NCBI GenBank assembly: GCA_964493655.1 | Contig: CAZBOY010000001.1 | Span: 1-58,772 of the forward strand | Length of the DNA: 58,772 bases | From: Candidatus Woesearchaeota archaeon | GTDB lineage: Archaea; Nanobdellota; Nanobdellia; Pacearchaeales; GW2011-AR1 | Direction of reading: 5' to 3' | Part shown: piece by piece, positions 1 through 58,772 of the stretch | How positions within the stretch are numbered: the first letter of the stretch is position 1 | How the letters are laid out: the number at the start of each line of letters is the position of its first letter | Translations under genes and position numbers: made by a program | Notes under the pieces: model-generated | Databases searched by the model: none | What the model was told of the DNA's origin: nothing | What the model saw: only the letters and a program-made list of their open reading frames with translations

Positions 1-2
1 GA

Positions 3-80
3 ATTGATAAAGAGGGTTTTGTTATTTATATTTGGAATCCTGAATTAATACAAAAATTCTTAAACAAAAAAAGATATTAA
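3..80 (+). CDS. 3' end of an ORF cut by the window edge (ends ...WNPELIQKFLNKKRY); possibly the antitoxin partner of the next gene
   Basis: Frame is open from the window start to TAA 78-80, 5 nt upstream of the RelE/ParE-like ORF. No motif recognised. Confidence 0.2.
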   Translation: MDKEGFVIYIWNPELIQKFLNKKRY

Positions 81-85
81 TCTTT

Positions 86-417
86 ATGGGGTTGATTAAA
101 CGTGCTGATGAAGTTATTTTTGCAGATGATAAAATTGAAGAGGCATTTAATTTATTGTCTGAAAAAGATTGGTTGAAGAAGGCAATCAAAAGGGTTATTG
201 AAATTTTAAAATATAATGTTTTTTCTGGGGAAAAATAAGAAAAGAATTAATTCCAAAGGAATATATTCAAAAATACAATATTGATAATTTATTTTGGTAT
301 AGGCTTCCGAAAGGTTGGAGATTAATTTATTCTGTTGCAGGAGATAATATTAAGGTTCTTGCAATTATAATTGAATATTTTGATCATAAAAATTATGAAA
401 GAAGGTTTAAATATTAA
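86..417 (+). pseudogene. RelE/ParE-superfamily toxin-like gene split by a frameshift in an A5 run
   Basis: ATG 86 runs to TAA 236-238 inside GGGGAAAAATAAG. The next frame continues to TAA 415-417 and encodes KELIPKEYIQKYNIDNLFWYRLPKGWRLIYSVAGDNIKVLAIIIEYFDHKNYERRFKY, a RelE/ParE-like C-terminal core. Adding one A to the run 231-235 joins both halves into ~110 aa. Confidence 0.5.
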
Positions 418-476
418 ACAACATAAACAAAATTCATTAACCAAAAATATAAATAGTTGTATTGTTAATAATAATT

Positions 477-692
477 ATGGCTGTTAGGAAGACTAAATTA
501 GAACCAGGAGATATTGAGAAGATGTTAAGGGGGGAAGGATTAGAGATTCAAGGAGATTCATCTGTAGGGGGGGTTCGCTATGAAGAATGTAATTCTTGTG
601 GAGGTAGGGTTGAAAGAACTCAGGGCGGGGGAGTTGTTCTTGAAAAATGTTCTAAATGTGGAGCACCTTATCATCGTCAGACATATGCTTAA
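477..692 (+). CDS. small zinc-ribbon protein (CNSCGG...CSKCGAPY)
   Basis: ATG at 477 inside the listed 462..692 ORF. Two CxxC pairs. AT-rich TATA-like box (AAATATAAATAG) ~25 nt upstream. Confidence 0.5.
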   Translation: MAVRKTKLEPGDIEKMLRGEGLEIQGDSSVGGVRYEECNSCGGRVERTQGGGVVLEKCSKCGAPYHRQTYA

Positions 693-810
693 ATGTGAGA
701 TTAATGAATAGGCTAGCTACTCTAAATCAACCTTGAGACATTACTAAATTTTAATTAATATAATCTGCGACGAAGTCGCCTAGATGTGCCTTAGCACTGA
801 ACTTAAAAAA

Positions 811-850
811 TTCACCAATCAAAAGTAGTAAGAAGAGTTTATAAGAAATA
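811..850 (+). promoter_or_regulatory. shared promoter-proximal motif, copy 1 (TTCACCAATCAAAAGTAGTAAGAAGAGTTTATAAGAAATA)
   Basis: The block AAAAGTAGTAAGAAG followed by a TTTATAA TATA-like box ends ~23 nt before ATG 868. The same block lies upstream of 1758, 7050 and 9726. Confidence 0.6.
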
Positions 851-867
851 ATGACGACAAAGTTAAA

Positions 868-1656
868 ATGAGGTGTGTAGCTATCTTGCTCTTAGCAGTT
901 GTGTTTTTATCTTCTTTTGTTTATGCTGGGGTTTATATTAATGAGGTTGAAGCGAATCCTGAAGGAAGCGAGACTAATGAATGGGTTGAACTTTATAATT
1001 CAGGAAATGTTGATATTGATTTAAGTGAATGGAAAATAATTGATGTCGGAGGAATTGAAGATGTTATTCCTTTTGGAACAATTATTCTAACAAAAGGTTT
1101 TTGGGTTTTTACAGAAGATATTTCTTCATTAAGTATAGATAACTCAAATGAACAAATAACCTTAAAAGATAAAACTGGAGAAATTATTGACATAACCCCC
1201 TTACTTAATGATGGGGGGGATGATAATAACACAAATCAACGAATCCCCGACGGAGTAGATAATTGGGAATTTAAAGAACAAACAAAAGGCAAATCAAACT
1301 CACCCCAAGAAAGCACAATAAGTTTTTCTTTATCTCCATTGATTTTTGGAAGTGTGAGCCAAGGGGGTTCGGTTATTAAAAATTCAGTAATAACATTACA
1401 TGAACCAAATAATGTTGATTTATCTTTTGAGATAAGTTTAGAAGAAGGAAGTATTTTTGAAAATCTTTTTTTTGATTTAAATGGCGACGATGTTTCTTCA
1501 GATGATGAACAATTAGATGAAACTCTTAATTATGATGTTGATGATTTAGAAGGAGAGTTTGAGATTAATTTGCCTGTGAGATTGAATATTCCTTTTGGCA
1601 GTGTTGCTGGAAAACATAATGGAAAAATTACATATACTGCAACTGAAAAAATATAA
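868..1656 (+). CDS. secreted lamin-tail-domain (LTD) protein with C-terminal beta-rich domain
   Basis: Signal peptide MRCVAILLLAVVFLSSFVYA. LTD signature INEVEANPEGSETNEWVELYNSG..IDLSEWKI. The C-terminal ISFSLSPLIFGSV... domain resembles the domains in 1758..2822 and 8694..9158. Confidence 0.8.
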   Translation: MRCVAILLLAVVFLSSFVYAGVYINEVEANPEGSETNEWVELYNSGNVDIDLSEWKIIDVGGIEDVIPFGTIILTKGFWVFTEDISSLSIDNSNEQITLKDKTGEIIDITPLLNDGGDDNNTNQRIPDGVDNWEFKEQTKGKSNSPQESTISFSLSPLIFGSVSQGGSVIKNSVITLHEPNNVDLSFEISLEEGSIFENLFFDLNGDDVSSDDEQLDETLNYDVDDLEGEFEINLPVRLNIPFGSVAGKHNGKITYTATEKI

Positions 1657-1696
1657 TTCATCAACTAAAAGTAGTAAGAAGAGTTTATAAAAAATA
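1657..1696 (+). promoter_or_regulatory. shared promoter-proximal motif, copy 2 (TTCATCAACTAAAAGTAGTAAGAAGAGTTTATAAAAAATA)
   Basis: Starts directly after the stop of 868..1656. A TATA-like box lies ~65 nt before ATG 1758, which has a GGGGGT Shine-Dalgarno-like site. Confidence 0.55.
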
Positions 1697-1757
1697 AAAC
1701 AATAAAAAAGTATTCCAATATTATACAATATTGAAAGGGGGTAAAAGGTAAAATAAA

Positions 1758-2822
1758 ATGAAAAAAATTTTAGTTTTTTTGGTTATGTTTGGGTTGATGT
1801 TTGGGTTGGTTGGGGCGGTTGATACAACTGCTATTACAACTTCTCGTTCTGCATCTGGTTTTGCTTTATCTCAGATTTCAGATGTCTGGGCAAATGGGGG
1901 TTCAAATTCTGCGAGATTATTTGCAGCATTAATAACTGGGCCAACAAATGAGGGAAGAGTTAGAATTGATTTTAATGAAGTGGTAACTTTGAATGATATT
2001 GAAAATATTTCCTGGATGCAATATGTAACAGAAGGTTATGCTTCTCATCTTGATTTATTTTTAGATATAGATTTTGATGGTGATGCCGACGAATCTTTAA
2101 ATTTTGAATATGATAAGGTTGCTCATCCTTCAGATCAATCAGTTGGAACTATGAATTATGCAAGAGATTCCTGGATAAATACTTTTGACGATAAAGGGAT
2201 TATTAATAATGGAGCACGTGCATGGTTAAATTCTGGAAGTCCAGGTTGTGGAAATAATGCCTATGATTGTGGAGGATTTATAGATGGATTGTTATCTGAA
2301 TGGAAAGCTGGAACTGCAGACGATTTAAGAATAAATGGTTCTACACGAGTTCTTGGATTTGAAATTGAAGTAGATGGTTGGATTGTAGAATCAGAAGCAT
2401 ATATAGATGATATTGTGATTAATGGAGTAGTTGTCGAAGCTTTTGAAGAATCACAAATTATAGAAGTAGATATTGATGAAGATATTTCTCTTTCAATAAG
2501 TCCTTCTACACTTGATTTTGGTGTTTTGAAAGCAGGAACAATTGATAATCCTGGTCAAAATATTATTTTTGATGCAACAGGAAGTAACACCGATGTTACT
2601 GTTGAAGTTCAAGGTGTAACTGGTTTTCCTTTTGAAACTGGATTAAAGTTTAATAGTCTTGTTCCAATAGGACAATCTGAAACTTTAAATTGTGTTGTTG
2701 TTGGTACTGCTTGTACATATAGTTCAGTAGAATGGACAACATCATTAACAATTCCAGCAGGAACTGTTTCAATGAATTATCAGGGAACTGTTGTTTACTT
2801 AGTTACTGGACCAACACCTTAA
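1758..2822 (+). CDS. secreted protein; C-terminal domain is paralogous to the 8694..9158 product (candidate surface-fibre or sheath subunit)
   Basis: Signal peptide MKKILVFLVMFGLMFGLVGA. The C-terminal ISLSISPSTLDFGVLKAGTIDNPGQNIIFDATGSN...GTVVYLVTG aligns with VVITPTNVEFGEVTAGSIDNLAKNGNIIIDPTGSN...GVVTYTITG. Confidence 0.75.
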   Translation: MKKILVFLVMFGLMFGLVGAVDTTAITTSRSASGFALSQISDVWANGGSNSARLFAALITGPTNEGRVRIDFNEVVTLNDIENISWMQYVTEGYASHLDLFLDIDFDGDADESLNFEYDKVAHPSDQSVGTMNYARDSWINTFDDKGIINNGARAWLNSGSPGCGNNAYDCGGFIDGLLSEWKAGTADDLRINGSTRVLGFEIEVDGWIVESEAYIDDIVINGVVVEAFEESQIIEVDIDEDISLSISPSTLDFGVLKAGTIDNPGQNIIFDATGSNTDVTVEVQGVTGFPFETGLKFNSLVPIGQSETLNCVVVGTACTYSSVEWTTSLTIPAGTVSMNYQGTVVYLVTGPTP

Positions 2823-2823
2823 A

Positions 2824-3516
2824 ATGAAAAACTTATTTATTATTTTTTTAATTATAATGATGGTGGGGCTAGCTGGGGCTAGTGGATTCTCACCATCAAG
2901 TTTAGTTTTTAATCTTGAACCAAATCAAGAAGAATGTCAGATGATAATTATAACTTCTGCTTCAGAAACAATTTCTGTTAATGACTATTGGGCTGAAAAT
3001 GAAAATGTGACTTGGAAAGTTAGTTTATTTAATTCAAGTGCAGGAGAACATAATTTGAATATTATTTATGATAACTCCTTGGGGGAAGGGGAGAGAGAAT
3101 TACAAGTTTGTCTTTCTGGTTCTGAATTAGGAGAGTATCATGGAGTTATAATAATGAAAGAAGAACAGCAGGGAAATTCTGTTGTTCAAATGGGGGTTTG
3201 GTTGAAGGTTGTTATTGAAGAAGTTGAGGAGATAGTTGAAGAACCTGTGGTTAATAATGAGGGTTCTGGAGGGAGGACTTCTCAAACTATATTTATCCCA
3301 AAGGAAAATACAACAGTTGAAACTAGTGGGGATTTAGAAAATCTTGATGAAGTAGAATCTGAAAGTTCGGATATTGAAAGTTCTGAAGAAGAATTTAAAT
3401 CTGGGATTACTGGGGCGGCGGTGGGTTTGTTAGATAGTAAAGGCTCTGTTGCAATTATTAGTTTAGTTGTTTTAGTTGTGATTGCAGTTGGAGTTTATGT
3501 AAGGAGAAATAAATGA
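2824..3516 (+). CDS. membrane-anchored beta-sandwich-like protein (signal peptide, Ig/PapD-like-looking domain, acidic linker, C-terminal TM)
   Basis: Starts 1 nt after the upstream stop. FSPSSLVFNLEPNQEECQMIIITS..., an E/S-rich linker, and a TM helix followed by RRNK. Close paralog of 9160..9684. Confidence 0.75.
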   Translation: MKNLFIIFLIIMMVGLAGASGFSPSSLVFNLEPNQEECQMIIITSASETISVNDYWAENENVTWKVSLFNSSAGEHNLNIIYDNSLGEGERELQVCLSGSELGEYHGVIIMKEEQQGNSVVQMGVWLKVVIEEVEEIVEEPVVNNEGSGGRTSQTIFIPKENTTVETSGDLENLDEVESESSDIESSEEEFKSGITGAAVGLLDSKGSVAIISLVVLVVIAVGVYVRRNK

Positions 3517-5903
3517 AGAAAATATTATTAATATCTTTTGGAATAATCCTAATTAGTTTGCTCTTTGCTTCAGCATTAGGAAAACATCAAAATGTTTATG
3601 TTTATGTTGCAAATGAAACACATGTTCAGAATGAAACATTTCCAAGCTGTGCATTTGCATCTGACAACCTAACACTAAGTTCAAATATAATCTGGGGTGA
3701 GTGCACTCAAGAAGTGTGGGCAAGTGTAAAAATTGGCTCGCAAGATGGGGAAAACTTCACAGCAACTATAGATGGGGGAAATAAATATTATGTAATAATC
3801 CCTCCTAATTTTTCAAATTCCGGAACAAATTTAATTTTTCAATTTTTTGCAAAAGATTGCTTCAACTTTACATATAATGGAAGCGAGAATTCTTTTTACA
3901 TAAGGAATAATACAAAATTAAATGTTAATCCTGAAAACCCAGATGGACTAAATAACTGGTATGTTAACGAACCGATATTTTCTTTAGAAAAAGATGAATC
4001 TGGAAATGATAGTTATTATCAATGGGATTCTACAGGACCTATTCCATATAGTTCTCCTTTTGGTTTAGAAGATATTCCAAACTCCCCACCAAAAGAATCT
4101 GCAGGAACCCTAGAATTAAATTGGTGGACAGATTTTGGTGAGTGTGGAAACGAAAGTAAACAAACTAAAGTTTTTTATGTTGATTTAATCAATCCTCAAA
4201 TTGATAATATTTTTCCCTTAGGAAATTTAATTAATAATCTTAATCCAGTTATCTCTGCTTATTTAGACGAAGTTTATGAAAGTAATTCAGGGATTAATAG
4301 AGACAGTGTTGTAATGAAACTTGATGGTGTGGAGGTTTCTGCAATTGTTGAAAAGCAAGGTTCTATTGATGCAGTCGTTAGTTATCAAACAGAAGAACTA
4401 TCCCAAGGAATTCATGGGGTAGAGATTTATGTTGAAGATAATGCCGGCAGAATAAATCAAACATCCTGGGAATTTTTTGTTATCTTAACCCCAATTTATG
4501 ACTTGCAGATTTTTTCACCAGTAGAAGATATCTATGATTCAAAAAGAATCCAGTTTAACATAAGTTCTGAAAAAGAATTAGATTTAATTGAATATATTGA
4601 TTGGTCTTCTAATAATCCGCGATGGAAAAGATTATGCTCTGATTGTGATGAATATGGATATGATAAAGCAAGAACTAAAACTTTTACAGACGGAGAGCAT
4701 AGTATAACAATTAGAACAATAGATTTGTTTGAGCAGATAAATGAAAAAAATATAAGTTTTTTTATTGATTCCAGAGCACCAAGAGTCTCAAAAACAGAAC
4801 CAAAGAGAGGATTTGCTTCTGGCTTGTTTGAAATTGAGTTTGAAGAAGATAATCCTAAAGAGATGTGGTTAAATTATGGAAATAGTTTTGGGGAGGGTTA
4901 TAGAAATGCTGAAGTTGATTTGAGTGAGTGTGTTATGGATAGAAGATATACTCAGTGTAATATCACAGTGAACTTATCAGATTATGATGGGCAAGAGATT
5001 GAGTATTGGTTTAATATTAGTGATAAGGCGGGGAATACAGATGAATCAAGGCATGAAGATTTAGATGTTGATGTTTCATTTCCAAAAATTAATAATCTTA
5101 CTTATGAAATAGATGGTAAATCTGTTTATTTTATTATTAATATTACTGAACCATATTTAGATGAGGTTAGTTACTTTTATCATGATGGCCAAGGAAGAGA
5201 AAGAAGATTATGTTCTAGATTAAAAGAGGGAATTTGCGAGAAAAAAGTATCTTTTGGAGAAGGTTATCATAATATCACAATTAATGTTATTGATGAAGTT
5301 GAGAATAAGGTTAGTGAGAATGTTTCATTATTTATTGATTCAAAACCCCCAAGAATCTCAAAAACAGAACCAAAGAGAAATCAAGTTACAAATGGCTCTG
5401 ACTTTTTGATAAAATATACAGAGGATAATCTAAAAGAAGTTTCAATTAGTTTTAATCCTGAAACTCCCTTAGAGCAATGTGATGAATCTGGAAGAAATGT
5501 GGAGTGTTTATTTGATTTAAATTTAAATGCTTATGACGGAGAGTGGGTTGAATACTGGTTTAATGTTTCTGATGAGGTTAATACTGTTGGTTCAAGAATC
5601 ACAAGAGTTTTTGTTGATACAACATCTCCTGAATTGAATTTGATTATGCCTTTGGGGGAAGTTTATGGTACAAGAAGAATTAATTTTATGATAGATGTAA
5701 GTGAAGAGGTTAAACTTGAATATAGGGATGAAAAAGATAGCAACCCAAGATGGAGAACTTTATGCACAAGATGTGAGGAATATGGAATCTCAAGAACAAA
5801 AACAAAATCCTTTAAAAAAGGAGAACATGAATTAATAATTCGGGCAAGTGATAAAGCAGGGAACACTGACGAAGAGATAATTAATTTTGAAGTTGACTAT
5901 TAG
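3513..5903 (+). CDS. large secreted multi-domain (tandem Ig-like) surface protein
   Basis: ATGA overlap with the upstream gene and a signal peptide. Internal duplications: IDSRAPRVSKTEPKR / IDSKPPRISKTEPKR, and NPRWKRLCSDCDEYG / NPRWRTLCTRCEEYG. Confidence 0.8.
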   Translation: MKKILLISFGIILISLLFASALGKHQNVYVYVANETHVQNETFPSCAFASDNLTLSSNIIWGECTQEVWASVKIGSQDGENFTATIDGGNKYYVIIPPNFSNSGTNLIFQFFAKDCFNFTYNGSENSFYIRNNTKLNVNPENPDGLNNWYVNEPIFSLEKDESGNDSYYQWDSTGPIPYSSPFGLEDIPNSPPKESAGTLELNWWTDFGECGNESKQTKVFYVDLINPQIDNIFPLGNLINNLNPVISAYLDEVYESNSGINRDSVVMKLDGVEVSAIVEKQGSIDAVVSYQTEELSQGIHGVEIYVEDNAGRINQTSWEFFVILTPIYDLQIFSPVEDIYDSKRIQFNISSEKELDLIEYIDWSSNNPRWKRLCSDCDEYGYDKARTKTFTDGEHSITIRTIDLFEQINEKNISFFIDSRAPRVSKTEPKRGFASGLFEIEFEEDNPKEMWLNYGNSFGEGYRNAEVDLSECVMDRRYTQCNITVNLSDYDGQEIEYWFNISDKAGNTDESRHEDLDVDVSFPKINNLTYEIDGKSVYFIINITEPYLDEVSYFYHDGQGRERRLCSRLKEGICEKKVSFGEGYHNITINVIDEVENKVSENVSLFIDSKPPRISKTEPKRNQVTNGSDFLIKYTEDNLKEVSISFNPETPLEQCDESGRNVECLFDLNLNAYDGEWVEYWFNVSDEVNTVGSRITRVFVDTTSPELNLIMPLGEVYGTRRINFMIDVSEEVKLEYRDEKDSNPRWRTLCTRCEEYGISRTKTKSFKKGEHELIIRASDKAGNTDEEIINFEVDY

Positions 5904-5963
5904 AAATTAGGAAGATTGAAAGGACAGAAAACCTTAAAAAGCATTGTTTCATAATTGGTACAT

Positions 5964-6521
5964 ATGGTTCAAAATAAAAACATAGAGTTAGAGATAATTT
6001 TAAATCTTATAAAAGATAAATCTCATTTAAGAGAAATCTCCAGGTCTATTGGAAAACCCCCTTCAACAGTTTTGAGAAATCTTAATGAACTTGTAAAAGA
6101 AAATATTATTGATTATCGGCAAGAAGGTAAAAATAAAATCTTTTTTATAAAAAATAATTTAAAATCTAAAAATTATGTTTATTCTGCAGAAATTTATAAG
6201 CTGAACAAATTGCTGAAAAAAAATCCTGAATTAGCTATAATCTTCGAGGACATAAAAAATTCTTTTTCAAAAGGCATGATAATTTTATTCGGCAGTTATG
6301 CCAAGGGAAACCCAAAAACAGATAGTGATATTGATGTATATTTAGAAACAGAGGATAATAAGATAAAAAATAAAATAAAAGAATTGAACCAGAAACTAAG
6401 TGTAAAAATTGGAGAGTTTGATTCAACTTCATTATTAATAAAAGAAATAATTAAGAATCATGTTATTGTGAGGGGGGTAGAGGAATATTATGAACAAAAT
6501 AATTTTTTTAAAGAAACTTAA
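5964..6521 (+). CDS. MNT-type nucleotidyltransferase antitoxin with N-terminal wHTH
   Basis: LFGSYAKGNPKTDSDIDVYL (GS..x..DxD minimal nucleotidyltransferase motif). HTH-like LREISRSIGKPPSTVLRNLNELV. ATG at 5964 within the listed ORF. Confidence 0.8.
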   Translation: MVQNKNIELEIILNLIKDKSHLREISRSIGKPPSTVLRNLNELVKENIIDYRQEGKNKIFFIKNNLKSKNYVYSAEIYKLNKLLKKNPELAIIFEDIKNSFSKGMIILFGSYAKGNPKTDSDIDVYLETEDNKIKNKIKELNQKLSVKIGEFDSTSLLIKEIIKNHVIVRGVEEYYEQNNFFKET

Positions 6522-6984
6522 ATATGCAGGAAAATTAGAACTTGTTGAACCTTCTGAAGAAATGAAATTGTCTTATTTGACCAAAGCTGAAAATTGTCTC
6601 AAATCTTCTAAGATTCTATTTCAAAATGAGCTTTATGAAAACTCCACATCAGAGGCATATTATTGCATTTATAATTCCTTACTTGCTTTGTTATTTAAAA
6701 TAGGAATTAAATCTGAAAACCATTCTGCATCTATTTTCTTATTTGACAAACTATTTGATAATAAAGAATTGGTAAAAATAGTATTATGGGCAAAAAAAGA
6801 AAGAATAGATAAACAATATTATGTTGAAACTCAACAAATTCTCAAGGCAACAAAAGAATCTTGCAATGAAATGATCCTAAAGGCAGAAGATTTTCTGTTA
6901 AGATTAAGAGTTATTGTGAGTGAACTAAACAATGAAAAAATAATAGGGATTAGAAAACTTTTTGAGGAATTATTAGGGAATTAA
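6490..6984 (+). CDS. HEPN-domain protein, partner of the MNT gene
   Basis: Overlaps the MNT gene by 32 nt. All-helical ~160 aa protein with a HEPN-like layout (AENCLKSSKILF...ENHSASIF...KKERIDKQYY). I did not see a classical Rx4-6H motif. Confidence 0.6.
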   Translation: MNKIIFLKKLKYAGKLELVEPSEEMKLSYLTKAENCLKSSKILFQNELYENSTSEAYYCIYNSLLALLFKIGIKSENHSASIFLFDKLFDNKELVKIVLWAKKERIDKQYYVETQQILKATKESCNEMILKAEDFLLRLRVIVSELNNEKIIGIRKLFEELLGN

Positions 6985-6989
6985 ATTTT

Positions 6990-7028
6990 TTCACCAAACA
7001 AAAGTAGTAAGAAGTATTTATAAAAAAA
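6990..7028 (+). promoter_or_regulatory. shared promoter-proximal motif, copy 3 (TTCACCAAACAAAAGTAGTAAGAAGTATTTATAAAAAAA)
   Basis: Same AAAAGTAGTAAGAAG block plus a TATA-like box ~25-30 nt before ATG 7050. Confidence 0.6.
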
Positions 7029-7049
7029 GGATGTGTAGTAAAAAAGAAA

Positions 7050-8114
7050 ATGAAAAAGGTGATGGTTGTTTTCTTGCTTGGAATATTTTTAATCAGCTTG
7101 GTTTCTGCAACAAATGTGGCTTATGTTTTGCGAAATCCTGAAAGAGCTGATGCTGGATTTTTGAATGCTTTTAGTGAACTTGGGTTGAATGTTGATTTGA
7201 TTAATGATGGGGATGTTAGGGTTACGGATTTTTCTGGTTATGATTTGATTTTTGTTGGCGACGAGAGATTGAGAAATGCTAAGTATCTTCCGATTGATTC
7301 TGTTTCAAATGTGATTGTAAATGGATATTATGGAAAATTATTTGGCTTGCTTGAAAAAGGTAGAATGTCAAAACTTGCTGCAAATCATCCTCTTAAAATT
7401 AAACAAAATGGCGACGTTGTAAAAGCATATACCACTGCAGAATATCGTGGGAGGAGAATAAATCTTCCTTATTATTTTATCCCAGAGAAATATAAAAAAG
7501 AAAACTCGCAATCAATTGCGACAACTTTTGTAGGATATAAAAAAGAGCTAGGGGATGTTATTTCTTATCTTGATGGGGATGTAAGAAAATGTTTTTTTGG
7601 AATAACTAAAACAAAATATTGGACAGAGGATTCCCGAGAATTGTTTAAAGATTGTGTTGGTTTTGCTATTAGTGGGGAGAATTCTGGAGATGACGACGAT
7701 GAAATAGAAGATGGTATTCATGATGTAGAAATTGTAGAAGATTATGTAAATAGTGTGAATGGGATAAGGATTAAAAATGATGAAACCGGAGAATATTTGT
7801 TAGATGAGATTTCTTCTTTAATGTGTGGAGAAAAATATAAGGTTGATTTTAAGACTTTGAATGTTGGTGATTATACTGAAGATGTTTTAATTTCTGGGTC
7901 TGTTAATGGGTTTGAATGGGGTAGGACTAAAGAAGGGCTTGAATCTGGAAAATCAACAACAACTGGTTCAAAAACAATTACAATAAATGAAGATTTTCCA
8001 ATTGGAACTTATACAATTGAGATTCAAGCATTAATTGAAGAAGATGTAACACCTGAAAATAATATTCGTTCTCGAGATGTTAATGTTGTTTGTCTTGCGA
8101 AAATGGATCAATAA
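7050..8114 (+). CDS. secreted protein: conserved N-terminal alpha/beta-like domain plus C-terminal CARDB-like domain
   Basis: Signal peptide. The N-terminal ~200 aa are paralogous to the N-terminus of 9726..13223 (VAYVLRNP...DLIFVGDERLRN...SKLAANHPL). The C-terminal HDVEIVEDY...PENNIRSRDVNVVC is CARDB-like. Confidence 0.75.
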   Translation: MKKVMVVFLLGIFLISLVSATNVAYVLRNPERADAGFLNAFSELGLNVDLINDGDVRVTDFSGYDLIFVGDERLRNAKYLPIDSVSNVIVNGYYGKLFGLLEKGRMSKLAANHPLKIKQNGDVVKAYTTAEYRGRRINLPYYFIPEKYKKENSQSIATTFVGYKKELGDVISYLDGDVRKCFFGITKTKYWTEDSRELFKDCVGFAISGENSGDDDDEIEDGIHDVEIVEDYVNSVNGIRIKNDETGEYLLDEISSLMCGEKYKVDFKTLNVGDYTEDVLISGSVNGFEWGRTKEGLESGKSTTTGSKTITINEDFPIGTYTIEIQALIEEDVTPENNIRSRDVNVVCLAKMDQ

Positions 8115-8145
8115 GGATTTTATTAATCTTCAAAAGATTTCTGCT

Positions 8146-8250
8146 TAGGAGCTGACTAATTTAATCTTTATAGTGCCTGATGAAATTTTTCCATATCTTA
8201 AATAGGGTTGGGAAAAATTTCCGCAGAAGCTTCCTAAAGCATTATCACTA
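8146..8250 (+). repeat. nested-palindrome hairpin element, copy 1
   Basis: Stem 8182-8192 GAAATTTTTCC pairs with 8211-8221 GGAAAAATTTC; 18-nt loop starts ATATCTTA. Right flank is CGCAGAAGCTTCCTAAAGCATTATCAC. Confidence 0.75.
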
Positions 8251-8320
8251 AAACTACATCGAGTATTTTGCCAATTCATAAACCCTAATTTTTATTAATA
8301 ACTAACTTATCTTCAACTGG

Positions 8321-8425
8321 TTAGCTGACTGTTTTTTGTTGGTGGTTGTTGCGGAAATTTACCCTTATCTTATTTTTTGTTGGGGGTAAATTTCACCAGA
8401 GGTTTTGAAGAGCACTAAGCTTAAT
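8321..8425 (+). repeat. nested-palindrome hairpin element, copy 2 (in tandem with copy 1)
   Basis: Stem 8354-8364 GAAATTTACCC pairs with 8384-8394 GGGTAAATTTC; loop starts TTATCTTA. Flanks are TTAGCTGACTG...TTGGTGG and TTTTGAAGAGCACTAAGC. Confidence 0.75.
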
Positions 8426-8693
8426 ACTAACACAAAAAGATTTTTTAAATAATAAATCTCATAGAAAACTTTCCTTTAAACTTAGTCAGAAGGATTATTT
8501 ATTTATTCAGTTTTTGGTCTTTTGGAGGGATGTCTTTGGGAGAATCATTAACTTGTGCTGTGGGTTAATTGGGTTAATTCATCGAAATTTAGTAGTGCTA
8601 TAAATTTATATATGTAACTATTTCTAAATTAAAACAGAAAATGGAACTGACAAAGGAATTTATGATAAATAGTATTGAAAGGAGGTATAATAA

Positions 8694-9158
8694 ATGAGAA
8701 AAATTTTAGTTTTATTGATGACTCTTAGTATTTTAACTTTGATGTTTTCTTTATCTAATGTTATTGCCTTAAGCCAAGGTTTAAGTGTTACAATTAAGGA
8801 GGATTTAAATGTTGTAATCACTCCTACAAATGTTGAATTTGGAGAAGTAACTGCAGGAAGTATAGATAATCTTGCTAAGAACGGAAACATTATTATTGAC
8901 CCAACTGGAAGTAATGTTAAAACTATTTATGTTTATGTTTCTGTTGATGAAATAGAACCTTTTAAAACCGGGCTTAAGTTCGATGGAAGATTAGCAGATG
9001 GATTAAATTATGATTTGATATGCATAGAAAATCCATGGGAACACATTCCAAAAATTATTAAACCAACATTGGATGTTCCTTTAGGAGCATATGCAGGTAC
9101 AATATCTGGGGTAGTTACTTATACAATTACTGGAAGTTCGCCACCAGTTCATACATAA
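8694..9158 (+). CDS. small secreted beta-rich protein, paralog of the C-terminal domain of 1758..2822 (candidate fibre subunit)
   Basis: Strong SD (GGAGGT) 8 nt upstream, signal peptide, and the shared FGxVxAGSIDN...DPTGSN...GxVTYTITG motifs. Confidence 0.8.
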   Translation: MRKILVLLMTLSILTLMFSLSNVIALSQGLSVTIKEDLNVVITPTNVEFGEVTAGSIDNLAKNGNIIIDPTGSNVKTIYVYVSVDEIEPFKTGLKFDGRLADGLNYDLICIENPWEHIPKIIKPTLDVPLGAYAGTISGVVTYTITGSSPPVHT

Positions 9159-9159
9159 A

Positions 9160-9684
9160 ATGAAAACATTATTTTTTATTTTTTTAATTATAATGATGGT
9201 GGGGCTAGCTGGGGCTAGTGGATTCTCACCATCAAGTTTGGTTTTTAATCTTGGACCTAATCAAGAAGAATGCCAAATAATAACAATCACCTCTAATTCA
9301 CTGACGATAAATGTGGATGATAAATGGGCTACTAATAGTGATGTTGAATGGAAAGTAAGTTTGTTTAATTCAAGTGCAGAAGAACATAATCTAAATATTA
9401 ATTATGATAACTCCTTGGGGGAAGAGGAGAGAGAATTACAAGTTTGTCTTTCTGGTTCTGAATTAGGAGAATATCATGGAGTTATAATAATGAAAGAAGA
9501 ACAGCAGGGAAATTCTGTTGTGCAAATGGGGGTTTGGTTGAAGGTTGTGGTTGCAGAAAATATTGATAAAAATATTGATAAAACAATTATCTTGGGGGTG
9601 CTCTTTATTTTAATTATGATATCTTTTTTGTTTTTGATTAAAAAGAAAAGTAAGGGTGTAAGTTATTTCATCAAAACCCAGTAG
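9160..9684 (+). CDS. membrane-anchored beta-sandwich-like protein, paralog of 2824..3516
   Basis: Starts 1 nt after the upstream stop. A 62-bp run is identical to 2842-2903, and ~200 bp (9349-9548) is near-identical to 3013-3212. The C-terminal TM anchor differs. Confidence 0.8.
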   Translation: MKTLFFIFLIIMMVGLAGASGFSPSSLVFNLGPNQEECQIITITSNSLTINVDDKWATNSDVEWKVSLFNSSAEEHNLNINYDNSLGEEERELQVCLSGSELGEYHGVIIMKEEQQGNSVVQMGVWLKVVVAENIDKNIDKTIILGVLFILIMISFLFLIKKKSKGVSYFIKTQ

Positions 9685-9705
9685 TAAGACATGTTTATAT
9701 ATAGA
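9667..9705 (+). promoter_or_regulatory. shared promoter-proximal motif, copy 4, more diverged (TTCATCAAAACCCAGTAGTAAGACATGTTTATATATAGA)
   Basis: Overlaps the stop codon of 9160..9684. A GTAGTAAGA core plus a TATA-like box lie ~25 nt before ATG 9726. Confidence 0.45.
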
Positions 9706-9725
9706 AAACTTCTAAAAAAACCAGT

Positions 9726-12700
9726 ATGAAAAAGCAATTGGTATTTTTAATTTTAGGTTTGATTTTGATTAGTTCTGTTTCTGCTGCAGATGTTGCTTAT
9801 ATTTACAGAAGCTCTTCAATGGTTGACGACAATGTCTTAGATGTTTTTTCTGGTTTGCATTTAAGTGTTGATTTAATCAATGAAGATACTCTTCCAAAAG
9901 ATTTTTCAAATTATAAATTTCTTTTTATTGGAGATGAGAGTTTCAGAAATGAAGAAAACATTCCGGTGGATAAATATCCTTCAATTATTACAAGTTATTC
10001 TTTTGGAAAAGAGTTTGGTTTAACTGATGCTGATGGGGTTTCAAAACTTGCGGCTAATTCTCCTCTCCAAGTAAAAAAAGATAATCAGGCAATTCAGGTT
10101 TATACTCAAGCAAAATATAGTTTAGGAGGTATTGCAATTCCTTATTATTTTTTAGATGATCATAATAAAGCTCCTCAGATGCAATCTGTTGCAAGAACTT
10201 ATACTGGGATTAATCAAGAAAATGATTTCGGGGATGTAATTAGTTATGCTGGTCCAGGTGCAGATTTACTTAATGGAAATGAACTTGATAGTAAGCTGTG
10301 CTTTTTTGGAATAATTGAAAGTGACTACTGGACACCTGCTGCTCGTGAGTTGTTTGAAGATTGTGCTGGTTTTGTTGGAATAACTTGTGAGGGGGATAAT
10401 GATTGTCCTGATGATGAAGAGCTAGACAAATTCTGTAGAAATGATGATGTTTATGTTGAAGTTGAAAAATATGATTGTAAAAACGACGGGACTTTTAATT
10501 CTGAGTGTGTTTCTAATACAGATGATGAACTAGAAAAGAATTGTGATTACTTTTGTTATGATGCTGAATGTGTAAGGTGTAATTTTGATTACAATTGTGA
10601 CGACGGAAATATCCGGACTGAAGATAGTTGTGTAAATCCTAAGACAACACAGAGTTATTGTGAATATGGGGATATAACTTGTTTTAATGATAATGAATGC
10701 GACGATGAAAATAATTATACTAAAGATACTTGTTTAAGCCCTGGAACTGTGAACAGTGAATGTAAGCATGAAAACATAATTTGTTTTGAAAATGAAGATT
10801 GCAATGATGAAAATGATTATACAAAAGACCTATGTAGAAATCCCGGGACAGTTCAATCTCAATGTGAATATCAAGATATAGGTTGTCTTAATGATTTTGA
10901 TTGTGAAGATAATAATGAAAGAACTTTTGATGAGTGTGTAAACCCTGGAACTTCAATCAGCGAATGTAGAAATACTGAAATGAATTGTTTGAATGATGCA
11001 GATTGTGGGATTACCGGATTTGTTGGAGAAGAATTCTGCAACCATAATAATGTTTGGAAAACAAAACAAATTGCTCTTTGTCATAATCCTGCGACAATCT
11101 TGAGCTCTTGTGCTATTGCTGTTTATCCTGAATTAATCCAAGATTGCGATGATGGAGATATTTATACTATTGATAGTTGTGTAGAAGATGGAATTGCTCA
11201 TTGCGAGCATAAATTTTTAGAATGTTTAATAGATTCTGATTGCGACGAAGATTATTATACTAACTGGGAATTTTCTTGTGAACAGGACGATGTTATAAAA
11301 ACAAGAGAGCTTCATGATTTTTTCTGTTGTTTTGGTGAATGTTCTTTTTGTCAAGATCCTTGTGAAATAAATCAGAATACTTGTAAGGAATCAATAACTC
11401 CTGAAACAGAGTTTGTTGCTAATTGTGAATATGGATGTGATGATGGTGAATGTTTGCAAGGATGTTATGAAGATTCTGATTGTGGAGAGGTTCATTATGG
11501 GGAAAGATATTGTGAAGGAAGCAGTTCTATTTTAGAAGAATTCACACCAACTTGTACTGAAGGTGAATGTGGAGAAGAATTAAATCTTATTACTAATATT
11601 TGTTTGTATGGATGTGATGATGGAAAATGTAATGAGCCAGAATGTTCTGTTGCTGAAGATTGCGGGGATGTTGTTGAATCTCTTGAATGTGTTGGAGATG
11701 ATTTAGTTAAAACAATTACAACACCTATTTGTATTGAAGGTCTTTGTGGTGAAGAAACTTCTAATGAAACAACTTATTGTGAATATGGATGTGCAAATGA
11801 CGAATGTATAGAGCCTCCAATTGAATGTAATGCAAATCTAGATTGTGGATTAAATCAATTTTTAAATCAGGAATTTTGCCAGAACAATGATGTGTTTGAT
11901 AATTTTATAGTTTATAGTTGTGTAAATCCTGGACAAGTAAATAGTTATTGTGAAGAAGCGATTAATCCTCAATTAATTGAGGACTGCGGTGATGATTCTA
12001 ATGGTGAGTGGGGAAATTATTGTAAGGGTGATGATGTTTGGAGAACAAGAGATAATATAGATAAGGGATGTGTTTCTGGAGAATGCTTTTCAGAAACAGT
12101 TGTTGAAGATGAATTTCTTGTTGCTTGTGAATATGGATGTGATAATGGAAGTTGTATTGAAGGAACTCATGATGTTGCTTTAGTTGATTTTACTAATTCT
12201 GTTAATGGAATCGGTATTCAAGATTTAGGAGGAAATTATATTTTAGGAAATACTGCAACATTGAATTGCAATCAAGAATATAAAATATGGATTGATGTTG
12301 AGAACAAAGGAGATTTTGGAGAAGCAGTTGAATTTGAAAGTTTTGTTGATGGCTTGTTATTTAATCATCTTCAGGTTGATAATCTTCTTCCACAAGAGAA
12401 TAAATTAAAATATAGAACTGTTAATTTTTCATTAGAAGAAGGGGCTTATACAATCTCTGTTGAAGCTATTATAAACTCTGATGATAATTTAGAGAATAAT
12501 CTTGTTCAGAGAAATATAGAAATTGTTTGTGAAGAACCACCAATTGTATGTGAAAGAGATTCTGACTGTGGAACAAACCAATGGATTGGGGATGCACTTT
12601 GTTCAAATAATGATGTTAACCAAAACTTTAAAGTTTTCACATGTTTAAATCCTGGAACAATTAATTCTCAATGTGTTGATCAGGTTGATTTGATTTTAAA

Positions 12701-13223
12701 AAATGATTGCGGTGATGATTCTAATGGTGAATGGGAAAACTATTGTAAAGCAGATGATGTTTGGAGAACAAGAGATAATATAGATAAAGGATGTGTATCT
12801 GGAGATTGTTATTCTGAGGAATCTACTCAAGATGAATTTCTTGTTGCTTGTGAATATGGATGTGCAAATGACGAATGTATAGAGCCTCCAATTGAATGTA
12901 ATGCAAATCTAGATTGTGGATTAAATCAATTTTTAAATCAGGAATTTTGCCAGAACAATGATGTGTTTGATAATTTTATAGTTTATAGTTGTGTAAATCC
13001 TGGACAAGTAAATAGTTATTGTGAAGAAGCGATTAATCCTGAACTTATTGAGGATTGTGGTGATGATTCATTTGGAAATACTTATTGTATTGGAAAGGAT
13101 ATTTATCAAAATCAAACAGTAGTTAGTTGTGCTGATGCAAATTGTTTTAGTGAAATAAATCCTGTATTAGTTGGAAGTTGTGACTACAGATGTGCAAATG
13201 GGGGTTGCATAGCTTGTGTTTAA
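9726..13223 (+). CDS. giant secreted Cys-rich modular surface protein (1165 aa) with an internal CARDB-like domain
   Basis: Signal peptide and an N-domain paralogous to 7050..8114. Tandem 34-aa four-Cys modules (C-x5-C-x10-C-x9-C, e.g. CFNDNECDDENNYTKDTCLSPGTVNSECKHENII). Larger duplicated Cys-rich units. CARDB-like HDVALVDF...ENNLVQRNIEIVC. Confidence 0.85.
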   Translation: MKKQLVFLILGLILISSVSAADVAYIYRSSSMVDDNVLDVFSGLHLSVDLINEDTLPKDFSNYKFLFIGDESFRNEENIPVDKYPSIITSYSFGKEFGLTDADGVSKLAANSPLQVKKDNQAIQVYTQAKYSLGGIAIPYYFLDDHNKAPQMQSVARTYTGINQENDFGDVISYAGPGADLLNGNELDSKLCFFGIIESDYWTPAARELFEDCAGFVGITCEGDNDCPDDEELDKFCRNDDVYVEVEKYDCKNDGTFNSECVSNTDDELEKNCDYFCYDAECVRCNFDYNCDDGNIRTEDSCVNPKTTQSYCEYGDITCFNDNECDDENNYTKDTCLSPGTVNSECKHENIICFENEDCNDENDYTKDLCRNPGTVQSQCEYQDIGCLNDFDCEDNNERTFDECVNPGTSISECRNTEMNCLNDADCGITGFVGEEFCNHNNVWKTKQIALCHNPATILSSCAIAVYPELIQDCDDGDIYTIDSCVEDGIAHCEHKFLECLIDSDCDEDYYTNWEFSCEQDDVIKTRELHDFFCCFGECSFCQDPCEINQNTCKESITPETEFVANCEYGCDDGECLQGCYEDSDCGEVHYGERYCEGSSSILEEFTPTCTEGECGEELNLITNICLYGCDDGKCNEPECSVAEDCGDVVESLECVGDDLVKTITTPICIEGLCGEETSNETTYCEYGCANDECIEPPIECNANLDCGLNQFLNQEFCQNNDVFDNFIVYSCVNPGQVNSYCEEAINPQLIEDCGDDSNGEWGNYCKGDDVWRTRDNIDKGCVSGECFSETVVEDEFLVACEYGCDNGSCIEGTHDVALVDFTNSVNGIGIQDLGGNYILGNTATLNCNQEYKIWIDVENKGDFGEAVEFESFVDGLLFNHLQVDNLLPQENKLKYRTVNFSLEEGAYTISVEAIINSDDNLENNLVQRNIEIVCEEPPIVCERDSDCGTNQWIGDALCSNNDVNQNFKVFTCLNPGTINSQCVDQVDLILKNDCGDDSNGEWENYCKADDVWRTRDNIDKGCVSGDCYSEESTQDEFLVACEYGCANDECIEPPIECNANLDCGLNQFLNQEFCQNNDVFDNFIVYSCVNPGQVNSYCEEAINPELIEDCGDDSFGNTYCIGKDIYQNQTVVSCADANCFSEINPVLVGSCDYRCANGGCIACV
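11778..11969 (+). repeat. perfect 192-bp intragenic direct repeat, copy A
   Basis: Identical base for base to 12849-13040 when read by eye. Encodes CEYGCANDECIEPPIECNANLDCGLNQFLNQEFCQNNDVFDNFIVYSCVNPGQVNSYCEEAINP. Confidence 0.9.
12849..13040 (+). repeat. perfect 192-bp intragenic direct repeat, copy B
   Basis: Lies 1071 bp downstream of copy A. The neighbouring duplicated units are clearly more diverged (roughly one difference per 8-10 nt by eye). Confidence 0.9.
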
Positions 13224-13224
13224 G

Positions 13225-14301
13225 ATGGTAAATGATTATTCAAGAAGAGCATTTGTTAGTAGCATATTAGGGGCTGTATGTGGGGGGTGTGCAAAAATCG
13301 CCGGAGATTATATGAAAGATCCAGAAGCCACTCCAGGTATTTTAAGAGAGGGTATTGCAAGACCTTATAATGCAGTAAGTGTTGAAGTTCCTACAAATTC
13401 TGAAGATGCTAGAAATAAAATGAATGAAGGTTTAGGGAGAATTCCACAAAATCTTGTTAGACTTGTTGATAGTGTTACAAGTATAGTGGGAATTCGAGGA
13501 GGAAGATATTGCGGTTTAGTTTCAACAACTGAAAGATTTAATCCACCAAAAGGAAAGGAATTTGAATATAGAGTAAGAGCAATTGTAACTCAACCAGGAA
13601 GGGGTATTGCAGATGTTTTAGAATGTGCTTCTAATTTAATTGGAGATATTGTTAAACCAGGTGTACAAGCTGTGAATTTGGGTATGGTTCTTCCCCTATC
13701 TTCAAATAATGTTAATGTTGATGCATGGACAGATGTGGTTAAAGGGCCATTGAGAGCAGGATTATATTTAGGACAGGAAATGGCTGGAGTTGGATTGCCT
13801 GCTTCTTGGAAATCTAGTGTTTTTGGTATGAAAAAATGGGCAGGATTTGATTTAAGTGAAGAAGATGAAAGAACTCATCAAGAATTACAAATGAAATTTA
13901 AAAGATTATATGAAGGAGAAATAAAACCAGATATTGCAAGGGTTATTGTAAATGCAATACCTGCTGTTGGAAATAGTTTAGATAGTTTATTTTGGAGAAC
14001 AAATGTAAGGGGTAATAGTGGGACATACCAAATTGTTGTTAATTTCATGGAAAATGGAATACCTGCTCCAGTGCATGTTGGAGATGAATCATTTGCAGAT
14101 GATAAAAAATGGTATGGTAAGGATAAAGATCCTACAAAAGCTCCTGGAGTTTTTATAAATAATGAATTCAGACCGGCAAAATCTGTTTTATTAGAATTAA
14201 TAAAATTAGCTCCATCTTTTGCTGGTTCTGGTGGTGGGGGTGGTGGTGGCGCAAGTCCTGCTAGTGGTGGTGGTCGTTCAGGAGGTTCTGGAGGAAGATG
14301 A
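13225..14301 (+). CDS. protein of unknown function with a twin-arginine-like N-terminus and a Gly-rich C-terminal tail
   Basis: ATG lies 1 nt after the stop of the giant gene. N-terminus MVNDYSRRAFVSSILGAVCGGCA; C-terminus SGGGGGGGASPASGGGRSGGSGGR. Confidence 0.7.
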   Translation: MVNDYSRRAFVSSILGAVCGGCAKIAGDYMKDPEATPGILREGIARPYNAVSVEVPTNSEDARNKMNEGLGRIPQNLVRLVDSVTSIVGIRGGRYCGLVSTTERFNPPKGKEFEYRVRAIVTQPGRGIADVLECASNLIGDIVKPGVQAVNLGMVLPLSSNNVNVDAWTDVVKGPLRAGLYLGQEMAGVGLPASWKSSVFGMKKWAGFDLSEEDERTHQELQMKFKRLYEGEIKPDIARVIVNAIPAVGNSLDSLFWRTNVRGNSGTYQIVVNFMENGIPAPVHVGDESFADDKKWYGKDKDPTKAPGVFINNEFRPAKSVLLELIKLAPSFAGSGGGGGGGASPASGGGRSGGSGGR

Positions 14302-15257
14302 AAAAAACAATAACAATTTTATTGCTGGTATTATTTTTAAGTTTAAACTTAGTAATTGCCGATAGATATGAGGATAATAATATTAAATATGGAAAAATTG
14401 ATTCTGGCGGAAACTTAATTGAAACTTCAACTCCTATCAATGGTGCGAGTGTTTTAGGATTTGTTTGCAGTTCTGCAGATTGTGGAAGTGTGTCAGGAAG
14501 ATTATGGTCAAATATACTGAATACAAATACTGATTTTATTCAATTGGTTTATCCATATGAATTATTATCTAATTTTGGTTATGGGGTTTACTTTTTTAAA
14601 GATGGATATATTCCTTATGAAGTTGATGTAGATTGGTGGGGAACAAATTCCGGAGATCCTGTAGGACCTTATGATAATTATTTATCTAAAAAAGAAATGT
14701 GCGTTTCGGATATAAGTAATTTAGGAGTTGCTCTTGATAATCATAATGTAGATGTGAATCTTAAAGTTAAATCTCCTATTGATAATTCAGGTCCTTTAGA
14801 TTATATTCCTTCTGAACTTAAAGAACATTATAGTGCAGATGTAGGAGTTGAACTTGATGTTTTGAAAGATGATTCTTCATATTATGAAAAAACAGAATCC
14901 GTAGATATTCCATTTTCTGAAAAAAAGAATGTTGGTTTTTCTTTTGCTGCTGAACCTGGAGATTATGAATTAGTTGTTTCTACTTTTATTGGTGATGACA
15001 AATGTTTAAGTTATGAACCTGATGAACAAATTAAGAAGTTTACAATTTGCTATGTAAATAATGATTGTGGTTCTTCAGCATGTATTGAAAACGGAAACTA
15101 TTGCGGAGTTGACGGAAACATCTATCATGATTATGCAGGTTTAAAATGTGAAAATCCTGGAACACTAAATGGGGTATGTTCGCAAATTTCTGAAAGCAGA
15201 AAAATAGGGACTTGTTTATATGGTTGTGGAAGTGGAAAATGTTTGGGTAAGGGGTAG
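14298..15257 (+). CDS. secreted protein with a C-terminal Cys-rich module like those of the giant protein
   Basis: ATGA overlap with the upstream gene and a signal peptide. C-terminus CYVNNDCGSSACIENGNYCGVDGNIYHDYAGLKCENPGTLNGVCS...CLYGCGSGKC. Confidence 0.75.
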   Translation: MKKTITILLLVLFLSLNLVIADRYEDNNIKYGKIDSGGNLIETSTPINGASVLGFVCSSADCGSVSGRLWSNILNTNTDFIQLVYPYELLSNFGYGVYFFKDGYIPYEVDVDWWGTNSGDPVGPYDNYLSKKEMCVSDISNLGVALDNHNVDVNLKVKSPIDNSGPLDYIPSELKEHYSADVGVELDVLKDDSSYYEKTESVDIPFSEKKNVGFSFAAEPGDYELVVSTFIGDDKCLSYEPDEQIKKFTICYVNNDCGSSACIENGNYCGVDGNIYHDYAGLKCENPGTLNGVCSQISESRKIGTCLYGCGSGKCLGKG

Positions 15258-15316
15258 GTTTTAAGTTTAGTTAAAAATGTTGAAGCCTAAAATTGGGAAA
15301 AAGAGTTCTGTGAAAA

Positions 15317-15985
15317 ATGGTAAATGTTTTTGAACAACACAAGGCAGAAAACGAAAAAGGCAAGCATGTAAGATTAAGTTATAGAAATAGGGATGTTCTT
15401 ATTTTTGAACATTGTAGAGATAATCCAGTGGTTTCTGAATGGGTTTTAAACTATAATGTTTTTATTCCTTCTTCACAACTCCTTTTATTTAATTTCGGAC
15501 ATGCTTGGGATTTTTTAGAAAAATTAAGAAAAAGAAATGCAAGAAATGTAAATGATGCTATTGAAGAAGCTGGATTAGGAAATACAAGACATGGATTATT
15601 GCAACAATGTTCTAATATTCAGGCTTGGATATCTATGATTAGTTCTGGACCAGATAGATTGCCTTTAGATTGTCAAACTGCTGAAAGATATATTTTAGAG
15701 AGAGAATATCAGGCAACACAGATTACTCGTGGACAGGGTTCTGTTTTGATTGAAGATTATTCTGAACATCCAAATCCTTTTGCAATTACGTTTCCCTATA
15801 ATCTAGGAGCCTCGCTTTTTCTTTCGCAAATAAGGATTAATGCTTTTGATGCAGATGTTGCTGGAGAATTATCCAATTTGGTTTCTAATGTTGGTGCTGT
15901 TAAAATTGAAGAAGGAAACTTAAAAGAATTAGAAAAATCTTTAGAACAAGTTTTATCTGAATTTACAGTTTCGATTAATAGATAA
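15317..15985 (+). CDS. hypothetical cytoplasmic protein
   Basis: 222-aa ORF in an AT-rich background. No signal peptide or motif recognised. Confidence 0.6.
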   Translation: MVNVFEQHKAENEKGKHVRLSYRNRDVLIFEHCRDNPVVSEWVLNYNVFIPSSQLLLFNFGHAWDFLEKLRKRNARNVNDAIEEAGLGNTRHGLLQQCSNIQAWISMISSGPDRLPLDCQTAERYILEREYQATQITRGQGSVLIEDYSEHPNPFAITFPYNLGASLFLSQIRINAFDADVAGELSNLVSNVGAVKIEEGNLKELEKSLEQVLSEFTVSINR

Positions 15986-16015
15986 TTTTAAATTCTTAAG
16001 TTTATTATTCAAACT

Positions 16016-16717
16016 ATGAACTGGAAAAAAATCGTAATTATTTTTCTTATTATTTCTTCAGGGATATTTTATTATCAACTTACTGGAAAAGCTATTTATC
16101 AGATGCAAAATGTTTTTATTGTAAGAGTTCTCGACGGAGATACAGTTGAATTGCAAGGTGGTGAAAAAATAAGGTTGCTTGGGATTAATACTCCTGAAAA
16201 AAATATGTTTTATTTTGAAGAGGCGAAATTATTTTTGGAAAAATTGGTTTTAAATAAGAGTGTTGGTTTTGAGTTGAAAGACACAGATAAATATGGGCGG
16301 TGGCTTGGTTATATTTTTGTTGGGGATAAAATGATTAATGAGAAAATATTGAATGAAGGTTTAGCATCTCTTTATGTTTATGAACCTGATGAGTATTTTG
16401 AGAAGCTTGAAAAAGCAGAGGAATTTGCTAGGGGGAATGGGCTTGGGATTTGGAGGAAGTCTTCTCAGGATGGCTGTGTTGAGCTTAGAGAGTTAAAATT
16501 TCAAGAAGATGAACGATGTAATAATAAGGAAAAATTGGTTTTGTTTAATAATTGTGGAGAGATTGATGTTTTGATTAAAGATGATGCTACACATATTTAT
16601 CTGGAGGTTTTACAGCCTGGCTTGAATGAATTTAATTTTTCGTGTGTATGGAATGATGCGGGAGATTCTATATTTATTTTTGATGAGAAGGGGCTTTTGT
16701 TGTTTTGGAGATATTGA
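16016..16717 (+). CDS. membrane-anchored/secreted staphylococcal-nuclease-like (SNase) protein with a C-terminal lamin-tail-like domain
   Basis: N-terminal TM helix. SNase motifs VRVLDGDTVEL..IRLLGINTPE...DKYGRWLGYIF. C-terminus KEKLVLFNNCGEIDVLIKDD...WNDAGDSIFIFDEKG is LTD-like. Confidence 0.8.
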   Translation: MNWKKIVIIFLIISSGIFYYQLTGKAIYQMQNVFIVRVLDGDTVELQGGEKIRLLGINTPEKNMFYFEEAKLFLEKLVLNKSVGFELKDTDKYGRWLGYIFVGDKMINEKILNEGLASLYVYEPDEYFEKLEKAEEFARGNGLGIWRKSSQDGCVELRELKFQEDERCNNKEKLVLFNNCGEIDVLIKDDATHIYLEVLQPGLNEFNFSCVWNDAGDSIFIFDEKGLLLFWRY

Positions 16718-16752
16718 GAGTGGTTAAATTTTTGTGATATTAGTTTACATAA

Positions 16753-16866
16753 CCCCTGCAAAAATCCGTTCATTTCATTCATTCTCACATTTTTGCCCCG
16801 CCAAAAAAGTTTATAATCACTGATAACCCTTCGATGATTTATTGTGAGATTCATAAACTTCTCTGG
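16753..16866. repeat. second repeat family, locus 1 (segment X 16753-16797, segment Y 16820-16866)
   Basis: Y matches 20647-20694 in direct orientation. X matches 20698-20740 as its reverse complement. The listed ORF 16597..16854 is probably spurious. Confidence 0.7.
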
Positions 16867-16965
16867 TTCGAACGGGAGTGCGAAAGATTTGCTCTAAACA
16901 AACTAAGATAATATCAGAGAGTGAATCTTGAGTTAGGAGGAGCGGAGTGAGAGCAGGAAATTTAA

Positions 16966-18231
16966 CTAATTATTTTTTCCTTCAATTAAATAAACATCAT
17001 CTCCTTTTTTTAGGATTTTATCATCAGCAAATTTTATTCCGACATCATCGCCTTTTTTAGCTGTTTGGGTTGGATTTTTATTTATCTCTATTGTTTTTAC
17101 TTTTGTTTTGATGATTCCTGTTTTGCTTCCGATTATGTAAACTTCTTTTCCAACTTTTAATCCATTATTAAAAATTTTGATATGAGCTACATTTATTTTT
17201 GGCCAGTATCTTTCAACTTTTCCGATGAATTTCTTTTTTTGTTCTTGTTCTCCGTTTTCTGAAAAAGAAAAATCATCTGCTGTTGGAGTTTTGATGTAAA
17301 ATCCAGATGATAAACCGCGATGATAAACTTTTTTTAGATTATTTAATCCTTGGGCTATTTCTTCTTTTGTAAGTTTTTTGTCAAGGGCTTTTCGGTATTC
17401 TGATACAACTGTGTAAACATATTCGGGGTTTCTGTTTCTGCCTTCAATTTTAAATGAGGTTATCCCTGCTTGTTTCATTTTTTCAATAAATGGCAAGGTG
17501 CATAAATCTTTTGCAGACATGACTTTGTTGTTATTTAAAATAAGTTCATTTGTTTCATCTGTTTGGTCAATTATTTTATAATTTCTTCTGCAGGGGTGTG
17601 TGCATTTTCCCCTGTTTGCACTTTGGTTGTGCAGGAACTGTGAAGTAAAGCATCTTCCAGAAATAGAGACGCACATGGCTCCATGGCAAAAACATTCTAT
17701 GGGGATTATTTTTGAGATTTTTTTAATCTGTTTGAGGTTTAATTCTCTTGCTAAAATTATTCTTTCTGCTCCAAGTTTTTTGTAGAATTCTGCTGATTCT
17801 GAATTTGAAACAGATGCTTGGGTTGAAATATGAAAGGGGATTTTATATTTTCTGCAAAGTTGAATAATTGATAAATCCCAGCAGATTACAGCGTCTACAA
17901 ATGGCTTTATTTTTTTAATTATATTTTCTGCTTTTTTTAACTCGCTGTCGTAGATAATTGTGTTTAGTGTTAGATAAATTTTTACTTTATTTTGCTTGCA
18001 GATTTTGCTTGATTGTTTTAGTTCTGAAAATGAAAAGTTTTTCCCTGTTGCTCTCATGTTCAGTTCTTTTAATCCAAGATAAACTGCATTTGCTCCTGCT
18101 TGGATTGCAGCATTTAAACATGCTAAGTCTCCGGCTGGGGCAAGGAGTTCGTTTTGAGCAGCTATCTTTGTTTTTTTATTTCTGCGAAATGTAAATTGTG
18201 AGTTGAGGAATTCGTATTTTTGTTGTTTCAT
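16966..18231 (-). CDS. peptidase U32 family protein
   Basis: N-terminal ELLAPAGDLACLNAAIQAGANAVYLG plus a Cys cluster (CFCHGAMCVSISGRC), typical of the U32 family. Confidence 0.8.
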   Translation of the reverse strand: MKQQKYEFLNSQFTFRRNKKTKIAAQNELLAPAGDLACLNAAIQAGANAVYLGLKELNMRATGKNFSFSELKQSSKICKQNKVKIYLTLNTIIYDSELKKAENIIKKIKPFVDAVICWDLSIIQLCRKYKIPFHISTQASVSNSESAEFYKKLGAERIILARELNLKQIKKISKIIPIECFCHGAMCVSISGRCFTSQFLHNQSANRGKCTHPCRRNYKIIDQTDETNELILNNNKVMSAKDLCTLPFIEKMKQAGITSFKIEGRNRNPEYVYTVVSEYRKALDKKLTKEEIAQGLNNLKKVYHRGLSSGFYIKTPTADDFSFSENGEQEQKKKFIGKVERYWPKINVAHIKIFNNGLKVGKEVYIIGSKTGIIKTKVKTIEINKNPTQTAKKGDDVGIKFADDKILKKGDDVYLIEGKNN

Positions 18232-18327
18232 TATATTAAAAGAGAAAGACGGGTTTTAAATTGTTCTGTCTTAATTTCAAAATGACAAAAAAGAAAGGTT
18301 TTTAAAGGGGTTGGGCTTGGATTGGAT

Positions 18328-18546
18328 ATGGCAAACACACTATCCCAAATAGAGAAAAATACACAGGCGAGTTTTGGTTATGTGAAAAAGGATTTGCTTA
18401 TGCTTAACGACGCTGTGAGTGATATCCAGACAAAGATTCAGCACCTTAGTATGAATCATGCTGCGCTTCTTGAGAAGATAAGTGAGATGGAACAAGGAAA
18501 AAAGAAAACTTCTAAAAAGAATTCTAAGAGGAAAGGAAAAAATTAA
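18328..18546 (+). CDS. small coiled-coil protein with a Lys-rich tail
   Basis: ATG at 18328 within the listed ORF. No motif recognised. Confidence 0.45.
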   Translation: MANTLSQIEKNTQASFGYVKKDLLMLNDAVSDIQTKIQHLSMNHAALLEKISEMEQGKKKTSKKNSKRKGKN

Positions 18547-18547
18547 T

Positions 18548-18805
18548 ATGTGTAATTATGTTGTTGGGATAAAATGTCCAAAACTTGAAGAATATTTTTC
18601 TGATTTAGTTATTCTTTCCGGTAGGTATGGATCTATTGGAACAAGAAGAAAGGATTTTCGAACTGCAGATGTTACGGAGGTTGATTGTGAGTTTGATTTT
18701 AATCGTAGTCCTAATGCTCTCGGATTTGTGGAAGCAGTTGAAGGTTTAGATTATATTGAGGGAACTACTTATATGTCTAAGCAAAAGCCAAAGAATGGTG
18801 GATAA
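18548..18805 (+). CDS. hypothetical small protein
   Basis: ATG lies 2 nt after the upstream stop. The 5' part of the listed longer ORF overlaps the previous gene. Confidence 0.45.
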   Translation: MCNYVVGIKCPKLEEYFSDLVILSGRYGSIGTRRKDFRTADVTEVDCEFDFNRSPNALGFVEAVEGLDYIEGTTYMSKQKPKNGG

Positions 18806-18889
18806 ACACTATCAAAATCTTTAAAAACTAATTCTGCAAGATTATTCTATTGCAAACGAAGTTTGCCTATCTTAGGAAAGGTGAACTTC

Positions 18890-18909
18890 AGGAAAACCTA
18901 GGTTTTCCT
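18890..18909. promoter_or_regulatory. perfect 20-bp palindrome AGGAAAACCTAGGTTTTCCT abutting the 5' end of tRNA-Asp
   Basis: Read directly from the sequence. A second CTTAGGAAA half-site lies at 18871-18879. Confidence 0.3.
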
Positions 18910-18911
18910 AA

Positions 18912-18983
18912 GCCTCGGTAGTTAAGTGGCTATAACACGACCCTGTCGCGGTCGAATCCCGGGTTCAATTCCCGGTCGGGGCG
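18912..18983 (+). tRNA. tRNA-Asp: tRNA-Asp (anticodon GTC), 72 nt, no encoded CCA, no intron
   Basis: Manual cloverleaf. Acceptor GCCTCGG/TCGGGGC (two G-T pairs). D stem GTTA/TAAC. Anticodon stem CGACC/GGTCG with loop CTGTCGC. T stem CCGGG/CCCGG with loop TTCAATT. Confidence 0.9.
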
Positions 18984-19157
18984 TATTTACTATTGAACGA
19001 AAGTGAGATAGTAATTATTTCTGATTTGGAATTGAACAGGTTCAATTGGAGGAAGAGCTTTTGAAAAACAAATTTTTTATATTATTTTGAAAAAAGTTCT
19101 GACGATTTAGGTCGTGGCGTCCAACCCCTCAACATTTTTAAGTGCCTTAATTTTATA

Positions 19158-20336
19158 ATGTTTATGGGAATACTAGATTTTTTTAGAAGAAAGAAGGTTT
19201 CTAAGCCAGAATCAAAGGAAATTGAGTTTGATGAAATTGAAAATTGGCTGGAGGATAAAACAAAAGGGATTAATAAAAAAGAAGGGGAGGTTTTTGATTT
19301 AATTAGGGGAAAGATTGATTTGTTTATGGGGGAGATTGGTAAAAAAACAAAAGTTCTTGAAGCAGTTGATGTTGAATCCAAAAAGGTTGAGGACAGAGTA
19401 AAGATAATTGTTCGGCAGAGTTTGGATAAGTATTTGAATTTTGTTAGTATTTTTATAAAAGAACTTGATGAAATTGAAAAACAAAATCTCTGTCAGTTTA
19501 TTGATGAATTAAACAAGATTTTTTCAGAGTTTGATAAACATTCCTATGTTTTTTATAAGAGAGCTACTTATTTAATTGGGGATGAAATCGCCGCAGTAAA
19601 ACAGGAAATAAATAATCTTTCTGAGTATTTTACTAAGTTGTTTAAGGAAAGCGAGGAGATTGTTAAATCTTTGAAGGCAGTTTTTTCTATTAAATTAAAA
19701 TTGCGTAAGATTGATGAGCTTGTTGCTAGTATTGATAAAATTAATTCAGAAGTTAAGGTTCTTGATGAGAGAATAAAAAATAAGAAAGATAAGGTTGAGG
19801 AGATTCTTGAGGAGATTGGAAAAATTAAAACCAGTAAAGGTTATAGAGAAAATCTGAAAAAGCACGAAGAAATTAAATTAACTGAAAAACAATTGGGAGA
19901 GGATGTTTTAAAATTAAAGTCACTTGTTGATTTTAAGGCGCTGAGCAATGTTTTTCATTCTGATGAAAAGAAGATGAAAATAATCAAAAGTTATAAAGAA
20001 GATTTTCAAGAAGGTCTTTCTAAAAATGATGGTGAAAGTATTTTAGGTTTGATAAGTGAAGCTGAATTATATAGCGATATTATCTCTGATAAAATAAAAC
20101 AAATTAATGAAAAAAAGCAAAACCTAGTTGAAATTAAAAAGCTCATTAAAAAAGATAAAATAAAAGTATTATCTGAAGAAGTGGAAAAGGTGGAGAAAGA
20201 GATTGAGGATTTAAAGATTGAAAAAGTTAAGCATGTAAAAAGGGGTGAGGTGATTGAGGTTAGTAGGGGAGGGATTGTGGGGGAAGTAATGGAGGGGGTT
20301 GGGGGGTTTGGGGTGAGATTAAAGTCGGAATTCTAA
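19158..20336 (+). CDS. long coiled-coil protein of unknown function
   Basis: 392-aa K/E-rich heptad-like sequence with a Gly-rich C-terminus. Confidence 0.65.
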   Translation: MFMGILDFFRRKKVSKPESKEIEFDEIENWLEDKTKGINKKEGEVFDLIRGKIDLFMGEIGKKTKVLEAVDVESKKVEDRVKIIVRQSLDKYLNFVSIFIKELDEIEKQNLCQFIDELNKIFSEFDKHSYVFYKRATYLIGDEIAAVKQEINNLSEYFTKLFKESEEIVKSLKAVFSIKLKLRKIDELVASIDKINSEVKVLDERIKNKKDKVEEILEEIGKIKTSKGYRENLKKHEEIKLTEKQLGEDVLKLKSLVDFKALSNVFHSDEKKMKIIKSYKEDFQEGLSKNDGESILGLISEAELYSDIISDKIKQINEKKQNLVEIKKLIKKDKIKVLSEEVEKVEKEIEDLKIEKVKHVKRGEVIEVSRGGIVGEVMEGVGGFGVRLKSEF

Positions 20337-20363
20337 ATAAAAAACAGATTAAGAAATACTAAA

Positions 20364-20542
20364 GCGCGAAGCGCATTTCGGAAAAAATTTTACTCTTTGA
20401 ACATTATAGATAAGATAGTCAAGAGTGAAATTTTTTGGCTTGTCGCGAGACAAGCATATTATAAGTGTGCCTAGCGGCACACCGAATTCGCCTTCTACTC
20501 GTGCCCAGGTCTCATATCTTATGTTTAAATTTGTCGAGACCT
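20364..20542. other. cluster of GC-rich stem-loops in a 500-bp intergenic region (candidate structured ncRNA or hairpin array)
   Basis: GCGC-GAA-GCGC (20364-20374). GCTTGTC-GCGA-GACAAGC (20438-20455). GTGTGCC-TAGC-GGCACAC (20465-20482). AGGTCTC...GAGACCT (20507-20542). The listed ORF 20465..20650 is probably spurious. Confidence 0.35.
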
Positions 20543-20646
20543 AAACACTCGCAATTTGTGATTGTTATGTGGCTGTTTATTTTTTGTGGGCGGCTGTTTA
20601 GTGTTTTTATTTTCTTTAGGAAAAAGATTCTTGGGTTTAGTAATAA

Positions 20647-20740
20647 CTGATAACTCATCGATGGATTTATTGTGAGATTCATAAATTTTCTTGGTGAGGC
20701 AAAAATGTGAGAGTGAATGAAATGAGCGGATTTTGCTGGG
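20647..20740. repeat. second repeat family, locus 2 (Y 20647-20694, inverted X 20698-20740)
   Basis: See locus 1. The same two segments are present, but X is on the other side of Y and inverted. Confidence 0.7.
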
Positions 20741-20837
20741 TGAGATTAAAAAATTAAAAAGAAAGTTTTATAAATCCCCTTTCTATGTAAAATCAGGGGG
20801 GATGGTAAAGAATCACCTTAGAATTCTATAATGGAAA

Positions 20838-21173
20838 ATGAGCAAAACAGAAGAACAATACGAAGAATTTGAAGCACATTACAAAAACAATAGCATTTTT
20901 ATACCAAAAGTAGTAAGTAACTCTAATAGGCTTTCTGAGGGTGATGGTTTGGTTTTAAAAATTGTGAGTGGTAGACCTATTTCTACTGGTGATCAAGATT
21001 ACAAAAAAAGATTTCAAGAACAATTAAATCCCCTAATTGGAAAAATACTTTTTACAAATGTTGAGTCATATGGGGGCATTACTCAAAAACAATATGATGC
21101 ACATTTTGAGCCAAGACTTGATTTAACTAATGAAGGGATACTTAATATTAGAATAGAAGACATCGTAAAATAA
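20838..21173 (+). CDS. hypothetical protein
   Basis: 111-aa ORF. No motif recognised. Confidence 0.55.
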   Translation: MSKTEEQYEEFEAHYKNNSIFIPKVVSNSNRLSEGDGLVLKIVSGRPISTGDQDYKKRFQEQLNPLIGKILFTNVESYGGITQKQYDAHFEPRLDLTNEGILNIRIEDIVK

Positions 21174-21216
21174 AATCTAACCTTAACTCTAGTTTAAAAT
21201 TTCAGTGTGGGCATCC

Positions 21217-21462
21217 CTAATCAAACCACCCAAGCTTTTCCCCACGAGGTAATTGTTTTATTTCATACTCGCATTTGCAAGCATCTGATTTATCTTTGCA
21301 TTCTTTAACCCTTAGCAATTTCTTAAACCCCTTTCTGTAAACATACTTGCTTCCCTTTCCTGTTACATGTGCCTTCATCCGAGCATCAAGGTTATTTGTC
21401 ACACCAGTGTAAAATGAATCATCTTGGCACTCAAGGATATATACAAACCATTGTTTTTCCAT
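21217..21462 (-). CDS. GIY-YIG (URI) domain nuclease-like small protein
   Basis: WFVYILECQDDSFYTGVTNNLDARMKAHVTGKGSKY matches the GIY-YIG layout. Confidence 0.75.
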   Translation of the reverse strand: MEKQWFVYILECQDDSFYTGVTNNLDARMKAHVTGKGSKYVYRKGFKKLLRVKECKDKSDACKCEYEIKQLPRGEKLGWFD

Positions 21463-21512
21463 CTAATTTGTTAAGAGCAGAAGTTTAAATAATCAATTGT
21501 CTTTTGTATAAA

Positions 21513-22340
21513 ATGAAATTTCCGCACAAATTTTCAGCAAATAGAACAAAAAATCTGGAAAAGATAAATAAGCAGAGGGGGAAATATCCAGACATAGTTA
21601 AAAAAATGATTAAGGTTTGTGATGTTATTCTCGAGGTTTTGGATGCGCGATTTATTGAAGAAACAAGAAATGAAAAAGTTGAAAAGCAAATTAGAAAACA
21701 TGGGAAAAAATTGATTTATGTTTTGAACAAATCGGATTTAGTTGATAAGGATAAAATTAAATTAAATAAAGAATTAACTCCTGTGGTTTTTGTTTCGTGT
21801 AAATTTAGAAAAGGTTCGGGGTTGCTGAGGGATGCTATAAGAGATGCTGTTGAATCAAGAGATGCTAATTATACAAGGGCGCATGTTGGAATAATTGGGT
21901 ATCCTAATACTGGCAAGAGTTCTTTGATAAATTTTCTTACTGGGAAAAAATCTGCAAGAACTGCACATGAGGCAGGGTTTACAAAAGGTGTGCAAAAAAT
22001 TAGATTAAGTAAAAATATACTTCTTTTAGATACTCCGGGGGTGATTTCTGAGGAACATTATTCAATGACTGATTCAGATAAAATTATAAAACAGGTGAAG
22101 ATTGGGGCAAGAAATTCTGAGAATGTAAAAGAACCTGAAATGATTTTAGATAGGTTGATGAAAGAATATTCAAAACAGATGGAAAAGTTTTATGGGATTT
22201 GTGCAAATGGGGATACAGAAGTTTTAATAGAACAACTTGGGAGGCAAAAAAAGTTTCTTGCAAAAGGCGGGATTGTTGATGTTGATAAAACCGCAAGATT
22301 AATTTTGAGAGATTGGCAGAGGGGCGGGATTCGTGCGTGA
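21513..22340 (+). CDS. circularly permuted ribosome-biogenesis GTPase (YlqF/RbgA-like)
   Basis: G4 NKSD precedes G1 GYPNTGKSS and G3 DTPG. ATG at 21513 within the listed TTG-start ORF. Confidence 0.8.
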   Translation: MKFPHKFSANRTKNLEKINKQRGKYPDIVKKMIKVCDVILEVLDARFIEETRNEKVEKQIRKHGKKLIYVLNKSDLVDKDKIKLNKELTPVVFVSCKFRKGSGLLRDAIRDAVESRDANYTRAHVGIIGYPNTGKSSLINFLTGKKSARTAHEAGFTKGVQKIRLSKNILLLDTPGVISEEHYSMTDSDKIIKQVKIGARNSENVKEPEMILDRLMKEYSKQMEKFYGICANGDTEVLIEQLGRQKKFLAKGGIVDVDKTARLILRDWQRGGIRA

Positions 22341-22438
22341 AGTTGGGCATTACTAAATTAATTTATTAATCTAACAAACATTTTTGGATGATATTTTCAT
22401 CAACGTTACCTTTCGAAGATTTTGTGAATTAATAAAAT

Positions 22439-23209
22439 TTAAGCTTCAGCTTTCCTATTCAACCGCCTCTCAATAAAAAACAAAATTCCCAGAGCCATAA
22501 CAGCTCCTACAAAAACAAGTGCGATGGGTGTTCTCTTTCCTGAGAAGAAAAACCCTTCTTTATCTGGGTCATTAACTCCTCCGATTATTCCTCCGCTAAG
22601 AAGTGATTCATCATAAGCCCCGACTACATTTCCTGTTCCAGTTAGATAGACTGCTTTTTTTGTAATTGTATTTTCCCCATCTGTAACCTTGATGTCGTAA
22701 TTTCCTTCTGGAGCAACAAGTTTTAATTCTTTGGTTTTTCCCACACCTAAGTTTATACTTTGGGGAGTTATGTCATCTCCGATAATTATCTGGATTTGTT
22801 TTTGATACGGTGTGTTTCCTTTGTTGATTATTACTAGTGTATCTTCTTTAATTTGAAATTCAACTTGTACATTTGCTTTTATAAAAAAAGGTCGTGATTC
22901 AATTGTTTTGTCTTTATATTCTGCTCTTACTTTCCACCCCCCAGATGCAAAATCATCTTCAATCAAAAGTGTGTTGTCTTCATTGGATGTAACTGTTTTT
23001 GTAATTTGTTTTCTATCTAGAGCATCTGAAAAATAAATTGTAACCTGGTCTGAAATCTGTTTTCCATCTTCTAAAAGTAAAACTCTATAAACAAGTTCGT
23101 CACCAGATGAATATTCTGGCTTGTCAAATTTTATATCTAAAGAGTATTCTGCTGAAACAAAAGAAATCGCGAGTAATACAAATACTAAACTTAACATCAG
23201 TTTTTCCAT
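22439..23209 (-). CDS. secreted, C-terminally membrane-anchored beta-rich protein
   Basis: Signal peptide, a C-terminal TM helix plus a basic tail, and no catalytic motif. Confidence 0.65.
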   Translation of the reverse strand: MEKLMLSLVFVLLAISFVSAEYSLDIKFDKPEYSSGDELVYRVLLLEDGKQISDQVTIYFSDALDRKQITKTVTSNEDNTLLIEDDFASGGWKVRAEYKDKTIESRPFFIKANVQVEFQIKEDTLVIINKGNTPYQKQIQIIIGDDITPQSINLGVGKTKELKLVAPEGNYDIKVTDGENTITKKAVYLTGTGNVVGAYDESLLSGGIIGGVNDPDKEGFFFSGKRTPIALVFVGAVMALGILFFIERRLNRKAEA

Positions 23210-23330
23210 ATTTGTTTTAATAAAAAGAATTATTTAAAGGTTTCTGTGTTGAGGCCTTAGTTGGATTTACCAAACAAAGCATTTCCTCAAACCCCATAAT
23301 ATTTATAAAAGATATTTCATAAAGAATTAT

Positions 23331-26210
23331 ATGGATAGAAGAGAGGTGACTGTTGTGGTTCTTACAATAATTTTGATGGCTGTGTTCTCATTTGCGATTC
23401 TTTACAAACTCGGGGGGAATAATTTATCTGGGATGATTACTGGTTTTGCTGTTTTTTCTCAAGATAGCCAGGCTGGTTTTGATGAAGGCAGTTATAGTAA
23501 TGTTGGGTGGAATGGTAGTGATGTTGTTTTAAGTTCAAGCCAAACTTCAGGGACTTACACTTCAAAAGTTTTTGATGCAGGTAATGATGCTTATTGGAAT
23601 TCAATAACAGAAACTTCTATAACACCCGATGTTGATTTTTTATATGGGGTGGATGGGGGTGGGGATGTTTATGTTTCTTCGGATTCTGGTTTGACTTGGA
23701 ATTTGAAAAAAGAAGATTATGGAAGAACTTCAGATACTGTGGAAATGTTTTCTGATTCTGATTATTTATACATTCTTTCAAGTTCAAACAGAGAAGTTTT
23801 TCGTTCAGGTGATTTAGGTGTGAGTTGGAGCATTGTTAATAATGATTTTGCAGATAGTGGAGTCTTGGCTGGTGAAAAAGATTCTTCTGGAAATTTATAT
23901 GCTGTTGATGCTTCTGGAGATGTTTATATTTCAATAAATGATGGAGTAACCTGGATACTACAAGGAGATTTTAATGCAGAAGCGACAAACAATGCAAAAG
24001 GTTTTGGAATATCATTATCTGGAGTTTTATATATTGTAGATGGTTCTGGTTCAGTGTTTAAATCAGTAGATTCAGGTGTAACTTGGACAGAACAAAGTTC
24101 AGGATATGGTGGTGGAGCTGGAACTGATGATTTAGAAATAGATAGTTCTGGAAATTTATATATTTTAAATAATGATCAAATTTACAAATCTTCAGACGAA
24201 GGAGAAACCTGGAATAAAATAAGTGATGATTTTTCTCCTTATTCAAATGATGGATGTAAAATGTTTATTGAGGATAATGATAACTTTTATATTGCAGATT
24301 GTTCAGGCAGAGTTTTTAGTTCAGGGGATGGTATAACTTGGATTGAATTAGGGGATTTAAATGGCGGGGCTTCAAATGACATAAAAGGATTAACTAATTT
24401 TTTTCAATCAACTTCTTTAACCTTTCAAGTAAGAGCATGTTCAAATTCAGATTGTAGCGACGGAGAATGGGAAGATGTTGATTTAAATGACTTAAGTTTA
24501 CAATCAAGATATTTTCAGTATAAGGTGAGTTTTTTATCACCTGATTCTTCGGTTACACCTATTCTTGAAAGTATGAGTGTTGATTATGATTTGGTTAATA
24601 CAGCGCCTTCTTTATCTTTGGTTCTTCCTCAAGATGGAGATGCTTATGGATATGATGAAGGAATTGTTCTTGATTTTTCTGTTTCAGATGCAGATGATAA
24701 TTTAGATTCTTGTTGGTATACCTTAGATGCTGGAGAAAATAATATTAGTCTTGTAGATTGCACAGACACAACTTTTGATGTTGCAGAAAATGGAGAGTAT
24801 AATCTTGTGATTTATGCAAAAGATATTTTAGGTTTAGAATCAAGTGATAGTGCAAGTTTTAGTGTTGCTATTGGTGCACCTACAATTTCCTTAAATTCTC
24901 CTGTTGATGCTTATTTATCTTCTCAAGAAGTTACATTTATTTACATACCAACTGATTTAGATTTAGATAGTTGTGAATTATGGGGGAATTTTACAGGAGA
25001 TTGGGAAAGAAATCAGACAGATATTTCTCCTGAATCTGGAGTTCAAAATAGTTTTTTACTTACATTAGAAGAAGGGGGTTATTTGTGGAATGTGAAATGT
25101 AATGATACACTTGGGAATTCTGCTACAAATGGAAATCAAAGTTTTTATATTGATATTAGTAATCCCCAGATTAGTATAACTGAACCAAGTGGGACAAAAT
25201 CCTCAAGAACCGGAATTCCTCTGCAATTTTCGATTTCTGATTTAACATCTACAACTTGTTTGTATAATGTTTATCGTGGTTCTTCAGTAGAGGTAAGTAA
25301 TACTACAATTTCAGATTGTGCGAGCACAAGTTTTAGTGTAACTGTTGATGCTGATTTTGTTTTGAATTTATATGTAGAGGATTCTGTGGGGAATGAAAAT
25401 TCAACAAGCACAAGTTTCAGTGTCAATACTGCTTTGCCAGGGGGAGATACTGGAGGTGGTGGGGGTGGTGGAAGTAGTACTGTTATTATTCCTCCTAGTG
25501 AAGAAAAATTTGATGTTGAATTAATAGAAGGAACCGGAGATATAATTGTCTATCCTGGTGATGAAAAAACCCTGGCAATCTCGGTAAAAAATACTGGTAA
25601 TCAATTTTTAAATAAATGCAAACTAACTGGAGATTGTGAATCAAATGATTTGAAAAATATTGATGTTGGAGAAATTTCTGAATTTGTCTTTACTTTAAGT
25701 GTTCCAGCTTCTGGAGATTATTCGCCTAAGATAAAATTAGAGTGTGTTGAAAAAACTTTGAATATTAATTTAGATGTAACTTTAATTAATTCTAATTCAA
25801 ATATTGAAATTTCTAAAATAAGTTTGGAAGGGAATAATCTTATTGTTGATTATATTTCTAAATTTTCGGATTCTGTTGATCTTGAGTTTGCAATTTTAAA
25901 TAATCTTGGTGGGAAAATTGTTAAGCAGACAGAACTTGCTAGTCCAGGGGCGAACTCTTTTGAATTTGATATTTCTAGTGCTGAAAAAGGAATGTTAAAA
26001 TTAGCGGTTTACATACCTGGACAAAAAACCGTTTTGGTTGAAGAGAGTTTTATTTATTCTAGTGGAGGAATCACTGGGTTTGTTTTTAGAGATATTCTTG
26101 GAGATGGGGGCTATACAATCGGGGTTGGGGCTATTGTTATTGTTTTTTTAATTATTGGCTTTTTTATGGTTAGAAGAATTTTTAGATTGAGGAAGAAAAG
26201 GAAGAGATAA
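23331..26210 (+). CDS. large surface protein: BNR/Asp-box beta-propeller, Ig-like domains, C-terminal TM anchor
   Basis: Six Asp-box-like repeats (SSDSGLTW, SGDLGVSW, SINDGVTW, SVDSGVTW, SSDEGETW, SSGDGITW). A Gly8 linker. A C-terminal TM helix followed by RLRKKRKR. Confidence 0.8.
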   Translation: MDRREVTVVVLTIILMAVFSFAILYKLGGNNLSGMITGFAVFSQDSQAGFDEGSYSNVGWNGSDVVLSSSQTSGTYTSKVFDAGNDAYWNSITETSITPDVDFLYGVDGGGDVYVSSDSGLTWNLKKEDYGRTSDTVEMFSDSDYLYILSSSNREVFRSGDLGVSWSIVNNDFADSGVLAGEKDSSGNLYAVDASGDVYISINDGVTWILQGDFNAEATNNAKGFGISLSGVLYIVDGSGSVFKSVDSGVTWTEQSSGYGGGAGTDDLEIDSSGNLYILNNDQIYKSSDEGETWNKISDDFSPYSNDGCKMFIEDNDNFYIADCSGRVFSSGDGITWIELGDLNGGASNDIKGLTNFFQSTSLTFQVRACSNSDCSDGEWEDVDLNDLSLQSRYFQYKVSFLSPDSSVTPILESMSVDYDLVNTAPSLSLVLPQDGDAYGYDEGIVLDFSVSDADDNLDSCWYTLDAGENNISLVDCTDTTFDVAENGEYNLVIYAKDILGLESSDSASFSVAIGAPTISLNSPVDAYLSSQEVTFIYIPTDLDLDSCELWGNFTGDWERNQTDISPESGVQNSFLLTLEEGGYLWNVKCNDTLGNSATNGNQSFYIDISNPQISITEPSGTKSSRTGIPLQFSISDLTSTTCLYNVYRGSSVEVSNTTISDCASTSFSVTVDADFVLNLYVEDSVGNENSTSTSFSVNTALPGGDTGGGGGGGSSTVIIPPSEEKFDVELIEGTGDIIVYPGDEKTLAISVKNTGNQFLNKCKLTGDCESNDLKNIDVGEISEFVFTLSVPASGDYSPKIKLECVEKTLNINLDVTLINSNSNIEISKISLEGNNLIVDYISKFSDSVDLEFAILNNLGGKIVKQTELASPGANSFEFDISSAEKGMLKLAVYIPGQKTVLVEESFIYSSGGITGFVFRDILGDGGYTIGVGAIVIVFLIIGFFMVRRIFRLRKKRKR

Positions 26211-26295
26211 ATTTAAGATTTTTTAACTTTCTAAATTGTTTTCTAAAAACTAGTTTCATCAATATGTTTTTAAATAGATGTTTATTATCTTTTTT

Positions 26296-26640
26296 ATGAA
26301 AAAAAATACCTTGATAATGGTTAGTTTGATGGTTGTAATAATTGCAATTATTTTAATTATTAATCAAGTAACTTCTAATGGTAATCATGATGCGGAGTTG
26401 ATAAAGTGTATTGCAGAGAACTCTAAGATATATGTTTTGCCGACATGTAGTGCTTGTTCTGCACAGAAAGAATATCTTGGAGAACATCTGGATAAGTTTG
26501 AGATTATTGATTGTGCTAAGGAAAGCGTAGAGTGTTCTGTTAAGGGGATTATTGCAGTTCCAACTTGGGAAATTCTCGGAGAAAAATATCGTGGGTATAA
26601 AACAATTGAAGAATTAAAACAATTAACAGGATGTGAATGA
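26296..26640 (+). CDS. membrane-anchored thioredoxin/glutaredoxin-like protein (CSAC active site)
   Basis: N-terminal TM helix, VLPTCSACSAQKEYL CxxC motif, cis-Pro-like VPTW. ATGA overlap with the next gene. Confidence 0.7.
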   Translation: MKKNTLIMVSLMVVIIAIILIINQVTSNGNHDAELIKCIAENSKIYVLPTCSACSAQKEYLGEHLDKFEIIDCAKESVECSVKGIIAVPTWEILGEKYRGYKTIEELKQLTGCE

Positions 26641-27335
26641 TGGTAAATATTGTAACTATTCTTTCGCTTGCACTTATTGATGCTGTGAATCCTTGTGCTC
26701 TTGCTGTAATGGCAATGGTGTTAGTAACTTTGCTTTTACAAAATCCGACTAAGAAGCGAAATATTCTTTTAGGGGGGTTTTCTTTTACTCTTGCTGTTTT
26801 TATTTTGTATTTTTTATATGGTTTAATAATGATTCAATTTTTTTCTCAAGTCATTCCCAATACTGGAATGATTTCTTATTATATTTTTAAGGGGTTTGGA
26901 TTGTTTGCTATAGTTTTGGGTTTGCTTAATATCAAAGATTTTTTGAATTACAAACCCGGGGGGATTGCAACTGAAATGCCTATGAAACTAAGACCCAAGG
27001 TTAAATTATGGATTAAAAAAATTACAAGTCCGATAGGTGCATTTGTAGTTGGATTAATTGTAACTTTGTTTCTACTTCCATGCACAATCGGTCCTTATAT
27101 AATTGCTTCAAGCCAACTTTCTATTTTGTCTTTTTTACAATCTATTCCTTGGCTTTTAATTTATAATCTTATTTTTGTAATTCCTATGATTACTATTACA
27201 TTAGTAATTTATTTTGGGGTTACAAGTGTTGAGAAGGTTAATGGATGGAAGGAAAAGAATATTAAAAAGTTGCATCTGGTTGAAGGTGTGATTTTAATTT
27301 TGTTGGGTATTGCGATGTTTAGTGGTTTGTTGTAA
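26637..27335 (+). CDS. ccdA: CcdA/DsbD-family transmembrane thiol-disulfide electron transporter
   Basis: Six predicted TM helices with the two conserved membrane Cys motifs (DAVNPCALAV and LLPCTIGPY). Confidence 0.75.
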   Translation: MMVNIVTILSLALIDAVNPCALAVMAMVLVTLLLQNPTKKRNILLGGFSFTLAVFILYFLYGLIMIQFFSQVIPNTGMISYYIFKGFGLFAIVLGLLNIKDFLNYKPGGIATEMPMKLRPKVKLWIKKITSPIGAFVVGLIVTLFLLPCTIGPYIIASSQLSILSFLQSIPWLLIYNLIFVIPMITITLVIYFGVTSVEKVNGWKEKNIKKLHLVEGVILILLGIAMFSGLL

Positions 27336-27467
27336 ATCTTGAGAAGATAGAGGAAATATCACTAAATTTTAAATTATCGTTTAGTTGGAGTTATTGATTA
27401 GTTCTTCAAGGATGTTGTAGAAATTTAGGTACATTTTATTTGATTGGCTAAATTTCTGATTTTTATT

Positions 27468-27716
27468 TTATATTTTTGCTAGGTTTTCTAAATATCTTGG
27501 ATTGAAAGGCCCTGTTTGGTTTTCTATTTGTTGATTATAGAAAGAGAGATATTCTCTTTGCTTTCTTTTATTTTTTATGTATTTGCTAATGTGTCCTTTG
27601 GCAGATAATTCAAAAGCTTGTCTTAAACTTTCTTGGCAATTTTGAGGAACTGAGTTTGCAAGTCTTGTTAAATCGTCTTTTAGAAGTTGATCTCTGATTT
27701 CTTCTGTGGTTAACAT
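27468..27716 (-). CDS. hypothetical small protein
   Basis: 82-aa ORF. No motif recognised. Confidence 0.45.
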   Translation of the reverse strand: MLTTEEIRDQLLKDDLTRLANSVPQNCQESLRQAFELSAKGHISKYIKNKRKQREYLSFYNQQIENQTGPFNPRYLENLAKI

Positions 27717-27741
27717 TTTATTTTTTTAGTTAGGTTGGTTT

Positions 27742-28014
27742 TTAAGAATTTGTGTTGTTGAATTCTGAATGCCCAAACTGAATAAGCAAATCAGCGTCGG
27801 CATTGGGAATATCACAAGCTCCGAAACAGCTTCCAAGCCAAATTTTAATTTGTGCACTTGTGTTTTTTTCTAGGTGGTCTGCGATTTTAGTTGCGTAGGG
27901 CTTGAGCCCATCTGGGAATTGTAGAAGAACTTTTCCGGCTTTTGTTTTTTTAATTTCTTCTATGGCTTTTTCTAGTTCTAGATTGTATTTTTCTTGGAGT
28001 TCTTTAAGTTGCAT
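27742..28014 (-). pseudogene. dph2: N-terminal fragment (~90 aa) of diphthamide synthase Dph2
   Basis: AGKVLLQFPDGLKPYATKIADHLEK...GSCFGACDIPNADADLLIQFGHSEF matches the Dph2 N-terminal domain. The ORF stops after ~90 of the expected ~330 aa, and the downstream ORF is unrelated. Confidence 0.6.
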
Positions 28015-28055
28015 AAAATAACAAATAATATATAGATTAAAAACTTAATGATATT

Positions 28056-28418
28056 ATGCTAAAATCAGCAGTTGATAAACTTAGGAAAGAAATCTCTGAT
28101 TTAGGTTTCATAAAAAATCCCGGGTATAATTTTTGGGTAAAATCAACGGCAGATGATTTTTACGGGTTTACATTTGAAGTAAATCCAAAAGCAAGAGAAT
28201 TTGGGGAATATCTTAAAACAAAAACAAACCCTAAAAATGGAGAAATTAAATTTGAAAAAATAATCCAAGAACATGGAGAACACAAAGCAGAAATTTATGC
28301 AGTATCTTTTCTGCCTTATATGAACAATCTAAAACCCATAGACTTAGAAAGTTTATTAATTGAAACCGTTAATTCAATCACCCATGAGATAAGAAATTAT
28401 AAAATTCAAAATAGATAA
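28056..28418 (+). CDS. hypothetical protein
   Basis: 120-aa ORF. No motif recognised. Confidence 0.55.
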   Translation: MLKSAVDKLRKEISDLGFIKNPGYNFWVKSTADDFYGFTFEVNPKAREFGEYLKTKTNPKNGEIKFEKIIQEHGEHKAEIYAVSFLPYMNNLKPIDLESLLIETVNSITHEIRNYKIQNR

Positions 28419-28448
28419 ACTTTTAATCTCTTTTTAGCTATTTCTTTT

Positions 28449-30158
28449 ATGACAAAAATAAGACAGCCCATTGTAACTGTTTGCGGGCATGTAGACCACG
28501 GAAAGACGTCAATACTTGACAAGATTAGGGGCACCTCTGTTCAGGAGGGGGAGGCTGGGGGGATTACTCAAAAGATTTCATTTACTTCGCTTACAAAAGA
28601 AGTAATTCAAAAAAGAGCGGGGGATGTTTTAGAGAGTTTCAAAATTCCTTTGGAGATACCAGGTTTTCTTTTTATTGATACTCCGGGGCATGCGGCTTTT
28701 ACAAATCTGCGAAAAAGGGGAGGAAGCCTGGCAGATATTGCTGTTCTTGTTGTTGATGTAAATGAAGGAATAAAACCCCAGACACAAGAGGTTTTACAAA
28801 TTCTTAAAATTAATAAAGTTCCATTTATAATTGCACTTAACAAGGTTGATAATATTTTTGGGTGGCAGGTGGGGAGGGGGGTTGATGAACAAATTGTTCG
28901 TGTTAAGGAAAATTTTGAGGAAAAATTCTACACTTTTGTTGGTGCTTTAAATTCATTTAAATTCAATGCAGAGTTATATAACAAGGTTAAGGATTTTACA
29001 AAAGAAGTTGCAGTTGTTCCGTGTTCTGCAAAAACCGGGCAGGGAATTCCAGAGATTCTTGCAATGCTTGTTGCTCTTTCACAAAAATTCTTGCAAAAAA
29101 GAATTGAAGTAAAATCTCAGGGGAGGGGGGTTATTTTAGAAGTTAAAAAAGAAAAATCAATGAGTTACTTAGAGTGTATTTTATATGATGGGGTTTTAGG
29201 TGACAAAGATGAAATTGCAATTGCGAATTTTAATGGAATGATTGTCAGTAAAATAAGAAATATGTCTGTGGCACTTCAATTAAACAAGGGTTTTAAAAGT
29301 GTGAAAAAAGTTGAGGCAGCTGCAGGATTAAGAGTTCAGATTATTTCTAAAGAAGAGATTCTTCCTGGAATGCCTTTTGCAGTTGTTGGAGAAAATTTAA
29401 AAGATATTGAAAAGGAATTTTCAAAAGAATTAGAAGAAGAAATTAAAACAGATGAAGAAGGAATTGTTGTTAAGGCAGATTCTTTAGGAAGTTTAGAAGC
29501 TCTTCTTGTTTTGTTAAAACAAAAACAAATTCGGGTTATTAAAGCAGGAATCGGAGGTATTACAAAAAAAGATATTTATCAGGCAGGTGCGAATCCAGAA
29601 GAAGACAGGGTTATTCTTGGGTTTAATGTTGAAGTGGAAGAGGGTGTTGAGTATGATAAAAAGAAAATCAAGATTTTAACAAATCCGGTTGTTTATAAAA
29701 TTATTGAGGATTTTGAAGAGTGGAAACAATTAAAATTAAAAGATATTGAAAAAGCTAAATTAGATGAACTGACTAGTTTGTGCAAAATAGAAATTCTTGA
29801 TTTTGTATTTAGAAATAGCAACCCGGCTGTTTTTGGTGTGAAAGTTTTAGGTGGAATATTAAAGCAGGGTATTGAATTGATAAATAGTCAGAATAAAAAA
29901 ATCGCGAGAGTTAAGTCACTTCAAGAAGAGAAAAATAATATTCGGGAGGCCGGTGTTGGAAAAGAGATTGCAATTTCTCTGCCGGGTGTAAATTTTGAAA
30001 GAGAGTTGGAAGTCGGGCAAAAGCTTTATTCAAATTTATCTGAAACTCAATTTAGAAAATTTAAGGATAATAAAGAATTATTAAAAAATGATGAAAAGAA
30101 AGTTCTGATGGAAATTGCCGAAATCAAACGAAAGGTGGAGGGGGTTTGGGGTGTTTGA
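28449..30158 (+). CDS. infB: translation initiation factor aIF5B (IF-2 homolog)
   Basis: PIVTVCGHVDHGKTSILDKIRGT, DTPGH and NKVD GTPase motifs. The length and domain order are typical of aIF5B. Confidence 0.9.
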   Translation: MTKIRQPIVTVCGHVDHGKTSILDKIRGTSVQEGEAGGITQKISFTSLTKEVIQKRAGDVLESFKIPLEIPGFLFIDTPGHAAFTNLRKRGGSLADIAVLVVDVNEGIKPQTQEVLQILKINKVPFIIALNKVDNIFGWQVGRGVDEQIVRVKENFEEKFYTFVGALNSFKFNAELYNKVKDFTKEVAVVPCSAKTGQGIPEILAMLVALSQKFLQKRIEVKSQGRGVILEVKKEKSMSYLECILYDGVLGDKDEIAIANFNGMIVSKIRNMSVALQLNKGFKSVKKVEAAAGLRVQIISKEEILPGMPFAVVGENLKDIEKEFSKELEEEIKTDEEGIVVKADSLGSLEALLVLLKQKQIRVIKAGIGGITKKDIYQAGANPEEDRVILGFNVEVEEGVEYDKKKIKILTNPVVYKIIEDFEEWKQLKLKDIEKAKLDELTSLCKIEILDFVFRNSNPAVFGVKVLGGILKQGIELINSQNKKIARVKSLQEEKNNIREAGVGKEIAISLPGVNFERELEVGQKLYSNLSETQFRKFKDNKELLKNDEKKVLMEIAEIKRKVEGVWGV

Positions 30159-30560
30159 TTAATGCTTATCTGGACATTTTAGGACAAGAGGACTAATAGA
30201 AAGAATCCCTTCAATATCTTTTAAATGGTGTTTAATAGCACCAACAATCCCAACTAAAGAAGCTCTTAGTTCTGTTTCAGGAACAAATAAATCAACTAAA
30301 AGATGTTCTAAATATTTTCTAAAAGCTTCATCAGGGGTCCTAGCTAAAAAAGTACTATTATCCTCGGGTCTATCTGGATTCCTATATTTAACTACATAAC
30401 CTTTTTGAGAAGAATATGTTTCTAAAGAAACATATTCTTTAGATAATAAACCACTTTCAACAGCCTCGTTTATAGGAATAATCTCTAAACTAACTCTCTC
30501 CCCTACTGCACCTTCTAAGTTTCTAAAATATTCTGTTTTTAGTCTTAGTTCTTCTATCAT
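30159..30560 (-). CDS. hypothetical protein
   Basis: 133-aa ORF. No motif recognised. Confidence 0.55.
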   Translation of the reverse strand: MIEELRLKTEYFRNLEGAVGERVSLEIIPINEAVESGLLSKEYVSLETYSSQKGYVVKYRNPDRPEDNSTFLARTPDEAFRKYLEHLLVDLFVPETELRASLVGIVGAIKHHLKDIEGILSISPLVLKCPDKH

Positions 30561-30730
30561 AAAAAACTAATAAAATCTGTATATATAAGCATTATTGTAA
30601 TTAATAACAACAATAATGATGTGGAATTCACAAATGAGTGATTATGAAAAAGTTATTTTTTCAATCTTAAACCATGAATAGATAAAAATTTATTAATTAT
30701 AAAATTGCTAATAGAATTATAGAACATAGA

Positions 30731-30822
30731 TTATTTATCTTGGCGGCTTTCGCGGAAATTTATCCCGAGTATTTTAAGATAAGGATAAATTTCTTCAGGA
30801 GTTTTGCAGAGCAGTAGCATAA
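30731..30822 (+). repeat. nested-palindrome hairpin element, copy 3
   Basis: TTATTTATCTTGGC GGCTTTCGCG, then stem 30755-30765 GAAATTTATCC pairing with 30783-30793 GGATAAATTTC, then TTCAGGAG TTTTGCAGAGCAGTAGCATAA. The loop ends TAAGATAA. Confidence 0.8.
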
Positions 30823-30866
30823 ATCTCATTTAAAGATTTTTATTAGAGTAATAAAGGATATATATT

Positions 30867-31212
30867 TTATAATTCCCCTAATCTTCTTTTTAATTCATTT
30901 ACATCATTACAATTATAATAAATTTCTTCTGCTACCTTAACTGCATCTATCCAAGGGATTAATTCCTTAGCTCGAAGATTACGGATAGCATAGTCAATCA
31001 TCCCATATTTTAAACCATTTCTTTGATTGATTCCTTCCTTCCTTATATAAGGGGTGTAATGGATTTCTGCGATGGGCATAAATTGGCTCAAAAGTTTCTT
31101 CATCAAAACCCATAAAAATTACTGGTAATTCTTCCCATTCTTGAATCCGCATAATAAATTCTCTAGAAAGAGCTCTTAGCTTTTCTTCAAACCAAATTTG
31201 TTGTTCGACCAT
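30867..31212 (-). pseudogene. two overlapping ORFs (72 and 79 aa): either a frameshifted single gene or an overlapping pair; function unknown
   Basis: ORF 30994..31212 and ORF 30867..31106 overlap by 113 nt in different frames. The tail of the first (YAHRRNPLHPLYKEGRNQSKKWFKIWDD) looks less protein-like than the alternative frame. Confidence 0.35.
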
Positions 31213-31242
31213 TTATTCTAACAGAAATGATATATAAAAACA

Positions 31243-31557
31243 TTATCGTGATGGTTTTCCAATTCTGCTTTTTCTTCTTTTAACAGCCAAGGGATTTGCT
31301 TCTGCACTATTCACCTGACTGTATAAATCAAGATAATCACATTCAAGTTCTCCCCTAACACATTTATATTCAAAAGTAGAAACAATTATATTTTTATCCC
31401 CTAATCTTCGGCATACACGTTTTTCAACTAATTTTATCCCTTTAAATGGCCCTGGATATTTTTGGCAAACGCAATTACATTTTTTTACACGACCAATATC
31501 TTCACTTCCAACTTCACCTACATCTTAGAAGTCTTCTAATCTATGATTATCATCCAT
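31243..31557 (-). pseudogene. Cys-rich small ORF (104 codons) with an in-frame TAA at codon 11
   Basis: ATG at 31557-31555 and TAA at 31527-31525. The same frame then stays open for 93 codons (DVGEVGSEDIGRVKKCNCVCQKYPGP...KRRKSRIGKPSR) to TAA 31245-31243, with no in-frame ATG/GTG/TTG near its 5' end. Confidence 0.4.
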
Positions 31558-31651
31558 GCCCTTTTATTAAGTTTTGATTTAAAAGCTTTATTGTGGTGGA
31601 TTATTTAATCATTCAGAAAAGGTTTAAAAACCCAAGTTCAAATTAATAATT

Positions 31652-32092
31652 ATGGCATTTAAAATTAATGTGTCTCATGAAGGAAAGACTGCGAAGTTTG
31701 AAAATGAAAATGAAGAGTTAATTGGAAAATTAATTGGTGATAAAATTGAGGGGGATTTGATTGATGCTTCCTTGAAGGGTTATGAACTTGAGATTACTGG
31801 GACAAGTGACAAGGCAGGGTTTCCTGGATTTGCTGACGAGATTGGTACTGGTTTAAAGAGGGTTTTGCTTACTTATGGTAAAGGGCTTCATGTAAGGCCA
31901 AAAGGGGATAGAAAAAAATCAGACAAGCCAAAAGGATTGAGGTATCGAAAAACTGTAAGAGGTCAAGAAATTTCAGAAGCAACTATTCAGATTAATACTA
32001 AGGTTATAAAAGAAGGTGGGAAGAAATTTGTAGAATTGTTGCCTAAGAAAGAAGAAGTTGAGACTGAAAAATCTGAAGAGAAAAAAGAATAA
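31652..32092 (+). CDS. rps6e: ribosomal protein eS6 (S6e)
   Basis: MAFKINVSHEGKT...GYELEITGTSDKAGFPG...GLRYRKTVRG is typical of S6e. Confidence 0.9.
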   Translation: MAFKINVSHEGKTAKFENENEELIGKLIGDKIEGDLIDASLKGYELEITGTSDKAGFPGFADEIGTGLKRVLLTYGKGLHVRPKGDRKKSDKPKGLRYRKTVRGQEISEATIQINTKVIKEGGKKFVELLPKKEEVETEKSEEKKE

Positions 32093-32109
32093 GGTGATTC
32101 TAGATTAAG

Positions 32110-32592
32110 ATGGAACTTGAAGAATTATTAGAAAGACAATTGGAAAGAGCAATAAGATTAATGCTGTTAAAAAATTTAAATGCTCCCCAAAGAGTTATAG
32201 AAATAGAGCGAAGGTTATGTAGAGAATCTAATGAAGATATTGAACCTTATGAAAAAAAATTAGGTGAAAAAGAACTTGCTGAGATTAGAAAAAGAGTTTA
32301 TACTGAATTTTTAGAAGCAGAATTAAGGTGTGAAAGGGCAAAATCAAATTCTTCATATTGTCCGGTTTGCAGATGGAAGTATTTTTATCCAGATAGCAAG
32401 GAAGTCCCGGAGGAAGTTTTAAATCAATACCCATTTTTTTGTTCTTTGAATCCAGGAAGACCTGAAGAGATAATCCAAGCTAATATTAAGGGAAAAGCAA
32501 TGACTTGTGGAAATTTTAGTGAACTCTATCGTATACCAAAGAAGGCTGAAGAAATAGAAATCTTAGAAGAACTTTTGTATGCTGTTGGTTAG
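32110..32592 (+). CDS. hypothetical protein with scattered Cys (YCPVCRW...FFCSLNPG...MTCGNF)
   Basis: 160-aa ORF followed by hairpin copy 4. Confidence 0.55.
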   Translation: MELEELLERQLERAIRLMLLKNLNAPQRVIEIERRLCRESNEDIEPYEKKLGEKELAEIRKRVYTEFLEAELRCERAKSNSSYCPVCRWKYFYPDSKEVPEEVLNQYPFFCSLNPGRPEEIIQANIKGKAMTCGNFSELYRIPKKAEEIEILEELLYAVG

Positions 32593-32660
32593 AATTTATT
32601 TCTTGTGATGACTATAAAAAAATTTAAATTTATTAATCTAATAAATCATCGCTTTGGGGG

Positions 32661-32758
32661 AATAGGTTATTTATCTTGGTGGCTTTTACGGAAATTTATC
32701 CTTGTCTATAACATACTTGGGATAAATTTCTTCAGAAGTTTTGCAGAGCATTATCATA
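32661..32758 (+). repeat. nested-palindrome hairpin element, copy 4
   Basis: GGTTATTTATCTTGGT GGCTTTTACG, then stem 32691-32701 GAAATTTATCC pairing with 32720-32730 GGATAAATTTC, then TTCAGAAG TTTTGCAGAGCATTATCATA. The listed ORF 32605..32787 across it is probably spurious. Confidence 0.8.
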
Positions 32759-32851
32759 GCCTTAATACAAAAGATTTGTTTGATTAATAAATTGAGAAAA
32801 ATTAAAACCCACAAACTTAAAAACTAATAATTCTAATTATAAAAGAAGAAG

Positions 32852-33472
32852 ATGGGATTTTTAATGCAAGCAGTTGAAAATATCGCAAGTTCTATTTCCA
32901 GTTATGGAATCTTTACAACCCTTTTCTTTTTTACAATCATAATTTCTCTTTATGGAATTTTTGTTTATTATTTTTATAAAAATCTTGCAAGAAGAAATCT
33001 TATAAATTTGGACCTTAACCAATACAATACTACTGAACATCCTATGCTTGGAAAATTTTTTGCATTTCTCTTTTATGTGTTAGAATATCTGATTATTCTT
33101 CCAATTTTGACATTTATCTGGTTTGCAGTTCTAGCTATCTTTTTAGTTGTGTTATCAGAAATAGATAATGTTGGAACAATCTTGATGATTTGTGCAGCGC
33201 TCATCGCTTCTGTGCGAGTTGTATCTCAAATAAGTGGACAGCTTTCACAAGACCTTGCAAAAATTGTTCCTTTCACATTATTAGGTTTATTTATTCTTAA
33301 TCCAGGATTTTTTGATTTAACTGCATTAGTAAATAGATTTTCACAAATACCTGTTTTAATCAGCCAAATTCCTATTTATATTTTCTTTATAATTGGGGTA
33401 GAGATTTTAGCGAGGGTTATTGGATTTTTTGAAAGAATGTTTAGGACGCGAGGCGAGATTGAAGAAGAATAA
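32852..33472 (+). CDS. small polytopic membrane protein, unknown function
   Basis: 206 aa with several hydrophobic helices. Bracketed by hairpin copies 4 and 5. Confidence 0.65.
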   Translation: MGFLMQAVENIASSISSYGIFTTLFFFTIIISLYGIFVYYFYKNLARRNLINLDLNQYNTTEHPMLGKFFAFLFYVLEYLIILPILTFIWFAVLAIFLVVLSEIDNVGTILMICAALIASVRVVSQISGQLSQDLAKIVPFTLLGLFILNPGFFDLTALVNRFSQIPVLISQIPIYIFFIIGVEILARVIGFFERMFRTRGEIEEE

Positions 33473-33529
33473 TTTTTGATTCTCTGACTAAAGTTAATTT
33501 ATTAATTAAATTACTTCTAAAATTGTGAG

Positions 33530-33629
33530 AAGTCTATTACTTCCCTTGGTAACTTTTGAAGAAATTTAGCACAATAATTTTTTTAAGATGGTGCTAAATT
33601 TCCGCAAAGGATTTTTAGAGCAGTAAAGG
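33530..33629 (+). repeat. nested-palindrome hairpin element, copy 5
   Basis: CCCTTGGT AACTTTTGAA, then stem 33561-33572 GAAATTTAGCAC pairing with 33591-33602 GTGCTAAATTTC, then CGCAAAGGA TTTTTAGAGCAGTAAAGG. The loop ends TAAGATG. Confidence 0.75.
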
Positions 33630-33743
33630 TAAAGCTCATCTCAAGAATTTTTGTCAATTAATAAATTTGAGAATTTATACCCAATAAATCAAAATTCAAC
33701 AAACATCCACAAACCTTTAAAACCCCCCCGCATTCTAATTTTC

Positions 33744-34952
33744 ATGGAAGAAAAAATAGACATCTCTAAAATTGAGACATTAAATGTTGGGATAGTCGGG
33801 CATATTGACCATGGAAAGACAACCTTGCTTTACAAACTTAGCGGGAAATGGGCTGATACACATTCTGAAGAATTGAAAAGGGGGATTACAATTAAACTTG
33901 GTTATGCAGATGTTATAATTAGAGATGAAGATGGGAATTTGACTACTGATAAAAAAAGTAAAGGCAAACCTATCCGTTACATAACTTTTGTAGATGCTCC
34001 TGGACACGAGATGCTTATGGCAACAATGCTTTCTGGTTCTGCAATTATGGATGCTGCGATTTTAGTTATTGCTGCAGACGAAGGGATAAAACCCCAGACA
34101 AAAGAACATCTAATTGCTCTCCAGGCTAAGAAAATTAAAAATATAATAATTGTCCAGAATAAAATTGATTTGGTTTCTAAAGAAGATGCTCTAAAAAATT
34201 ACCAAAAAATTAAAGAGTTTGTAAAGGGAACTATTGCAGAAAATTCTCTGATAATTCCTGTTTCTGCTCAGCAAAATATTAATATTGACAAAGTATTGGA
34301 AGAACTCTGTAAAATTAAAATTGAAAAAAAGGATTTGGAAAAAAAACCTCTTTTCCTTATTGCGAGAAGTTTTGATATTAACAAACCTGGGACTGATCTT
34401 AATAATTTGCATGGGGGGGTTTTGGGGGGGGCTTTAAAACAAGGAAGTTTAAAAATCGGAGATGAAATTGAAATCAAGCCAGGTTATTCTTATAAAAAAC
34501 AAAATAAGTTTTATTATCACCCAGTTAAATCCAAAATTGTTTCAATGCAAAAAGGAGAGTATCCAATTGAAGTTGCAACCCCTGGAGGAAGCCTAGCAAT
34601 TGAGACAGAGTTAGACACAAGTTTGACAAGGGCAGATTCTTTGTCTGGTTGTGCTGTGTCCTATGTTGGAGAACTCCCAGAAATAAGTGAGGAAACTAAA
34701 ATTAAATTTGATTTATTTGGAGAAGTCTTGGGAACTGCCGGGCACGAGGCTGTTGCAGAGTTGAAGACAAATGAAATGCTGATGCTAAGTATAAACACCA
34801 CAATAACTGTTGGGCAGGTGAAAAAAATAAAAGATAAAGAGGTAGAATTATCTTTGAAAATTCCTATTGTGCCTTTGAAGGGGACTGGTGTTGGAATTGC
34901 GAGAAATATCAAGGGGCACTGGCGGTTGATTGGTTTTGGGGAGATTATTTAA
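33744..34952 (+). CDS. eif2g: translation initiation factor aIF2 gamma subunit
   Basis: MEEKIDISKIETLNVGIVGHIDHGKTTL, DAPGHE, NKID. I prefer ATG 33744 over the listed TTG 33651, whose extension overlaps intergenic repeat sequence. Confidence 0.9.
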   Translation: MEEKIDISKIETLNVGIVGHIDHGKTTLLYKLSGKWADTHSEELKRGITIKLGYADVIIRDEDGNLTTDKKSKGKPIRYITFVDAPGHEMLMATMLSGSAIMDAAILVIAADEGIKPQTKEHLIALQAKKIKNIIIVQNKIDLVSKEDALKNYQKIKEFVKGTIAENSLIIPVSAQQNINIDKVLEELCKIKIEKKDLEKKPLFLIARSFDINKPGTDLNNLHGGVLGGALKQGSLKIGDEIEIKPGYSYKKQNKFYYHPVKSKIVSMQKGEYPIEVATPGGSLAIETELDTSLTRADSLSGCAVSYVGELPEISEETKIKFDLFGEVLGTAGHEAVAELKTNEMLMLSINTTITVGQVKKIKDKEVELSLKIPIVPLKGTGVGIARNIKGHWRLIGFGEII

Positions 34953-35007
34953 ATTATAAAGTGACTACAAACAAAAGATTTATAAATAATGATTTATCTT
35001 AATTCTT

Positions 35008-35814
35008 ATGGAAATTAAATTAAATGTTGTCGAACCAAATCTGATTGTTAGTGGAGATGGAATCTATTTGGGTTTGGATGGAAAAGATATTGTTCCTGTT
35101 GGTTTAGATGTTGATTGGATTGTTATGAATCATATCGGAGAATTAAAAGTAAGCAAAGGTGATTTGGAAACTATTGGTGGAGGAAAGGGTAAACAAAATG
35201 GGGAATTTGATACACCATTAAATGAATATTTACAGGAATTTAAAGCAAGATTTAATTCAGATTTTTGTTTTAGTATTACAGATGACTCCACAAGATTATT
35301 TGGATTAAGCTATGTTGTTAATGCTGCGACTCATGAATTACCTTGGGAGGCTTTTTTTTGGAAGGAACTTGCAGGAATTATAGCCAATCCTGATGGGTTT
35401 AATAGAAATTGTGATAATAACGAAAAGAAGTTGAAATATATTAGGATAGACAGAAAACGGACTTTTGAAGAGATAAAAAAATTACATGATGAATTAGAGC
35501 CTAAAACTCCTGATAATTTTGCAGGAATTAGTATTCTTCCAGGGCGATTTCCTTATGATGATAAAACTTTAGTAGTAAAATATTTAGCTCATGTAACTTT
35601 GGGTCAATTAAAAGCAAAAGACAGAACACAATTAGAATTAGCAAAATCTAAATTAGTGGAAAAATTAAAAAAAGTTAAAGGTCCTGCACTTTCTCTTGAT
35701 GCTCCTTGTCTTCAGCAGCAGATTTGGAGATTATACTTTGATGCTCCAAGATTAGTCAGGGATTATGGAGATGTTTTAAATTCTTTTCCAAGATTTTTTA
35801 AATTAGACCCCTGA
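35008..35814 (+). CDS. hypothetical protein
   Basis: 268-aa ORF with no motif recognised, followed by hairpin copy 6. Confidence 0.6.
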   Translation: MEIKLNVVEPNLIVSGDGIYLGLDGKDIVPVGLDVDWIVMNHIGELKVSKGDLETIGGGKGKQNGEFDTPLNEYLQEFKARFNSDFCFSITDDSTRLFGLSYVVNAATHELPWEAFFWKELAGIIANPDGFNRNCDNNEKKLKYIRIDRKRTFEEIKKLHDELEPKTPDNFAGISILPGRFPYDDKTLVVKYLAHVTLGQLKAKDRTQLELAKSKLVEKLKKVKGPALSLDAPCLQQQIWRLYFDAPRLVRDYGDVLNSFPRFFKLDP

Positions 35815-35851
35815 TTATTTTTATTAATCCCAAAACTATTCATCGACTTAT

Positions 35852-35950
35852 GAGCTGACTGATTTGTCTTGGCAACTCTTGAAGAAACCCAAACTTATCT
35901 TATATGATTGTTTGGATTTCCACAAAACCTTTTCAGAGCATTATGATAAA
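35852..35950 (+). repeat. nested-palindrome hairpin element, copy 6
   Basis: GAGCTGACTGATTTGTCTTGGC AACTCTTGAA, then stem 35884-35894 GAAACCCAAAC pairing with 35910-35920 GTTTGGATTTC (one C.A mismatch), then CACAAAACC TTTTCAGAGCATTATGATAAA. The loop starts TTATCTTA. Confidence 0.75.
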
Positions 35951-36043
35951 CACTCCACAAAAAGGTTTATTAATTAATAATTTAATTTTTATTATCTAGA
36001 TTATTTTCAAAACATATTTATACCTTAAAAACAACAGAATAAT

Positions 36044-36484
36044 ATGGAAAAGGTGGTGAAACAAAAAATACCAGAAGCAAATGCCGAGGGAGCTATCCCG
36101 AAAATATTAATCCCGAGTGGAAAATTGATTTCTGAAATTTTTGGGATAATCTTTATTATAGTTTTGTTGTGGAGCATCCTTGGGGGAAACAATTGGGAGC
36201 TGACTACTTCAAATCTTTCAATAGAAATTGGATGGCCGTGGTCTTTTCTTTATCTTGAAGAGAGTTATGATGGTGGACTTCCGATAAACATATTAAATTT
36301 AATTTTGGACATGCTTGTTTATCTTGTGGCTTCGTATATAATTGCAGTGGTGTTTACAGTTATTTGGGATTCATTTAGAGGACCTCCAAAACCAATTTCA
36401 GAGCAAGATAAAAAAACTATGAATAATTTGAGGAAGTTAGCGGGGGGGGGGAAATTAATTATTAATCCTAAAAAATTCTCTTAG
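36044..36484 (+). CDS. small membrane protein, unknown function
   Basis: 146 aa with 2-3 hydrophobic helices. Bracketed by hairpin copies 6 and 7. Confidence 0.6.
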   Translation: MEKVVKQKIPEANAEGAIPKILIPSGKLISEIFGIIFIIVLLWSILGGNNWELTTSNLSIEIGWPWSFLYLEESYDGGLPINILNLILDMLVYLVASYIIAVVFTVIWDSFRGPPKPISEQDKKTMNNLRKLAGGGKLIINPKKFS

Positions 36485-36488
36485 GAGA

Positions 36489-36579
36489 TTTATGCTTAAT
36501 GCTCTGAAAAGCTTTTGTGGAAATTTATCCTTACTTTAATATACTTGAGATAAATTTCTTCAGAAATTGCCAAGGTTAC
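36489..36579 (-). repeat. nested-palindrome hairpin element, copy 7 (outer flanks inverted on the + strand)
   Basis: TTATGCTTAATGCTCTGAAAA GCTTTTGTG, then stem 36519-36528 GAAATTTATC pairing with 36548-36557 GATAAATTTC, then TTCAGAAA TTGCCAAGG. Lies between the convergent 3' ends of 36044..36484 and gyrA. Confidence 0.8.
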
Positions 36580-36632
36580 AATCATCAACCCCAAATATTA
36601 AAAATTTAAATTTACGAATATGTTGTCTTCTG

Positions 36633-39137
36633 TTAATCAACAACTTCAACAACATCCTTAATTCTTACTAAATCACTAACACTGTCTCCTTGTTGAAGTC
36701 TAATTATTCTAACTCCTTGGGTTGCCCTTCCCATAACCCTAATGTTTTTGATACTTGTTCTGATGACAATCCCTTTTGAGGTTGTTACAATGATATTATC
36801 ATCATCTTTAACTGACTGGGAATTTATCACTTCTCCATTTTTATCTGAGATTTTTATGTTTATCACTCCTTTGCCAGCTCGTGCAGTTAATCTGTAATCA
36901 TCTATCTTACTTCGCTTTCCGTAACCTTTTTTTGTAATTGTAAGTATTGAAAATTTGGCTTTTTCAGTTGGGATAACTTCTAAGGAAACAACAGCGTCGT
37001 TTTTGTTTAGTTTTATTCCAGTAACTCCATAAGATGCTCTGCCGATTGGACGAGCTTCTTTTGAATTAAATCTAATTGCCTGCCCGAGTTTTGTAACTAA
37101 TAAAACTTCCTGCCCTTCTTTTATTGGTTTAACTGTAATCAAGACATCATCTTTTCCCTCTAGGTTAATTGCTTTTATTCCACCTTTTCTTGGAGATGAA
37201 AATTGGTTGAATTCAATTTTTTTGATAATCCCTTTTTGAGTTGCCATTATTAGATAATCTTCAAATTTCTTTACTGCAATTACTGACGAAACTATTTCAT
37301 CTTTTAAAGAGAGGAGATTGATAAGGGCTTTTCCTTTTCCATATTTAGCAATTTCAGGTATTTCATATGCTTTAAGCCAGTGGACTTTTCCTTTATTTGT
37401 AAAGAATAATAAATAATCATGAGTTGAACAAGTTAAAATTTCTTTTACAAAATCTCCTGTCGCGAGTTCTGTTCCTTTTACTCCTCTGCCGCCCCGGTTT
37501 TGCTCTTTGTATTGCTGAAGGTCAATTCTTTTTGCATAACCTTTATCAGTGATTGTGACAACAACATCTTTTTTACTTATAAGATCTTTTTCTTCAAATT
37601 GTTTTACAGAACCTAAAACTGCTGTTCTTCTTTCATCACCATAATTTCTTTTTAATTCTGAAAGCTCTTTTTTTATTATCTTAAATATTTCTTCTTCACC
37701 TGAAAGAATTCTTTTTAACTCCACAATTAATTCCTTAAGATCTTTTTCTTCTTTTTTTAGTTTTTCAAATTCAAGAGAAGTTAATTGTTGAAGTTTTATT
37801 TCTAAAATTGCTTGTGCTTGTTTTATACTGAGGTTGAATTTAGATTGTAAATTTTGAGATGCCTCTGCTGTTCCCTTTGATTTTTTAATTAATCTTATTA
37901 TCTCATCAATATTTTTCTGGGCAATTAAAAGCCCTTCAACAATGTGGAGTCTTTTTTCAGCTTTGTCTAGCTCAAATTCAGTTTTTTTCCTGATTACTTT
38001 TCTTCGGTGGTTTACATAGGTTTGAATAATTTGTTTAAGATTTAATTGACGAGGTTGTCCTGCAACTAGTGCAACCATAACTCCGTCGAATCTTGTTTGT
38101 AATCTGGTGTATTTGAATAATCTGTTTATTGTAAATTTTGCATTTGCCCCTTTTCTTAAAACAATTACAACACGGACATTGCCTTTTGCAGATTCATCTC
38201 GGATATCGCACACATCAGGAAGTTTTCTGTCTTTTACTAAAGAAGCAATTTGCTCGACTAACTGAGCTTTATTTACTTGGTAAGGAATTTCGGTGATTAC
38301 TATTCTTGTTTTTCCTGAAGAATTTTTTGGCTCTTCAATTTTTGTTTTTCCACGAATTATAAGTTTGCCTTTCCCGGTTTTGTAAAGTTCTTCAATTTCT
38401 CCAGAAATATAACCTCCTGTTGGAAAATCCGGAGCTTGTATTTTTTCAATTAATTTATCTATTTCTATTTCTGGTTTATCTATGTAAAGTGAAATTGCGT
38501 CGCAAACATTATGGATGTTGTGTGTTGGAATATTTGTGGTCATACCTACTGCGATTCCTGATGCTCCGTTCAAAAGCAAGTTAGGAAGTTTTCCCGGCAA
38601 GAGTTCTGGTTCTTCAAGAGTGTTGTCAAAATTTGGAAGCATCTTAACTGTTTTCTTTTGAATATCCTTAAGAAGTTCTTCTGAAATTTTTGAAAGTTTT
38701 GCTTCGGTATAACGCATTGCAGCGGGTGGGTCTCCGTCCATTGAACCGAAATTTCCCTGGCCTTTTACTAACGGATATCTTAATGAGAAATTCTGGGCCA
38801 TTCTAACTAAGGAATCATAAAGCGCGAGGTCTCCGTGGGGGTGGAATTTACCCATTGTGTCTCCAACAATACGCGCTGATTTTTTTGTCTGCTTATTTGA
38901 CTGCAAACCCATCTCGTACATAGCCCATAAGATTCTTCTGTGAACTGGTTTTAATCCATCTTCGGCTGCAGGCAGTGCTCTTGAAACAATTACAGACATT
39001 GCATAATCAATATATGCTTTCCGCATTTCTCCAGATATTTCTGCATCAATCAGTTCTTTAGCTTGAATGTGCTTTTTCATTTCTTCTTTTTTCTTAGTAA
39101 GTTCTTCTGCTCTTTGGATGTCGTCTTCGGGGGTCAT
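36633..39137 (-). CDS. gyrA: DNA gyrase subunit A
   Basis: SVIVSRALP...[11 protein letters not shown], the active-site region [10 protein letters not shown], and C-terminal beta-pinwheel repeats. Confidence 0.95.
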
Positions 39138-39379
39138 TTTTTTCCTTTCATCTTCTTATTTAATTTCTCCAGTTTGTTTTTATCCACAACTAATAAAGGA
39201 AATGTTCCGCCTTCAAATCCGCATTTTCTGCAGTGCATTCTTGGTAAGATACCGAAGGCATTCCAAAACCCGAATTTCCATCCAACATCTTTGCTTCTAC
39301 ATTTTGGGCAGAATGATATGCTTAGGGTTTTGGGTGTGGTTCTTCTTGGCGGGGTTTTTTGTTTTGGTTGTGGTTTCAT
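39134..39379 (-). CDS. small zinc-ribbon protein (CPKC...CRKC) within the gyrB-gyrA operon
   Basis: ATGA-type overlaps with both neighbours. Basic N- and C-termini. Confidence 0.6.
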
Positions 39380-39978
39380 TTTACAAATTCTATGTTCTTT
39401 AATTCTTTAAACAATTGTTCATTATCTTCATATTTAATAGCATTAATGCCTGATGCTCTTGCATTTTCGATATTCATTTTATTATCATCAATAAAAACCA
39501 ATTCTTCTGGTTTGATTTCTAACTCATTTAGAATTTTTTTGAAAGTTCCTGGATTAGATTTTATACTTCCAAGCTCGAAAGAAGTAAATATCTTATCAAA
39601 ATCTTTTAAGGAATTTTTTTCTTGGTATGCTTGAAAATGAACTTCATTTGTATCTGTAAGACAAATTAATTTTAATTTACCTTTAAGACTTTTTATTAAT
39701 TTAAAAATTTCTTCATTTGACTTATTATACTTTTTATATAACTCCATATAGAACGCAACAGCTTCATCTGATTTTTTGGTTTCTAATCCTAGTTCTTCAA
39801 AAACTTTTTGTAAACTTCCCTTGCCTTCTTGAAATTCATCATATAGTTTATTTGCCATTACATTTCCACTACTTCTGATTAAACTTGTAACCCCAAAAGT
39901 TTTTTTCATTTCTTTATCTATCTTAAGCCAGTCTATATCAAAACATACACTTCCCAAATCAAAGATTACTCCTTCCAT
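39376..39978 (-). CDS. HAD-superfamily hydrolase
   Basis: MEGVIFDLGSV (motif I-like), LTDTN (motif II-like), FIDDNKMNIENA (motif IV). I prefer ATG 39978, 1 nt after the gyrB stop. Confidence 0.65.
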   Translation of the reverse strand: MEGVIFDLGSVCFDIDWLKIDKEMKKTFGVTSLIRSSGNVMANKLYDEFQEGKGSLQKVFEELGLETKKSDEAVAFYMELYKKYNKSNEEIFKLIKSLKGKLKLICLTDTNEVHFQAYQEKNSLKDFDKIFTSFELGSIKSNPGTFKKILNELEIKPEELVFIDDNKMNIENARASGINAIKYEDNEQLFKELKNIEFVK

Positions 39979-39979
39979 C

Positions 39980-41878
39980 CTACAAATCCACCTCTGCAAT
40001 CTTTGCATTTTCTTCTATAAATTTACGACGAGGAGCAACAGCATCTCCCATGAGGATTGAAAAAGTTTCATCTGCTTCAACTGCATCTTCAATTGAAATT
40101 TGTTTCATTATTCTTGATTTTGGGTTCATTGTTGTATCCCAGAGCTGGCTATCATTCATTTCTCCAAGACCCTTGAATCTACTGACTTCATTATTTGAAC
40201 CCAGTTTCGCTAGGATTTTTTTTAATTCATCTTCGCTGTAAACATAGTAATCTTTTCCTGATTTTCTGATTTTGAAAAGCGGGGCTACTGCAACAAAAAT
40301 ATTTCCAGCTTCAATTAATTGAGGGACATATCTGAAGAATAAAGTCAATAACAAAGTTTTGATATGCTGTCCGTCAACATCTGCATCAGTCATGATTATT
40401 ATTTTATTGTATCTTAATTTGGTTATATCAAAACTATCTCCAACACCGGTTCCAATTGCTTGAACAAGATTAGCAATTTCTTCTGACGAAAGTGCTTTTG
40501 CAGGATTTGATTTTTCTACATTTAGGATTTTTCCTTTTAGTGGAAGAATTGCTTGAAATTCTTTATCTCGCGCACCTTTTGCAGTTCCTCCTGCAGATTG
40601 TCCTTCAACAATATAAAGTTCTGTGTTTTCTTTTTTCTTTGAAGAGCAATCTGCTAATTTTCCAGGAAGTCCTGAACCACATAAAGCATTTTTTCTTCTA
40701 ACAAGTTCTTTTGCTCTTCTTGCAGCTTCTCTTGATTGAAGTGCAGATGCTGCTTTTTTTGCAATTAGGTTTGCTGTCGAAGGATTTTCTTCAAAAAATT
40801 CTGACAAAGCAGTTGTTACAATAGAATCAATTATTCCTTTTATTTCCCCGTTTCCTAACTTTGTTTTTGTTTGTCCTTCAAATTGAGGTTCTTTCATTCT
40901 TAAAGAAATAACTGCGGTAAGTCCTTCACGAACATCGTCACCCTGAAGTTTTTCTTTTTTTAATATTGATTTTTTTGTAGCATAATCATTGATTACTCTT
41001 GTAAGAGCTGTTTTAAATCCAGCTACATGAGTCCCGCCTTCAACTGTATTAATTGTATTTACAAATCCGTGAATGTTCTCGTTGTAGGAATCTGAATACT
41101 GAATTGAAATTTCTGCAATTGTATCTTTTTCCTGTCTCTTAAAATAAATTGGTTTATGGAGGGGGGTTCTTGTTTTGTTCAGCCATTTTACAAATTCAAC
41201 TAAACCTCCGGAATAACAAAACTCATCTTTTTTACCAGTTCTTTTATCCTTGAACGTTATTTTTAGTCCTGCATTTAGAAAACAGGTTTCTCTGAATCGT
41301 GTTGCTAGGATGTTATAGTCAAAATCAATTTTAGAAAAGATTGTTTCATCTGGCATGAAAGTTACTTTAGTACCGGATTCTTGTTTTTCGCATTTTTCGA
41401 TAACTTCTACTTCTGAAATGGGTTTTCCGATTTTGTAAGATTGTGTATAGATTTGTCCGTCTTTTTTTATTTCAACAGTCATTTTTTTAGATAGTGCTGC
41501 AACTACAGAAATTCCAACTCCATGAAGGCCACCTGAAACAGCATAAGCCTTGTTGTCAAATTTTCCGCCTGCGTGTAATGTTGTTATGATTAATTCCATT
41601 GCAGGTTTTTTGTAAACTGGGTGTATGTCTACGGGCATCCCCCGGCCATTATCTTCCACAGACACAGAACCATCTTTGTTAATTATAACATTTATTGTTG
41701 TACAGACTCCTGCAAGACATTCGTCAACAGAATTGTCAACAACTTCGTAAACCATGTGATGTAAACCATACTTATCAGTAGAACCAATATACATCCCCGG
41801 TCTTTTTCTTACAGCTTCCAGACCTTCCAGAACTTGAATATCTTTTGCTGAATAACTTGATTTTTCTGCTTCTGCCAT
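39980..41878 (-). CDS. gyrB: DNA gyrase subunit B
   Basis: GHKL ATPase motifs (LEAVRKRPGMYIGST, GLHHMVYEVVDNSVDE, GGLHGVG) and Toprim (ELYIVEGQSAGG, IMTDADVDG). Confidence 0.95.
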   Translation of the reverse strand: MAEAEKSSYSAKDIQVLEGLEAVRKRPGMYIGSTDKYGLHHMVYEVVDNSVDECLAGVCTTINVIINKDGSVSVEDNGRGMPVDIHPVYKKPAMELIITTLHAGGKFDNKAYAVSGGLHGVGISVVAALSKKMTVEIKKDGQIYTQSYKIGKPISEVEVIEKCEKQESGTKVTFMPDETIFSKIDFDYNILATRFRETCFLNAGLKITFKDKRTGKKDEFCYSGGLVEFVKWLNKTRTPLHKPIYFKRQEKDTIAEISIQYSDSYNENIHGFVNTINTVEGGTHVAGFKTALTRVINDYATKKSILKKEKLQGDDVREGLTAVISLRMKEPQFEGQTKTKLGNGEIKGIIDSIVTTALSEFFEENPSTANLIAKKAASALQSREAARRAKELVRRKNALCGSGLPGKLADCSSKKKENTELYIVEGQSAGGTAKGARDKEFQAILPLKGKILNVEKSNPAKALSSEEIANLVQAIGTGVGDSFDITKLRYNKIIIMTDADVDGQHIKTLLLTLFFRYVPQLIEAGNIFVAVAPLFKIRKSGKDYYVYSEDELKKILAKLGSNNEVSRFKGLGEMNDSQLWDTTMNPKSRIMKQISIEDAVEADETFSILMGDAVAPRRKFIEENAKIAEVDL

Positions 41879-42122
41879 TTTCGTAGTTCTAACTCTTTTT
41901 TGGAAAATTTTATTGATTTTTTAATTAATTTTAAGAGAATTTCTCTCTTAGATATTTAGAAAAATGAATCTTAGTTTATAAAGCTTTTGGGGGTTTTGTC
42001 GACGATGAATCTATTTTTATCTTAAAAATAAAGAGTTTTCAGATTTTGGATACTTATTTGGTTTTTACTATATAGTGGTGATTAATAGTAAAGTTTATAA
42101 GGGTTTAATTTATTAAATTATT

Positions 42123-42647
42123 ATGGAAAATAGAAGAGAATTTTTCGGAAAATGTGTAAGTGGATTAGCCAGTTTACTTGTAGGTGTAAATGCATTTGCA
42201 GAAGAACCAATAACTAAAAGGATACAAGAAAAAGTTTTAAGGGTTATTGATTATGTAAGGGCAAATGGGCAAAAAATGTCTAGTCTTAATGGTGGAAGCC
42301 AATATCAACTTCAAGCACCTTTTGGTGCTGAAAAACCATATTCTTTTAATGTAACTTATAATGAAAGAGATGAACTTCAAGAATTCGGATATGATGGAGC
42401 CTTACCTACTGCAAAAGATAAAAAAGAAGATGTTTCTTTAGTGAGAGATTTAATAAGGACTAAGGGGATTTGTGGAGTTGATGATAGACTTATTTTATGG
42501 AATAATAAAACTTCTTCTCAAAGAATGATTAAAGGCACAGCTTTTGCCGGAGAGCCAGATACAGATAATATGAAATATGCTAATGAAAAATATTTAGAAG
42601 CACTTGATTATTTCCTTGAAAAATTTGATAAGGATAAGAAAAAATAA
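42123..42647 (+). CDS. hypothetical exported protein with a twin-arginine-like signal
   Basis: MENRREFFGKCVSGLASLLVGVNAFA-EEP: an RR motif, a hydrophobic core, and an AFA cleavage-like site. Confidence 0.6.
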   Translation: MENRREFFGKCVSGLASLLVGVNAFAEEPITKRIQEKVLRVIDYVRANGQKMSSLNGGSQYQLQAPFGAEKPYSFNVTYNERDELQEFGYDGALPTAKDKKEDVSLVRDLIRTKGICGVDDRLILWNNKTSSQRMIKGTAFAGEPDTDNMKYANEKYLEALDYFLEKFDKDKKK

Positions 42648-42687
42648 AATAGATAAATTTTATAAATGGTATTAAAATAAATTTCTG

Positions 42688-43194
42688 ATGGAAGAAAGTA
42701 TTAAGGAGTATAAATATGGTGGGAGATTATTTGGAAGATTAATTAGGGGGGATTCTGGAGATACACATTTTGAACCTTGTATTGAAGAATTTGAACTTTT
42801 TGATCTTATAAGAGAAATGAATGTTAGCGATCAGGTCCATATGGAAAGGAAAGCTTTTGCTGTTTTTAGATTGCTAAAACATTATGGACATAACCCTAAG
42901 GATTGTCTTGAGAATGAATCTATTTTAATTCACCTTGCTAATCTTGGACATACAAGCCGTTTTAAGTTGCAAAGACAGGATACAACAGCTTATGATTTGG
43001 TCACTCAAAGGGGCTTACTCAAAGGAAGATATAAACATAGATTAAGTAGTAAAACACTAAGATTACCCAAACCCCAAAGAGTTAGTTTTGAAGAAGAAAG
43101 GGAAGAATATGGTTGGACTGCTTCTAGGGTAGTTCAAAAAATTTTAGCTGAAAGAACTGTGAGGGGTCGGGGGCGAAGATTTAATTCTAGATGA
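42688..43194 (+). CDS. hypothetical protein with an Arg-rich C-terminus
   Basis: 168-aa ORF. No motif recognised. Confidence 0.55.
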   Translation: MEESIKEYKYGGRLFGRLIRGDSGDTHFEPCIEEFELFDLIREMNVSDQVHMERKAFAVFRLLKHYGHNPKDCLENESILIHLANLGHTSRFKLQRQDTTAYDLVTQRGLLKGRYKHRLSSKTLRLPKPQRVSFEEEREEYGWTASRVVQKILAERTVRGRGRRFNSR

Positions 43195-43210
43195 TATTTT
43201 ATTAGGACTC

Positions 43211-43393
43211 TTACTCTTTTTTATCAACCTTATTAACTTTCTGAACCCACTTCACTTTCTTATTGTTACGTCCCATTTCTTGGTTTTTTCTGCATTTAGA
43301 TGAACAAAAATAAAATGGTGTTCCTTCTTTTTGGACTACAGTTACTCCTTTGGGGAATTTATACTCTTGTTTACAAAATATGCATTTGGGCAT
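43211..43393 (-). CDS. rpl24e: ribosomal protein eL24 (L24e)
   Basis: MPKCIFCKQEYKFPKGVTVVQKEGTPFYFCSSKCRKN zinc-ribbon signature. Confidence 0.9.
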   Translation of the reverse strand: MPKCIFCKQEYKFPKGVTVVQKEGTPFYFCSSKCRKNQEMGRNNKKVKWVQKVNKVDKKE

Positions 43394-43701
43394 TAGCTAA
43401 AAACCCCCTTGGAAATTTTTGTTCTTAATCTTCGCGCCTCAATTTCTGTTTCTCTTAACATTAAAACATCTCTTTTTCTTACAGGCCCTCGAACATTTCT
43501 TCTCATTTGTTTTCCTTGATTTCTTCCCTTTAATACTCGGCATTTTACTTGAGTCAACTCTCCACGAGTTCCTGTTCTCCCGGCTATAAATTCTACAACT
43601 GCTGGAACTGCACCTTCTTCTGTTAATTTTTCAGAACCTTTTGAAGAACCTTTGGAAGCAGAATTTGATTTTTGCTCTTTAATTTTTTGTGTTTTTGCCA
43701 T
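43393..43701 (-). CDS. rps28e: ribosomal protein eS28 (S28e) with a Lys/Ser-rich N-terminal extension
   Basis: AVPAVVEFIAGRTGTRGELTQVKCRVL...GPVRKRDVLMLRETEIEARRL core. About 30 extra N-terminal residues. Confidence 0.9.
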   Translation of the reverse strand: MAKTQKIKEQKSNSASKGSSKGSEKLTEEGAVPAVVEFIAGRTGTRGELTQVKCRVLKGRNQGKQMRRNVRGPVRKRDVLMLRETEIEARRLRTKISKGVFS

Positions 43702-43717
43702 GTAAGTTTAAAAATAA

Positions 43718-44014
43718 TTATTTAATTGAATCTAATTTAGCTTCCCCTAATTCGATAATTGCAATTGCACTGCACTTGACATTTATTCCTGCGACGATTC
43801 CTAATTTTTCTTTAGAATCTGCTTCAACAAATTTGATGTTTTTTTCTTTGCATAAAAGGGGGATGTGTTGAGTTAGTTCTTTTGGTTCAATATCTGCAGC
43901 TACAACAACAAGTTTTGCAACTCCTCGCTCAATTGCTTTTGTAACTTCGTTTATACCTTTGTCAATTTTCCCTGTCTTTGCTGCTTTTTCAACAACATCA
44001 TATATTGTAATCAT
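43718..44014 (-). CDS. rpl7ae: ribosomal protein L7Ae (short form, 98 aa)
   Basis: GINEVTKAIERGVAKLVVVAADIEPKELTQHIPLLCKEKNIKF. Conserved L7Ae-S28e-L24e gene order. Confidence 0.9.
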   Translation of the reverse strand: MITIYDVVEKAAKTGKIDKGINEVTKAIERGVAKLVVVAADIEPKELTQHIPLLCKEKNIKFVEADSKEKLGIVAGINVKCSAIAIIELGEAKLDSIK

Positions 44015-44173
44015 TTTGTTTGTTAACCAATAGAACTAATCCTCCCTATTGGTCATTGGATAGTTAAGAAATAATAATTGGGTTTAAAAAGCTTTTGTTA
44101 TAATCTAAACAAACAAAAAACTAGCTTAAGGTTAATTTAAAATTTATTAATTGACAAAGACTCTTTGTGGGCG

Positions 44174-44274
44174 TTTATCATAATGCTCTGCAAAGCTTCT
44201 GCGGAAATTCTTCTAAATCTAAAATATGATGCGGAAGAATTTCTTCAAGTGTTGCCAAGATAAATAACTCCTAT
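44174..44274 (-). repeat. nested-palindrome hairpin element, copy 8 (outer flanks inverted on the + strand)
   Basis: TTTATCATAATGCTCTGCAAA GCTTCTGCG, then stem 44204-44213 GAAATTCTTC pairing with 44234-44243 GAAGAATTTC, then TTCAAGTG TTGCCAAGATAAATAACTCCTAT. Confidence 0.8.
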
Positions 44275-44315
44275 TAACCCTTAGAAAATATTTAGTTATT
44301 AATTAAAATATAAAA

Positions 44316-44639
44316 TTATTTAATTAAAATATATTTTTTTATCAAAGAATACAAACCTTCTAAAACTTTTACACCAACATAAGCTTGGAATAATCTCAAC
44401 ACAACAACATTACAAACTATCCTTGTGGTTGTTCTTGAACCCTCTTTTATCAGATTATACATTCCTTTAAAATTAAAATTAACTTCAGGCAATCCCTGGT
44501 TTTGTAAATACACTCTTACCCTATTAAAATATGCAGGAGTTCCAGTGATTGGAAAAAAATGAAGGGGATTCAATGCAATTGGGTCTTCGCCCATTTCCAA
44601 ATCAAACTCTCGCATTTCTGTTTCTAAATCTTGAGTCAT
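44316..44639 (-). CDS. hypothetical protein
   Basis: 107-aa ORF. No motif recognised. Confidence 0.5.
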   Translation of the reverse strand: MTQDLETEMREFDLEMGEDPIALNPLHFFPITGTPAYFNRVRVYLQNQGLPEVNFNFKGMYNLIKEGSRTTTRIVCNVVVLRLFQAYVGVKVLEGLYSLIKKYILIK

Positions 44640-44741
44640 GATTTATCTCTAGGATTAGTGGTTAAATAGTTATCTTTTCGATTCCTTGAGATATATTAAA
44701 TCACATAAATATTTATTAAGCATAAATTAATAATTAATTTT

Positions 44742-45085
44742 ATGGTGGCGCCAAGATCTGAAGATATTGCAAGATATATTGTTAGAAGAGTTTCAGGAGG
44801 AGATAAATCTGGATGGATTGATTTTGCAACATGGTATCATAGGGCAACTGGAGAAGCAAATAGGTATGCGCAAGAGATTATTGATGATGTAACAATATGC
44901 TTATTAACAGGGGGGTTACAGCAATATCTGGTAAGGGATATATGATTGAACAAGATGGGGTTACAAGACCCGATATTACAGAAACTGCTTTTCCGGGGAG
45001 AACAAGATTTGTAAGAGAAAGTGATGCTTCGGCTCTTGTAGGGGCACTTGGTTGGGAAGGTTTAAGTGTAGTAAAAGTTGATTAG
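44742..45085 (+). pseudogene. hypothetical gene split by a frameshift in a G6 run
   Basis: ORFs 44742..44945 and 44897..45085 overlap. Adding one G to the run 44910-44915 gives one 114-codon frame (...ICLLTGGVTAISGKGYMIEQDG...). Confidence 0.45.
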
Positions 45086-45916
45086 TTATCTCCCCAAACT
45101 TTCAAAATTCTCCTTGTACCAATCAAAAGTTCTCCTAATTCCTTCTTCAATTGAAACTCTTGGTTCATATCCTAATTTTCTAAGTTTGCTTATGTCAACT
45201 TCAACATTTTGCGGTTGTTCTTTTTCAGATTCATAAAAACCTTTGCTTCCTTTTCCTGCCAAACTTATAATTGAATCTGCAACACTTTCAAGAGTTGTGG
45301 CTTTTCCAGAAGAAATATCAAAGGCGTCATTTCTTTGTTCCATTGCTAATAAGAATCCTGAAATAAAATCATCAATATAAGTGAAGTCTAATGTTTTATT
45401 TTTATTTCCGAAAATCTTTAATTCTCCTCCTGCTAAGGCAGTCCTCATCCAGATATCCACCAGTCTTGCTGTTTTATCATCAAAAGGACTATAAACTGTA
45501 CTCGGCCGGACAATAACATAATCAATCCCATAACATTTTGAATAAGCCTTAAGTAGTTCTTCCCCGTAAAGTTTGCTTGCTGTGTAAGGATTTCTTTCTT
45601 CTGACAAAACTCTTGAAGAGGATGTATAAACAATTTTAGGAATATGGTGTTTTCTGCAAAACTCCATTACTTTTTCCAGGTTATGAGAATTCTGGAAAGC
45701 TAGTTTTGGGTCAGAGATTATTTTATTAATTTTGCAAAAGTCAGCTAGATGTATAAGCATATCGACTGGTTCTTTTAATTCTTCTTTGTTAATATCTTCA
45801 ACAAATTTTCCATCTCGTTTGTCGACTAATAATACTGGGGTGTCTCCTCTTTTTAACAAGGCATTTAATAGAGAACTGCCGATAAGTCCTTTGTGTCCTG
45901 TTAAGATAAATTTCAT
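45086..45916 (-). CDS. NAD-dependent epimerase/dehydratase (extended SDR)
   Basis: N-terminal ILTGHKGLIGSSL Rossmann motif and YTASK (YxxxK) catalytic motif. Confidence 0.8.
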   Translation of the reverse strand: MKFILTGHKGLIGSSLLNALLKRGDTPVLLVDKRDGKFVEDINKEELKEPVDMLIHLADFCKINKIISDPKLAFQNSHNLEKVMEFCRKHHIPKIVYTSSSRVLSEERNPYTASKLYGEELLKAYSKCYGIDYVIVRPSTVYSPFDDKTARLVDIWMRTALAGGELKIFGNKNKTLDFTYIDDFISGFLLAMEQRNDAFDISSGKATTLESVADSIISLAGKGSKGFYESEKEQPQNVEVDISKLRKLGYEPRVSIEEGIRRTFDWYKENFESLGR

Positions 45917-45981
45917 TTTACAAAACTTGAATTTATGTAGAGTATATAAATATTTTTAAAGTCCATAATATCAAAGTTATT

Positions 45982-46365
45982 ATGACTCAGGCAGTATTGG
46001 ATGTTAAAGCAAATAATTTTATTTCAGGAGAAGGTTTAGACACAAAAGTTAAGTGGGATAATTTAGCTAGATTTGAAAGACAATGTAGGCATTCAGGAAG
46101 TTGCGGAATACAAGTTTATGAGGATGTTGAAAATAATGTTTGGCAAGAATTATTAGAGCGGAAAGTCCTTAGTTATTCATCTGAAGGAGCTTTTGCTTTA
46201 GTGGGAGAAGGAATTATTGTTGGGCCCAGATTATCTCATTTCCCCATGCCATTATATTTTAATTGGAGAAAAGATGCTTTAAATTATGCTCAAGCTTTTT
46301 TAAAAAGTCCAAATCATCATCCGGTTCATTTATTGCAAGGTGTTGAAGAAAGAGTTAATAGATGA
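45982..46365 (+). CDS. hypothetical protein
   Basis: 127-aa ORF. No motif recognised. Confidence 0.55.
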   Translation: MTQAVLDVKANNFISGEGLDTKVKWDNLARFERQCRHSGSCGIQVYEDVENNVWQELLERKVLSYSSEGAFALVGEGIIVGPRLSHFPMPLYFNWRKDALNYAQAFLKSPNHHPVHLLQGVEERVNR

Positions 46366-46366
46366 T

Positions 46367-47350
46367 TCATTTCCAGTTCACAACAACATCATCAGTTCTC
46401 TGCCTTGGTGCAATATCAATTTCTTCTATGTTAAATTTTAATCCGGCTTTGTGCATTTTTAGTCCAAGATAAGCAATCATTGCAGGGTTATCAACAAGGA
46501 GGGAATTTTCAGGACAAAAGAATTTAGCTCCTCGTTCTTTACACATAATTTTGCACATTTCTTGAAGCCTGGAATTGCACGCAACCCCCCCACCCAATAA
46601 TAATTCTTTTTTTCCAGTATGGGCAAGAGCTCTTTCTGCTGCTTCAACTAACATTGCAAATGCTGTTTCTTGTAAAGAGAAAGATAAATCTTCTAATTTG
46701 TATTTCTTGCTTTCCAACATTTGTCTTAGTTTTGTAAGCATTCCTGAAAAAGCAACATCCATTCCTTTTATTGAATAAGGGAGTTGTACTAATTCTTTTT
46801 TATTTGCTTTGTTTGCAAGTTTTTCAATTTTAGCTCCGCCTGGAAAACCAATTCCGGCGTAACGTGCAAAAGTATCTATGAAATTTCCGATGCCTACATC
46901 AAGGGTTTCGCCGAAAATTCTGTACTTGCCTGCTTCATATGCTATAATTTGTGTGTTGGCGCCTGAAGCATAGAGTAGGACAGGAGATTTTGCTCCGGTT
47001 GTTTCACCAATTTCAAGGTGGGCAATACAATGGTTTACAGGGATTAGTGGAATCTTTAATTTTTTAGCAATTTGTTTTGCAAATTTCATTCCTTCAATTA
47101 AACATGGTGCAAGTCCTGGTGCATTTGAAAAAGCAATTGCTTTAATTTTATCTTCGGTTATGTTTGCTTTTTCCAAAGCTTGATTATAAAGTTGCTCTGC
47201 TATTTTTGCATGATGGGTTGCTGCTTCAAGTGGAATTATTCCCCCCTGTTCTGTTGTATAAGTTTCTTTTTCATTGCAGAGGATTTTCCCTTGCATGTCT
47301 AGAACTGCCACACCGAAGGTGTGTGCCGTGGATTCTATGCTAATTATCAT
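46367..47350 (-). CDS. kae1: tRNA N6-adenosine threonylcarbamoyltransferase Kae1
   Basis: IISIESTAHTFGVAVLD..., HCIAHLEIG and GGGVACN motifs. No Bud32 fusion. Confidence 0.9.
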   Translation of the reverse strand: MIISIESTAHTFGVAVLDMQGKILCNEKETYTTEQGGIIPLEAATHHAKIAEQLYNQALEKANITEDKIKAIAFSNAPGLAPCLIEGMKFAKQIAKKLKIPLIPVNHCIAHLEIGETTGAKSPVLLYASGANTQIIAYEAGKYRIFGETLDVGIGNFIDTFARYAGIGFPGGAKIEKLANKANKKELVQLPYSIKGMDVAFSGMLTKLRQMLESKKYKLEDLSFSLQETAFAMLVEAAERALAHTGKKELLLGGGVACNSRLQEMCKIMCKERGAKFFCPENSLLVDNPAMIAYLGLKMHKAGLKFNIEEIDIAPRQRTDDVVVNWK

Positions 47351-47419
47351 ATATATTCCAGAAAATAAGTATTTATAAAGTTTGATAGAAAAAATTTAGT
47401 ATTAAAATAAAAATTAAAA

Positions 47420-47451
47420 ATGAACCCGCCCCTCCTTTCGGACAGGTTCAT
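47420..47451 (-). terminator. stem-loop ATGAACC...GGTTCAT between a small basic ORF and kae1
   Basis: 7-bp stem with an 18-nt GC-rich loop, 15 nt downstream of the stop at 47466. A terminator role is only a guess for an archaeon. Confidence 0.25.
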
Positions 47452-47465
47452 GAATGTGAATTAAG

Positions 47466-47606
47466 TTTATTTCTTCTTTTTCTTAGTTGCTTTTTTCTTT
47501 CTTCCGCCTCTAGCCATCTTTGCTTCGCAAACATTTCCTTTTCCGTCTACATAATAAAGATAACCAGATTTTCTTTTGATCACGTTTTTTACAATAACTT
47601 TTCCCA
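47466..47606 (-). CDS. unlisted 46-aa basic protein (MGKVIVKNVIKRKSGYLYYVDGKGNVCEAKMARGGRKKKATKKKKK)
   Basis: ATG preceded by a strong SD (AAAGGAGGGTAAAA). Below the 60-aa cutoff of the ORF track. Confidence 0.5.
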
Positions 47607-47690
47607 TTTTTACCCTCCTTTCAATTAATGTTACTAAATAAAATTTGTATTTAAACCTTTCGCTATTCTATCGACGGACATTTGTTATTT

Positions 47691-47993
47691 TTAAGTAGTT
47701 GTCGAGGAGGTTTTAGGCACTTCTAAAAGATATTTACCTCTTCCAGAAATATAAAATTTCCAGTCATTCACATTTTCAACTTTAGTTGCTTTTTTATTTT
47801 TATCAAGCCAAATTGCTGTAAATGGTTTGCAGAAAAGAGAGTGGATTGTCAGTTTTTTTTCTTTGTTGAAAATGAATAATAATGGTGAAGATTTTTTTTT
47901 GAACATTAGACCTCTTGCTTTTTGAAAGATTGATGTAAGGGGGTTTACCTTTATTGTTTTTGTTGTTTGGTTTATTTTGTATTTAAATTCCAT
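47691..47993 (-). CDS. DUF192-like protein
   Basis: ARGLMFKKK..PLLFIF...FTAIWLDKNKK...YLLEVP resembles the DUF192 (COG1430-type) pattern. Confidence 0.55.
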   Translation of the reverse strand: MEFKYKINQTTKTIKVNPLTSIFQKARGLMFKKKSSPLLFIFNKEKKLTIHSLFCKPFTAIWLDKNKKATKVENVNDWKFYISGRGKYLLEVPKTSSTTT

Positions 47994-48366
47994 CTTTTAA
48001 CTCGACATATTTATTATAAACATAATCAACATTTTTTTCAGTAACAACATTATGATGCTTGAAACCTCCGCCGAATGTTTTTGGTATATGCATTAGTTCG
48101 TGGATGATTACTTTTATTTGATCTTGTTCTGAAAGTTTATCAAATCTCTTAGAGATTGTCTCAATTAAGTAAAATCCTTTTCTATGGAGGGCGAGTTGCA
48201 TTGCTTTCCCTAGGGCGTGGCATCTTGCAATTGTTCCCCGAGATTGAGAGCCGTGACTGCGGATAAATGCAACATTGTCCAATTGAATATGGTTCCATCT
48301 AAGAACTTCAACTATCTCTTCTGCTTTTTGTTTTAGGTCTGGGGCGTGGTGGTATGTTATCGGCAT
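47983..48366 (-). CDS. predicted zinc metallopeptidase (HExxH)
   Basis: IIHELMHIPKTFGGGFKHH motif in a ~125-aa protein. Confidence 0.6.
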   Translation of the reverse strand: MPITYHHAPDLKQKAEEIVEVLRWNHIQLDNVAFIRSHGSQSRGTIARCHALGKAMQLALHRKGFYLIETISKRFDKLSEQDQIKVIIHELMHIPKTFGGGFKHHNVVTEKNVDYVYNKYVELKDGI

Positions 48367-48570
48367 TTTTCCTCTTTTATCTACTTTGATATTTTATCTT
48401 TGAATTTTATTATTTATAACTCTTTGTTTATCCAACACCCCCGATAAACTAAGAGAAATAGATTTTTTACAAAGATTTAGTTTGAAGATAGTTAAATATA
48501 TAAATAAGGGTACATTAAATAACCTAGGAGTTTAGTTGAAAACCTTACTGATTTAGGAACATCGTATAGT

Positions 48571-48984
48571 TTGATTTATGAACCTTCACAGCACTTAAAA
48601 TCTTTAAGAGATAGGCCTGGACATTTAGTTTTAGAAGCAGAATCATATGAAGTAATTAGAGAGCCAGATGTTCATTTAGATTGGGATTATGAGAAAAAAG
48701 TAGCTAGATTAGCTTCAGAGATGGCTATAACTAGACAACCTTTAACTTCATTAAGACTAGGAGAAACGCAATCAATAGAGGATTATCTATTTAGATTAAC
48801 TGAAAGAATCTTACCTCTTGTTTGTGATGATTTAAAAGCACTATTTTTTGGAGAGCTTAATTTTTTACCACCACATATAACTGCATTTGCAATTGCAACT
48901 CATCTTAAGGAAGAAGCAATTAGACAAGGGGAATTAAGAGGAGAATTTACAAAGAGGGGATATCAAATATCTTCTGCAGCTTAA
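48571..48984 (+). CDS. hypothetical protein (TTG start)
   Basis: 137-aa ORF with no in-frame ATG near the 5' end. Overlaps the convergent DUF167 gene by 4 nt. Confidence 0.5.
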   Translation: MIYEPSQHLKSLRDRPGHLVLEAESYEVIREPDVHLDWDYEKKVARLASEMAITRQPLTSLRLGETQSIEDYLFRLTERILPLVCDDLKALFFGELNFLPPHITAFAIATHLKEEAIRQGELRGEFTKRGYQISSAA

Positions 48985-49196
48985 TTTTTTATCTCAACTA
49001 TTTTATTTTTTGATGTCGGATTTTTTATTTTTATGTTTTTTGAACTTACCTTGAATTTTTTAGATAAGAGTTTTATCAATTCTATGTTTGCCTTGTTTTT
49101 TTCAGGAGGGGATTTTAGGTGAGCAACATAAAATTCTCCTGATTTTTCTATCTGACTCTTTTTTGAATTTGGTTTTGCTTTTATTTTTATTTTCAT
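48981..49196 (-). CDS. DUF167 (YggU-like) protein
   Basis: IKAKPNSKKSQI...YVAHLKSPPEKNKANIELIKLLSKKFKV...IKIKNPTSKNKIVEI follows the YggU pattern. Confidence 0.6.
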   Translation of the reverse strand: MKIKIKAKPNSKKSQIEKSGEFYVAHLKSPPEKNKANIELIKLLSKKFKVSSKNIKIKNPTSKNKIVEIKN

Positions 49197-49212
49197 TAAA
49201 GATAGAGATAAT

Positions 49213-50985
49213 TTAAGTTTTTAAAACCTCATAGAGATAAAGCCCTTCTTTGCTTATGCCTTTTAATGAAAAGCCCGGACAATTAAATTGAGGGGTATAA
49301 ACATACTCGATTTGTTTTTGCAAGGCAATGTTAATTTTTTGCTGACAACTTGCTGAAGAAAATTGAAAGAATAAATATTGCTCATTACTAATTGTACCTG
49401 GTTTGGTTGTTATAGGGAAGTTGTCTGTTGCTATGCCGATTACTGTGCCTTTCCAAGGAATACTTAAGAAATTTTTATTATGAATCTCTGAAAATAAAAC
49501 TAAATCATCTTCTTGGAGGTATTCCACTGCTGGTGCTGCTGGAGGAGTTTTTGCTTTTGTATTCATATTTACTAGTTCCAACTTTCTCCACCCATCATGA
49601 TTGGTATATGAAAATGAAATAATTAAAAATAAAATCAGAACTGAAACTTGAAGAATACTCATAATTTTATATTTTTCTATTTTTTCAAGATTGTTTAATT
49701 TTTTCACTACCCAGTTTATTCCAAATCCACTAACAATCACAATTAAAAAAGAAGTGACTACAACTACCCGTTCATAATCAATCAAAAATCTTGAATTATA
49801 GTATGAATAAAAAATCCAGTAAATAATACCTACAATAATTGGAGAAATCAGCCATACCCTTTGTTTTTGTTTTTCAAAAAATCCAAATATCGCAAAAAAC
49901 AAAATCGGGAGGGGAATAATATAAAAGATTGAAAAATTTGGTATGTTAAACGGAGTCAATGATTGGAAAAAGATTCTGGAAAAAATGTAAGAAACAGCAC
50001 TAATTAGGGGGTATTGTTTTGTTAAGAACATAGTAAACGAAATCAAAACTGCTGAAGTGAGTATTAATCCTAAATAAATCATAATATATTTTGCGTTTTG
50101 CTTTTTAGAGATTAGGAAATAAGAAATTAAACTTATTGCTGAAAATAAAAATAAGGGGGGGTAAAATATGAGTGTAAAAAACCCTGTAAACAAAATCATT
50201 TTTTTGTCGTCAATAGATATGAAAATAAATTCGAGTAATAAAAAGATTATCCCAAGGGTAAGTGGAATTAAATTCCATAGTCCTGGAATATTTCCCCCAT
50301 TGATTATATAGGAAAGTGAAATAGCGGCTATTGCTGAAATAAATTGATTGATATTATTAAATCTTAAGATAAAATAAACGAGAACGCAAATAAGGATGCC
50401 TGAAAAAATTGTTATTATTGTATATTGTGTTAATGGGTCTAAATCCAATGAGATGATTATTTCTGCGATAAATGAATGGAACGGAAGCTCTAAATTCGAA
50501 AAAGGCTCGAGGTTTTTTGTAAGAGGATTTTTTAATGGCAAAGATTTTGAAGAAATAGAATAATCAATAAAAGCTACAGAATACCATTCGTCTGAGAAAT
50601 ATGGGTATGGATTCTTCATATGTTCTGCAGAATTTAATGGTGAGGTGATTGTGGTAAAAGTTCCAGTATAGTTATAATGAACTGAATAGAGTTGAATAAA
50701 TAAAATAATTATTACAAATATTAACACCCAATCAATTTTTATTTTTTTTAGCTGATTAAGATTTTTCCTTGTTTTATGAATAATGCAGACAGAAGCCACT
50801 AAATTGATTACAAAAATTGTTGAATAATTAAAAATATGTAAAGATTGAGTCAAAACTGCAACAAAAAGATGAAAAGCGATTAAGAAACTAAGTATGTAAA
50901 AGAAGCCCTTTTTCTTATCTTCAAATTTTGTGATAAGCAAAAAAGGGATAAGCAAAAATAACACCCCGATTAATAATTTTAACAT
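49213..50985 (-). CDS. large polytopic membrane protein, possibly a GT-C-type glycosyltransferase
   Basis: More than 12 hydrophobic helices and a C-terminal soluble domain. SD GGAGGT upstream. Sits next to the GT cluster. No WWDxG motif seen. Confidence 0.6.
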   Translation of the reverse strand: MLKLLIGVLFLLIPFLLITKFEDKKKGFFYILSFLIAFHLFVAVLTQSLHIFNYSTIFVINLVASVCIIHKTRKNLNQLKKIKIDWVLIFVIIILFIQLYSVHYNYTGTFTTITSPLNSAEHMKNPYPYFSDEWYSVAFIDYSISSKSLPLKNPLTKNLEPFSNLELPFHSFIAEIIISLDLDPLTQYTIITIFSGILICVLVYFILRFNNINQFISAIAAISLSYIINGGNIPGLWNLIPLTLGIIFLLLEFIFISIDDKKMILFTGFFTLIFYPPLFLFSAISLISYFLISKKQNAKYIMIYLGLILTSAVLISFTMFLTKQYPLISAVSYIFSRIFFQSLTPFNIPNFSIFYIIPLPILFFAIFGFFEKQKQRVWLISPIIVGIIYWIFYSYYNSRFLIDYERVVVVTSFLIVIVSGFGINWVVKKLNNLEKIEKYKIMSILQVSVLILFLIISFSYTNHDGWRKLELVNMNTKAKTPPAAPAVEYLQEDDLVLFSEIHNKNFLSIPWKGTVIGIATDNFPITTKPGTISNEQYLFFQFSSASCQQKINIALQKQIEYVYTPQFNCPGFSLKGISKEGLYLYEVLKT

Positions 50986-51067
50986 TTTACCTCCTTATTG
51001 ATATTTATCATAAGTATTTAAAATTGTTGATGGTTAACTATAAATATCCAAGGATTTTTGGTTAGAT

Positions 51068-52186
51068 ATGAAAATATCAGTTGTTCTTCCGTGTAGAAAT
51101 GAGGAAAAAACCATAGGAATTTGTATTGAGAAAATAAAAAAAGCTCTTTTTGGGCAGGACTATGAGATTATTGTTTCTGATTCTTCAAAAGATAAAAGTG
51201 CAGAGATTGCAAAAAAAGCAGGTGCAAAGGTCCTGAAACATAATTTAGAAGGGTATGGTAATGCTTATCATGTTGGATTAAAAAAATCTAAAGGAGATTA
51301 TATTATCATGGGGGATGCTGATGATACCTACGATTTTTTGGAAATTCCAAAATTTGTTCACGAACTTGATAAGGGCTATGATTTTGTTGTTGGAAATCGT
51401 TTTGCAGGAAAAATAGAAAAAGGAGCTATGCCTTTTTCTCATAGGTATCTTGGAAACCCTGTTCTTTCAGGAATTTTGAGATTATTTTTTCATTCAAAAA
51501 TAAAAGATGCCCATTGTGGAATGAGGGCTATGAGAAGAGAAATCTTAGAGAAACTTAATCTAAGGACTACTGGAATGGAATATGCTTCTGAGATGGTGAT
51601 AATGGCTGAAAAAAAGAAACTTAAGATAAAGCAAATACCAATTAGTTATTATAAACGAAAAGGGAAATCAAAACTAAAATCATTTTCAGATGGATGGAGA
51701 CATTTGAGGTTTATGCTTTTATATTCTCCGTTGTTTTTATTTTTTCTTCCGGGATTGTTTTTATTTTTATTTGGATTCGGAAGCATTGTTTGGATATACC
51801 TTACCCCTCTTAAGATTTTTGGAATTACTTTTTATTTTTATCCGATGTTTCTTTCTTCCTTACTTTTAATAGCCGGATATCAGTTGATTATTTTTTCTGC
51901 TTTTGCAAAAACATATGCAGTAACTCATTTAGGTATGCAAAATTATTTTATGGAGAGATTATACAAAAAAGTAACTATTGAAAAAGCAAGCATTATTGGG
52001 CTGTTGATTATTTTTGTAGGATTAATTGTTTACCTTTCAATTTTCAGCAGATGGATTGGAACGGGCTTTGGTGAATTAAATGAGATAAAAAATTCTATAT
52101 TAGGGTTAACTCTTATAGTAATCGGGATACAAACTATTTTTTCGTCTTTTATAATGAGTATCCTAGGAATAAAAAGTAAAAATTAA
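51068..52186 (+). CDS. GT2-family glycosyltransferase with C-terminal TM helices (dolichyl-phosphate sugar synthase-like)
   Basis: ISVVLPCRNEEKTI, GDADDTYD (DxD), four C-terminal TM helices. Confidence 0.8.
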   Translation: MKISVVLPCRNEEKTIGICIEKIKKALFGQDYEIIVSDSSKDKSAEIAKKAGAKVLKHNLEGYGNAYHVGLKKSKGDYIIMGDADDTYDFLEIPKFVHELDKGYDFVVGNRFAGKIEKGAMPFSHRYLGNPVLSGILRLFFHSKIKDAHCGMRAMRREILEKLNLRTTGMEYASEMVIMAEKKKLKIKQIPISYYKRKGKSKLKSFSDGWRHLRFMLLYSPLFLFFLPGLFLFLFGFGSIVWIYLTPLKIFGITFYFYPMFLSSLLLIAGYQLIIFSAFAKTYAVTHLGMQNYFMERLYKKVTIEKASIIGLLIIFVGLIVYLSIFSRWIGTGFGELNEIKNSILGLTLIVIGIQTIFSSFIMSILGIKSKN

Positions 52187-52187
52187 A

Positions 52188-53276
52188 ATGAAAATAGCAG
52201 TATTTCATCAGTTTTTGGATAATATCGGGGGGGCAGAGATTGTAACTTTAACTTTAGCAAGAGAACTTAATGCAGATATTTATACAACAAATGTGGATTT
52301 TGATAAAATAAAAAAAATGGGATTTAATGATTTAACTAATCCAAATAGAATCAAATCAATTGGAAAAGTTCCTCTAAATGCTCCCTTCAGACAGCAATCA
52401 TCATTGAGAAAATTTAGAAAATTAAATCTTAGAAATAAATATGACTTTTATATCATTGCTGGAGACTGGGCAATTTCTGGGGCAGTAAACAATAAACCAA
52501 ATTTAGAATATTTTCATTCTCCAGTTAATGAGTTATTTGCATTTAAGCTATACATAAGGGAAAATTTAATTTGGTGGCAAAAACCAATATTTGATTTGTG
52601 GGTTTATTATAATAAATTTTTATATATGAAATATTTGAAACATGTTTGGAAAATTGTCTGCAACTCTAAAAACACTAAGGATAGAATAAAAAAATATTTG
52701 GGCAAAGATGCAGTTGTTATTTATCCCCCAATTGAAACCTCTAAATACAAATATGAAAAACCTAAGAATTTCTGGCTTTCTGTAAACCGATTGACTGCTC
52801 ATAAAAGAGTTGAGATTCAGATGAAAGCATTTTCTAAACTTCCTGAAGAAAAATTAATTATTGTAGGGAGTTATGAAAAGGGCTCAAAAAGATTTGAAGA
52901 ATATAAAAAATATCTTGAGAAAATTAAGCCTAAAAATGTAAAGATTATTAATTGGGATTCACAGAAAGCATTGCTCAAACTTTATTCTGAGTGCAAGGGA
53001 TTTATTACAACTGCAAAAGATGAAGATTTTGGGATGACTCCGATAGAAGCGATGGCGTCGGGAAAACCAGTTATTGCTCCAAATGAGGGGGGCTATAAAG
53101 AAACAATAACAAATAAAACTGGAATTTTAATTGATGATATTAATGAAGATAAATTAATACAAGCAATAAGGAAAATTGAGAATAATAAAGAAAGGTATAA
53201 AAAAAATTGTTTAAAACAAGCAAGAAAGTTTGATATAAAAGAATTTATTAAGAAAATAAAATTGGAGATAAGATGA
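52188..53276 (+). CDS. GT4-family (group 1) glycosyltransferase
   Basis: EDFGMTPIEAMASGKPVIAPNEGGYKETI motif. Confidence 0.8.
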   Translation: MKIAVFHQFLDNIGGAEIVTLTLARELNADIYTTNVDFDKIKKMGFNDLTNPNRIKSIGKVPLNAPFRQQSSLRKFRKLNLRNKYDFYIIAGDWAISGAVNNKPNLEYFHSPVNELFAFKLYIRENLIWWQKPIFDLWVYYNKFLYMKYLKHVWKIVCNSKNTKDRIKKYLGKDAVVIYPPIETSKYKYEKPKNFWLSVNRLTAHKRVEIQMKAFSKLPEEKLIIVGSYEKGSKRFEEYKKYLEKIKPKNVKIINWDSQKALLKLYSECKGFITTAKDEDFGMTPIEAMASGKPVIAPNEGGYKETITNKTGILIDDINEDKLIQAIRKIENNKERYKKNCLKQARKFDIKEFIKKIKLEIR

Positions 53277-54295
53277 AAAAAGATTTACTTGTAACACTTG
53301 CAGATAAAAAATATATAAACCAGGCAAAACAGCTTTTCTCAAGTGTTTATTTTAATGCTGGCTGGAAAGGAGATTATATGCTTCTTGCCCATGAAATTCC
53401 AGAAAAAGATTTGAAATGGTTTAGGAAAAAGGGAATTTTGATTAAGAAATGCAAACCTCTTTCTAGTAAAAACCTGACAAGATGGGCCCCTGTTGTCCTG
53501 GATAAATTTTATTTATTTAAAACAGAGTTTAGAAAATGGAGAAAAATTGTTTACTTGGATGCTGACATTATAGTTACAGCTTCATTTAATGAGATTCTCA
53601 ATGTCAATCAGTTTGGAGCAGTCTTAGATGCAAAGTCTCATGAAATGATCAGAGACCAATTTTTTAAAAAAACCAAAACAAATCAGTATTTGATTGAAAA
53701 ACTGGAAAAAGAATATAACACAAACGAAAAAGCATTTAATGCTGGTATGTTTGTATTTGACACAAAAATAATTAAAAAATATTCTTTTGAAAAACTTCTA
53801 AACTTATTAAATACACACGAAGACATTTGCAATACTGGGGAACAGCCACTCCTTAATCTTTATTTTTACAAAAAATGGGAACAATTACATCCAGTGTATA
53901 ATAATTACCTAAGTGCATATACTTGCGACAAAAGAAAAATTAAGGGGATAATTCTACACTTTCTCTATTGGAAAAGGCCATGGTTTCAGGAAAGCTGTTT
54001 TTACAATACTTGGATAAAAAACTTAGAAAACGCAGAGAATATTAACACTAAAAAACCAATTCCTCCAAAAGAAGTTTGGTCTGAAAAAAAGATTAAAAAA
54101 TACAGCTCTTTCTTGAGATTTATGTATTATTTGTACTATCTAAGAAATGAATTAAAAGATGCAATTATGGAGATAAAACGGGTTAGTTACTATATAAAAT
54201 GTGCAATACATTTTATTTTAGGAAAATGTGGGATATTTCTAAAAAAATATTCTCCTAGAATTTATACTCTTCTTAAACAAACAAGATTATTCTAA
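53273..54295 (+). CDS. GT8-family glycosyltransferase
   Basis: VYLDADIIV (DxD) and FNAGMFVFD motifs. ATGA overlap with the GT4 gene. Confidence 0.7.
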   Translation: MKKDLLVTLADKKYINQAKQLFSSVYFNAGWKGDYMLLAHEIPEKDLKWFRKKGILIKKCKPLSSKNLTRWAPVVLDKFYLFKTEFRKWRKIVYLDADIIVTASFNEILNVNQFGAVLDAKSHEMIRDQFFKKTKTNQYLIEKLEKEYNTNEKAFNAGMFVFDTKIIKKYSFEKLLNLLNTHEDICNTGEQPLLNLYFYKKWEQLHPVYNNYLSAYTCDKRKIKGIILHFLYWKRPWFQESCFYNTWIKNLENAENINTKKPIPPKEVWSEKKIKKYSSFLRFMYYLYYLRNELKDAIMEIKRVSYYIKCAIHFILGKCGIFLKKYSPRIYTLLKQTRLF

Positions 54296-55276
54296 AATAA
54301 TAATCATGCTTGGATTAATGAAAAATCTTTTAAATCCTCTTTTATGAATTTGTTTATGAAACGAAACATGTTCGCAGTCTTCAAAACCATATTTACAGTT
54401 TTTTATTGCTTTCATTTTATAGATTGCTAATCCGGAAAAACAGGATACAATTGGAAATAAATCTTCACCGGGTTTTAACTTTGGTTGTTTTGCTTTAATC
54501 CATTTAATATTGTTTTCTTTTATTTGTTTTTTATTAAGTTCTTTTTGTCTACCCCCCATATAACATCTATCTTCGAAATTTTTTATTCTTAAAGGATAAG
54601 AATCATGATAATCCCCATAACATAATCCATTTGCTCCCATTACATCCCAGTTTTCATGACCAAAAGTATTTGCAATTCCTCCATTATTCCAACCCCCGTA
54701 ATAATCTAAATCAAAAACCATCATATAATCTAAATCAAAAAACTTTTCTTGAATATATTCTAAATATTTATTTCTGCAATAAGCCATAATCTTCATTCTT
54801 GTTTCTCCTTGATTTTTCAATCTTGGGTAATTTTTTCTATTGTTTAATAAGATTATCCTCTTATTCTTTTTTACTCTTTTTTTTAGAATAGCTAGGGTTT
54901 TATCCTTAGAATCACTTTCAAAAATAACAATTCTATAGTCCTTAAACATTTTTCCAGTTTCTTCTAATCTTGAAACTGTTGTCCCAATAATTTCTTCTTC
55001 ATCTCTTACACATCCGCATAAGACCACCTTAGAATTTCTCATTTTCTTAATCCCTTTTTCTATATGGTCATAATAGGATTCATAATCCTCAGGAATTTTT
55101 TCTTCATTTCTAAAGCTCTTTTTATATATTTTGGAAAAAACCAGGGATTTTAATTTTCTATTAGTTAATTTATAAAAAATTCTTCTTATTAAATAATAAG
55201 GGGAAAGTAACCCGGTTAATTTTAAAAAATTCAATGTTCTTTCACTTACAACGACTAATTTATTTTCTGGCTTCAT
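54287..55276 (-). CDS. putative GT-A-like glycosyltransferase (weak)
   Basis: VVLCGCVRDEEEII...YRIVIFESDSKDKT...MVFDLDYYGG pattern and genomic context only. Confidence 0.55.
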   Translation of the reverse strand: MKPENKLVVVSERTLNFLKLTGLLSPYYLIRRIFYKLTNRKLKSLVFSKIYKKSFRNEEKIPEDYESYYDHIEKGIKKMRNSKVVLCGCVRDEEEIIGTTVSRLEETGKMFKDYRIVIFESDSKDKTLAILKKRVKKNKRIILLNNRKNYPRLKNQGETRMKIMAYCRNKYLEYIQEKFFDLDYMMVFDLDYYGGWNNGGIANTFGHENWDVMGANGLCYGDYHDSYPLRIKNFEDRCYMGGRQKELNKKQIKENNIKWIKAKQPKLKPGEDLFPIVSCFSGLAIYKMKAIKNCKYGFEDCEHVSFHKQIHKRGFKRFFINPSMIIILE

Positions 55277-56000
55277 CTTTCAAATACTCTTTAATTATTT
55301 TTTTTGCATCCCCATAATTAACAATCTTTCCTTTTTCCATCAAGATTACTTTAGTGCAGTATTTTTTTATTGTTTCTAAATCATGACTAACTAAAACAAT
55401 AGAAACACCTTCTCTTAAAAAATTCTTTATCTTCTTTACACTTTTTTTTCTAAACTCTTCATCTCCAACTGCAAAAACCTCATCAAGAAGAAGAATTTCT
55501 GGATTACAATGTATTGCAGTTGAAAAACCCAAACGTTGTTTCATTCCTTCTGAAAATTGATAGATTTTTGTATTAACAAATTCTTCAAGTTCTGAAAATT
55601 TTACAATAGAATCAAATTTTTTCTTTATTTGTTTGGTATTTAATCCAAATAGTGAACAACATAAGAAAATATTATCTTTCATTGTAAGCCTTTCTTTTAA
55701 TCCAACACTAAGGTTTATTAAAGAGATTAATTTCCCATTTGTTTGTATTTTTCCAGAATCTTTTTTATAAATCCCTGCAATTATTCTCAAAAGAGTTGAT
55801 TTTCCAGAACCATTTTCTCCGATTATTCCAAGAATTTCTCCAGAGTTACATGAAAAAGAAACATTGTCCAGAGCAGTTATTATTCTTTTAGGTTCTCTTC
55901 CGGAAATTAAAGAAACTATTTTTTCAAGAATGCTTTGGTTTTTTCTAAAACCTATTTTAAATTTTTTAGATATTTTTTCAGCAATTATTCTTTTTATCAT
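55260..56000 (-). CDS. polysaccharide/teichoic-acid-type ABC exporter, ATP-binding subunit (Wzt/TagH-like)
   Basis: Walker A GENGSGKST, signature FSEGMKQRL, Walker B ILLLDE. Confidence 0.85.
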   Translation of the reverse strand: MIKRIIAEKISKKFKIGFRKNQSILEKIVSLISGREPKRIITALDNVSFSCNSGEILGIIGENGSGKSTLLRIIAGIYKKDSGKIQTNGKLISLINLSVGLKERLTMKDNIFLCCSLFGLNTKQIKKKFDSIVKFSELEEFVNTKIYQFSEGMKQRLGFSTAIHCNPEILLLDEVFAVGDEEFRKKSVKKIKNFLREGVSIVLVSHDLETIKKYCTKVILMEKGKIVNYGDAKKIIKEYLKDEARK

Positions 56001-56752
56001 ATTAATTCTGCGAATTTATTTTTTAATTTATTAAAAACTAATATTCCAATGACTATGGAAAGTAAGCTATAGATAACCATTGTTGCAATCATCCAGAATG
56101 GCGAGATTTTGGAATATAGGGTAAGGTCTCTTGCAATTGTAATAAAATAATAAATGGGATTAAATAGATTAATATAAAAAAGTTTTGTCTGTCCTTGAAT
56201 TGCATAAAAAATTGGAGTGCCCAACCAGATTAATGTTAAGGCAAATGTCCATATATTCCCCATGTCAACAATATATGTAGTCATTGCAGAGAGGATTAGA
56301 GAGATTCCCAATACGAAGATATAAAAGAAAACTAGTAAGGGAAGATATAAAAGAACTCCAACTAAAGAAACTTTGAAAATAATTAGGAATATTCCGAATA
56401 AAATTATTTCAAATAAATGAGAAAAAAGGGTTTTGAGAACAATTGAAAAAACAAGTGCAGATTTTGGGAAGTTAATGGATTTGATTAACCCATTGTCACG
56501 TAAAATGCTCCCAGTAGATTCCAATGTTGCTTTCTGAAAAAAATTAAACATAATTATTCCAAGAAGAAGATATAGGGGATATTGGGAGATATTATTCCCT
56601 AACCTGTCTGAAAAAATCAAAAGAAGAAGCGAAAACATCAAAAGAGGATTAAGTAAATACCAAAAAATTCCAAGATAACTTCCTTCATTTCTAAGTTTAA
56701 AATTAGCTTTTGCAAGTGAATAACTTAGATTTAAGGTTTGTTTAATTCCCAT
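55997..56752 (-). CDS. ABC-2 type exporter permease (Wzm/TagG-like)
   Basis: Six TM helices. ATGA overlap with the ATPase gene. Confidence 0.8.
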   Translation of the reverse strand: MGIKQTLNLSYSLAKANFKLRNEGSYLGIFWYLLNPLLMFSLLLLIFSDRLGNNISQYPLYLLLGIIMFNFFQKATLESTGSILRDNGLIKSINFPKSALVFSIVLKTLFSHLFEIILFGIFLIIFKVSLVGVLLYLPLLVFFYIFVLGISLILSAMTTYIVDMGNIWTFALTLIWLGTPIFYAIQGQTKLFYINLFNPIYYFITIARDLTLYSKISPFWMIATMVIYSLLSIVIGILVFNKLKNKFAELI

Positions 56753-56849
56753 AATTAGATGTAAATTAAGGATTATTTATATGTTTTTGTAGGGGATTAT
56801 TAATTATCTCGTTAATATCTCAAAACTCGCCCATCTCTCGCTCCGGCAA

Positions 56850-58034
56850 TCATCTTGTCAGTATTTCTATGCCGTCGCGATGTTTTAGTGGATGATCTTT
56901 GCCAACTGCTTGTTTTGTTCTTATATCAACTGCTTTAACAAAACCCTCGCCAATATCTGTATGAAGATGATATGCAAAGTCTAGTGCAGTTGTTCCTGGT
57001 GGGAGTAAAAAACAATCTGGTAAAATTCTTCCTTTTGAATCTGTAAGTTTAGCGCCTGCTGGAAAAATCGCAATGTATTTTAACAAATCAAAAACCGCGA
57101 TATTTAAAACTTGCTGGATGCCGGTGTTTTTATATTTCTCCATAACATTTTTCTTTATTGTTTCAAGAGCTATTTTTTGTTTTTCATTTAATTTATCCTC
57201 GTGTATCTTAAAGTTTTCATCTCCAGGTATGTAGTCAATCATTCCAGATTTTGAAGCTTCTCTTAATGCAAGTTCTGAATCTGCTGAACATGGGATGATT
57301 AGTAAATCTGGATAGGCTTTTTTTATTTTGTCAATATTCTCTTTTGCTGAAGATTTGTCAATTTTATTTGCGGCGATTATCATTGGTTTTGTTAAATGGC
57401 GAAGAGCATTTGAAAATTTTGTAAGTTGTTCGTCTCCCCACTCTGCGGGTTTTTCTTGATTGTAACCTAATTTCAAAACAGCTTCTTTTACATCTTCTTC
57501 TTTTACTTTTAATCCTGAAAATTGTTTTGCAACTGCTTCTGCAAAATTGTTTTTTTGAACTTGTATTGTTCGTGCAAAAGTTTTCCAAACTTTTTTAAGA
57601 ATTCCGAGATACCATAAATCAAGTTCGTTTTCAAGCATTTCAATATCTTGTATTGGATTATAGTTTTCAGTTTCTTTTCCTTCTTCATCTGTTGTTCCTG
57701 AGACATCTACAATATGAACAAAAACATCTGCTTGTCTTAAATCGTCGAGAAATTGGTTTCCGAGTCCTCTGCCTTCTGATGCACCCCTCACAAGACCGGC
57801 TACATCCATTAGTTCAACTGGAACAAATCTTTGGTGATTGATACAATAACCAGTTCTTGGCTGGCATTGGGTATTTAGCTCTTTATCAATGCAATCAATT
57901 CTTACATAACCTATTCCGCGATTGGGCTTGATTGTTGTAAACGGAATCGGAGAGATAGGAATATTTGCCAGAGTCGCAGCTTTGAAAAATGTGCTCTTTC
58001 CACATGATGGTTTTCCGACAAGCCCGATTAGCAT
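56850..58034 (-). CDS. Obg-like GTPase/ATPase of the YchF/OLA1-related archaeal type with a C-terminal TGS-like domain
   Basis: G1 GKPSCGKST, G3 DVAGL, G4 NKID. Confidence 0.8.
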   Translation of the reverse strand: MLIGLVGKPSCGKSTFFKAATLANIPISPIPFTTIKPNRGIGYVRIDCIDKELNTQCQPRTGYCINHQRFVPVELMDVAGLVRGASEGRGLGNQFLDDLRQADVFVHIVDVSGTTDEEGKETENYNPIQDIEMLENELDLWYLGILKKVWKTFARTIQVQKNNFAEAVAKQFSGLKVKEEDVKEAVLKLGYNQEKPAEWGDEQLTKFSNALRHLTKPMIIAANKIDKSSAKENIDKIKKAYPDLLIIPCSADSELALREASKSGMIDYIPGDENFKIHEDKLNEKQKIALETIKKNVMEKYKNTGIQQVLNIAVFDLLKYIAIFPAGAKLTDSKGRILPDCFLLPPGTTALDFAYHLHTDIGEGFVKAVDIRTKQAVGKDHPLKHRDGIEILTR

Positions 58035-58772
58035 GATTTTGATAGGAAAGTTGGTTTTTTAATATTAACTAAAATGTGATTTAGAAAATTCCTAAAAATG
58101 ACATCCTCCGCACCCTAAAGGTTTGCCTTTGGGGCAAATCGCCTTCGGCGAGTGCGGTTTCCTAATACGCATGATGTTCTTCTTGGTTTTCAATATATCT
58201 TCTGACAACTTCTTCTTGCACAAAACCAACTGAAGATGCAAATTTTCCTCGACTCCATAAATGTCCTTTAGGATATCTCAACCTTGCTTTTGGATTTTTC
58301 TCAAAGAAAAGTTTTGCAGATAATCCTTTCAAGATTTGCAAAACTTTCGAAGCAGAAATATTCAAAGATACTTGAACTTCACAATGAACATGTTCAGGCA
58401 TTACTGACAAAACAATAATTTTTATGTTATGCAGCGACGCGGCTCTTCTGATACAAGCAGCACAAAGATTTTTCTGCTCTTCTTTTCTAAACATTCTGTA
58501 AGCGTATTTTGGTTTCCATTCAAGATGAAGCATCATCACTCCAACTGAATGAGCAAAATGTTGGTATTCATTTATTAAATTTTGTGTTTCCATTTTTCTC
58601 CATAGCATTCGCTGTTTTCAGTGAATGCAAAAGTTTATTTAGTTTGAGAAAGTCACAACTACATCGTGTGTTCAATGGGTTGCAACAAACCCATTGTTCC
58701 TAAAATTTATAGAAATAAATACTTTGTTAGGAGAACCCCATCCTAAAAGGATGGAGATTTCTTCTTAGTTAA
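58035..58772 (-). mobile_element. IS200/IS605-family element (tnpA only), boundaries undefined and cut by the window end
   Basis: tnpA flanked by stem-loops: compound hairpin 58108-58157 downstream; 58673-58696 (CAATGGGTT/AACCCATTG) and 58730-58764 upstream. Confidence 0.6.
58162..58608 (-). CDS. tnpA: IS200/IS605-family Y1 (HUH) transposase TnpA
   Basis: LHLEWKPKYAYRMF, HUH motif PEHVHCEV, C-terminal catalytic-Tyr region VVRRYIENQEEH. Confidence 0.9.
   Translation of the reverse strand: MLWRKMETQNLINEYQHFAHSVGVMMLHLEWKPKYAYRMFRKEEQKNLCAACIRRAASLHNIKIIVLSVMPEHVHCEVQVSLNISASKVLQILKGLSAKLFFEKNPKARLRYPKGHLWSRGKFASSVGFVQEEVVRRYIENQEEHHAY

Follow-up and report, generated by a model that had tools for sequence, protein, structure and literature searches.

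A conserved bipartite promoter element upstream of surface-protein genes in Woese-/Pacearchaeota-type archaea

The stretch of DNA analysed here (the window, 58.8 kb in full) belongs to a small DPANN archaeon of symbiotic type, of the Woese-/Pacearchaeota kind, from lake water. Its S6e, aIF2-gamma and aIF5B genes and its TATA/BRE promoters assign it to the Archaea. Woese- and Pacearchaeota, both uncultured and abundant, have tiny genomes and are assumed to live attached to hosts; to our knowledge, nothing is known of gene regulation in them.

The element described here precedes the genes and operons listed in Table 1, several of which are related to one another (7050/9726, 1758/8694 and 2824/9160). 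The 8694 protein has a paralogue in the C-terminal part of the 1758 protein; it is also related to the C-terminal part of the 868 protein, and the first 133 residues of the 9160 protein are 86% identical to the first 133 of the 2824 protein. The AF2 model of the 7050 protein predicts an N-terminal GATase1/flavodoxin-like domain followed by a C-terminal CARDB-like Ig sandwich. Sequence searches of Pfam, NCBIfam and PDB gave no match for most of the target proteins searched.

Table 1. Copies of the box and the genes and operons downstream of them in the window.
Feature	Position	Strand	Description
Box copy 1	811..845	+	PWM 36.1 bits; promoter of gene 868, predicted leaderless
Copy 1, box 1	811-816	+	TTCACC
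Copy 1, box 2	824-832	+	AGTAGTAAG
Copy 1, BRE region	831-837	+	
Copy 1, TATA	838-845	+	TTTATAAG
Gene 868	868..1656	+	Secreted 262-aa protein with Lamin Tail Domain
Box copy 2	1657..1691	+	PWM 43.5 bits; TATA 1684-1691; adjoins stop codon of gene 868
Operon 1758	1758..5903	+	Three signal-peptide proteins
Gene 1758	1758-2822	+	354 aa
Gene 2824	2824-3516	+	230 aa, C-terminal TM segment
Gene 3513	3513-5903	+	796 aa, Big_13 Ig-like repeats
Box copy 3	6990..7024	+	PWM 46.3 bits; TATA 7017-7024; promoter of gene 7050, predicted leaderless
Gene 7050	7050..8114	+	Secreted 354-aa protein, 'DVAYIYR' family
Box copy 4 (diverged)	8578..8612	+	TTCATC-N7-AGTAGTGCT-N5-TTTATATA; PWM 19.5 bits; upstream of gene 8694
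Operon 8694	8694..9684	+	Two genes
Gene 8694	8694-9158	+	154 aa
Gene 9160	9160-9684	+	174 aa
Box copy 5	9667..9701	+	PWM 45.9 bits; TATA TTTATATA 9694-9701; promoter of gene 9726, predicted leaderless
Operon 9726	9726..15257	+	Start and stop codons overlap between genes
Gene 9726	9726-13223	+	1165 aa, long DVAYIYR-family member with Cys-rich repeats
Gene 13216	13216-14301	+	
Gene 14298	14298-15257	+	

The element is present in five copies, all in the same orientation. The skeleton TTCAYC-N8-GTAGT-N8-TTTATA matches without mismatch at 811, 1657, 6990, 8578 and 9667 on the forward strand, against a chance expectation of 0.06 for the window, and none of 100 shuffles reached five matches. When the full window was scanned with a PWM on both strands, no copy beyond these five was found (19.5-46.3 bits; shuffle maximum 3.7). 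The first-pass annotation had listed four copies, all of which were recovered in place, and the 15-mer that it reported as identical in the first three, AAAAGTAGTAAGAAG, is indeed exact at 821, 1667 and 7000. Its count was one too low, and its statement that gene 8694 lacks the motif is wrong, as the diverged copy 4 lies upstream of this gene; the copy 4 variant, AGTAGTGCTATA, is found again in other genomes (loci L080 and L085). Copy 5 reaches back into gene 9160, over its final codons and its stop codon TAG (9682-9684). Sequence homology between the copies ends sharply at the box edges, and neither inverted copies nor terminal repeats of the box were found in the window. A match to the 15-mer with two mismatches at 20906 was set aside as chance, since it lies inside a CDS and has neither TTCAYC nor a TATA box.

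The element is bipartite and joined to the core promoter. Box 1 (tttTTCAYCAR) and box 2 (AAAGTAGTAAG) are 7 nt apart, there are 6 nt from AGTAGTAA to TTTAWA, and box 2 is contiguous with the BRE, overlapping its 5' edge. With the leaderless ATG taken as +1, approximate positions would be -29 to -22 for the TATA box, -36 to -30 for the BRE, -46 to -35 for box 2 and -56 to -49 for box 1. The 3' third of the motif (positions 21-35) is the organism's generic BRE/TATA consensus, a/c-R-a-A-A-nn-TTTAWAWA. In archaeal core promoters an A/T-rich TATA octamer precedes the transcription start by about 25 nt, and TTTAWATA is found in all copies; the purine-rich BRE, with G at -6 and A at -3 from TATA, matches that of 68 generic promoters. 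The two sets do differ at position 24 (-4 from TATA), which is C or T in 78% of motif promoters versus A in 72% of generic ones. The 5' two-thirds, tttTTCAYCAR-n3-AAAGTAGTA (positions -2 to 20), is not present in the 68 generic leaderless promoters, where most of these positions carry less than 0.15 bit (maximum 0.23) and nothing is conserved upstream of position 20. The element is thus promoter-proximal and conserved beyond what a basal promoter needs, as had been proposed, and the additional block lies upstream of the BRE, where archaeal upstream activator or regulator sites are positioned.

The ATG follows the end of the TTTATA hexamer by 24 nt in gene 868, 27 nt in gene 7050 and 26 nt in gene 9726; for gene 1758 it is 68 nt away and for gene 8694 83 nt, and their leaders contain an SD-like GGGGGT and GGAGGT, respectively. 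Among the instances, 22 have 23 nt between TATA and ATG, 7 have 24 nt and 4 have 26-27 nt, and the range for leaderless targets (23-27 nt) is that of the generic promoters of the window. The near-leaderless spacing noted earlier therefore stands for three of the genes, but not as a special property, being the norm of the organism. Inspection by eye gave no convincing dyad symmetry or direct repeats inside the box; this asymmetry counts against reading it as a transcription-factor site, as most archaeal homodimeric factors have sites with a dyad. A sigma-70 promoter, which in bacteria consists of -35 and -10 hexamers 17±1 nt apart, was rejected because the organism is archaeal and the gap from TTCAYC to TATAA is 23 nt.

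The box is specific for a class of genes. The first-pass annotation had suggested a surface-protein regulon and had named enrichment of signal peptides downstream of the motif as a check; a signal-peptide-like or hydrophobic N-terminus is found in 56 of 62 ORFs downstream of the box compared with 19 of 57 window ORFs (Fisher p = 6.5e-11, a value that ignores kinship and overstates independence because the instances are phylogenetically related). Most of the apparent exceptions examined are explained by a long leader, a start codon other than ATG or the end of a contig, each ahead of a signal-peptide or membrane protein. Across loci, the gene families that follow the box are repeatedly the same, the promoters forming a functionally coherent set, and the box-associated genes include non-homologous ones. 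The ribosomal and translation genes of the window (S6e, aIF2-gamma and aIF5B) have no box, which is therefore not a generic feature of strong promoters. It is also absent from other secreted-protein genes of the window (16016, 22439 and 23331) and is thus a mark of only some secreted proteins.

The box is conserved across related genomes. In the pattern scans, 33 of 53 and 17 of 19 genome matches lie in Woese-, Pace- and Nanoarchaeia MAGs, with another 45 loci from metagenomes, and the bacterial matches are located inside CDSs. A pattern without the TATA requirement returned 11 genome loci, five DPANN and six bacterial. All five DPANN loci have a TATA box in the same register and four have a signal-peptide ORF downstream, the ORF at the fifth (L007) running into a run of N; none of the six bacterial loci has either a TATA box in register or a signal-peptide ORF. 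In 544 kb of related DNA there are 100 AGTAGTAA sites, with TTCAYC exactly 7 nt upstream in 72, TTTAWA exactly 6 nt downstream in 83, and no other spacing to either, and in a logo of 67 non-redundant instances most positions outside -2 to 38 carry less than 0.15 bit, the main exception being a T at position 47 (about -10); these spacing and logo statistics are biased, as most loci were retrieved by fixed-spacing patterns, and secondary copies and homology-retrieved loci agree with them. Chance partial matches excepted, the box never occurs away from a promoter in the 544 kb.

Eighteen loci were found purely by protein homology to the 7050 protein, using a 12-sequence alignment. Ten of these have the box in register with at most two mismatches, and two more have box 2 and TATA; among the DVAYIYR-family genes retrieved in this way that could be evaluated, between about one quarter and one third have no recognisable box. 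Orthologous target proteins of different genomes are only 37-64% identical while the box is kept, which argues that it is under selection. The suggested regulon thus gains support from the conservation of the box between genomes, from the signal-peptide genes of the same families that follow it, and from its presence at most of the homology-retrieved homologues. A scan of viral contigs gave one chance match, inside a CDS, and a literature search on the motif string and on DPANN promoter motifs found nothing relevant.

The neighbourhood of the box was searched for a regulator. Neither tblastn of all window ORFs nor all-vs-all clustering of 701 ORFs from related loci revealed a recurrent DNA-binding neighbour gene; apart from surface-protein families, they turned up scattered TA-like genes (RHH, PIN, HEPN/MNT) and nothing else. 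A wHTH-nucleotidyltransferase (5955-6521) was rejected as the regulator because it pairs with a HEPN protein as an MNT/HEPN module and is not conserved at other loci. Genes for TFB, TBP or their paralogues were not seen in the window, no recombinase was found near the box copies, and an Rfam scan returned tRNA-Asp only. No RNA run was found that contains the window, and the Rifle groundwater metatranscriptomes associated with relative L002 gave no match.

In our judgement the box is probably a lineage-conserved bipartite promoter element, a putative transcription-factor site that would define a surface-protein regulon of the Woese-/Pacearchaeota type. A sequence-specific factor would bind the two boxes, at a site that directly adjoins the BRE on its upstream side, and control the assembly of TFB, TBP and RNA polymerase; it would most probably be an activator that helps to recruit TFB or TBP. 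As a result, cell-surface genes would be co-regulated across Woesearchaeota/Pacearchaeota-type DPANN archaea. The proposed regulon comprises the LTD-domain protein, the CARDB-like-domain 'DVAYIYR' family, Big_13-repeat proteins, small TM and pilin-like proteins, and operons of the 1758 and 8694 type.

Box 2 runs into the BRE on its upstream side, with the G at -6 and A at -3 falling on positions that generic BREs share, so that its reader could be a paralogue of a basal factor and not a separate factor. The motif would then be an extended core promoter class for surface genes, recognised by a specialised TFB or TBP in the manner of an alternative sigma factor, and the absolutely rigid spacing from box to TATA, the systematic deviation of the BRE at -4 and the lack of a conserved regulator gene next to the motif loci can be read the same way. 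We consider this unlikely, as box 1 is some 20 nt further upstream than the BRE, where the TFB core domain is not known to contact DNA, and no TFB or TBP gene or paralogue was seen in the window. A few promoters that have box 2 and TATA without box 1 (L115 and L122) fit the separate-factor and basal-paralogue models alike. A wider, doubtful possibility is that the box marks a dedicated promoter class for the whole Woese-/Pacearchaeota 'surfaceome' (adhesin-like, pilin-like and envelope proteins, perhaps glycan synthesis), read by a specialised basal-factor paralogue or by a master regulator particular to the lineage that senses contact with the host; if true, this would offer a first cis/trans handle on the switching of the host-interaction surface in ultra-small symbiotic archaea.

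Two further explanations were weighed. Several targets are paralogous, and at otherwise free positions window copies 1-3 resemble one another (0.55-0.73) more closely than copies of different genomes do (mean 0.38). The box might accordingly have arisen passively, by duplication of promoters or gene conversion between neighbouring paralogous surface genes, and be no more than a strong promoter handed down without a regulator of its own. It precedes non-homologous genes, however, and highly expressed housekeeping genes lack it; homology stops sharply at its edges, and between genomes it is kept at the orthologue identities given above while the flanks are random. Cross-genome conservation has already largely refuted this explanation in silico, and we regard it as highly improbable. 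Some within-genome homogenisation, together with five direct copies within 9 kb that flank variable surface genes, could also point to a recombination site or mobile 'promoter cassette', a recombinase target or dispersed repeat that shuffles or phase-varies these genes. Against this, the box keeps a constant orientation and constant distances to TATA and ATG, has no inverted copies, terminal repeats or nearby recombinase, and, chance partial matches excepted, is confined to promoters in the 544 kb; this reading is given almost no weight. A dispersed repeat, which the first-pass annotation had named as grounds for giving up its regulon, a MITE or the end of a mobile element was likewise dismissed, given the single orientation, the fixed distance to TATA and gene, the sharp edges and the lack of inverted copies. 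Elements of that kind would be expected in different contexts and orientations, bounded by terminal inverted repeats or target duplications.

As a putative transcription-factor site, the box provides a concrete bait for finding the candidate regulator and a computational marker with which the co-regulated surface proteome may be predicted in any MAG of the group. Its promoters are a natural place to study activator dependence in a minimal archaeal system with leaderless genes, and the box points to the uncharacterised 'DVAYIYR' family (GATase-like and CARDB domains) as candidate core members of the regulon that merit work on their structure and function.

The generic archaeal BRE/TATA core promoter matches motif positions 21-35 and the TATA-to-ATG spacing, but has no counterpart of positions -2 to 20 and has A, not C/T, at position 24. 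Known upstream regulators include Ptr2, TFB-RF1, the ara-box factor and EarA (PMC5512572), and by analogy the surface box resembles the ara-box and the EarA boxes. According to text cited within PMC5512572, the Sulfolobus ara-box is a cis-element of arabinose-inducible promoters that adjoins their BRE/TATA on the upstream side; it was described ahead of its factor and is taken to offset a weak BRE by recruiting TFB. Each of the two is a short conserved box immediately upstream of BRE/TATA, common to several promoters that are co-regulated or, for the surface box, probably so, and each was defined from sequence before its factor. The ara-box belongs to Crenarchaeota and sugar use, whereas the surface box belongs to DPANN and surface proteins, differs in sequence, is longer, bipartite and rigidly spaced, and has a regulatory function that is predicted. 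At the fla (archaellum) operon promoter of Methanococcus maripaludis, where an activator is needed because the BRE is weak, the EarA boxes likewise adjoin the BRE upstream at an operon for a cell-surface structure (PMC5512572). They are four repeated 6-bp sequences at one operon, in contrast with a single bipartite element of about 22 nt at many promoters, and neither an EarA-like gene nor archaellum genes were seen here, the latter among the targets. The TFB-RF1 (PF1088) site of Pyrococcus furiosus and the Ptr2 UAS of Methanocaldococcus jannaschii are also upstream of the BRE, with proposed TFB/TBP recruitment (PMC5512572). These are single- or few-gene systems with biochemically proven binding, whereas the surface box is defined by comparison and would mark a lineage-wide regulon.

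The window contains five copies of a promoter-proximal box, consisting of two elements followed by the BRE and the TATA box. Four of them had been described in the first-pass annotation and are confirmed, coordinates included, with the 15-mer AAAAGTAGTAAGAAG exact at 821, 1667 and 7000. When the copies are aligned, the homology is limited to approximately 38 nt and ends sharply on both sides. The invariant skeleton, TTCAYC-N8-GTAGT-N8-TTTATA, is matched perfectly at five places in the window, each time on the forward strand, where 0.06 would be expected by chance. The additional match lies upstream of gene 8694 (window genes are named by their start coordinates), which had been said to lack the motif; that statement is incorrect, the copy at this position having been overlooked. 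A position-weight matrix (PWM) built from 67 instances, with which both strands of the 58.8-kb window were scanned, recovers only the same five sites, the top shuffled score being 3.7. A partial match to the 15-mer at 20906 was rejected as a copy of the motif: it lies within a coding sequence, and both TTCAYC and a TATA box are missing there.

Positions of the box copies and hairpin copies in the window, and layout of the promoter elements (approximate, numbered with the leaderless ATG as +1).
Feature	Position	Strand	PWM score (bits)	Gene or operon behind
Box copy	811-845	+	36.1	868
Box copy	1657-1691	+	43.5	1758
Box copy	6990-7024	+	46.3	7050
Box copy	8578-8610	+	19.5	8694
Box copy	9667-9701	+	45.9	9726
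Box 1	-56 to -49			
Box 2	-46 to -35			
BRE	-36 to -30			
TATA	-29 to -22			
Hairpin copy	8150-8275			
Hairpin copy	8318-8445			
Hairpin copy	30715-30840			
Hairpin copy	32652-32780			
Hairpin copy	33522-33650			
Hairpin copy	35850-35975			
Hairpin copy	36481-36605			

The GC content of the window is 31.7%, and the DNA runs that contain it come from lake-water metagenomes. Its genes (among them ribosomal protein S6e, aIF2-gamma, an aIF5B-type IF2 and gyrase) and its nearest relatives, which are Woesearchaeota, Pacearchaeota and Nanoarchaeia MAGs, identify the organism as a DPANN archaeon. Ordinary window genes carry aAAg-n-TTTATAA upstream, with the ATG approximately 22–26 nt further on, which indicates that leaderless transcripts are the norm in this organism. 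Conservation of the motif beyond a basal promoter, as proposed previously, holds for one part of it. In a generic set of 68 leaderless promoters, taken from the window and related loci, the BRE consensus is a/c-R-a-A-A-n-n ahead of TTTAWAWA, and there is no conservation further upstream (most positions below 0.15 bit, maximum 0.23). Motif positions 21–35, counted from TTCAYC as 1, are thus ordinary BRE and TATA, while positions -2 to 20 (tttTTCAYCAR-n3-AAAGTAGTA) are specific to the motif. The base at -4 from TATA is C or T in 78% of the motif promoters, in contrast to A in 72% of the generic ones.

The pattern TTCAYCAANNAAAAGTAGTAAG, without a TATA requirement, was searched in 185,579 species genomes and matched 11 loci, five in DPANN archaea and six in bacteria. 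A TATA box is present in the same register at all five DPANN matches, four of which are followed by a signal-peptide ORF; at the fifth (L007) the ORF enters a stretch of N. No in-register TATA box and no signal-peptide ORF accompany the six bacterial matches. The form TTCAYC-N7-AGTAGTAAG-N5-TTTAWAT was found at 19 genome loci, 17 of them in Woese-, Pace- or Nanoarchaeia, and at 45 metagenome loci. A looser pattern, TTCAYC-N7-AGTAGT-N8-TTTAWATA, gave 53 loci (33 in DPANN archaea), with the 20 bacterial matches falling within coding regions and having no ORF behind them. The variant AGTAGTGCTATA of the window copy at 8578 recurs at two related loci (L080 and L085). In at least two cases (JAVHOF01 and JBAZYP01) the box is present on different contigs of one genome, so the predicted regulon is not limited to a single gene cluster.

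The logo of 67 non-redundant instances reads tttTTCAYCAR-n3-AA-AGTAGTAAG-a-y-A-n-n-TTTAWATA-n-AA; outside it most positions are at background information, the main exception being a T near -10, probably representing the proximal promoter element. The spacing is rigid: related DNA totalling 544 kb contains 100 distinct AGTAGTAA sites, and TTCAYC lies exactly 7 nt upstream in 72 of them and TTTAWA exactly 6 nt downstream in 83, with no other spacing to either element. Where an exact TTCAYC is lacking, most sites still have a variant of it in register, differing at one or two bases.

Measured from the end of TTTAWA, the ATG follows after 23 nt in 22 instances, after 24 nt in seven and after 26–27 nt in four; the remaining instances have leaders of 34–107 nt or longer. 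Enrichment of the box ahead of signal-peptide-like ORFs is borne out, with a hydrophobic N-terminus of this kind in 56 of the 62 ORFs behind a box compared to 19 of 57 window ORFs (Fisher p = 6.5e-11, a generous value as the box instances are related). The apparent exceptions that were examined are explained by a long leader, a non-ATG start or a contig end ahead of a signal-peptide or membrane protein. Only one target is clearly cytoplasmic, a GDP-mannose 4,6-dehydratase (L101:2448-3541; ATG 23 nt after TATA); it may connect glycan synthesis with the regulon or be an exception due to chance.

Grouping the targets by BLAST places the ‘DVAYIYR’ family of 7050 and 9726 as the commonest (26 members), alongside relatives of the Big_13-repeat protein 3513 (12), LTD proteins resembling 868, 1758/8694-type proteins, in each case with a leader and an SD-like GGAGGT, and approximately 19 small proteins with a signal peptide or TM segment. 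Some of the small targets are type IV pilin-like, with a weak match to the UpsA N-terminus (E = 9e-4); those at L030, L036 and L065, in which a long hydrophobic stretch comes after a charged N-terminus, resemble type IV pilins with a class III signal peptide. The leaders of the 1758/8694-type operons (1690-1757 and 8611-8693 in the window; L012, L014, L057, L092 and L099 elsewhere) are 53–215 nt long, with an SD-like GGAGGT or GGGGGT in all genomes examined; most other targets are leaderless. At L094:1657-1870 a 213-nt leader between box and signal-peptide gene includes a GC-rich, apparently self-complementary stretch, which is odd for a 32% GC genome.

As an unbiased control, 18 loci were fetched by protein homology to 7050 alone. 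Ten have the box in register with at most two mismatches and two more have box 2 and TATA; two were not evaluable. In the window, the box is absent from the secreted-protein genes 16016, 22439 and 23331, and from highly expressed housekeeping genes. The surface-protein regulon proposed in the first-pass annotation is therefore retained in a narrower form: the box marks a subset of surface genes, and neither secretion as such nor simply a strong promoter.

The secreted DVAYIYR family (7050-8114 and 9726-10400 in the window) has no sequence match in Pfam, NCBIfam or PDB, and all homologues of 7050 are annotated as hypothetical. For the 7050 protein two domains are predicted, a GATase1/flavodoxin-like N-domain and a CARDB-like Ig sandwich (confident AF2 model, pLDDT 89). 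Gene 9726-13223 (1165 aa) contains a 222-nt segment twice (11777-11998 and 12848-13069), surrounded by older Cys-rich repeats (11883-13231); the 98% identity of the two segments points to a recent internal duplication in this surface protein. Between two surface-gene modules, at 5955-6984, a wHTH+nucleotidyltransferase (MNT-like) gene overlaps a HEPN gene in what looks like a toxin-antitoxin pair. The gene directly upstream of the first box (477-692) encodes a small protein of 71 aa with four cysteines, which matches Prok-RING_1 weakly. Neither the pair nor this protein is conserved at related loci.

The two tandem hairpin elements reported ahead of gene 8694 are present, and form part of a dispersed intergenic family of approximately 100 nt. 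The window has at least seven copies, most of which follow closely behind a gene. Each consists of a long hairpin with the core GGAAATTTATCC...GGATAAATTTCC, and 6 of 21 predicted pairs are preserved by compensatory changes. The family has no match in Rfam; a terminator-like element, a REP/MITE-like repeat and a small RNA are all possible identities.

Passive duplication as the origin of the shared box is largely excluded, because the box precedes non-homologous genes and is kept between genomes whose orthologous proteins are 37–64% identical, while the flanks are random. Some copying may nevertheless have occurred: the first three window copies, which drive non-homologous genes, are more alike at free positions (0.55–0.73) than copies of different genomes (mean 0.38), suggesting some local homogenisation or recent promoter copying. 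A recombination site or mobile repeat agrees with none of the positional regularities of the box. As box 2 abuts the BRE, a specialised TFB or TBP paralogue reading the box is a serious rival. Among the genes neighbouring the box, in the window and in related loci of up to 8 kb, no regulator gene is conserved.

Archaeal repressors have sites that either overlap the promoter or are located downstream (PMC5512572). The position of the box, its rigid phasing with TATA and the non-consensus BRE base fit an activator, and a putative activator of ara-box, EarA or TFB-RF1 type would act at the box, upstream of BRE and TATA. Protein binding at the box, the sign of regulation and the transcription start sites are predictions from sequence.

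The sequence of the box, its lineage, its rigid bipartite architecture and its regulon were not found in the searchable literature. With its putative function, it provides the first concrete entry point to cis-regulation in Woese-/Pacearchaeota, as well as a marker of their predicted co-regulated surface proteome. Functionally it would belong to a known kind of promoter-proximal regulatory box, resembling the activator sites of ara-box, EarA and TFB-RF1 type in its position.

Follow-up and report, generated by a model that had tools for sequence, protein, structure and literature searches.

The locus described here raises the question of what a cluster of genes for exported proteins, packed onto one strand, builds at the surface of the cell that carries it. 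The cluster lies in a stretch of 58,772 nucleotides (the window), which also encodes archaeal aIF2-gamma, aIF5B and Kae1; the source is a tiny, probably symbiotic archaeon of the DPANN type. Fourteen consecutive open reading frames (ORFs) of one strand were found at 868-16717 (+), where the preliminary description had placed them, and were numbered g1 to g14.

868 to 1656, + strand, g1: signal peptide, LTD (aa 20-108) and C-terminal g8-type Ig domain (aa 150-262).
1758 to 2822, + strand, g2: signal peptide, family-less head of ~200 aa and C-terminal g8-type Ig domain (aa 232-354).
2824 to 3516, + strand, g3: signal peptide, conserved Ig domain, acidic linker, 'ITG' motif, C-terminal TM helix and basic tail; paralogue of g9.
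3513 to 5903, + strand, g4: secreted Ig-repeat protein of 796 aa with two copies of a ~270-aa 'g4 core'.
5955 to 6521, + strand, g5: wHTH and MNT-type nucleotidyltransferase; cytoplasmic, antitoxin-like.
6490 to 6984, + strand, g6: HEPN-domain protein; toxin-like partner of g5.
7050 to 8114, + strand, g7: secreted protein with two domains, paralogous to the N-terminal domain of g10 and to aa 815-935 of g10.
8115 to 8693: non-coding gap of 579 nt 5' of g8, with a strong AGGAGG ribosome-binding site at its end.
8694 to 9158, + strand, g8: secreted stand-alone Ig domain of 154 aa, pilin-like.
9160 to 9684, + strand, g9: signal peptide, PapD-like/ASH-type Ig domain and C-terminal TM anchor; shortened, without linker and ITG motif.
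9726 to 13223, + strand, g10: secreted Cys-rich giant of 1165 aa with a g7-type N-terminal domain, repeated Cys modules and a g7-type beta domain.
13225 to 14301, + strand, g11: 358 aa with a twin-arginine-like SRRAF motif, a Cys-containing hydrophobic stretch and a Gly-rich C-terminal tail.
14298 to 15257, + strand, g12: secreted protein with a C-terminal Cys module like those of g10 (CxNPGT...C...YGC..G.C).
15317 to 15985, + strand, g13: 222 aa, without export signal.
16016 to 16717, + strand, g14: N-terminally anchored staphylococcal-type nuclease with a Cys-containing C-terminal domain of 85 aa.

A heuristic hydrophobicity scan detected a Sec-type N-terminal hydrophobic segment in 10 of the products (g1, g2, g3, g4, g7, g8, g9, g10, g12 and g14), with an additional C-terminal TM helix in g3 and g9. 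In g11 the SRRAF motif is followed by a hydrophobic stretch, and the scan found no export signal in g5, g6 and g13. By this count 11 of the 14 cluster genes encode exported proteins, compared with 4 of the 41 other ORFs of the window (Fisher p = 3e-6), and the clustering is therefore far beyond chance. The preliminary description, which gave 12 of 14 genes with a signal peptide or anchor, was thus right about a dense cluster of surface proteins and one gene too high in its count; it treated the genes as separate entries of a list and did not recognise the two-copy module described below. Its statement that most products have no assignable function agrees with our domain and family searches, in which most products remained without a family. 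Assignment of the proteins to ordinary S-layer or housekeeping families would have spoken against that description; structure and homology searches gave no such assignment.

The order of the genes was then compared with that in other genomes and metagenomes. In the core arrangement, a secreted protein ending in an Ig domain of ~120 aa is followed directly by a g3/g9 gene and usually by a g4 gene. The cluster holds two copies, g1/g2-g3-g4 and g8-g9-g10, g7 being a paralogue of g10; the second copy is incomplete, having no g4-type gene and a g9 that has no linker. All 10 independent loci examined in genomes or contigs contained the triplet of g2/g8-like, g9-like and g4-like genes. The metagenomes supplied 62 non-redundant g9-family genes, 52 with an informative upstream and 50 with an informative downstream neighbour; a g8-domain gene was immediately upstream in 48/52 and a g4-core gene immediately downstream in 34/50. 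In 6 non-redundant metagenome loci the gene directly upstream encodes a fusion of an LTD with the g8 domain, and in 11 loci a member of the g7/g10 family is among the first 5 genes downstream of g9. Dozens of related lineages keep the core gene order, relatives of the cluster proteins were found exclusively in genomes of Woesearchaeota, Pacearchaeota and Nanoarchaeota, and the core families are absent from Pfam and NCBIfam. As judged from sequence and gene order, the core of the cluster is a lineage-specific, vertically conserved module of Woesearchaeota and Pacearchaeota in two paralogous copies, previously undescribed.

Several sequence elements accompany the two copies.

820 to 844, + strand: promoter-like element of 25 nt, a purine-rich stretch and TTTATAA, 24 nt upstream of the g1 ATG.
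1666 to 1690 (before g2) and 6999 to 7023 (before g7): further copies of the 25-nt element.
9156 to 9558, + strand: direct repeat of 403 nt, a copy of 2820 to 3222, covering the 5' halves of the paralogues g3 and g9 (~87% identical).

At two or fewer mismatches, the 25-nt element had 3 matches in the window (0 expected), all 5' of cluster genes, and it may represent an archaeal BRE/TATA. Because they share this element, g1, g2 and g7 may be co-regulated, a point that was counted in favour of the fibre reading given below. The 579-nt gap contained neither an ORF nor a pseudogene remnant and gave no Rfam match.

The locus had been called an island, and it could be a strain-variable, possibly acquired collection in which independent adhesins and enzymes for DNA scavenging tune host specificity. 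The content around the conserved core does differ between species (heads, length of g4, giants, toxin-antitoxin insertions). Furthermore, several metagenome contigs break at the 403-nt g3/g9 repeat, and one (L005) switches within 50 identical nt from the g9 copy into the g3 copy; since no exact repeat exceeds 64 nt and the assembler had a final k of 141, this junction hints at real recombination between the two cassettes. On the other hand, all 14 other contigs with these genes, from several samples, were 99.9-100% identical and colinear, and represent one population. The GC content and composition of the cluster are those of the rest of the contig, no integrase or other sign of a mobile element was found in the ORFs examined, and no tRNA marks the edge of the cluster, the sole tRNA lying 2 kb beyond it, past a housekeeping U32 peptidase. 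With the core order conserved lineage-wide as well, an island of this kind is very improbable and is largely refuted for the core.

The domain shared by the secreted proteins of the module was characterized next. Pairwise comparison and alignment identified the C-terminal domain of g2, g8 and the C-terminus of g1 as paralogues; the C-terminus of g1 is 30% identical to g8 and matches the g8-domain profile at 1.5e-32, although its domain does not have the first N-terminal strand. No sequence match to g2 was found in Pfam or PDB, and its homologues (38-55% identity) belong to Woesearchaeota, Pacearchaeota and Nanoarchaeota. The AF2 model of g8 (pLDDT 93.5), like that of g9 a monomer model, had pilins as its best PDB matches in Foldseek (FimG/FimF, Csu, CfaB, Saf, Caf1 and PapA), with E = 2.6e-4 to 1.2e-3 and TM 0.44-0.55 for FimG/FimF. 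Subunits of chaperone-usher pili made up about two-thirds of the top 50 matches. However, MSP and integrin domains scored about as well as pilins, and a TM of ~0.5 is borderline for small Ig-like sandwiches, for g8 and g9 alike. The archaeal thread subunit Saci_0406 was at rank 50 (TM 0.29, probability 0.30). No sequence similarity of g8 to any solved pilin or archaeal thread subunit was found, nor any match to TasA/camelysin or another family among 59 members of the g8 family.

A search of 1.84 billion representatives with the g8 profile returned ~110 full-length relatives, of which about 70 had the stand-alone form of ~150 aa. Identity among relatives of this secreted subunit is 20-44%. The domain stood at the extreme C-terminus in 50/54 proteins, as it did in the matches of the profile search, and the heads fused before it vary (LTD, the g2 head, giants of up to 1200 aa). 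This position matches the layout of tip adhesins, in which a head precedes a pilin domain. The mature N-terminus of g8 carries an extra strand of alternating hydrophobic residues; in the stand-alone family it contains a conserved Gln, and positions 30, 32 and 34 are hydrophobic in 76, 86 and 98% of members, respectively. The strand is unpaired in the monomer model and is missing from the g9 family, as it is from g1. Since the model has seven strands even when this segment is not counted, the predicted fold may be complete and may need no donor strand. In addition, a donor-like segment lies between head and Ig domain in g2, and likewise between the tandem domains of P0014, P0016 and P0018, so that it may belong to the domain itself.

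A complete seven-strand sandwich at the extreme C-terminus of otherwise unrelated proteins, with the anchor gene adjacent in 48/52 loci, is what would be expected of a sorting or docking tag. Like the T9SS C-terminal domain or a dockerin, the g8-type domain would bind g3/g9 one-to-one without polymerising and hold diverse secreted heads on the surface, with stand-alone g8 proteins acting as competitors, caps or regulators. A pure tag would hardly be expected to occur most often in a cargo-free form, as the g8-type domain does; there are also tandem members with two domains, and models of known sorting domains gave no match. We regard this explanation as unlikely.

The anchored partner is better conserved (45-67% identity in the family) than the secreted subunit. 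g3 and g9 are 86% identical over 133 aa, and alignment of the family (48 homologues of g9, at 47-67% identity) showed a layout of signal peptide, Ig domain, long Ser/Gly/acidic linker and C-terminal TM helix. The AF2 model of g9 (pLDDT 86.5) consists of seven strands and the TM helix, and Foldseek matched it to hydin/CEP192 ASH domains, the FimC and CsuC chaperones (E = 5e-4 to 1e-3) and SbsC; many generic Ig V domains scored similarly. These predictions agree with the earlier labels 'fibre-subunit-like' for g2 and g8 and 'anchored beta-sandwich' for g3 and g9, and with adhesion-type folds, here predicted Ig-like sandwiches.

The same features bear on an envelope scaffold of the S-layer type, in which g3/g9 would form an anchored stalk like SlaB of Sulfolobales and g8, g2 and g4 the lattice or canopy. 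SbsC, the fourth best structural match of g9, is an S-layer protein domain, and the g3/g9 layout resembles S-layer anchors and the C-terminal region of S-layer glycoproteins. A near-universal module, syntenic in the lineage, would suit a core envelope component, and the strong ribosome-binding site of g8 points the same way. However, no S-layer family was detected in any product, and archaeal S-layer proteins usually have several hundred to more than 1000 aa, beside which main subunits of only 150 aa are very small. Variable heads on one C-terminal domain are easier to reconcile with display of diverse cargo than with a uniform lattice, and the g8 model has its best structural matches among fibre subunits and not among lattice proteins. 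Such a scaffold is thus a doubtful alternative.

Of the remaining genes, g4 matched Big_13 (E = 9e-13, Pfam) and contains internal repeats, as expected of the Ig-repeat protein described before. g5 gave Pfam matches to NTP_transf_2, Polbeta and HTH_24 and an MntA-like match in NCBIfam that was under the model cut-off; g6 matched HEPN (E = 1e-11, Pfam). Sequence comparison thus confirmed a wHTH-nucleotidyltransferase and HEPN (MNT-HEPN) pair, and in two further loci (L024 and L026) the module is likewise interrupted or flanked by toxin-antitoxin pairs. The CARDB domain proposed for g7 was not recovered: the isolated region had no Pfam match even at E <= 10, nor did any of 27 family members. Instead, two regions of g7 are 44% and 34% identical to g10, and its 62 homologues are all hypothetical proteins of Pacearchaeota and Nanoarchaeota, some with DUF4215 or LTD. 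The Cys-rich giant g10 contains 101 Cys (8.7%), and its homologues adjoin the module in four loci (L010, L013, L014 and L024). In g12, which has 13 Cys, the C-terminus is Cys-rich as reported, and its likeness to the g10 modules was read from the sequence motif. The twin-arginine-like motif (SRRAF) and the Gly-rich tail of g11 are evident in the sequence. Family searches gave no match for g12, and family, phage and defence searches none for g11.

The LTD assigned to g1 was verified (PF00932, E = 4e-14, passing the Pfam cut-off); DNA binding by it is putative, by analogy with the eukaryotic lamin literature and the co-occurrence of LTDs with hydrolases. g14, the last gene of the cluster and described as a secreted SNase fused to an LTD-like domain, matched PF00565 (E = 1e-22) and the PDB thermonuclease (E = 2.5e-19) with the catalytic residues aligned. 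Equivalents of R35, E43, R87 and D21 are present, and D40 is replaced by N. The anchored nuclease, with its catalytic core intact, is thus apparently active. The fusion partner fared less well: the 85-aa C-terminal domain had no Pfam match and reached an hhalign probability of 57% against the LTD profile, and is possibly LTD-like. A homologue of the same architecture was found in locus L017.

Given proteins predicted to resemble pilus subunits and an anchored partner, the module may build an adhesive surface structure for cell attachment and DNA capture. The reading that we favour, with a probability of roughly 0.45, is a membrane-anchored adhesive display or fibre system that presents the LTD and other heads, with an anchored SNase nearby. 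The C-terminal g8-type domain would serve as an assembly or attachment module that docks on, or polymerises from, anchored g3/g9 by donor-strand-like complementation of edge strands. g3/g9 would direct the PapD-like Ig domain outward, tethered by the C-terminal TM helix; g8 would be the repeating subunit, and g1 and g2 would be FimH-like adhesins of head and pilin domain. The resulting short fibre or anchored complex would present the LTD or other heads, by which the cell could attach to a host or to a polymer such as DNA, and membrane-anchored g14 would break down DNA outside the cell, at its surface, to allow salvage of nucleotides. The interaction of the components, polymerisation by strand complementation, the identity of the ligands and the role in host attachment are what we infer. 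No link between DPANN and donor-strand assembly was found in the literature searched.

Among known systems, chaperone-usher pili (type 1/P, Csu and CFA/I) have the pilins closest to the predicted g8 fold. Here, too, a small subunit bears an N-terminal strand of alternating hydrophobic residues, the adjacent gene encodes a predicted PapD-like Ig domain with FimC and CsuC among its structural matches, and g1 and g2 combine a head with a C-terminal pilin domain as FimH does. In contrast, sequence similarity, an usher and an outer membrane are all absent here; PapD-type chaperones are soluble and have two Ig domains, whereas g9 has one, tethered by a C-terminal TM helix; and donor-strand exchange in g8 is only putative, as the modelled domain may be a complete sandwich. 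S-layer operons of the SlaA/SlaB type co-transcribe one or more secreted proteins and a partner that joins a beta-sandwich ectodomain to a C-terminal TM anchor, an arrangement that g3/g9 and the neighbouring genes for secreted proteins share. They show no family-level similarity to the module, whose subunits are much smaller and in which a common C-terminal domain carries variable heads. Like extracellular LTD hydrolases and nucleases such as those of the ExeM type, g1 contains a genuine LTD, which shows weak local similarity to that of ExeM but is fused to a pilin-like domain and not to a hydrolase. g14 is a thermonuclease homologue with the catalytic residues in place, as in staphylococcal nuclease, and differs in its N-terminal anchor and in an additional C-terminal domain that contains Cys and is possibly LTD-like.

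Assembly of the kind proposed for the g8 module is known from archaeal donor-strand-complemented filaments. These comprise Sulfolobus threads (Saci_0406/0405), AbpA bundling pili (TasA-like), Pyrodictium cannulae and haloarchaeal Tat-fimbriae; their small beta-sandwich subunits are exported by Sec or Tat and polymerise without an ATPase or known chaperone, and the subunit gene adjoins that of a related minor or cap subunit (PMC9715654 and related literature). Saci_0406 is a marginal structural match to g8, and the g8 module family is restricted to Woesearchaeota, Pacearchaeota and Nanoarchaeota. Judging from the thread paper, these filaments have no conserved TM-anchored PapD-like partner gene, whereas the g8 module has one.

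Fourteen consecutive + strand ORFs, g1 to g14, lie between positions 868 and 16,717 of the 58,772-bp contig, which is archaeal, has a GC content of 31.7%, and carries the genes for aIF2-gamma, aIF5B, Kae1, and gyrase A/B downstream of the cluster; tRNA-Asp was the sole RNA gene detected in the window. A heuristic hydrophobicity scan assigned a Sec-type N-terminal segment to g1, g2, g3, g4, g7, g8, g9, g10, g12, and g14. In addition, g11 has an SRRAF twin-arginine-like signal, and g3 and g9 have C-terminal transmembrane helices. According to these heuristic signal calls, export was predicted for 11 of the 14 cluster ORFs versus 4 of 41 elsewhere in the window (Fisher p = 3e-6). The secretome cluster claimed in a preliminary description, made from the sequence alone, is thus real and far from random, although the exported products number 11 and not 12. 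Pfam and NCBIfam returned zero matches for g2, g3, g7, g8, g9, g10, g11, g12, and g13; the domains backed by these libraries were a lamin tail domain (LTD) in g1, Big_13 in g4, a wHTH-nucleotidyltransferase/HEPN pair in g5/g6, and a staphylococcal nuclease domain (SNase) in g14. Over positions 1-30000, where genes are nearly all co-oriented, the GC skew of the + strand was strongly positive (0.22-0.42 per 2 kb), and it collapsed past ~30 kb, where gene orientation turns mixed.

All-against-all BLAST demonstrated that the whole of mature g8 is homologous to the C-terminal ~120 aa of g1 and g2. The first 133 residues of g3 and g9 show 86% identity, seen at the DNA level as a 403-nt repeat, and g7 was paralogous by BLAST both to the N-terminal domain of g10 and to an internal beta domain of the same protein. 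A Cys-module motif common to g12 and g10 was recognized when the sequences were read by eye. Judged from this paralogy, one arrangement occurs twice in the cluster:

Copy 1 (+): g1 and g2, both with a g8-type domain; then g3 (2824-3516), anchored; then g4, large and secreted
Between the copies (+): g5/g6, a toxin-antitoxin-like pair, and g7
Copy 2 (+): g8, a stand-alone g8-type domain; then g9 (9160-9684), anchored; then g10, a Cys-rich giant

Several of the domains in the preliminary gene inventory stand, although this paralogous two-copy structure had been missed. A diversity-generating retroelement was considered but is not indicated by the direct repeats of the cluster, which are coding paralogues and internal protein repeats and not template/variable pairs.

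An initial survey of 10 independent loci showed the order g8/g2-like, g9-like, g4-like in every one. When metagenomes were scanned with the g9 alignment, 69 loci were returned, many from 0.1-um groundwater fractions and one on a 722-kb contig. Neighbours were counted around 62 non-redundant g9-family genes with HMMs built from in-house alignments: a g8-domain gene was located immediately upstream on the same strand in 48 of 52 informative cases, and a g4-core gene immediately downstream in 34 of 50. A g1-like fusion of LTD and g8 domain was found upstream in six cases, and a g7/g10-family gene no more than five genes downstream in 11. In a divergent sub-clade (loci L086-L092), the LTD fusion was always 5' of the g9-family gene, and the gene of an uncharacterised ~205-aa protein stood 3' of it in place of the g4-type gene. 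The g8 domain ended at most 8 residues from the C-terminus in 50 of 54 proteins. Based on the neighbour counts and this C-terminal position, the invariant unit is the pair of a protein ending in a g8 domain and an anchored g9 protein, and the anchored partner is the better conserved of the two. The relatives of g2 in GTDB genomes belonged without exception to Woesearchaeota, Pacearchaeota, or Nanoarchaeota; among the 62 matches of the g7 family, the named ones were from Pace-/Nanoarchaeota, and the 48 matches of the g9 family (47-67% identity) were all annotated as 'hypothetical'. The window was assigned to this lineage on the strength of the g2 and g7 relatives. The families at the core of the cluster are unannotated and have Ig-like folds, and they form a module whose synteny extends across the lineage. 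Toxin-antitoxin pairs were located within or adjoining the module in three genomes, namely MNT-HEPN in the window (5955-6984), HicAB in L024 (9912-10390), and HepT-MNT plus PIN-MazE in L026 (7281-8553).

This conservation bears on the earlier proposal that the locus is a strain-variable, acquired island, which we consider very unlikely. The GC content across the cluster (0.31-0.34) does not deviate from that of the whole window (0.317), no integrase was seen, contigs from several samples were identical at the cluster, and the core is syntenic throughout the lineage. All contigs retrieved by exact-protein look-up came from the same population. One contig, L005 (ERZ27248922 k141_39640), has the gene order g7-g8-(g9/g3 hybrid)-g4. 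Its switch from g9 to g3 falls within a 50-nt identical stretch of the repeats at 9156-9558 and 2820-3222 of the window. Since the longest exact match between these repeats is 64 nt, well under the assembler's final k of 141, L005 may have arisen by genuine recombination or duplication between the cassettes and not as a chimera. Four further contigs (L001, L006, L007, and L008) break at 9205-9212.

The g8-type domain profile was run exhaustively against 1.84 billion representative proteins and gave 175 matches at E < 1e-3, with the whole domain covered in ~110 of the 150 matches listed. A word-indexed homologue search had recovered g8 alone, and the relatives came from the exhaustive profile search. 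Among the matches listed, most were stand-alone secreted proteins of ~150 aa; others were ~350-aa g2-like proteins and ~270-aa LTD fusions or tandem-domain proteins, and a few long proteins carried the domain at their very end. Diverse heads are thus fused in front of the pilin-like g8-type domain. The remaining matches were bacterial repeat proteins, aligned over the first half of the domain only; their repeats are generic ones of the ASH/'choice-of-anchor' type. No PDB sequence match to the g8 family was obtained with a profile of 59 members, and PDB searches with g8, g2, g10, and g4 and with the A2 (g8-family), A4 (g2-family), A5 (g9-family), and A6 profiles returned noise only. Pfam searches of the family alignments gave nothing credible, including no Peptidase_M73/TasA among the 59 g8-family members. 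One of the 59 members matched DUF4402 at E = 0.008, which was dismissed as noise.

Structure prediction covered g8 and g9, as monomers only. The AlphaFold2 model of g8, built with 59 family members, reached a pLDDT of 93.5, and its best PDB matches in Foldseek were the type 1 pilus subunits FimG/FimF (E = 2.6e-4 to 1.2e-3, TM 0.44-0.55), followed by Csu, CFA/I, Saf, Caf1, and Pap subunits. Chaperone-usher pilus subunits made up about two-thirds of the top 50 matches; MSP and integrin Ig domains reached a TM similar to that of the pilins (~0.5). The Sulfolobus thread subunit Saci_0406 ranked 50th (TM 0.29, probability 0.30). In stand-alone g8-family proteins, the predicted signal-peptidase site precedes a conserved Gln and then a short strand of alternating hydrophobicity (76, 86, and 98% hydrophobic at positions 30, 32, and 34). 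In the monomer model, which already has seven strands apart from it, this strand pairs with no other; the g9 family lacks an equivalent, and the strand is missing from g1. Because g2 also contains it, as do the stretches separating tandem domains, the strand could be no more than an ordinary element of the domain.

The AlphaFold2 model of g9 (30 members, pLDDT 86.5) consists of a seven-strand domain followed by a transmembrane helix. Foldseek matched it to the ASH/PapD-like domains of hydin and CEP192, the S-layer protein SbsC, many generic Ig V domains, and also the pilus chaperones FimC and CsuC (E = 5e-4 to 1e-3). The public gene calls for g3 and g9 start 11 codons downstream (219 and 163 aa) and cut into the signal peptide; the longer ORFs are backed by alignment with 28 homologues. 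Non-homologous signal-peptide proteins of these archaea bear a common C-terminal tail, [G/S/R]-I-T-G-x-[AVI]-[IVT]-G, followed by 5-15 aa, a transmembrane helix, and a basic end. It was found at the C-termini of g3 (3400-3516) and of a 959-aa protein (26080-26210) and in loci L009, L011, and L013-L017. The Thr of this ITG tail is nearly invariant across the g9 family, and the tail has been lost from the g9 of the window. No NCBIfam sorting-signal model matched the tail, which may represent a so far undescribed signal for sorting or anchoring. The 959-aa protein is one of a divergent pair of surface proteins outside the cluster:

22439-23209 (-): 256-aa protein with signal peptide and C-terminal transmembrane helix
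23331-26210 (+): 959-aa sortilin/BNR-like protein with ITG-type tail

We propose that the g8-type domain would be an assembly or attachment module, docking on or polymerising from g3/g9 by edge-strand complementation. This would give rise to short fibres or to stalked complexes that present the LTD and other heads, and the LTD and the SNase together would serve the capture and degradation of extracellular DNA. For this display/fibre reading as a whole, we estimate a probability of roughly 0.45. True donor-strand polymerisation of the g8-type subunits is doubtful. Because the domain lies at the C-terminus so regularly, it could instead be a one-to-one sorting or docking tag, which is unlikely in our judgement. 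A scaffold of the envelope resembling an S-layer, in which g3/g9 would form the stalk, was likewise judged unlikely. In their layout, g3/g9 could serve as an archaeal S-layer anchor; no S-layer family was matched by the products in Pfam or NCBIfam, the outcome of a check that the preliminary description had suggested.

Residues 20-108 of g1 scored 53.2 bits against LTD (PF00932), above the Pfam gathering score of 34.3, and g14 scored 81 bits against SNase (PF00565; cut-off 21), which upheld both domain assignments of the preliminary description. In an alignment of g14 with thermonuclease, D21, R35, T41, E43, and R87 are kept, the catalytic R35, E43, and R87 among them, and of the Ca2+ ligands D21, D40, and T41, D40 is replaced by N; g14 is apparently a functional anchored SNase at the cluster end. 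Its C-terminus, which had been called LTD-like, gave a suggestive hhalign probability of 57% against the LTD alignment, although neither Pfam nor BLAST found a match; the same architecture of SNase plus this tail occurs in a Pacearchaeota homologue. The CARDB domain (PF07705) earlier assigned to g7 was not recovered by Pfam in g7 or its isolated C-terminal region (E <= 10), nor was it found in the homologous g10 region (E <= 10) or in 27 family members. The adjacent, overlapping ORFs g5 and g6 encode NTP_transf_2/Polbeta and HEPN domains, respectively, and an MNT nucleotidyltransferase next to HEPN is the layout of a HEPN-MNT (type VII) pair; the NCBIfam MntA score of g5 was 32.8, below the cut-off of 60. 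By this layout, g5/g6 were classed as toxin-antitoxin-like.

No match to g11, g12, or g13 was found in Pfam, NCBIfam, PHROGs, PADLOC, or phage tblastn, and these genes were absent from the related loci examined. The product of g11 (13225-14301) is rich in Arg, Gly, Ala, and Pro, which is odd for this genome, and its GC content of 0.367 is the highest in the cluster. Cys occurs in its signal region, possibly as part of a lipobox, and its Gly-rich tail spans 25 residues; no homologue was found in any library searched. A 174-aa protein encoded at 42123-42647 (+) has a clear twin-arginine signal (MENRREFFGK...), which supports Tat export in the organism and thereby the Tat-like reading of g11.

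A 25-nt element, CAAAAGTAGTAAGAAGAGTTTATAA, was located at 820-844, 1666-1690, and 6999-7023, solely 5' of g1, g2, and g7 (three matches in the window versus 0 expected by chance), and was not found in more distant loci. A shared archaeal promoter is the probable reading, and it would imply co-regulation of g1, g2, and g7. Upstream of g8, there is an empty gap of 579 nt with a strong AGGAGG site, in which neither a decayed gene nor an Rfam family was found. A scan for sigma-70 promoters and terminators gave background levels, the sigma-70 model being uninformative for an archaeon.

Woese-/Pacearchaeota are very abundant, tiny archaea of groundwater and sediment, and to our knowledge they have no cultivated member. 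The locus bears on how they hold partners and obtain nucleotides. A near-invariant gene pair, unannotated in all databases consulted and predicted to encode a pilus-subunit-like protein and a tethered PapD-like protein, is a testable candidate for an attachment apparatus. The g9 family can serve as a marker to find and compare such loci, and the variable heads (LTD, the g2 head, and the Cys-rich giants) are candidates for host or ligand specificity. Should the fibre model prove incorrect, what remains is a conserved envelope core of a major uncultivated archaeal group.

A bolder version of the model, which we regard as somewhat unlikely, is that these DPANN archaea have an usher-less 'anchor/chaperone + pilin' system, in which small Ig-fold subunits would polymerise by donor-strand complementation from a transmembrane-anchored PapD-like protein and carry FimH-style two-domain tip adhesins (LTD head and g2 head). 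Such a fibre would be the main means by which the lineage attaches to hosts or captures eDNA, and the archaeal counterpart of chaperone-usher pili; it would imply either independent invention or very distant kinship with the bacterial pili. No donor-strand system in Woese-/Pacearchaeota was described in the literature searched, the coverage of which was incomplete.

In comparison with chaperone-usher pili, g8 may have a pilin-related fold, its predicted structure matching Fim pilins best at a TM of ~0.5, a level that MSP and integrin domains also reach, without a sequence match; g9 is a single PapD-like/ASH-type domain with a transmembrane helix and not a soluble two-domain PapD-type chaperone. 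Archaea lack an outer membrane, and none of the 14 products matched the Usher family in Pfam or NCBIfam. The locus therefore lies outside the chaperone-usher family, having no usher, a one-domain tethered PapD-like protein, and no sequence similarity. In archaeal threads, the filament is built through donor-strand complementation, and no chaperone is known to take part (PMC9715654). Bundling pili, cannulae, and Tat-fimbriae are reported as further donor-strand-assembled archaeal filaments, and the locus would link the lineage to this growing list. Tested against threads (Saci_0406) and the TasA-AbpA bundling pili, the g8 family showed neither homology nor a close fold; it is placed outside the thread and TasA/Abp families because of the TM of 0.29 to Saci_0406, the lack of a PDB sequence match, and the lack of Peptidase_M73/TasA. 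On the other hand, the possible working mode of the locus resembles both chaperone-usher pili and archaeal donor-strand filaments. These comparisons suggest that the locus is of the Ig-fold surface adhesin/fibre system type, here composed of undescribed families.

Follow-up and report, generated by a model that had tools for sequence, protein, structure and literature searches.

The part of the window (the whole 58,772-nt stretch of DNA that was analysed) described here contains the following genes:

868 to 1656, + strand: SUB0, secreted protein with a lamin-tail domain (LTD; Pfam, 4.4e-14) and a C-terminal SUB domain (aa 148-261; SUB HMM, 3e-23)
1758 to 2822, + strand: SUB1, secreted two-domain protein of 354 aa (17 homologues at 40-55% identity)
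2824 to 3516, + strand: MID1, signal peptide, Ig domain (aa 21-134), acidic/Gly-Ser stalk, GITGAAVG, TM and RRNK tail (MID HMM, 2e-85)
3513 to 5903, + strand: BIG1, secreted multi-Ig protein of 796 aa with repeated Cys-pair domains (Pfam Big_13, 9e-13)
7050 to 8114, + strand: P7050, secreted protein of 354 aa, paralogous to the giant protein in the latter's N-terminal and CARDB-like regions (7e-57)
8694 to 9158, + strand: SUB2, stand-alone secreted SUB of 154 aa (AF2 model, pLDDT 93.7; Foldseek)
9160 to 9684, + strand: MID2, signal peptide, Ig domain, short linker and TM (AF2 model, pLDDT 86; MID HMM, 2e-75)
9726 to 13223, + strand: giant Cys-rich secreted protein of 1165 aa, P7050 family by sequence comparisons, preceded by a promoter-like motif

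The ORF coordinates given in an earlier note on this DNA were correct, and so was its mention of 1-nt spacers and ATGA overlaps: the spacers lie between SUB1 and MID1 (2822 to 2824) and between SUB2 and MID2 (9158 to 9160), and MID1 and BIG1 overlap by ATGA (3513-3516). The same note proposed two paralogous three-gene modules. The two-gene core SUB-MID is paralogous, but the third genes are unrelated: comparison of BIG1 with the giant protein gave a best E-value of 0.5, and the giant protein is instead a paralogue of P7050, with 43% identity over the N-terminal 235 aa. P7050 and the giant protein belong to no Pfam or NCBIfam family, and the P7050 family recurs near SUB-MID loci of other genomes. 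The proposed tight coupling of module 2 to the giant gene was contradicted by a 41-nt spacer and by a promoter-like motif (AGTAGTAAGA..TTTATA) that overlaps the MID2 stop codon. The motif occurs in four copies, belonging to SUB0 (820-844), SUB1 (1666-1690), P7050 (6999-7023) and the giant gene (9680-9704), and the giant gene is predicted to be a separate transcription unit. We interpret the window as carrying two ancient paralogous copies of a conserved SUB-MID gene pair, of which copy 1 appears to retain the ancestral three-gene form SUB-MID-BIG1.

The host genome has a size of 713 kb and a GC content of 31%. The source of the window is assigned by sequence to a Pacearchaeota-type DPANN archaeon, because the genome encodes a pacearchaeosortase (NF033505, 176 bits, NCBIfam) beside the gene for a PACE-CTERM putative S-layer protein, and because MID homologues are present in Pacearchaeota, Woesearchaeota and Nanoarchaeota MAGs. 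As a side observation, the Pfam exosortase model matched the pacearchaeosortase gene below threshold only.

SUB1 and SUB2, presented earlier as paralogous first genes, have a common C-terminal domain (~125 aa, 35% identity, E = 1e-15) but are paralogous in this domain only, SUB1 having two domains and SUB2 one. SUB0, absent from the earlier note, is a third SUB-domain gene in the window. The N-terminal domain of SUB1 (~205 aa) is conserved, and is possibly lectin-like. No model of Pfam or NCBIfam matches SUB or MID, and SUB1 has no Pfam, NCBIfam or PDB sequence match. Of 73 SUB family members scanned with Pfam, only one matched HYDIN_VesB, at 0.005. A word-indexed search with SUB2 returned SUB2 itself only, and a full HMMER profile search was needed to find homologues. 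With E <= 0.001, matches to the SUB profile fell into 734 clusters at 50% identity, some of which are long ASH-repeat proteins rather than SUB members, and the N-terminal half of SUB (L.FG.V..G ... N.G) matched ASH/HYDIN-type protein repeats in a profile search (multi-ASH proteins P0057, P0062 and P0089). The commonest form is a stand-alone SUB without a payload; in other proteins SUB lies C-terminal to Peptidase_S8 (subtilase), LTD or the conserved 205-aa domain.

A Foldseek search with the SUB2 model gave FimG as the best PDB match, with a marginal score (E 2.5e-4, TM 0.48-0.56), followed by CS20, CfaB, Csu, CanA (rank 11), SafA, PapA and Caf1; MSP and integrin calf domains were also among the matches. 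The Foldseek scores for SUB and MID are generally marginal (E 1e-4 to 1e-3, TM ~0.5), and matches between different Ig-like folds arise easily. Nothing meaningful came from PDB sequence searches, for which the queries were SUB2, MID2, BIG1, P7050 and the profiles of SUB and of the two-domain SUBs. SUB2 has a conserved extension of ~14 residues, with alternating hydrophobics, N-terminal to the first Ig strand, and in natural tandem SUB-SUB proteins this extension forms the inter-domain linker. Being also internal in two-domain SUBs, the extension could simply be an extra edge strand. We take SUB to be an Ig-like domain, exported by Sec, that carries an N-terminal extension and is predicted to have a pilin-like fold.

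The middle proteins, which the earlier note had described as beta-sandwich proteins with a C-terminal TM anchor, each have a signal peptide followed by a 7-strand Ig domain and a TM helix. Foldseek matches of the MID2 model included the ASH domains of Hydin and CEP192, MSP, and the chaperones CsuC and FimC, the match to domain 1 of CsuC/FimC being weak (E about 1e-3). The prediction for MID is one Ig domain of ASH/PapD-like type, which a C-terminal TM helix holds at the membrane. Alignment of the SUB and MID profiles with hhalign covered the signal peptides alone, and the two domains are therefore not detectably homologous. Conservation is much stronger in MID (47-67% identity across the family) than in SUB, and GFSP, two Cys, GEYHG and Q..W.K are invariant in MID. 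The last strand, with the conserved Q..W.K and alternating hydrophobics, hints at a PapD-like donor-strand feature, which is only suggestive. The Ig domain of MID1 stands on a long stalk ending in a GITG-TM-basic signal, while MID2 lacks the stalk and the GITG motif. A regex scan picked out the GITGAAVG-TM-RRNK end of MID1, which resembles the TGAFTGAFGG-TM of the PACE-CTERM protein; MID1 had no match among the curated signal models. Many other large proteins of the class carry the same type of C-terminal module. At least 46 MID homologues were found outside the host genome, and in a phylum-wide sample of 400 genomes the MID Ig domain was present in only 7, all in one GTDB family.

SUB lies directly upstream of MID in 21 of the 23 MID-bearing loci, which come from Pacearchaeota, Woesearchaeota and Nanoarchaeota MAGs, mostly with spacers of 1-4 nt or overlaps at the junction, and a BIG1 homologue directly follows MID in about 14 loci. 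Variations on this order include SUB-MID-SUB-MID-BIG1 (L029) and SUB150-SUB365-MID-BIG1 (L021). From these gene orders, the SUB-MID pairing appears to be ancestral. Literature searches did not find a paper on the SUB/MID family. A loose Q-x-V-x-V pattern is visible at the N-termini of SUB and BIG1. A co-evolving N-terminal donor motif was considered for these proteins and rejected: similarity within operons did not differ significantly from that across operons (P = 0.086), and shuffled scores were almost the same as real ones.

Comparison of MID1 and MID2 divides the two genes into three blocks:

2820 to 2913 (= 9156-9249), + strand: putative converted tract A, dS 0.08
2914 to 3012 (= 9250-9348), + strand: putative old unconverted core B, 99 nt, dS about 1.5 (1.49), 64% aa identity
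3013 to 3225 (= 9349-9561), + strand: putative converted tract C, dS 0.19

A 62-bp identity noticed earlier proved to be part of an exact run of 64 nt (2840-2903 = 9176-9239), and the probability of an identical run of such length by chance was 0.003. The block estimated by eye at about 95% identity had 191 of 200 positions identical (95.5%; 3013-3212 versus 9349-9548). The intervening segment and the C-termini had likewise diverged as described, with 68% identity in 2904-3012 and no similarity past 3225. Out of 52 differences between MID1 and MID2, 34 sit in one 99-nt block, and none of 100,000 permutations was as clustered. Silent sites were also heterogeneous across the three blocks (third-position Fisher p = 3e-7). 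Within block B, MID1 and MID2 (64% aa identity) are no closer to each other than either is to homologues of other species (64-70%), whereas in block C MID1 and MID2 are 94% identical versus at most 72% to any other homologue. In the family tree MID1 and MID2 are sisters (97/92), and the MID paralogues of three other genomes are not. The heterogeneous dS, the block-wise identities and the tree support the gene conversion between modules that the earlier note had suggested. The near-identity would have arisen by recent non-reciprocal recombination over the signal-peptide and Ig part, with the 99-nt core left unconverted.

Without gene conversion, MID might have been duplicated once, recently, and its aa 31-63 segment then diversified rapidly under selection. 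This would account for the sister position of MID1 and MID2, and for the divergent block coinciding with the stretch of the family alignment that varies most. We consider this very unlikely. The silent sites of block B are saturated while those of its flanks are not, which contradicts the uniform divergence of a single recent duplication. The dN/dS in block B is about 0.2, hence neither this explanation nor the diversification proposed in the earlier note finds an indication of positive selection. In addition, block B of MID2 is nearer to a foreign homologue (70%) than to MID1 (64%), the adjacent SUBs are only 35% identical, and the SUB-MID pairing appears to be ancestral. It is extremely improbable that the locus holds unrelated Ig-like secreted proteins with incidental adjacency, or that the mosaic is an assembly artefact, although the proteins lack family annotations and come from a MAG. 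A hybrid contig (L042) joins the two copies at a 50-nt exact run in tract C (3136-3185, corresponding to 9472-9521), showing that assemblers can do so; a look-up of the hybrid MID protein found no second contig carrying it. Incidental adjacency is contradicted by SUB-MID synteny across distinct genomes. Five independent assemblies match the window at >=99.98% identity (99.98-100%) over both modules, and therefore the mosaic is not an assembly error.

The earlier note had offered a logic of subunit, chaperone-like protein and tip or adhesin as one possibility. The evidence for it is suggestive but not decisive: SUB is nearest to donor-strand pilins, MID falls among ASH/PapD/MSP domains, and the order SUB-MID(-BIG1) is conserved. 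We tentatively hypothesize, at somewhat less than an even chance, that the locus encodes an accessory complex for adhesion or display at the cell surface, and that MID acts in it as the tether or chaperone of proteins carrying the SUB domain, through β-strand complementation. The SUB, MID and BIG1 products would assemble at the cell surface. As its clients MID would hold or chaperone SUBs of both kinds, the stand-alone ones and those joined to a lectin-like, lamin-tail or protease head, most likely via β-strand complementation, and BIG1 would be the distal adhesin. What the analysis shows is the family membership with its conserved synteny, the predicted folds and the DNA mosaic; the physical binding of SUB to MID, strand donation and any polymerisation we infer. 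SUB and MID are coupled so tightly, at 1:1, that a heterodimer is a better fit than a long major-pilin fibre, and MID has one Ig domain versus two in PapD-type chaperones; both points count against the hypothesis.

The predicted folds relate the system to the chaperone-usher pili (Fim, Pap, CFA/I, Csu, Caf1), which provide the best structural matches of SUB and, with CsuC and FimC, some of those of MID. The two-domain SUB1, with a head and a pilin-like domain, parallels FimH and PapG, and SUB has an N-terminal extension. In chaperone-usher pilins, the Ig fold is short of its last strand and is completed by the N-terminal extension of a neighbour. SUB1, SUB2 and the 73 SUB members had no Pfam match to Fimbrial (PF00419) or its relatives, and PDB sequence and profile searches gave nothing. 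PapD-like chaperones (PF00345/PF02753) have a two-Ig boomerang with a cleft that binds the subunit (G1 donor strand, conserved basic residues); MID has a single Ig domain, a TM helix and no Pfam match. MID differs further in being membrane-anchored, and SUB and MID genes form 1:1 pairs, in contrast to many pilins per chaperone. Archaea lack an outer membrane. No usher was found among the Pfam/NCBIfam matches of ten of the ORFs within 868-15257. At the level of fold and profile only, SUB and MID belong with the ASH/PapD-like/MSP Ig superfamily (PF15780, PF14874, PF22544); they fall below the Pfam thresholds, and in ASH domains the Ig fold is complete, the domains usually being arranged as long repeat arrays inside the cell or on its surface.

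An organizational parallel is found in the Pam pili of CPR bacteria, which contain the pilins PamA/B, the membrane-anchored chaperones PamC/PamD and the anchor PamR (bioRxiv 10.64898/2026.03.03.709456 = PMC13278184). Pam pilins have an NTD sandwich, a linker donor strand and a truncated Ig CTD, the chaperones are TM-anchored and PapD-like, and Pam was reported to be exclusive to CPR bacteria (PMC13278184). Both systems belong to ultra-small episymbionts without an outer membrane, and have Sec-secreted Ig-like subunits, no usher, all parts in one operon, and PapD-like partners with a C-terminal TM helix, as in MID. The architectures of SUB1 and MID are analogous to those of the Pam proteins, as judged from the description of Pam. 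The present system differs in being archaeal and predicted from its genes, and in that PamC/D have two beta domains versus one in MID.

The archaeal strand-donation filaments include threads (Saci_0406/0405; PMC9715654), Tafi (TafE/A, tip TafC, anchor TafF; PMC12337348), CanA cannulae and AbpA bundling pili. These consist of archaeal beta-sandwich subunits, Sec-secreted (Tat in halophiles), with an N-terminal donor strand, and assemble without a chaperone or usher; the Tafi locus encodes the tip protein and the membrane anchor as well. Their subunits have no sequence similarity to SUB. A relationship to TasA or AbpA, raised earlier, was not supported: none of the 73 SUBs matched Peptidase_M73 (TasA/camelysin, PF12389), and AbpA, TasA, TafE and Saci_0406 were outside the SUB2 Foldseek top 50. 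In these filaments, no conserved and anchored partner of ASH type is coupled in translation to each subunit, and they are known from Thermoproteota, Halobacteria and Thermococci, not DPANN.

A display system that does not polymerise would explain part of these observations. SUB would then dock onto MID, which would anchor it in the membrane, and the two would form a 1:1 complex of cohesin-dockerin-like or lectin-like type with no strand exchange and no fibre; BIG1 would be an independent co-expressed adhesin. Translational coupling of each SUB to its own MID, even in tandem arrays, points in this direction, as do the diverse payloads of SUB (including subtilase), the high conservation of the MID head next to a variable SUB, and the relationship of the SUB profile to complete ASH-type Ig domains. 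Nevertheless, we regard this explanation as somewhat unlikely, because donor-strand pilins rather than generic Ig domains dominate the Foldseek list of SUB, the payload-free SUBs that are commonest would display nothing as pure docking modules, and the SUB N-terminal extension with its alternating hydrophobic residues is conserved. The proteins might alternatively be core envelope components, an S-layer and its anchor: an anchored stalk protein with a large secreted multi-Ig protein recalls SlaB/SlaA, and the C-terminus of MID1 is similar to the sortase signal of the S-layer candidate. This is improbable, since that candidate is a separate protein encoded beside the pacearchaeosortase elsewhere in the genome, and the patchy occurrence of the MID Ig domain disfavours S-layer identity and suggests an accessory rather than a core role.

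A more specific form of the proposed adhesion or display complex, which is possible but rather doubtful, is that DPANN Pacearchaeota and Woesearchaeota own a usher-free donor-strand fibre or stalk, convergent with the CPR Pam pili. SUB pilins would have MID, a membrane-tethered protein with one ASH/PapD-like domain, as their chaperone and/or basal anchor, and BIG1 and the two-domain SUBs with their lectin-like, lamin-tail or protease heads would serve interchangeably as distal adhesins. Conversion between MID genes of one genome would preserve the compatibility of the anchors and leave a short specificity segment divergent.

To our knowledge, little has been established about how DPANN archaea attach to hosts or surfaces, and annotation is missing for most of their surface proteins. 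SUB and MID represent two uncharacterised families with a conserved gene order and predicted folds that point to a pilus-like assembly, and the SUB-MID locus is a concrete, testable candidate for an attachment apparatus of these archaea. The MID mosaic provides a clean, small case of concerted evolution in a reduced genome of 0.7 Mb, and may mark the part of MID that determines partner specificity. If strand donation is true, chaperone- or anchor-assisted donor-strand assembly would extend to ultra-small archaea, in parallel to the CPR system.

Comparison of the two gene modules at the start of the window, which is contig C1 of a 713-kb genome (43 contigs, 85% complete, ~31% GC), shows that they share a two-gene core. 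The sequence across both modules was reproduced at 99.98–100% in five independent assemblies from other samples. The genes belong to a same-strand run (868-16717) whose products carry Sec-type secretion signals, and include:

868-1656, forward strand: SUB0, secreted, lamin-tail domain plus "subunit" (SUB) domain
1758-2822, forward strand: SUB1, secreted, SUB domain
2824-3516, forward strand: MID1, membrane-anchored Ig-domain protein
3513-5903, forward strand: BIG1, 796 aa
7050-8114, forward strand: P7050
8694-9158, forward strand: SUB2, secreted, SUB domain
9160-9684, forward strand: MID2, membrane-anchored Ig-domain protein
9726-13223, forward strand: the giant, a Cys-rich secreted protein of 1165 aa

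An earlier note had described two paralogous, tightly coupled three-gene modules. The ORFs and spacing hold for module 1 (1-nt spacer, then ATGA overlap) and for the first two genes of module 2 (1-nt spacer), but the giant is separated from MID2 by a 41-nt gap with its own promoter motif. Homology does not extend to the third genes (best E = 0.5), and the giant is a paralogue of P7050 (E = 7e-57); the paralogous unit is therefore the SUB-MID core. The domain said to be shared by the first genes is a C-terminal domain of ~125 aa (35% identity, E = 1e-15), to which their homology is limited, and it recurs in SUB0, a third gene absent from that note. SUB1 and SUB2 are 35% identical, each nearer to foreign sequences than to the other, and are read as old paralogues.

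A promoter-like motif, AGTAGTAAGA-N4-TTTATA(A/T)A, lies upstream of four surface-protein genes, with none expected by chance. The distance from motif end to ATG is 21-26 nt for three of the four genes, and 67 nt for the gene at 1758.

Copies of the promoter-like motif
820-844, 1666-1690 and 6999-7023: found by pattern search
9680-9704: fourth copy, overlapping the MID2 stop codon
~8590-8614: degenerate copy

The gene context was surveyed in 23 distinct MID-bearing loci from related genomes and metagenomes. SUB is directly upstream of MID in 21 of these, in most cases overlapping it or 1-4 nt apart. MID is followed by a BIG1-family gene in ~14 loci, and six have P7050-family genes in the vicinity. 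Variants include SUB-MID-SUB-MID-BIG1-P7050 (L029), SUB150-SUB365-MID-BIG1 (L021) and MID-SUB-MID-BIG1 (L027). The conserved SUB-MID-BIG1 order marks module 1 as the ancestral arrangement of three genes; a second SUB-MID pair makes up module 2, upstream of a giant that, judging by sequence, is transcribed separately. BIG1 is a secreted multi-Ig protein (Big_13 match) with two alternating Cys-containing domain types, and shorter relatives (300-515 aa) lie directly 3′ of MID elsewhere. Between the modules, a nucleotidyltransferase (NTP_transf_2/Polbeta) gene overlaps a HEPN gene (5955-6984; Pfam matches from precomputed tables of identical contigs), and homologous loci L017-L019 are interrupted by similar toxin-antitoxin pairs (HepT/MNT, PIN/MazE, HicAB). 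Further downstream, 13216-14301 overlaps the giant gene end and encodes 361 aa without a family match, with a Gly-rich tail GSGGGGGGGASPASGGGRSGGSGGR, and 16016-16717 encodes a secreted or anchored protein with the motif DGDT..L....IRL.GI.TPE, typical by eye of staphylococcal-type thermonucleases.

The MID1 and MID2 genes were compared without gaps, and the mosaic near-identity noticed earlier was borne out. An exact run of 64 nt (2840-2903 = 9176-9239) is followed by a segment of 68% identity (2904-3012) and a block of 95.5% (191/200, 3013-3212), and similarity ends at 3225. Divergence is strongly heterogeneous by block.

Divergence between MID1 and MID2 (Nei-Gojobori)
Block A, aa 1-30: dS 0.08, dN 0.036
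Block B, aa 31-63: dS 1.49, dN 0.33
Block C, aa 64-134: dS 0.19, dN 0.042

Third positions differ in 17 of 33 block B codons and in 8 of the remaining 101 (Fisher p = 3e-7). By permutation, a longest identical stretch of 64 nt has P = 0.003, and the concentration of 34 of the 52 differences within one 99-nt window was matched by none of 100,000 permutations. At the protein level, block C is 94% identical between MID1 and MID2 against at most 72% to any other homologue, whereas in block B they are 64% identical, with either being 64-70% identical to homologues of other organisms, and the closest sequence to block B of MID2 is a foreign homologue rather than MID1. In the maximum-likelihood tree of the Ig domain MID1 and MID2 are sisters (97/92) on short branches, while MID paralogues are not sisters in three other genomes (L029; L027; L025 and L030). 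This pattern is incompatible with one recent duplication that diverged uniformly. Together with the old SUB paralogues, these results carry the signature of a recent non-reciprocal exchange across MID's signal peptide and Ig domain, with an old 99-nt core left or later re-acquired, in line with the gene conversion proposed in the earlier note. The accompanying diversification does not point to positive selection in block B (dN/dS ~0.2). Block B corresponds to strands B-C of the MID sandwich and, speculatively, may have survived conversion because it would distinguish cognate SUBs.

One metagenomic contig (L042, ERZ27248922:k141_39640) is a clean hybrid of the modules: it tracks P7050, SUB2 and the MID2 Ig domain, switches inside a 50-nt exact run (9472-9521 = 3136-3185), and then matches the MID1 stalk and BIG1 without a mismatch. 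Its junction, carried by this contig only, is what an unequal crossover (tandem duplication) or an excised 6.3-kb circle would produce, but an assembler chimera could equally explain it. Within the giant gene, 11777-11998 and 12848-13069 are 98% identical over 222 nt, with further repeat segments at 11883-12160, 12606-12883 and 12954-13231; these repeats add to the recent duplication or conversion in this island, here inside one gene.

A word-based search with SUB found no homologues, but its profile retrieved 734 clusters from 1.8 billion representatives (E <= 1e-3), the majority stand-alone secreted proteins of ~150 aa. Elsewhere the domain is C-terminal to a conserved unknown domain of ~205 aa, as in SUB1, or to lamin-tail domains. 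Among P0157, P0177, P0137 and P0147, from other metagenomes, it follows a subtilase (Peptidase_S8, 5e-53), lamin-tail domains or, by eye, a dockerin/EF-hand-like segment. With such varied N-terminal partners, SUB acts like an all-purpose C-terminal module for attachment or assembly. Tandem SUB-SUB proteins exist, in which the second copy's N-terminal extension serves as the linker. Only 1 of 73 SUB members touched a Pfam model; the long multi-hit proteins retrieved were ASH/PapD-like/HYDIN repeat proteins, which ties SUB distantly to that Ig superfamily. The AlphaFold2 model of SUB2 (pLDDT 93.7) matched FimG (E = 2.5e-4, TM 0.48-0.56), CS20, CfaB, Csu, CanA, SafA, PapA, CupE and Caf1 at the top of a Foldseek search of the PDB. 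These are almost all donor-strand pilins, interspersed with MSP and integrin calf domains; TasA and AbpA, suggested previously, were absent from the top 50. In SUB, ~14 residues with alternating hydrophobics separate the signal-peptide cleavage site from the first sandwich strand.

At least 46 MID homologues are known from other genomes (47-67% identity); none is named or carries a Pfam domain, and they lie in MAGs labelled Pacearchaeota, Woesearchaeota and Nanoarchaeota. Invariant in their alignment are the mature N-terminus GFSP, two Cys residues and several Trp, as well as GEYHG and Q..W.K in the last strand; after it, a low-complexity Gly/Ser/acidic stalk leads through a (G)ITG motif to a TM helix and a basic tail. 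MID2 is a short variant without stalk and ITG motif. In the AlphaFold2 model (pLDDT 86), a seven-strand Ig sandwich lies between a signal helix and a TM helix; Foldseek matched it in the PDB to Hydin and CEP192 ASH domains, MSP and the pilus chaperones CsuC and FimC (E = 1e-4 to 2e-3) among many generic Ig domains. No SUB-like stretch precedes the first sandwich strand of MID, and profile-profile comparison detected no homology with SUB.

The GITG-x-TM-basic tail forms the C-terminus of MID1 (3400-3516) and of a 959-aa protein at 23331-26210 (26050-26210). Across a phylum-wide set of 400 genomes, the stalk-ITG-TM module matched the C-terminal ends of many proteins of 500-1900 aa in the class's other families, and looks like a general, possibly uncurated, sorting signal. 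Its reader is plausibly the pacearchaeosortase encoded on contig C3 (NCBIfam NF033505 at 176 bits, cut-off 80; L037:719-2046), which adjoins a PACE-CTERM putative S-layer protein ending in TGAFTGAFGG-TM. This sortase and the provenance of the MID homologues mark the organism as a Pacearchaeota-type DPANN archaeon.

SUB and MID are an obligate, translationally coupled pair with predicted Ig folds; all members carry secretion signals, only MID a membrane anchor, and SUB is used modularly behind diverse "head" domains. SUB-domain proteins would be held at the cell surface by MID, most economically by β-strand complementation because of the pilin-like fold matches, the N-terminal extension, the tandem fusions and a FimH-like head-plus-SUB architecture. 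MID would be a basal anchor and/or tethered chaperone, and BIG1 or headed SUBs the distal adhesins. The subunit, chaperone and tip logic put forward earlier is consistent with these fold matches and the conserved context, but the fold statistics are marginal. We regard strand-complementation assembly as a tentative reading with a little less than an even chance. The marginal Foldseek statistics, the 1:1 SUB-MID gene coupling and the single-domain nature of MID argue against a long fibre. The main rival, non-exchanging display by a simple anchor-ligand heterodimer, seems less likely to us, and minor rivals together take the remainder.

Strand complementation would have precedents. In CPR bacteria, Pam pili rely on PapD-like chaperones anchored by TM helices and work without an usher, a logic recently proposed (PMC13278184) that may also apply to SUB-MID. 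Tafi, a strand-donation filament of archaea with tip and anchor proteins (PMC12337348), and the archaeal threads (PMC9715654) offer further likenesses. Sequence tests placed SUB and MID in none of the chaperone-usher pilins, PapD chaperones or TasA/AbpA, and only the ASH/PapD-like superfamily accommodated them, at the fold level. Neither is covered by a record in Pfam, NCBIfam, the PDB or the literature; they are previously uncharacterised families. Across the 400-genome sample, the MID Ig domain was confined to some genomes of the window's own GTDB family. The SUB-MID system is accessory rather than core envelope and, with a putative mechanism, resembles in kind known donor-strand or anchored surface assemblies.

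Follow-up and report, generated by a model that had tools for sequence, protein, structure and literature searches.

What are the hairpin-bearing repeats in the gene spacers of this archaeal DNA? The original prediction described eight copies of a nested palindrome of about 100 bp and offered three candidate roles: a REP/MITE-like hairpin in single-stranded DNA (ssDNA), a recombination site, or an RNA element at the 3' ends of genes. The whole stretch analyzed, called the window below, was 58,772 nt long. The host is an uncultured ultra-small DPANN archaeon with a Nanoarchaeota/Pacearchaeota-type genome, with a GC content of 31%.

The repeat unit and its copies

All eight copies were found where they had been predicted. 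With a covariance model built from these same eight copies, they scored 87.6-99.7 bits in a scan of the window and their opposite strands 32-50 bits, and the next best match in the window scored 19 bits. Because of the gap between 87.6-99.7 and 19 bits, the repeat family is sharply defined and not a chance pattern. At least 17 copies beyond the eight were located on contigs from this population or related ones, and about 105 kb of this population's contigs contained 25 strong copies (49.7-99.7 bits) and 3 weaker ones.

The unit was longer than the predicted 100 bp. It measured about 165 nt and was bounded by 9-bp terminal inverted repeats (TIRs), TTTATTAAT / ATTAATAAA, each lying a constant distance from the core. 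With at most one mismatch allowed, the left TIR was present in 19 and the right TIR in 21 of 25 copies, and the motif occurred 19 times in the window (6.1±2.4 expected). Subfamily B carried a matching variant pair, TTAGTAAT/ATTACTAA. Each unit contained two arms of about 57 nt with asymmetric conserved motifs, CTTGG on the left and CAGAGCAnTA on the right; CTTGG and CAGAGCA were not inverted copies of one another, and the arms were not recognizable as REP units. The units were short, non-coding and multi-copy (eight per 58.8 kb), contained no conserved ORF, and, in the sense orientation alone, had a T-run at each end. The median pairwise identity of full-length copies was 58% and the maximum 77%; since the copies are so old and diverged, there was no sign of a recent burst.

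Six of the window copies were on the + strand and two on the - strand. Copy 1 (8119-8282, +) began 5 nt past the stop codon of the ORF at 7050-8114, with its left TIR at 8119-8127, its core at 8152-8252 and a variant right TIR, ATTCATAAA, at 8274-8282. Copy 2 (8291-8456, +; left TIR 8291-8299, core 8325-8425, right TIR variant AATAATAAA) followed in direct tandem after a gap of 8 nt. Copy 3 (30689-30855, +; core 30726-30824) contained the CG/TT isomer of the internal loop and a reversed loop, and ran antisense to the minus-strand ORFs on either side; in the relative L151/L002, a copy occupied the same position. No copy was present in the L151/L002 spacers orthologous to those of copy 4 (32629-32791, +; core 32662-32761), which had a perfect TIR pair, and copy 5 (33498-33665, +; core 33532-33633; stem TTTAGCAC/GTGCTAAA), the latter spacer lying upstream of aIF2-gamma. 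Copy 6 (35820-35981, +; core 35855-35951; stem CCCAAAC/GTTTGG) began 5 nt past the stop codon of the ORF at 35008-35814. Copy 7 (36458-36621, -; core 36489-36587) was located between convergent genes, downstream of gyrA, and had a degenerate left TIR. Its right end overlapped the last codons of the ORF at 36044-36484, which corrects the predicted intergenic location of all copies. Copy 8 (44143-44306, -; core 44173-44272; stem TTCTTC/GAAGAA) was located between a 107-aa ORF and the L7Ae gene. Two related sequences were also observed. The first, between convergent genes (22362-22436, -), had no core and consisted of both terminal arms and TIRs joined directly around a 19-nt mini-hairpin. The second (27380-27470, +), after an SfLAP-like gene, was a degenerate copy resembling subfamily B with a hairpin at 27419-27458, GAAATTTAG...CTAAATTTC, and occupied the same position as an intact subfamily-B copy in the relative L151.

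Pairing and folding of the central hairpin

The base of the stem (GAAAT/ATTTC) and the loop (TTATCTTATATGATT-like) were conserved in sequence, and the distal 6-7 bp of the stem could have any sequence provided that they were paired. At least 15 different stem sequences, nearly always fully paired, were counted in the window and the further copies; among 32 tabulated copies, the stem consisted of 9-15 contiguous base pairs in 28 and was interrupted in 4. The predicted compensatory changes were borne out by comparison with shuffles, as 10 cells were changed on both sides in the eight copies versus 3.0±1.6 in shuffles (0/500), and 27 versus 9.8±2.6 in 18 copies (0/500). In the 18 copies, 90.8% of the cells were paired, versus at most 62% when the partner was slid. 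Selection for a fold rather than a sequence, as had been proposed, correctly describes the 11-bp core stem, but sequence was conserved too in the loop and stem base, and selection may act on the ability of the copies to proliferate and not on a function for the host. The inner segments, described in the prediction as able to extend the helix, formed a 2x2 internal loop that was mismatched nearly always, with G-C pairs on either side, together with a weak outer helix.

Compared with dinucleotide shuffles, the core hairpin folded better in most copies, with z of -0.7 to -3.5 as RNA at 100 nt and of -1.9 to -5.4 as DNA at 50 nt. Folding of both strands, a check suggested with the original prediction, revealed no strand preference: the strands folded equally well, the sense strand being favored in 9 of 18 copies (p = 0.35), and neither folding energy nor the counts of G-U versus A-C gave a clear signal of asymmetry. 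The stem of subfamily B was extended by G-U pairs that are workable on one strand only. Both the loop and the 2x2 internal mismatch occurred in two orientations ("flip-flop"), and all four combinations of isomer and loop orientation were found; the loop of L167:433, for example, was of the 35855/L119 type in reverse complement, on the same stem.

Genomic placement, gain and loss

The copies were confined to the short stretch separating a stop codon from the promoter that follows, and their neighbors included the housekeeping genes aIF2-gamma, S6e, gyrA and L7Ae. The predicted polarity, following the upstream gene, held inside the window, where 6-7 of the eight copies shared the direction of the gene whose stop codon lay 5-36 nt before, and failed in the adjoining 9 kb, where the window's immediate left-hand neighbors, five copies, were antisense to the flanking genes. 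In the wider sample, the orientation matched the upstream gene in about 15 of 22 judgeable copies (p = 0.13). Copies of like orientation were grouped on the chromosome (15 copies fell into 3 runs; exact p = 0.003), and direct tandems were present as well. Assembly contigs broke at copies, and the window contig ended exactly at the right TIR of a copy. A gene family or cargo among the neighboring ORFs was rejected, as these showed no paralogy and no Pfam or NCBIfam matches; look-up of the 206-aa neighbor protein returned no record.

Comparison with relatives revealed gain and loss. Six orthologous spacers were comparable between the window and L151/L002; both had a copy at two, they differed at four, and inheritance fits the two common positions as well as insertion hot spots do. 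L151/L002 retained the same ORFs without the sites, and more distant relatives, with 78-80% aIF2-gamma identity and the same gene order, had tight spacers and no copy. The contigs of other samples were 99.9-100% identical, representing a clonal population that is uninformative for empty sites and SNPs, and in the clonal population sampled no copy was directly seen to excise or insert.

These data bear on whether the copies are host RNA, either a stabilizer or terminator in the 3' UTR, transcribed together with the upstream gene, or a family of small RNA genes with the left TIR as TATA box and the T-run past the core as terminator. The co-direction inside the window, the sense-only T-runs, the one-strand G-U extension of subfamily B, and the stem pairing kept in copies at only about 58% identity are consistent with such an RNA. 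However, the role of a 3'-end RNA lost its main support because of the orientation across the wider sample and the five antisense neighbors. The symmetric folding of the strands, the loop in both orientations relative to the flanks, and the orthologous spacers of relatives without copies also argue against host RNA, which we therefore regard as unlikely.

The Rfam search gave no support to host RNA either. Only tRNA-Asp reached the gathering score, and even at E <= 10 five copies gave only two chance snoRNA-like matches of 19-21 bits, in agreement with the original view that the shape is unlike that of any known RNA family. K-turn or C/D-box motifs were rejected, as UGAUGA and CUGA were limited to a few copies and did not follow the required order. 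A promoter function was rejected too: the TIR and loop are TATA-like but indistinguishable from background at this GC content, and the actual gene promoters look different, with ACAAAC-CTTTAAAA about 27 nt before the ATG.

The machinery of a mobile element was sought in several ways. No direct repeat was present outside the TIRs of the inspected copies, where AT-rich flanks and the age of the copies could hide a target-site duplication of 2-3 bp. Profiles of the left and right ends, searched for an autonomous parent in the ~180 kb of window and archaeal loci, matched only complete copies, and no RAYT, DDE transposase or integrase was detected among the scanned window ORFs. The only transposase found in the window was an ordinary IS200-type tnpA, the ORF at 58162-58608, whose score was 89 bits with the IS200 model (cut-off 55) and only 33 bits with the RAYT model (cut-off 80). 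It lay about 20 nt or less from the TIR of one copy, and was rejected as the partner of the repeat, its flanking GC-rich hairpins being unrelated to the family. In a scan of GTDB genomes with a pattern of the 3' half, the matches listed were chance hits, mostly in Paenibacillus coding sequence, and say nothing on absence elsewhere; the archaeal matches (L022, L065 and L108) were coincidences in coding sequence. Viral contigs gave 23 pattern matches, none confirmed by the covariance model, and nothing matched in the plasmid and phage collections.

Origin of the family and relation to known systems

The nested-palindrome repeat of about 165 bp behaves like a small, non-autonomous mobile DNA element and so represents a new family of a known type, not a new RNA gene. 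Presence/absence differences, both loop orientations and equal folding of the strands are the reasons for reading it as a mobile-like DNA palindrome and not as a conserved RNA. Among the three candidate roles, the REP/MITE-like ssDNA hairpin was best supported because of the TIRs, the many copies, gain and loss, the flip-flop isomers, and the absence of strand asymmetry in folding. We consider it somewhat better than an even chance (about 0.55) that the copies are non-autonomous, proliferating DNA palindromes, MITE- or REPIN-like, in a DPANN genome of the Nanoarchaeota/Pacearchaeota type. A putative trans-acting enzyme would spread the copies by recognizing their termini plus the hairpin formed in ssDNA, and multiplication would continue only in lineages whose stem stays paired. 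Inversions would arise through recombination between the arms, and insertions would persist only where neither gene nor promoter is disrupted.

The intact stems of old copies could also mean that every copy is under selection where it sits, in which case the copies would serve the host. Another, more tentative reading, well below the main one in probability, is an archaeal counterpart of REPINs, whose proliferation or retention would depend on a folded ssDNA hairpin read by its shape. It would be served by some enzyme other than a RAYT or any known transposase, or would already be domesticated by the reduced-genome host, for example in 3'-end formation or replication. Such a counterpart would account for perfect stems in copies at about 58% identity.

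A domesticated DNA site, at which a host protein (e.g., gyrase or a nucleoid, replication or recombination factor) would bind a cruciform or hairpin, appears improbable. A role of this kind has been proposed for bacterial REP/BIME elements. The symmetry at the DNA level, seen in the flip-flop isomers and equal strand folding, the conserved stem base and loop, and the intact stems in old copies would suit it. However, a loop of 15-20 nt opposes cruciform extrusion on energetic grounds, copies were gained and lost between relatives, and no candidate protein was found. A protein reading the duplex sequence is unlikely because the distal stem varies freely.

Slightly less probable still is that repair keeps the stems paired without selection, through arm-to-arm template switching or mismatch correction in quasi-palindromes, the copies being inert relics of one ancient expansion. 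The copies are indeed old, without near-identical pairs, and from the loop inversions it is evident that the arms do interact as DNA. Yet the adjacent 2x2 mismatch persisted without correction in about 24 of 25 copies, and the conserved stem base, loop and asymmetric arm motifs are beyond arm-to-arm correction. Flanks and stems were also shuffled among copies, as 35855 and L120:1546 had the same left arm and different stems.

Recombination sites of an archaeal integron, similar to attC and with the upstream ORFs as gene cassettes, are close to refuted: like attC, the repeat is an imperfect palindrome directly 3' of an ORF, conserved in structure over sequence, with a conserved unpaired spacer between outer and inner helix and a variable distal structure, but the R''/R' core sites of attC (RYYYAAC / GTTRRRY) were absent from its ends in an alignment read by eye, no integrase-family match was detected in the scanned ORFs, the copies formed no co-oriented array and occurred in both orientations among housekeeping genes, and the relative had the same ORFs without the sites.

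The repeat most resembles bacterial REPINs and MITEs. In the RAYT-mobilized REPINs of Pseudomonas and other bacteria, the ends are conserved, the spacer is free and compensatory changes are "common" (PMC3116915). Both are intergenic palindromes, REPINs of about 100 nt, in which the ends are conserved and the spacer need only pair; both have a predicted hairpin in ssDNA or RNA, many copies, tandem clusters and long persistence. Unlike REPINs, the archaeal repeat is not composed of two inverted REP units, has no GTAG/CGTC tag, carries additional TIRs of 9 bp that lie about 57 nt beyond the hairpin, and resides in an AT-rich archaeal host; no RAYT was found with it, the sole Y1 enzyme being of the IS200 type with unrelated GC-rich hairpins beside it. 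The family resembles MITEs (e.g., ERIC/IRU, Correia/NEMIS, RUP and Sulfolobus SM1-SM4) in being small, non-coding, AT-rich, intergenic and multi-copy, with TIRs, long imperfect hairpins and insertion polymorphism between relatives. It differs in that neither a target-site duplication nor a parent IS with the same ends was found, in that its internal stem covaries and is not sequence-conserved, and in that its copies are far more diverged than those of a typical recently active MITE family. The ends of IS200/IS605 and their PATE derivatives likewise depend on imperfect ssDNA hairpins, and they produce no target-site duplication, of which no sign was seen in the inspected copies of the repeat either, but they have two differing subterminal hairpins (LE and RE) and no TIRs. 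A review of MITEs lists no DPANN lineage among archaeal hosts (PMC10969869), and DPANN and Nanoarchaeota are unmentioned in a survey of REP sequences (PMC12306157).

Although the genomes of DPANN archaea are very small and leave little room between genes, one repeat family takes a large share of the spacers in this lineage. A mobile family would point to a mobilizing enzyme in these organisms, provide a ready marker for strain typing, and help to explain the contig breaks of metagenome-assembled genomes (MAGs). A family kept because it serves the host would be a rare archaeal example of an intergenic element selected for its structure. Either way, the terminal repeats, the covarying stem and the flip-flop isomers provide a clean data set for distinguishing fold selection from repair-driven palindrome evolution.

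Anatomy and census of the repeat family

The eight predicted copies of the hairpin repeat (at 8146, 8321, 30731, 32661, 33530, 35852, 36489 and 44174) were all recovered and aligned as a single family, six on the plus strand and two (36489 and 44174) on the minus strand. When the window was scanned with a covariance model built from them, the copies scored 87.6-99.7 bits and their opposite strands 32-50 bits, while the next unrelated match reached 19 bits. A scan of JGI metagenome contigs with a specific pattern gave 12 loci carrying about 12 further copies. Look-ups with the window proteins recovered two contigs extending the window, L167 by 9.1 kb to the left with five more copies and L164 by 7 kb to the right with two more. 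No match to the family was found in Rfam, in line with the original prediction that no known RNA family has this shape, nor in plasmid, phage and viral collections.

The predicted unit size of about 100 nt proved too small, as the similarity ran beyond 100 nt. In 19 of 25 copies (at most one mismatch), the left terminal inverted repeat (TIR) TTTATTAAT was located 33-37 nt before the start of the model, and in 21 of 25 its inverted partner ATTAATAAA began 22-24 nt past the end of the model. With the TIRs at these fixed offsets outside the model, the whole unit measures about 165 nt. The TIR 9-mer occurred 19 times in the window (6.1±2.4 expected), and 11 of these occurrences were at copy ends. 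Inside the TIRs, the unit consists of arms of about 57 nt with conserved motifs that do not complement each other (CTTGG in the left arm, CAGAGCAnTA in the right), a weak outer helix of 6 bp, a 2x2 internal loop between G-C pairs, a stem of 10-14 bp that is constant at its base (GAAAT/ATTTC) and free distally, and an innermost loop of 15-20 nt, whose 5' half TATCTTA is conserved too. A core-less relative at 22362-22436 joined the two arms directly, and a decayed copy lay at 27380-27470. The left-arm motif TTAGCTGACTGA and its variants (e.g. 8143-8160, 8318-8332 and 35848-35862) put stop codons into two or three reading frames close to where the element starts on its 5' side; these may be selected, for example to close ORFs reading in, or may be plain AT-rich background.

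Stem pairing and its maintenance

The paired stem changes of the original prediction stood out above all 500 shuffles in both sets of copies. Cells changed on both sides numbered 10 in the eight copies (3.0±1.6 in shuffles; 0/500) and 27 in 18 copies (9.8±2.6; 0/500), and pairing in the 18 copies was 90.8%, whereas sliding the partner column brought it to no more than 62%. The 32 tabulated copies, among them three weaker matches, the window relic and the diverged subfamily B, had 15 or more different stem sequences; 9-15 contiguous base pairs were present in 28, and the stem was interrupted in the other four. In most copies the core stem-loop exceeded shuffled sequence in stability, as RNA and as DNA. 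Folding of both strands revealed no strand preference, the sense strand being favoured in 9 of 18 copies, and G-U pairs in the outer helix were in no clear excess over A-C pairs.

The copies are old, with a median full-length identity of 58% and a maximum of 77%. An unconstrained 11-bp stem would rarely survive such divergence, and we therefore infer that the pairing is actively maintained. This could be achieved by selection on proliferating lineages, by selection on each copy in place, or by correction of one arm by the other. Arm-to-arm correction alone does not explain why about 24 of 25 copies keep the adjoining 2x2 mismatch, or why there is sequence conservation in the asymmetric motifs and in the loop.

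Genomic position, gain, loss and inversion

The window, a complete MAG contig of 58,772 bp with about 31% G+C, contained archaeal housekeeping genes (aIF5B, S6e, aIF2-gamma, gyrA/gyrB, L7Ae, S28e, L24e and Kae1). Since the nearest named relatives of its aIF2-gamma are labelled Nanoarchaeota or Candidatus Pacearchaeota, the source organism is assigned, by sequence similarity, to the DPANN archaea. Its gyrA encodes 834 aa and has no intein, while that of a relative (L153, 1596-4892; 1098 aa) carries an Intein_splicing domain. The genes at 9726-13223, 14298-15257 and 7050-8114 resembled a rapidly evolving surface-protein cluster; the first encodes a secreted, cysteine-rich protein of 1165 aa that has internal 222-278-nt repeats (63-98% identity) and an N-terminal domain paralogous to the ORF at 7050-8114. 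A gene pair was duplicated (1758-3516 and 8694-9684; 85% identity between 2820-3119 and 9156-9455), and a large surface protein adjoined each pair, pointing to segmental duplication of a surface-protein module. At 5955-6984, a nucleotidyltransferase ORF (with HTH) overlapped a HEPN ORF, the two being a typical toxin-antitoxin pair; the left extension L167 contained another pair of this kind and a PemK/RHH pair in the stretch where the repeats were densest.

As predicted, the copies were always intergenic. Their left ends lay 5-36 nt past a stop codon, with the next gene's own promoter downstream, and this spacer would be the only place tolerating insertion in so compact a genome. The motif ACAAAC-CTTTAAAA, about 27 nt upstream of ATG codons (window 33700-33746 and 32810-32852; L002 3290-3325), is probably a BRE/TATA promoter placed for leaderless mRNAs. 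The proposed polarity along the upstream gene held inside the window (6-7 of 8 copies) but not outside it: the five copies just left of the window were all antisense to co-directional genes, and the copy L120:2812 was also antisense. Overall, the polarity was followed in about 15 of 22 copies (p = 0.13).

Several observations, among them the absent strand preference in folding, are evidence for a DNA-level, mobile-like palindrome. A relative on contigs L151, L152 and L002, with the same gene order and 82-91% aIF2-gamma identity, carried diverged copies, a subfamily whose TIRs are the matching variant TTAGTAAT/ATTACTAA; at six comparable spacers, a copy was present in both genomes at two and in only one at four. 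Relatives of 78-80% identity (L153-L155) had short spacers and no copy. The internal loop was mainly AA/CR, and its exact reverse complement CG/TT also occurred. The apical loop was likewise found in both orientations: that of L167:433, AACCATATAAGATAA, was the reverse complement of the TTATCTTATATGATT type of 35855 and L119, and the CCAAAC stem was common to all three. All four combinations of internal-loop isomer and loop orientation were present, and such flip-flop isomers are the expected product of recombination between inverted arms. They fit poorly with a loop that is read on a single RNA strand. A role as a host RNA is unlikely; a structural role for the host at the DNA level is less likely still.

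Modular shuffling and clustering are further evidence of this kind. Copies 35855 and L120:1546 had the same left arm and different stems. Direct tandems occurred at 8119-8456, in L164 (two copies) and in L167 (three). Orientation along a 75-kb stretch ran five minus, six plus and four minus (exact runs probability 0.003). Two L167 copies (6170-6270 and 8667-8767) shared about 35 nt of extra flank per side beside paralogous 100-aa ORFs and were probably duplicated within a larger segment, not inserted separately. L002 was a mosaic: as far as the stop codon of aIF2-gamma it was 97% identical to L151, and beyond that point it continued with a window-type 268-aa gene (91% identity); the breakpoint at the gene end adjoined the site of the L151 repeat copy.

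Mobility and relation to known systems

No target-site duplication was found at the inspected copies, although one of 2-3 bp could be hidden in the AT-rich flanks of such old copies; an end-profile search of about 180 kb of window and archaeal loci gave no larger element with the same termini, and the scanned window ORFs contained no DDE transposase, integrase or RAYT, which argues against simple mobility. The only transposase among these ORFs was an IS200/IS605-type Y1 tnpA (58162-58608, minus strand, within 58090-58772), scoring 89 bits as IS200-type and 33 bits on the RAYT model (cut-off 80); its flanking hairpins were GC-rich and unrelated to the family. Contigs from other samples broke inside tnpA, suggesting that this element is itself multi-copy. 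The IS end and the right TIR of a repeat copy lying just past the contig end were no more than about 20 nt apart. The window end (58772) corresponds to L164 position 7024, exactly at the right TIR of an L164 copy; this is a typical repeat-induced assembly break, and the family therefore probably fragments assemblies of this lineage.

Integron attC sites were rejected as an explanation: core sites were not seen in the alignment, no integrase was found in the scanned ORFs, the copies form no co-oriented array, and the flanking genes are housekeeping genes. The closest described logic is that of bacterial REPINs, with conserved ends, a pairing-only spacer, "common" compensatory changes, an ssDNA/mRNA hairpin and ordered clusters (PMC3116915); unlike REPINs, the family shows no recognisable REP units in its arms and no RAYT among the scanned ORFs, and it has TIRs in the manner of MITEs. 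Archaeal entries in a review of prokaryotic MITEs are confined to Sulfolobus, Halobacterium, Haloquadratum, Desulfurococcus and "several other archaeal genomes" (PMC10969869), and neither DPANN nor RAYTs are mentioned in a 2025 survey of bacterial and archaeal REPs (PMC12306157). The observation behind the original prediction was confirmed and extended, and its interpretation was partly supported, the REP/MITE-like hairpin being the most likely of the proposed roles. With a probability of roughly 55%, the repeats represent a new archaeal family of non-autonomous, hairpin-dependent palindromic repeats with a putative mobilising enzyme.
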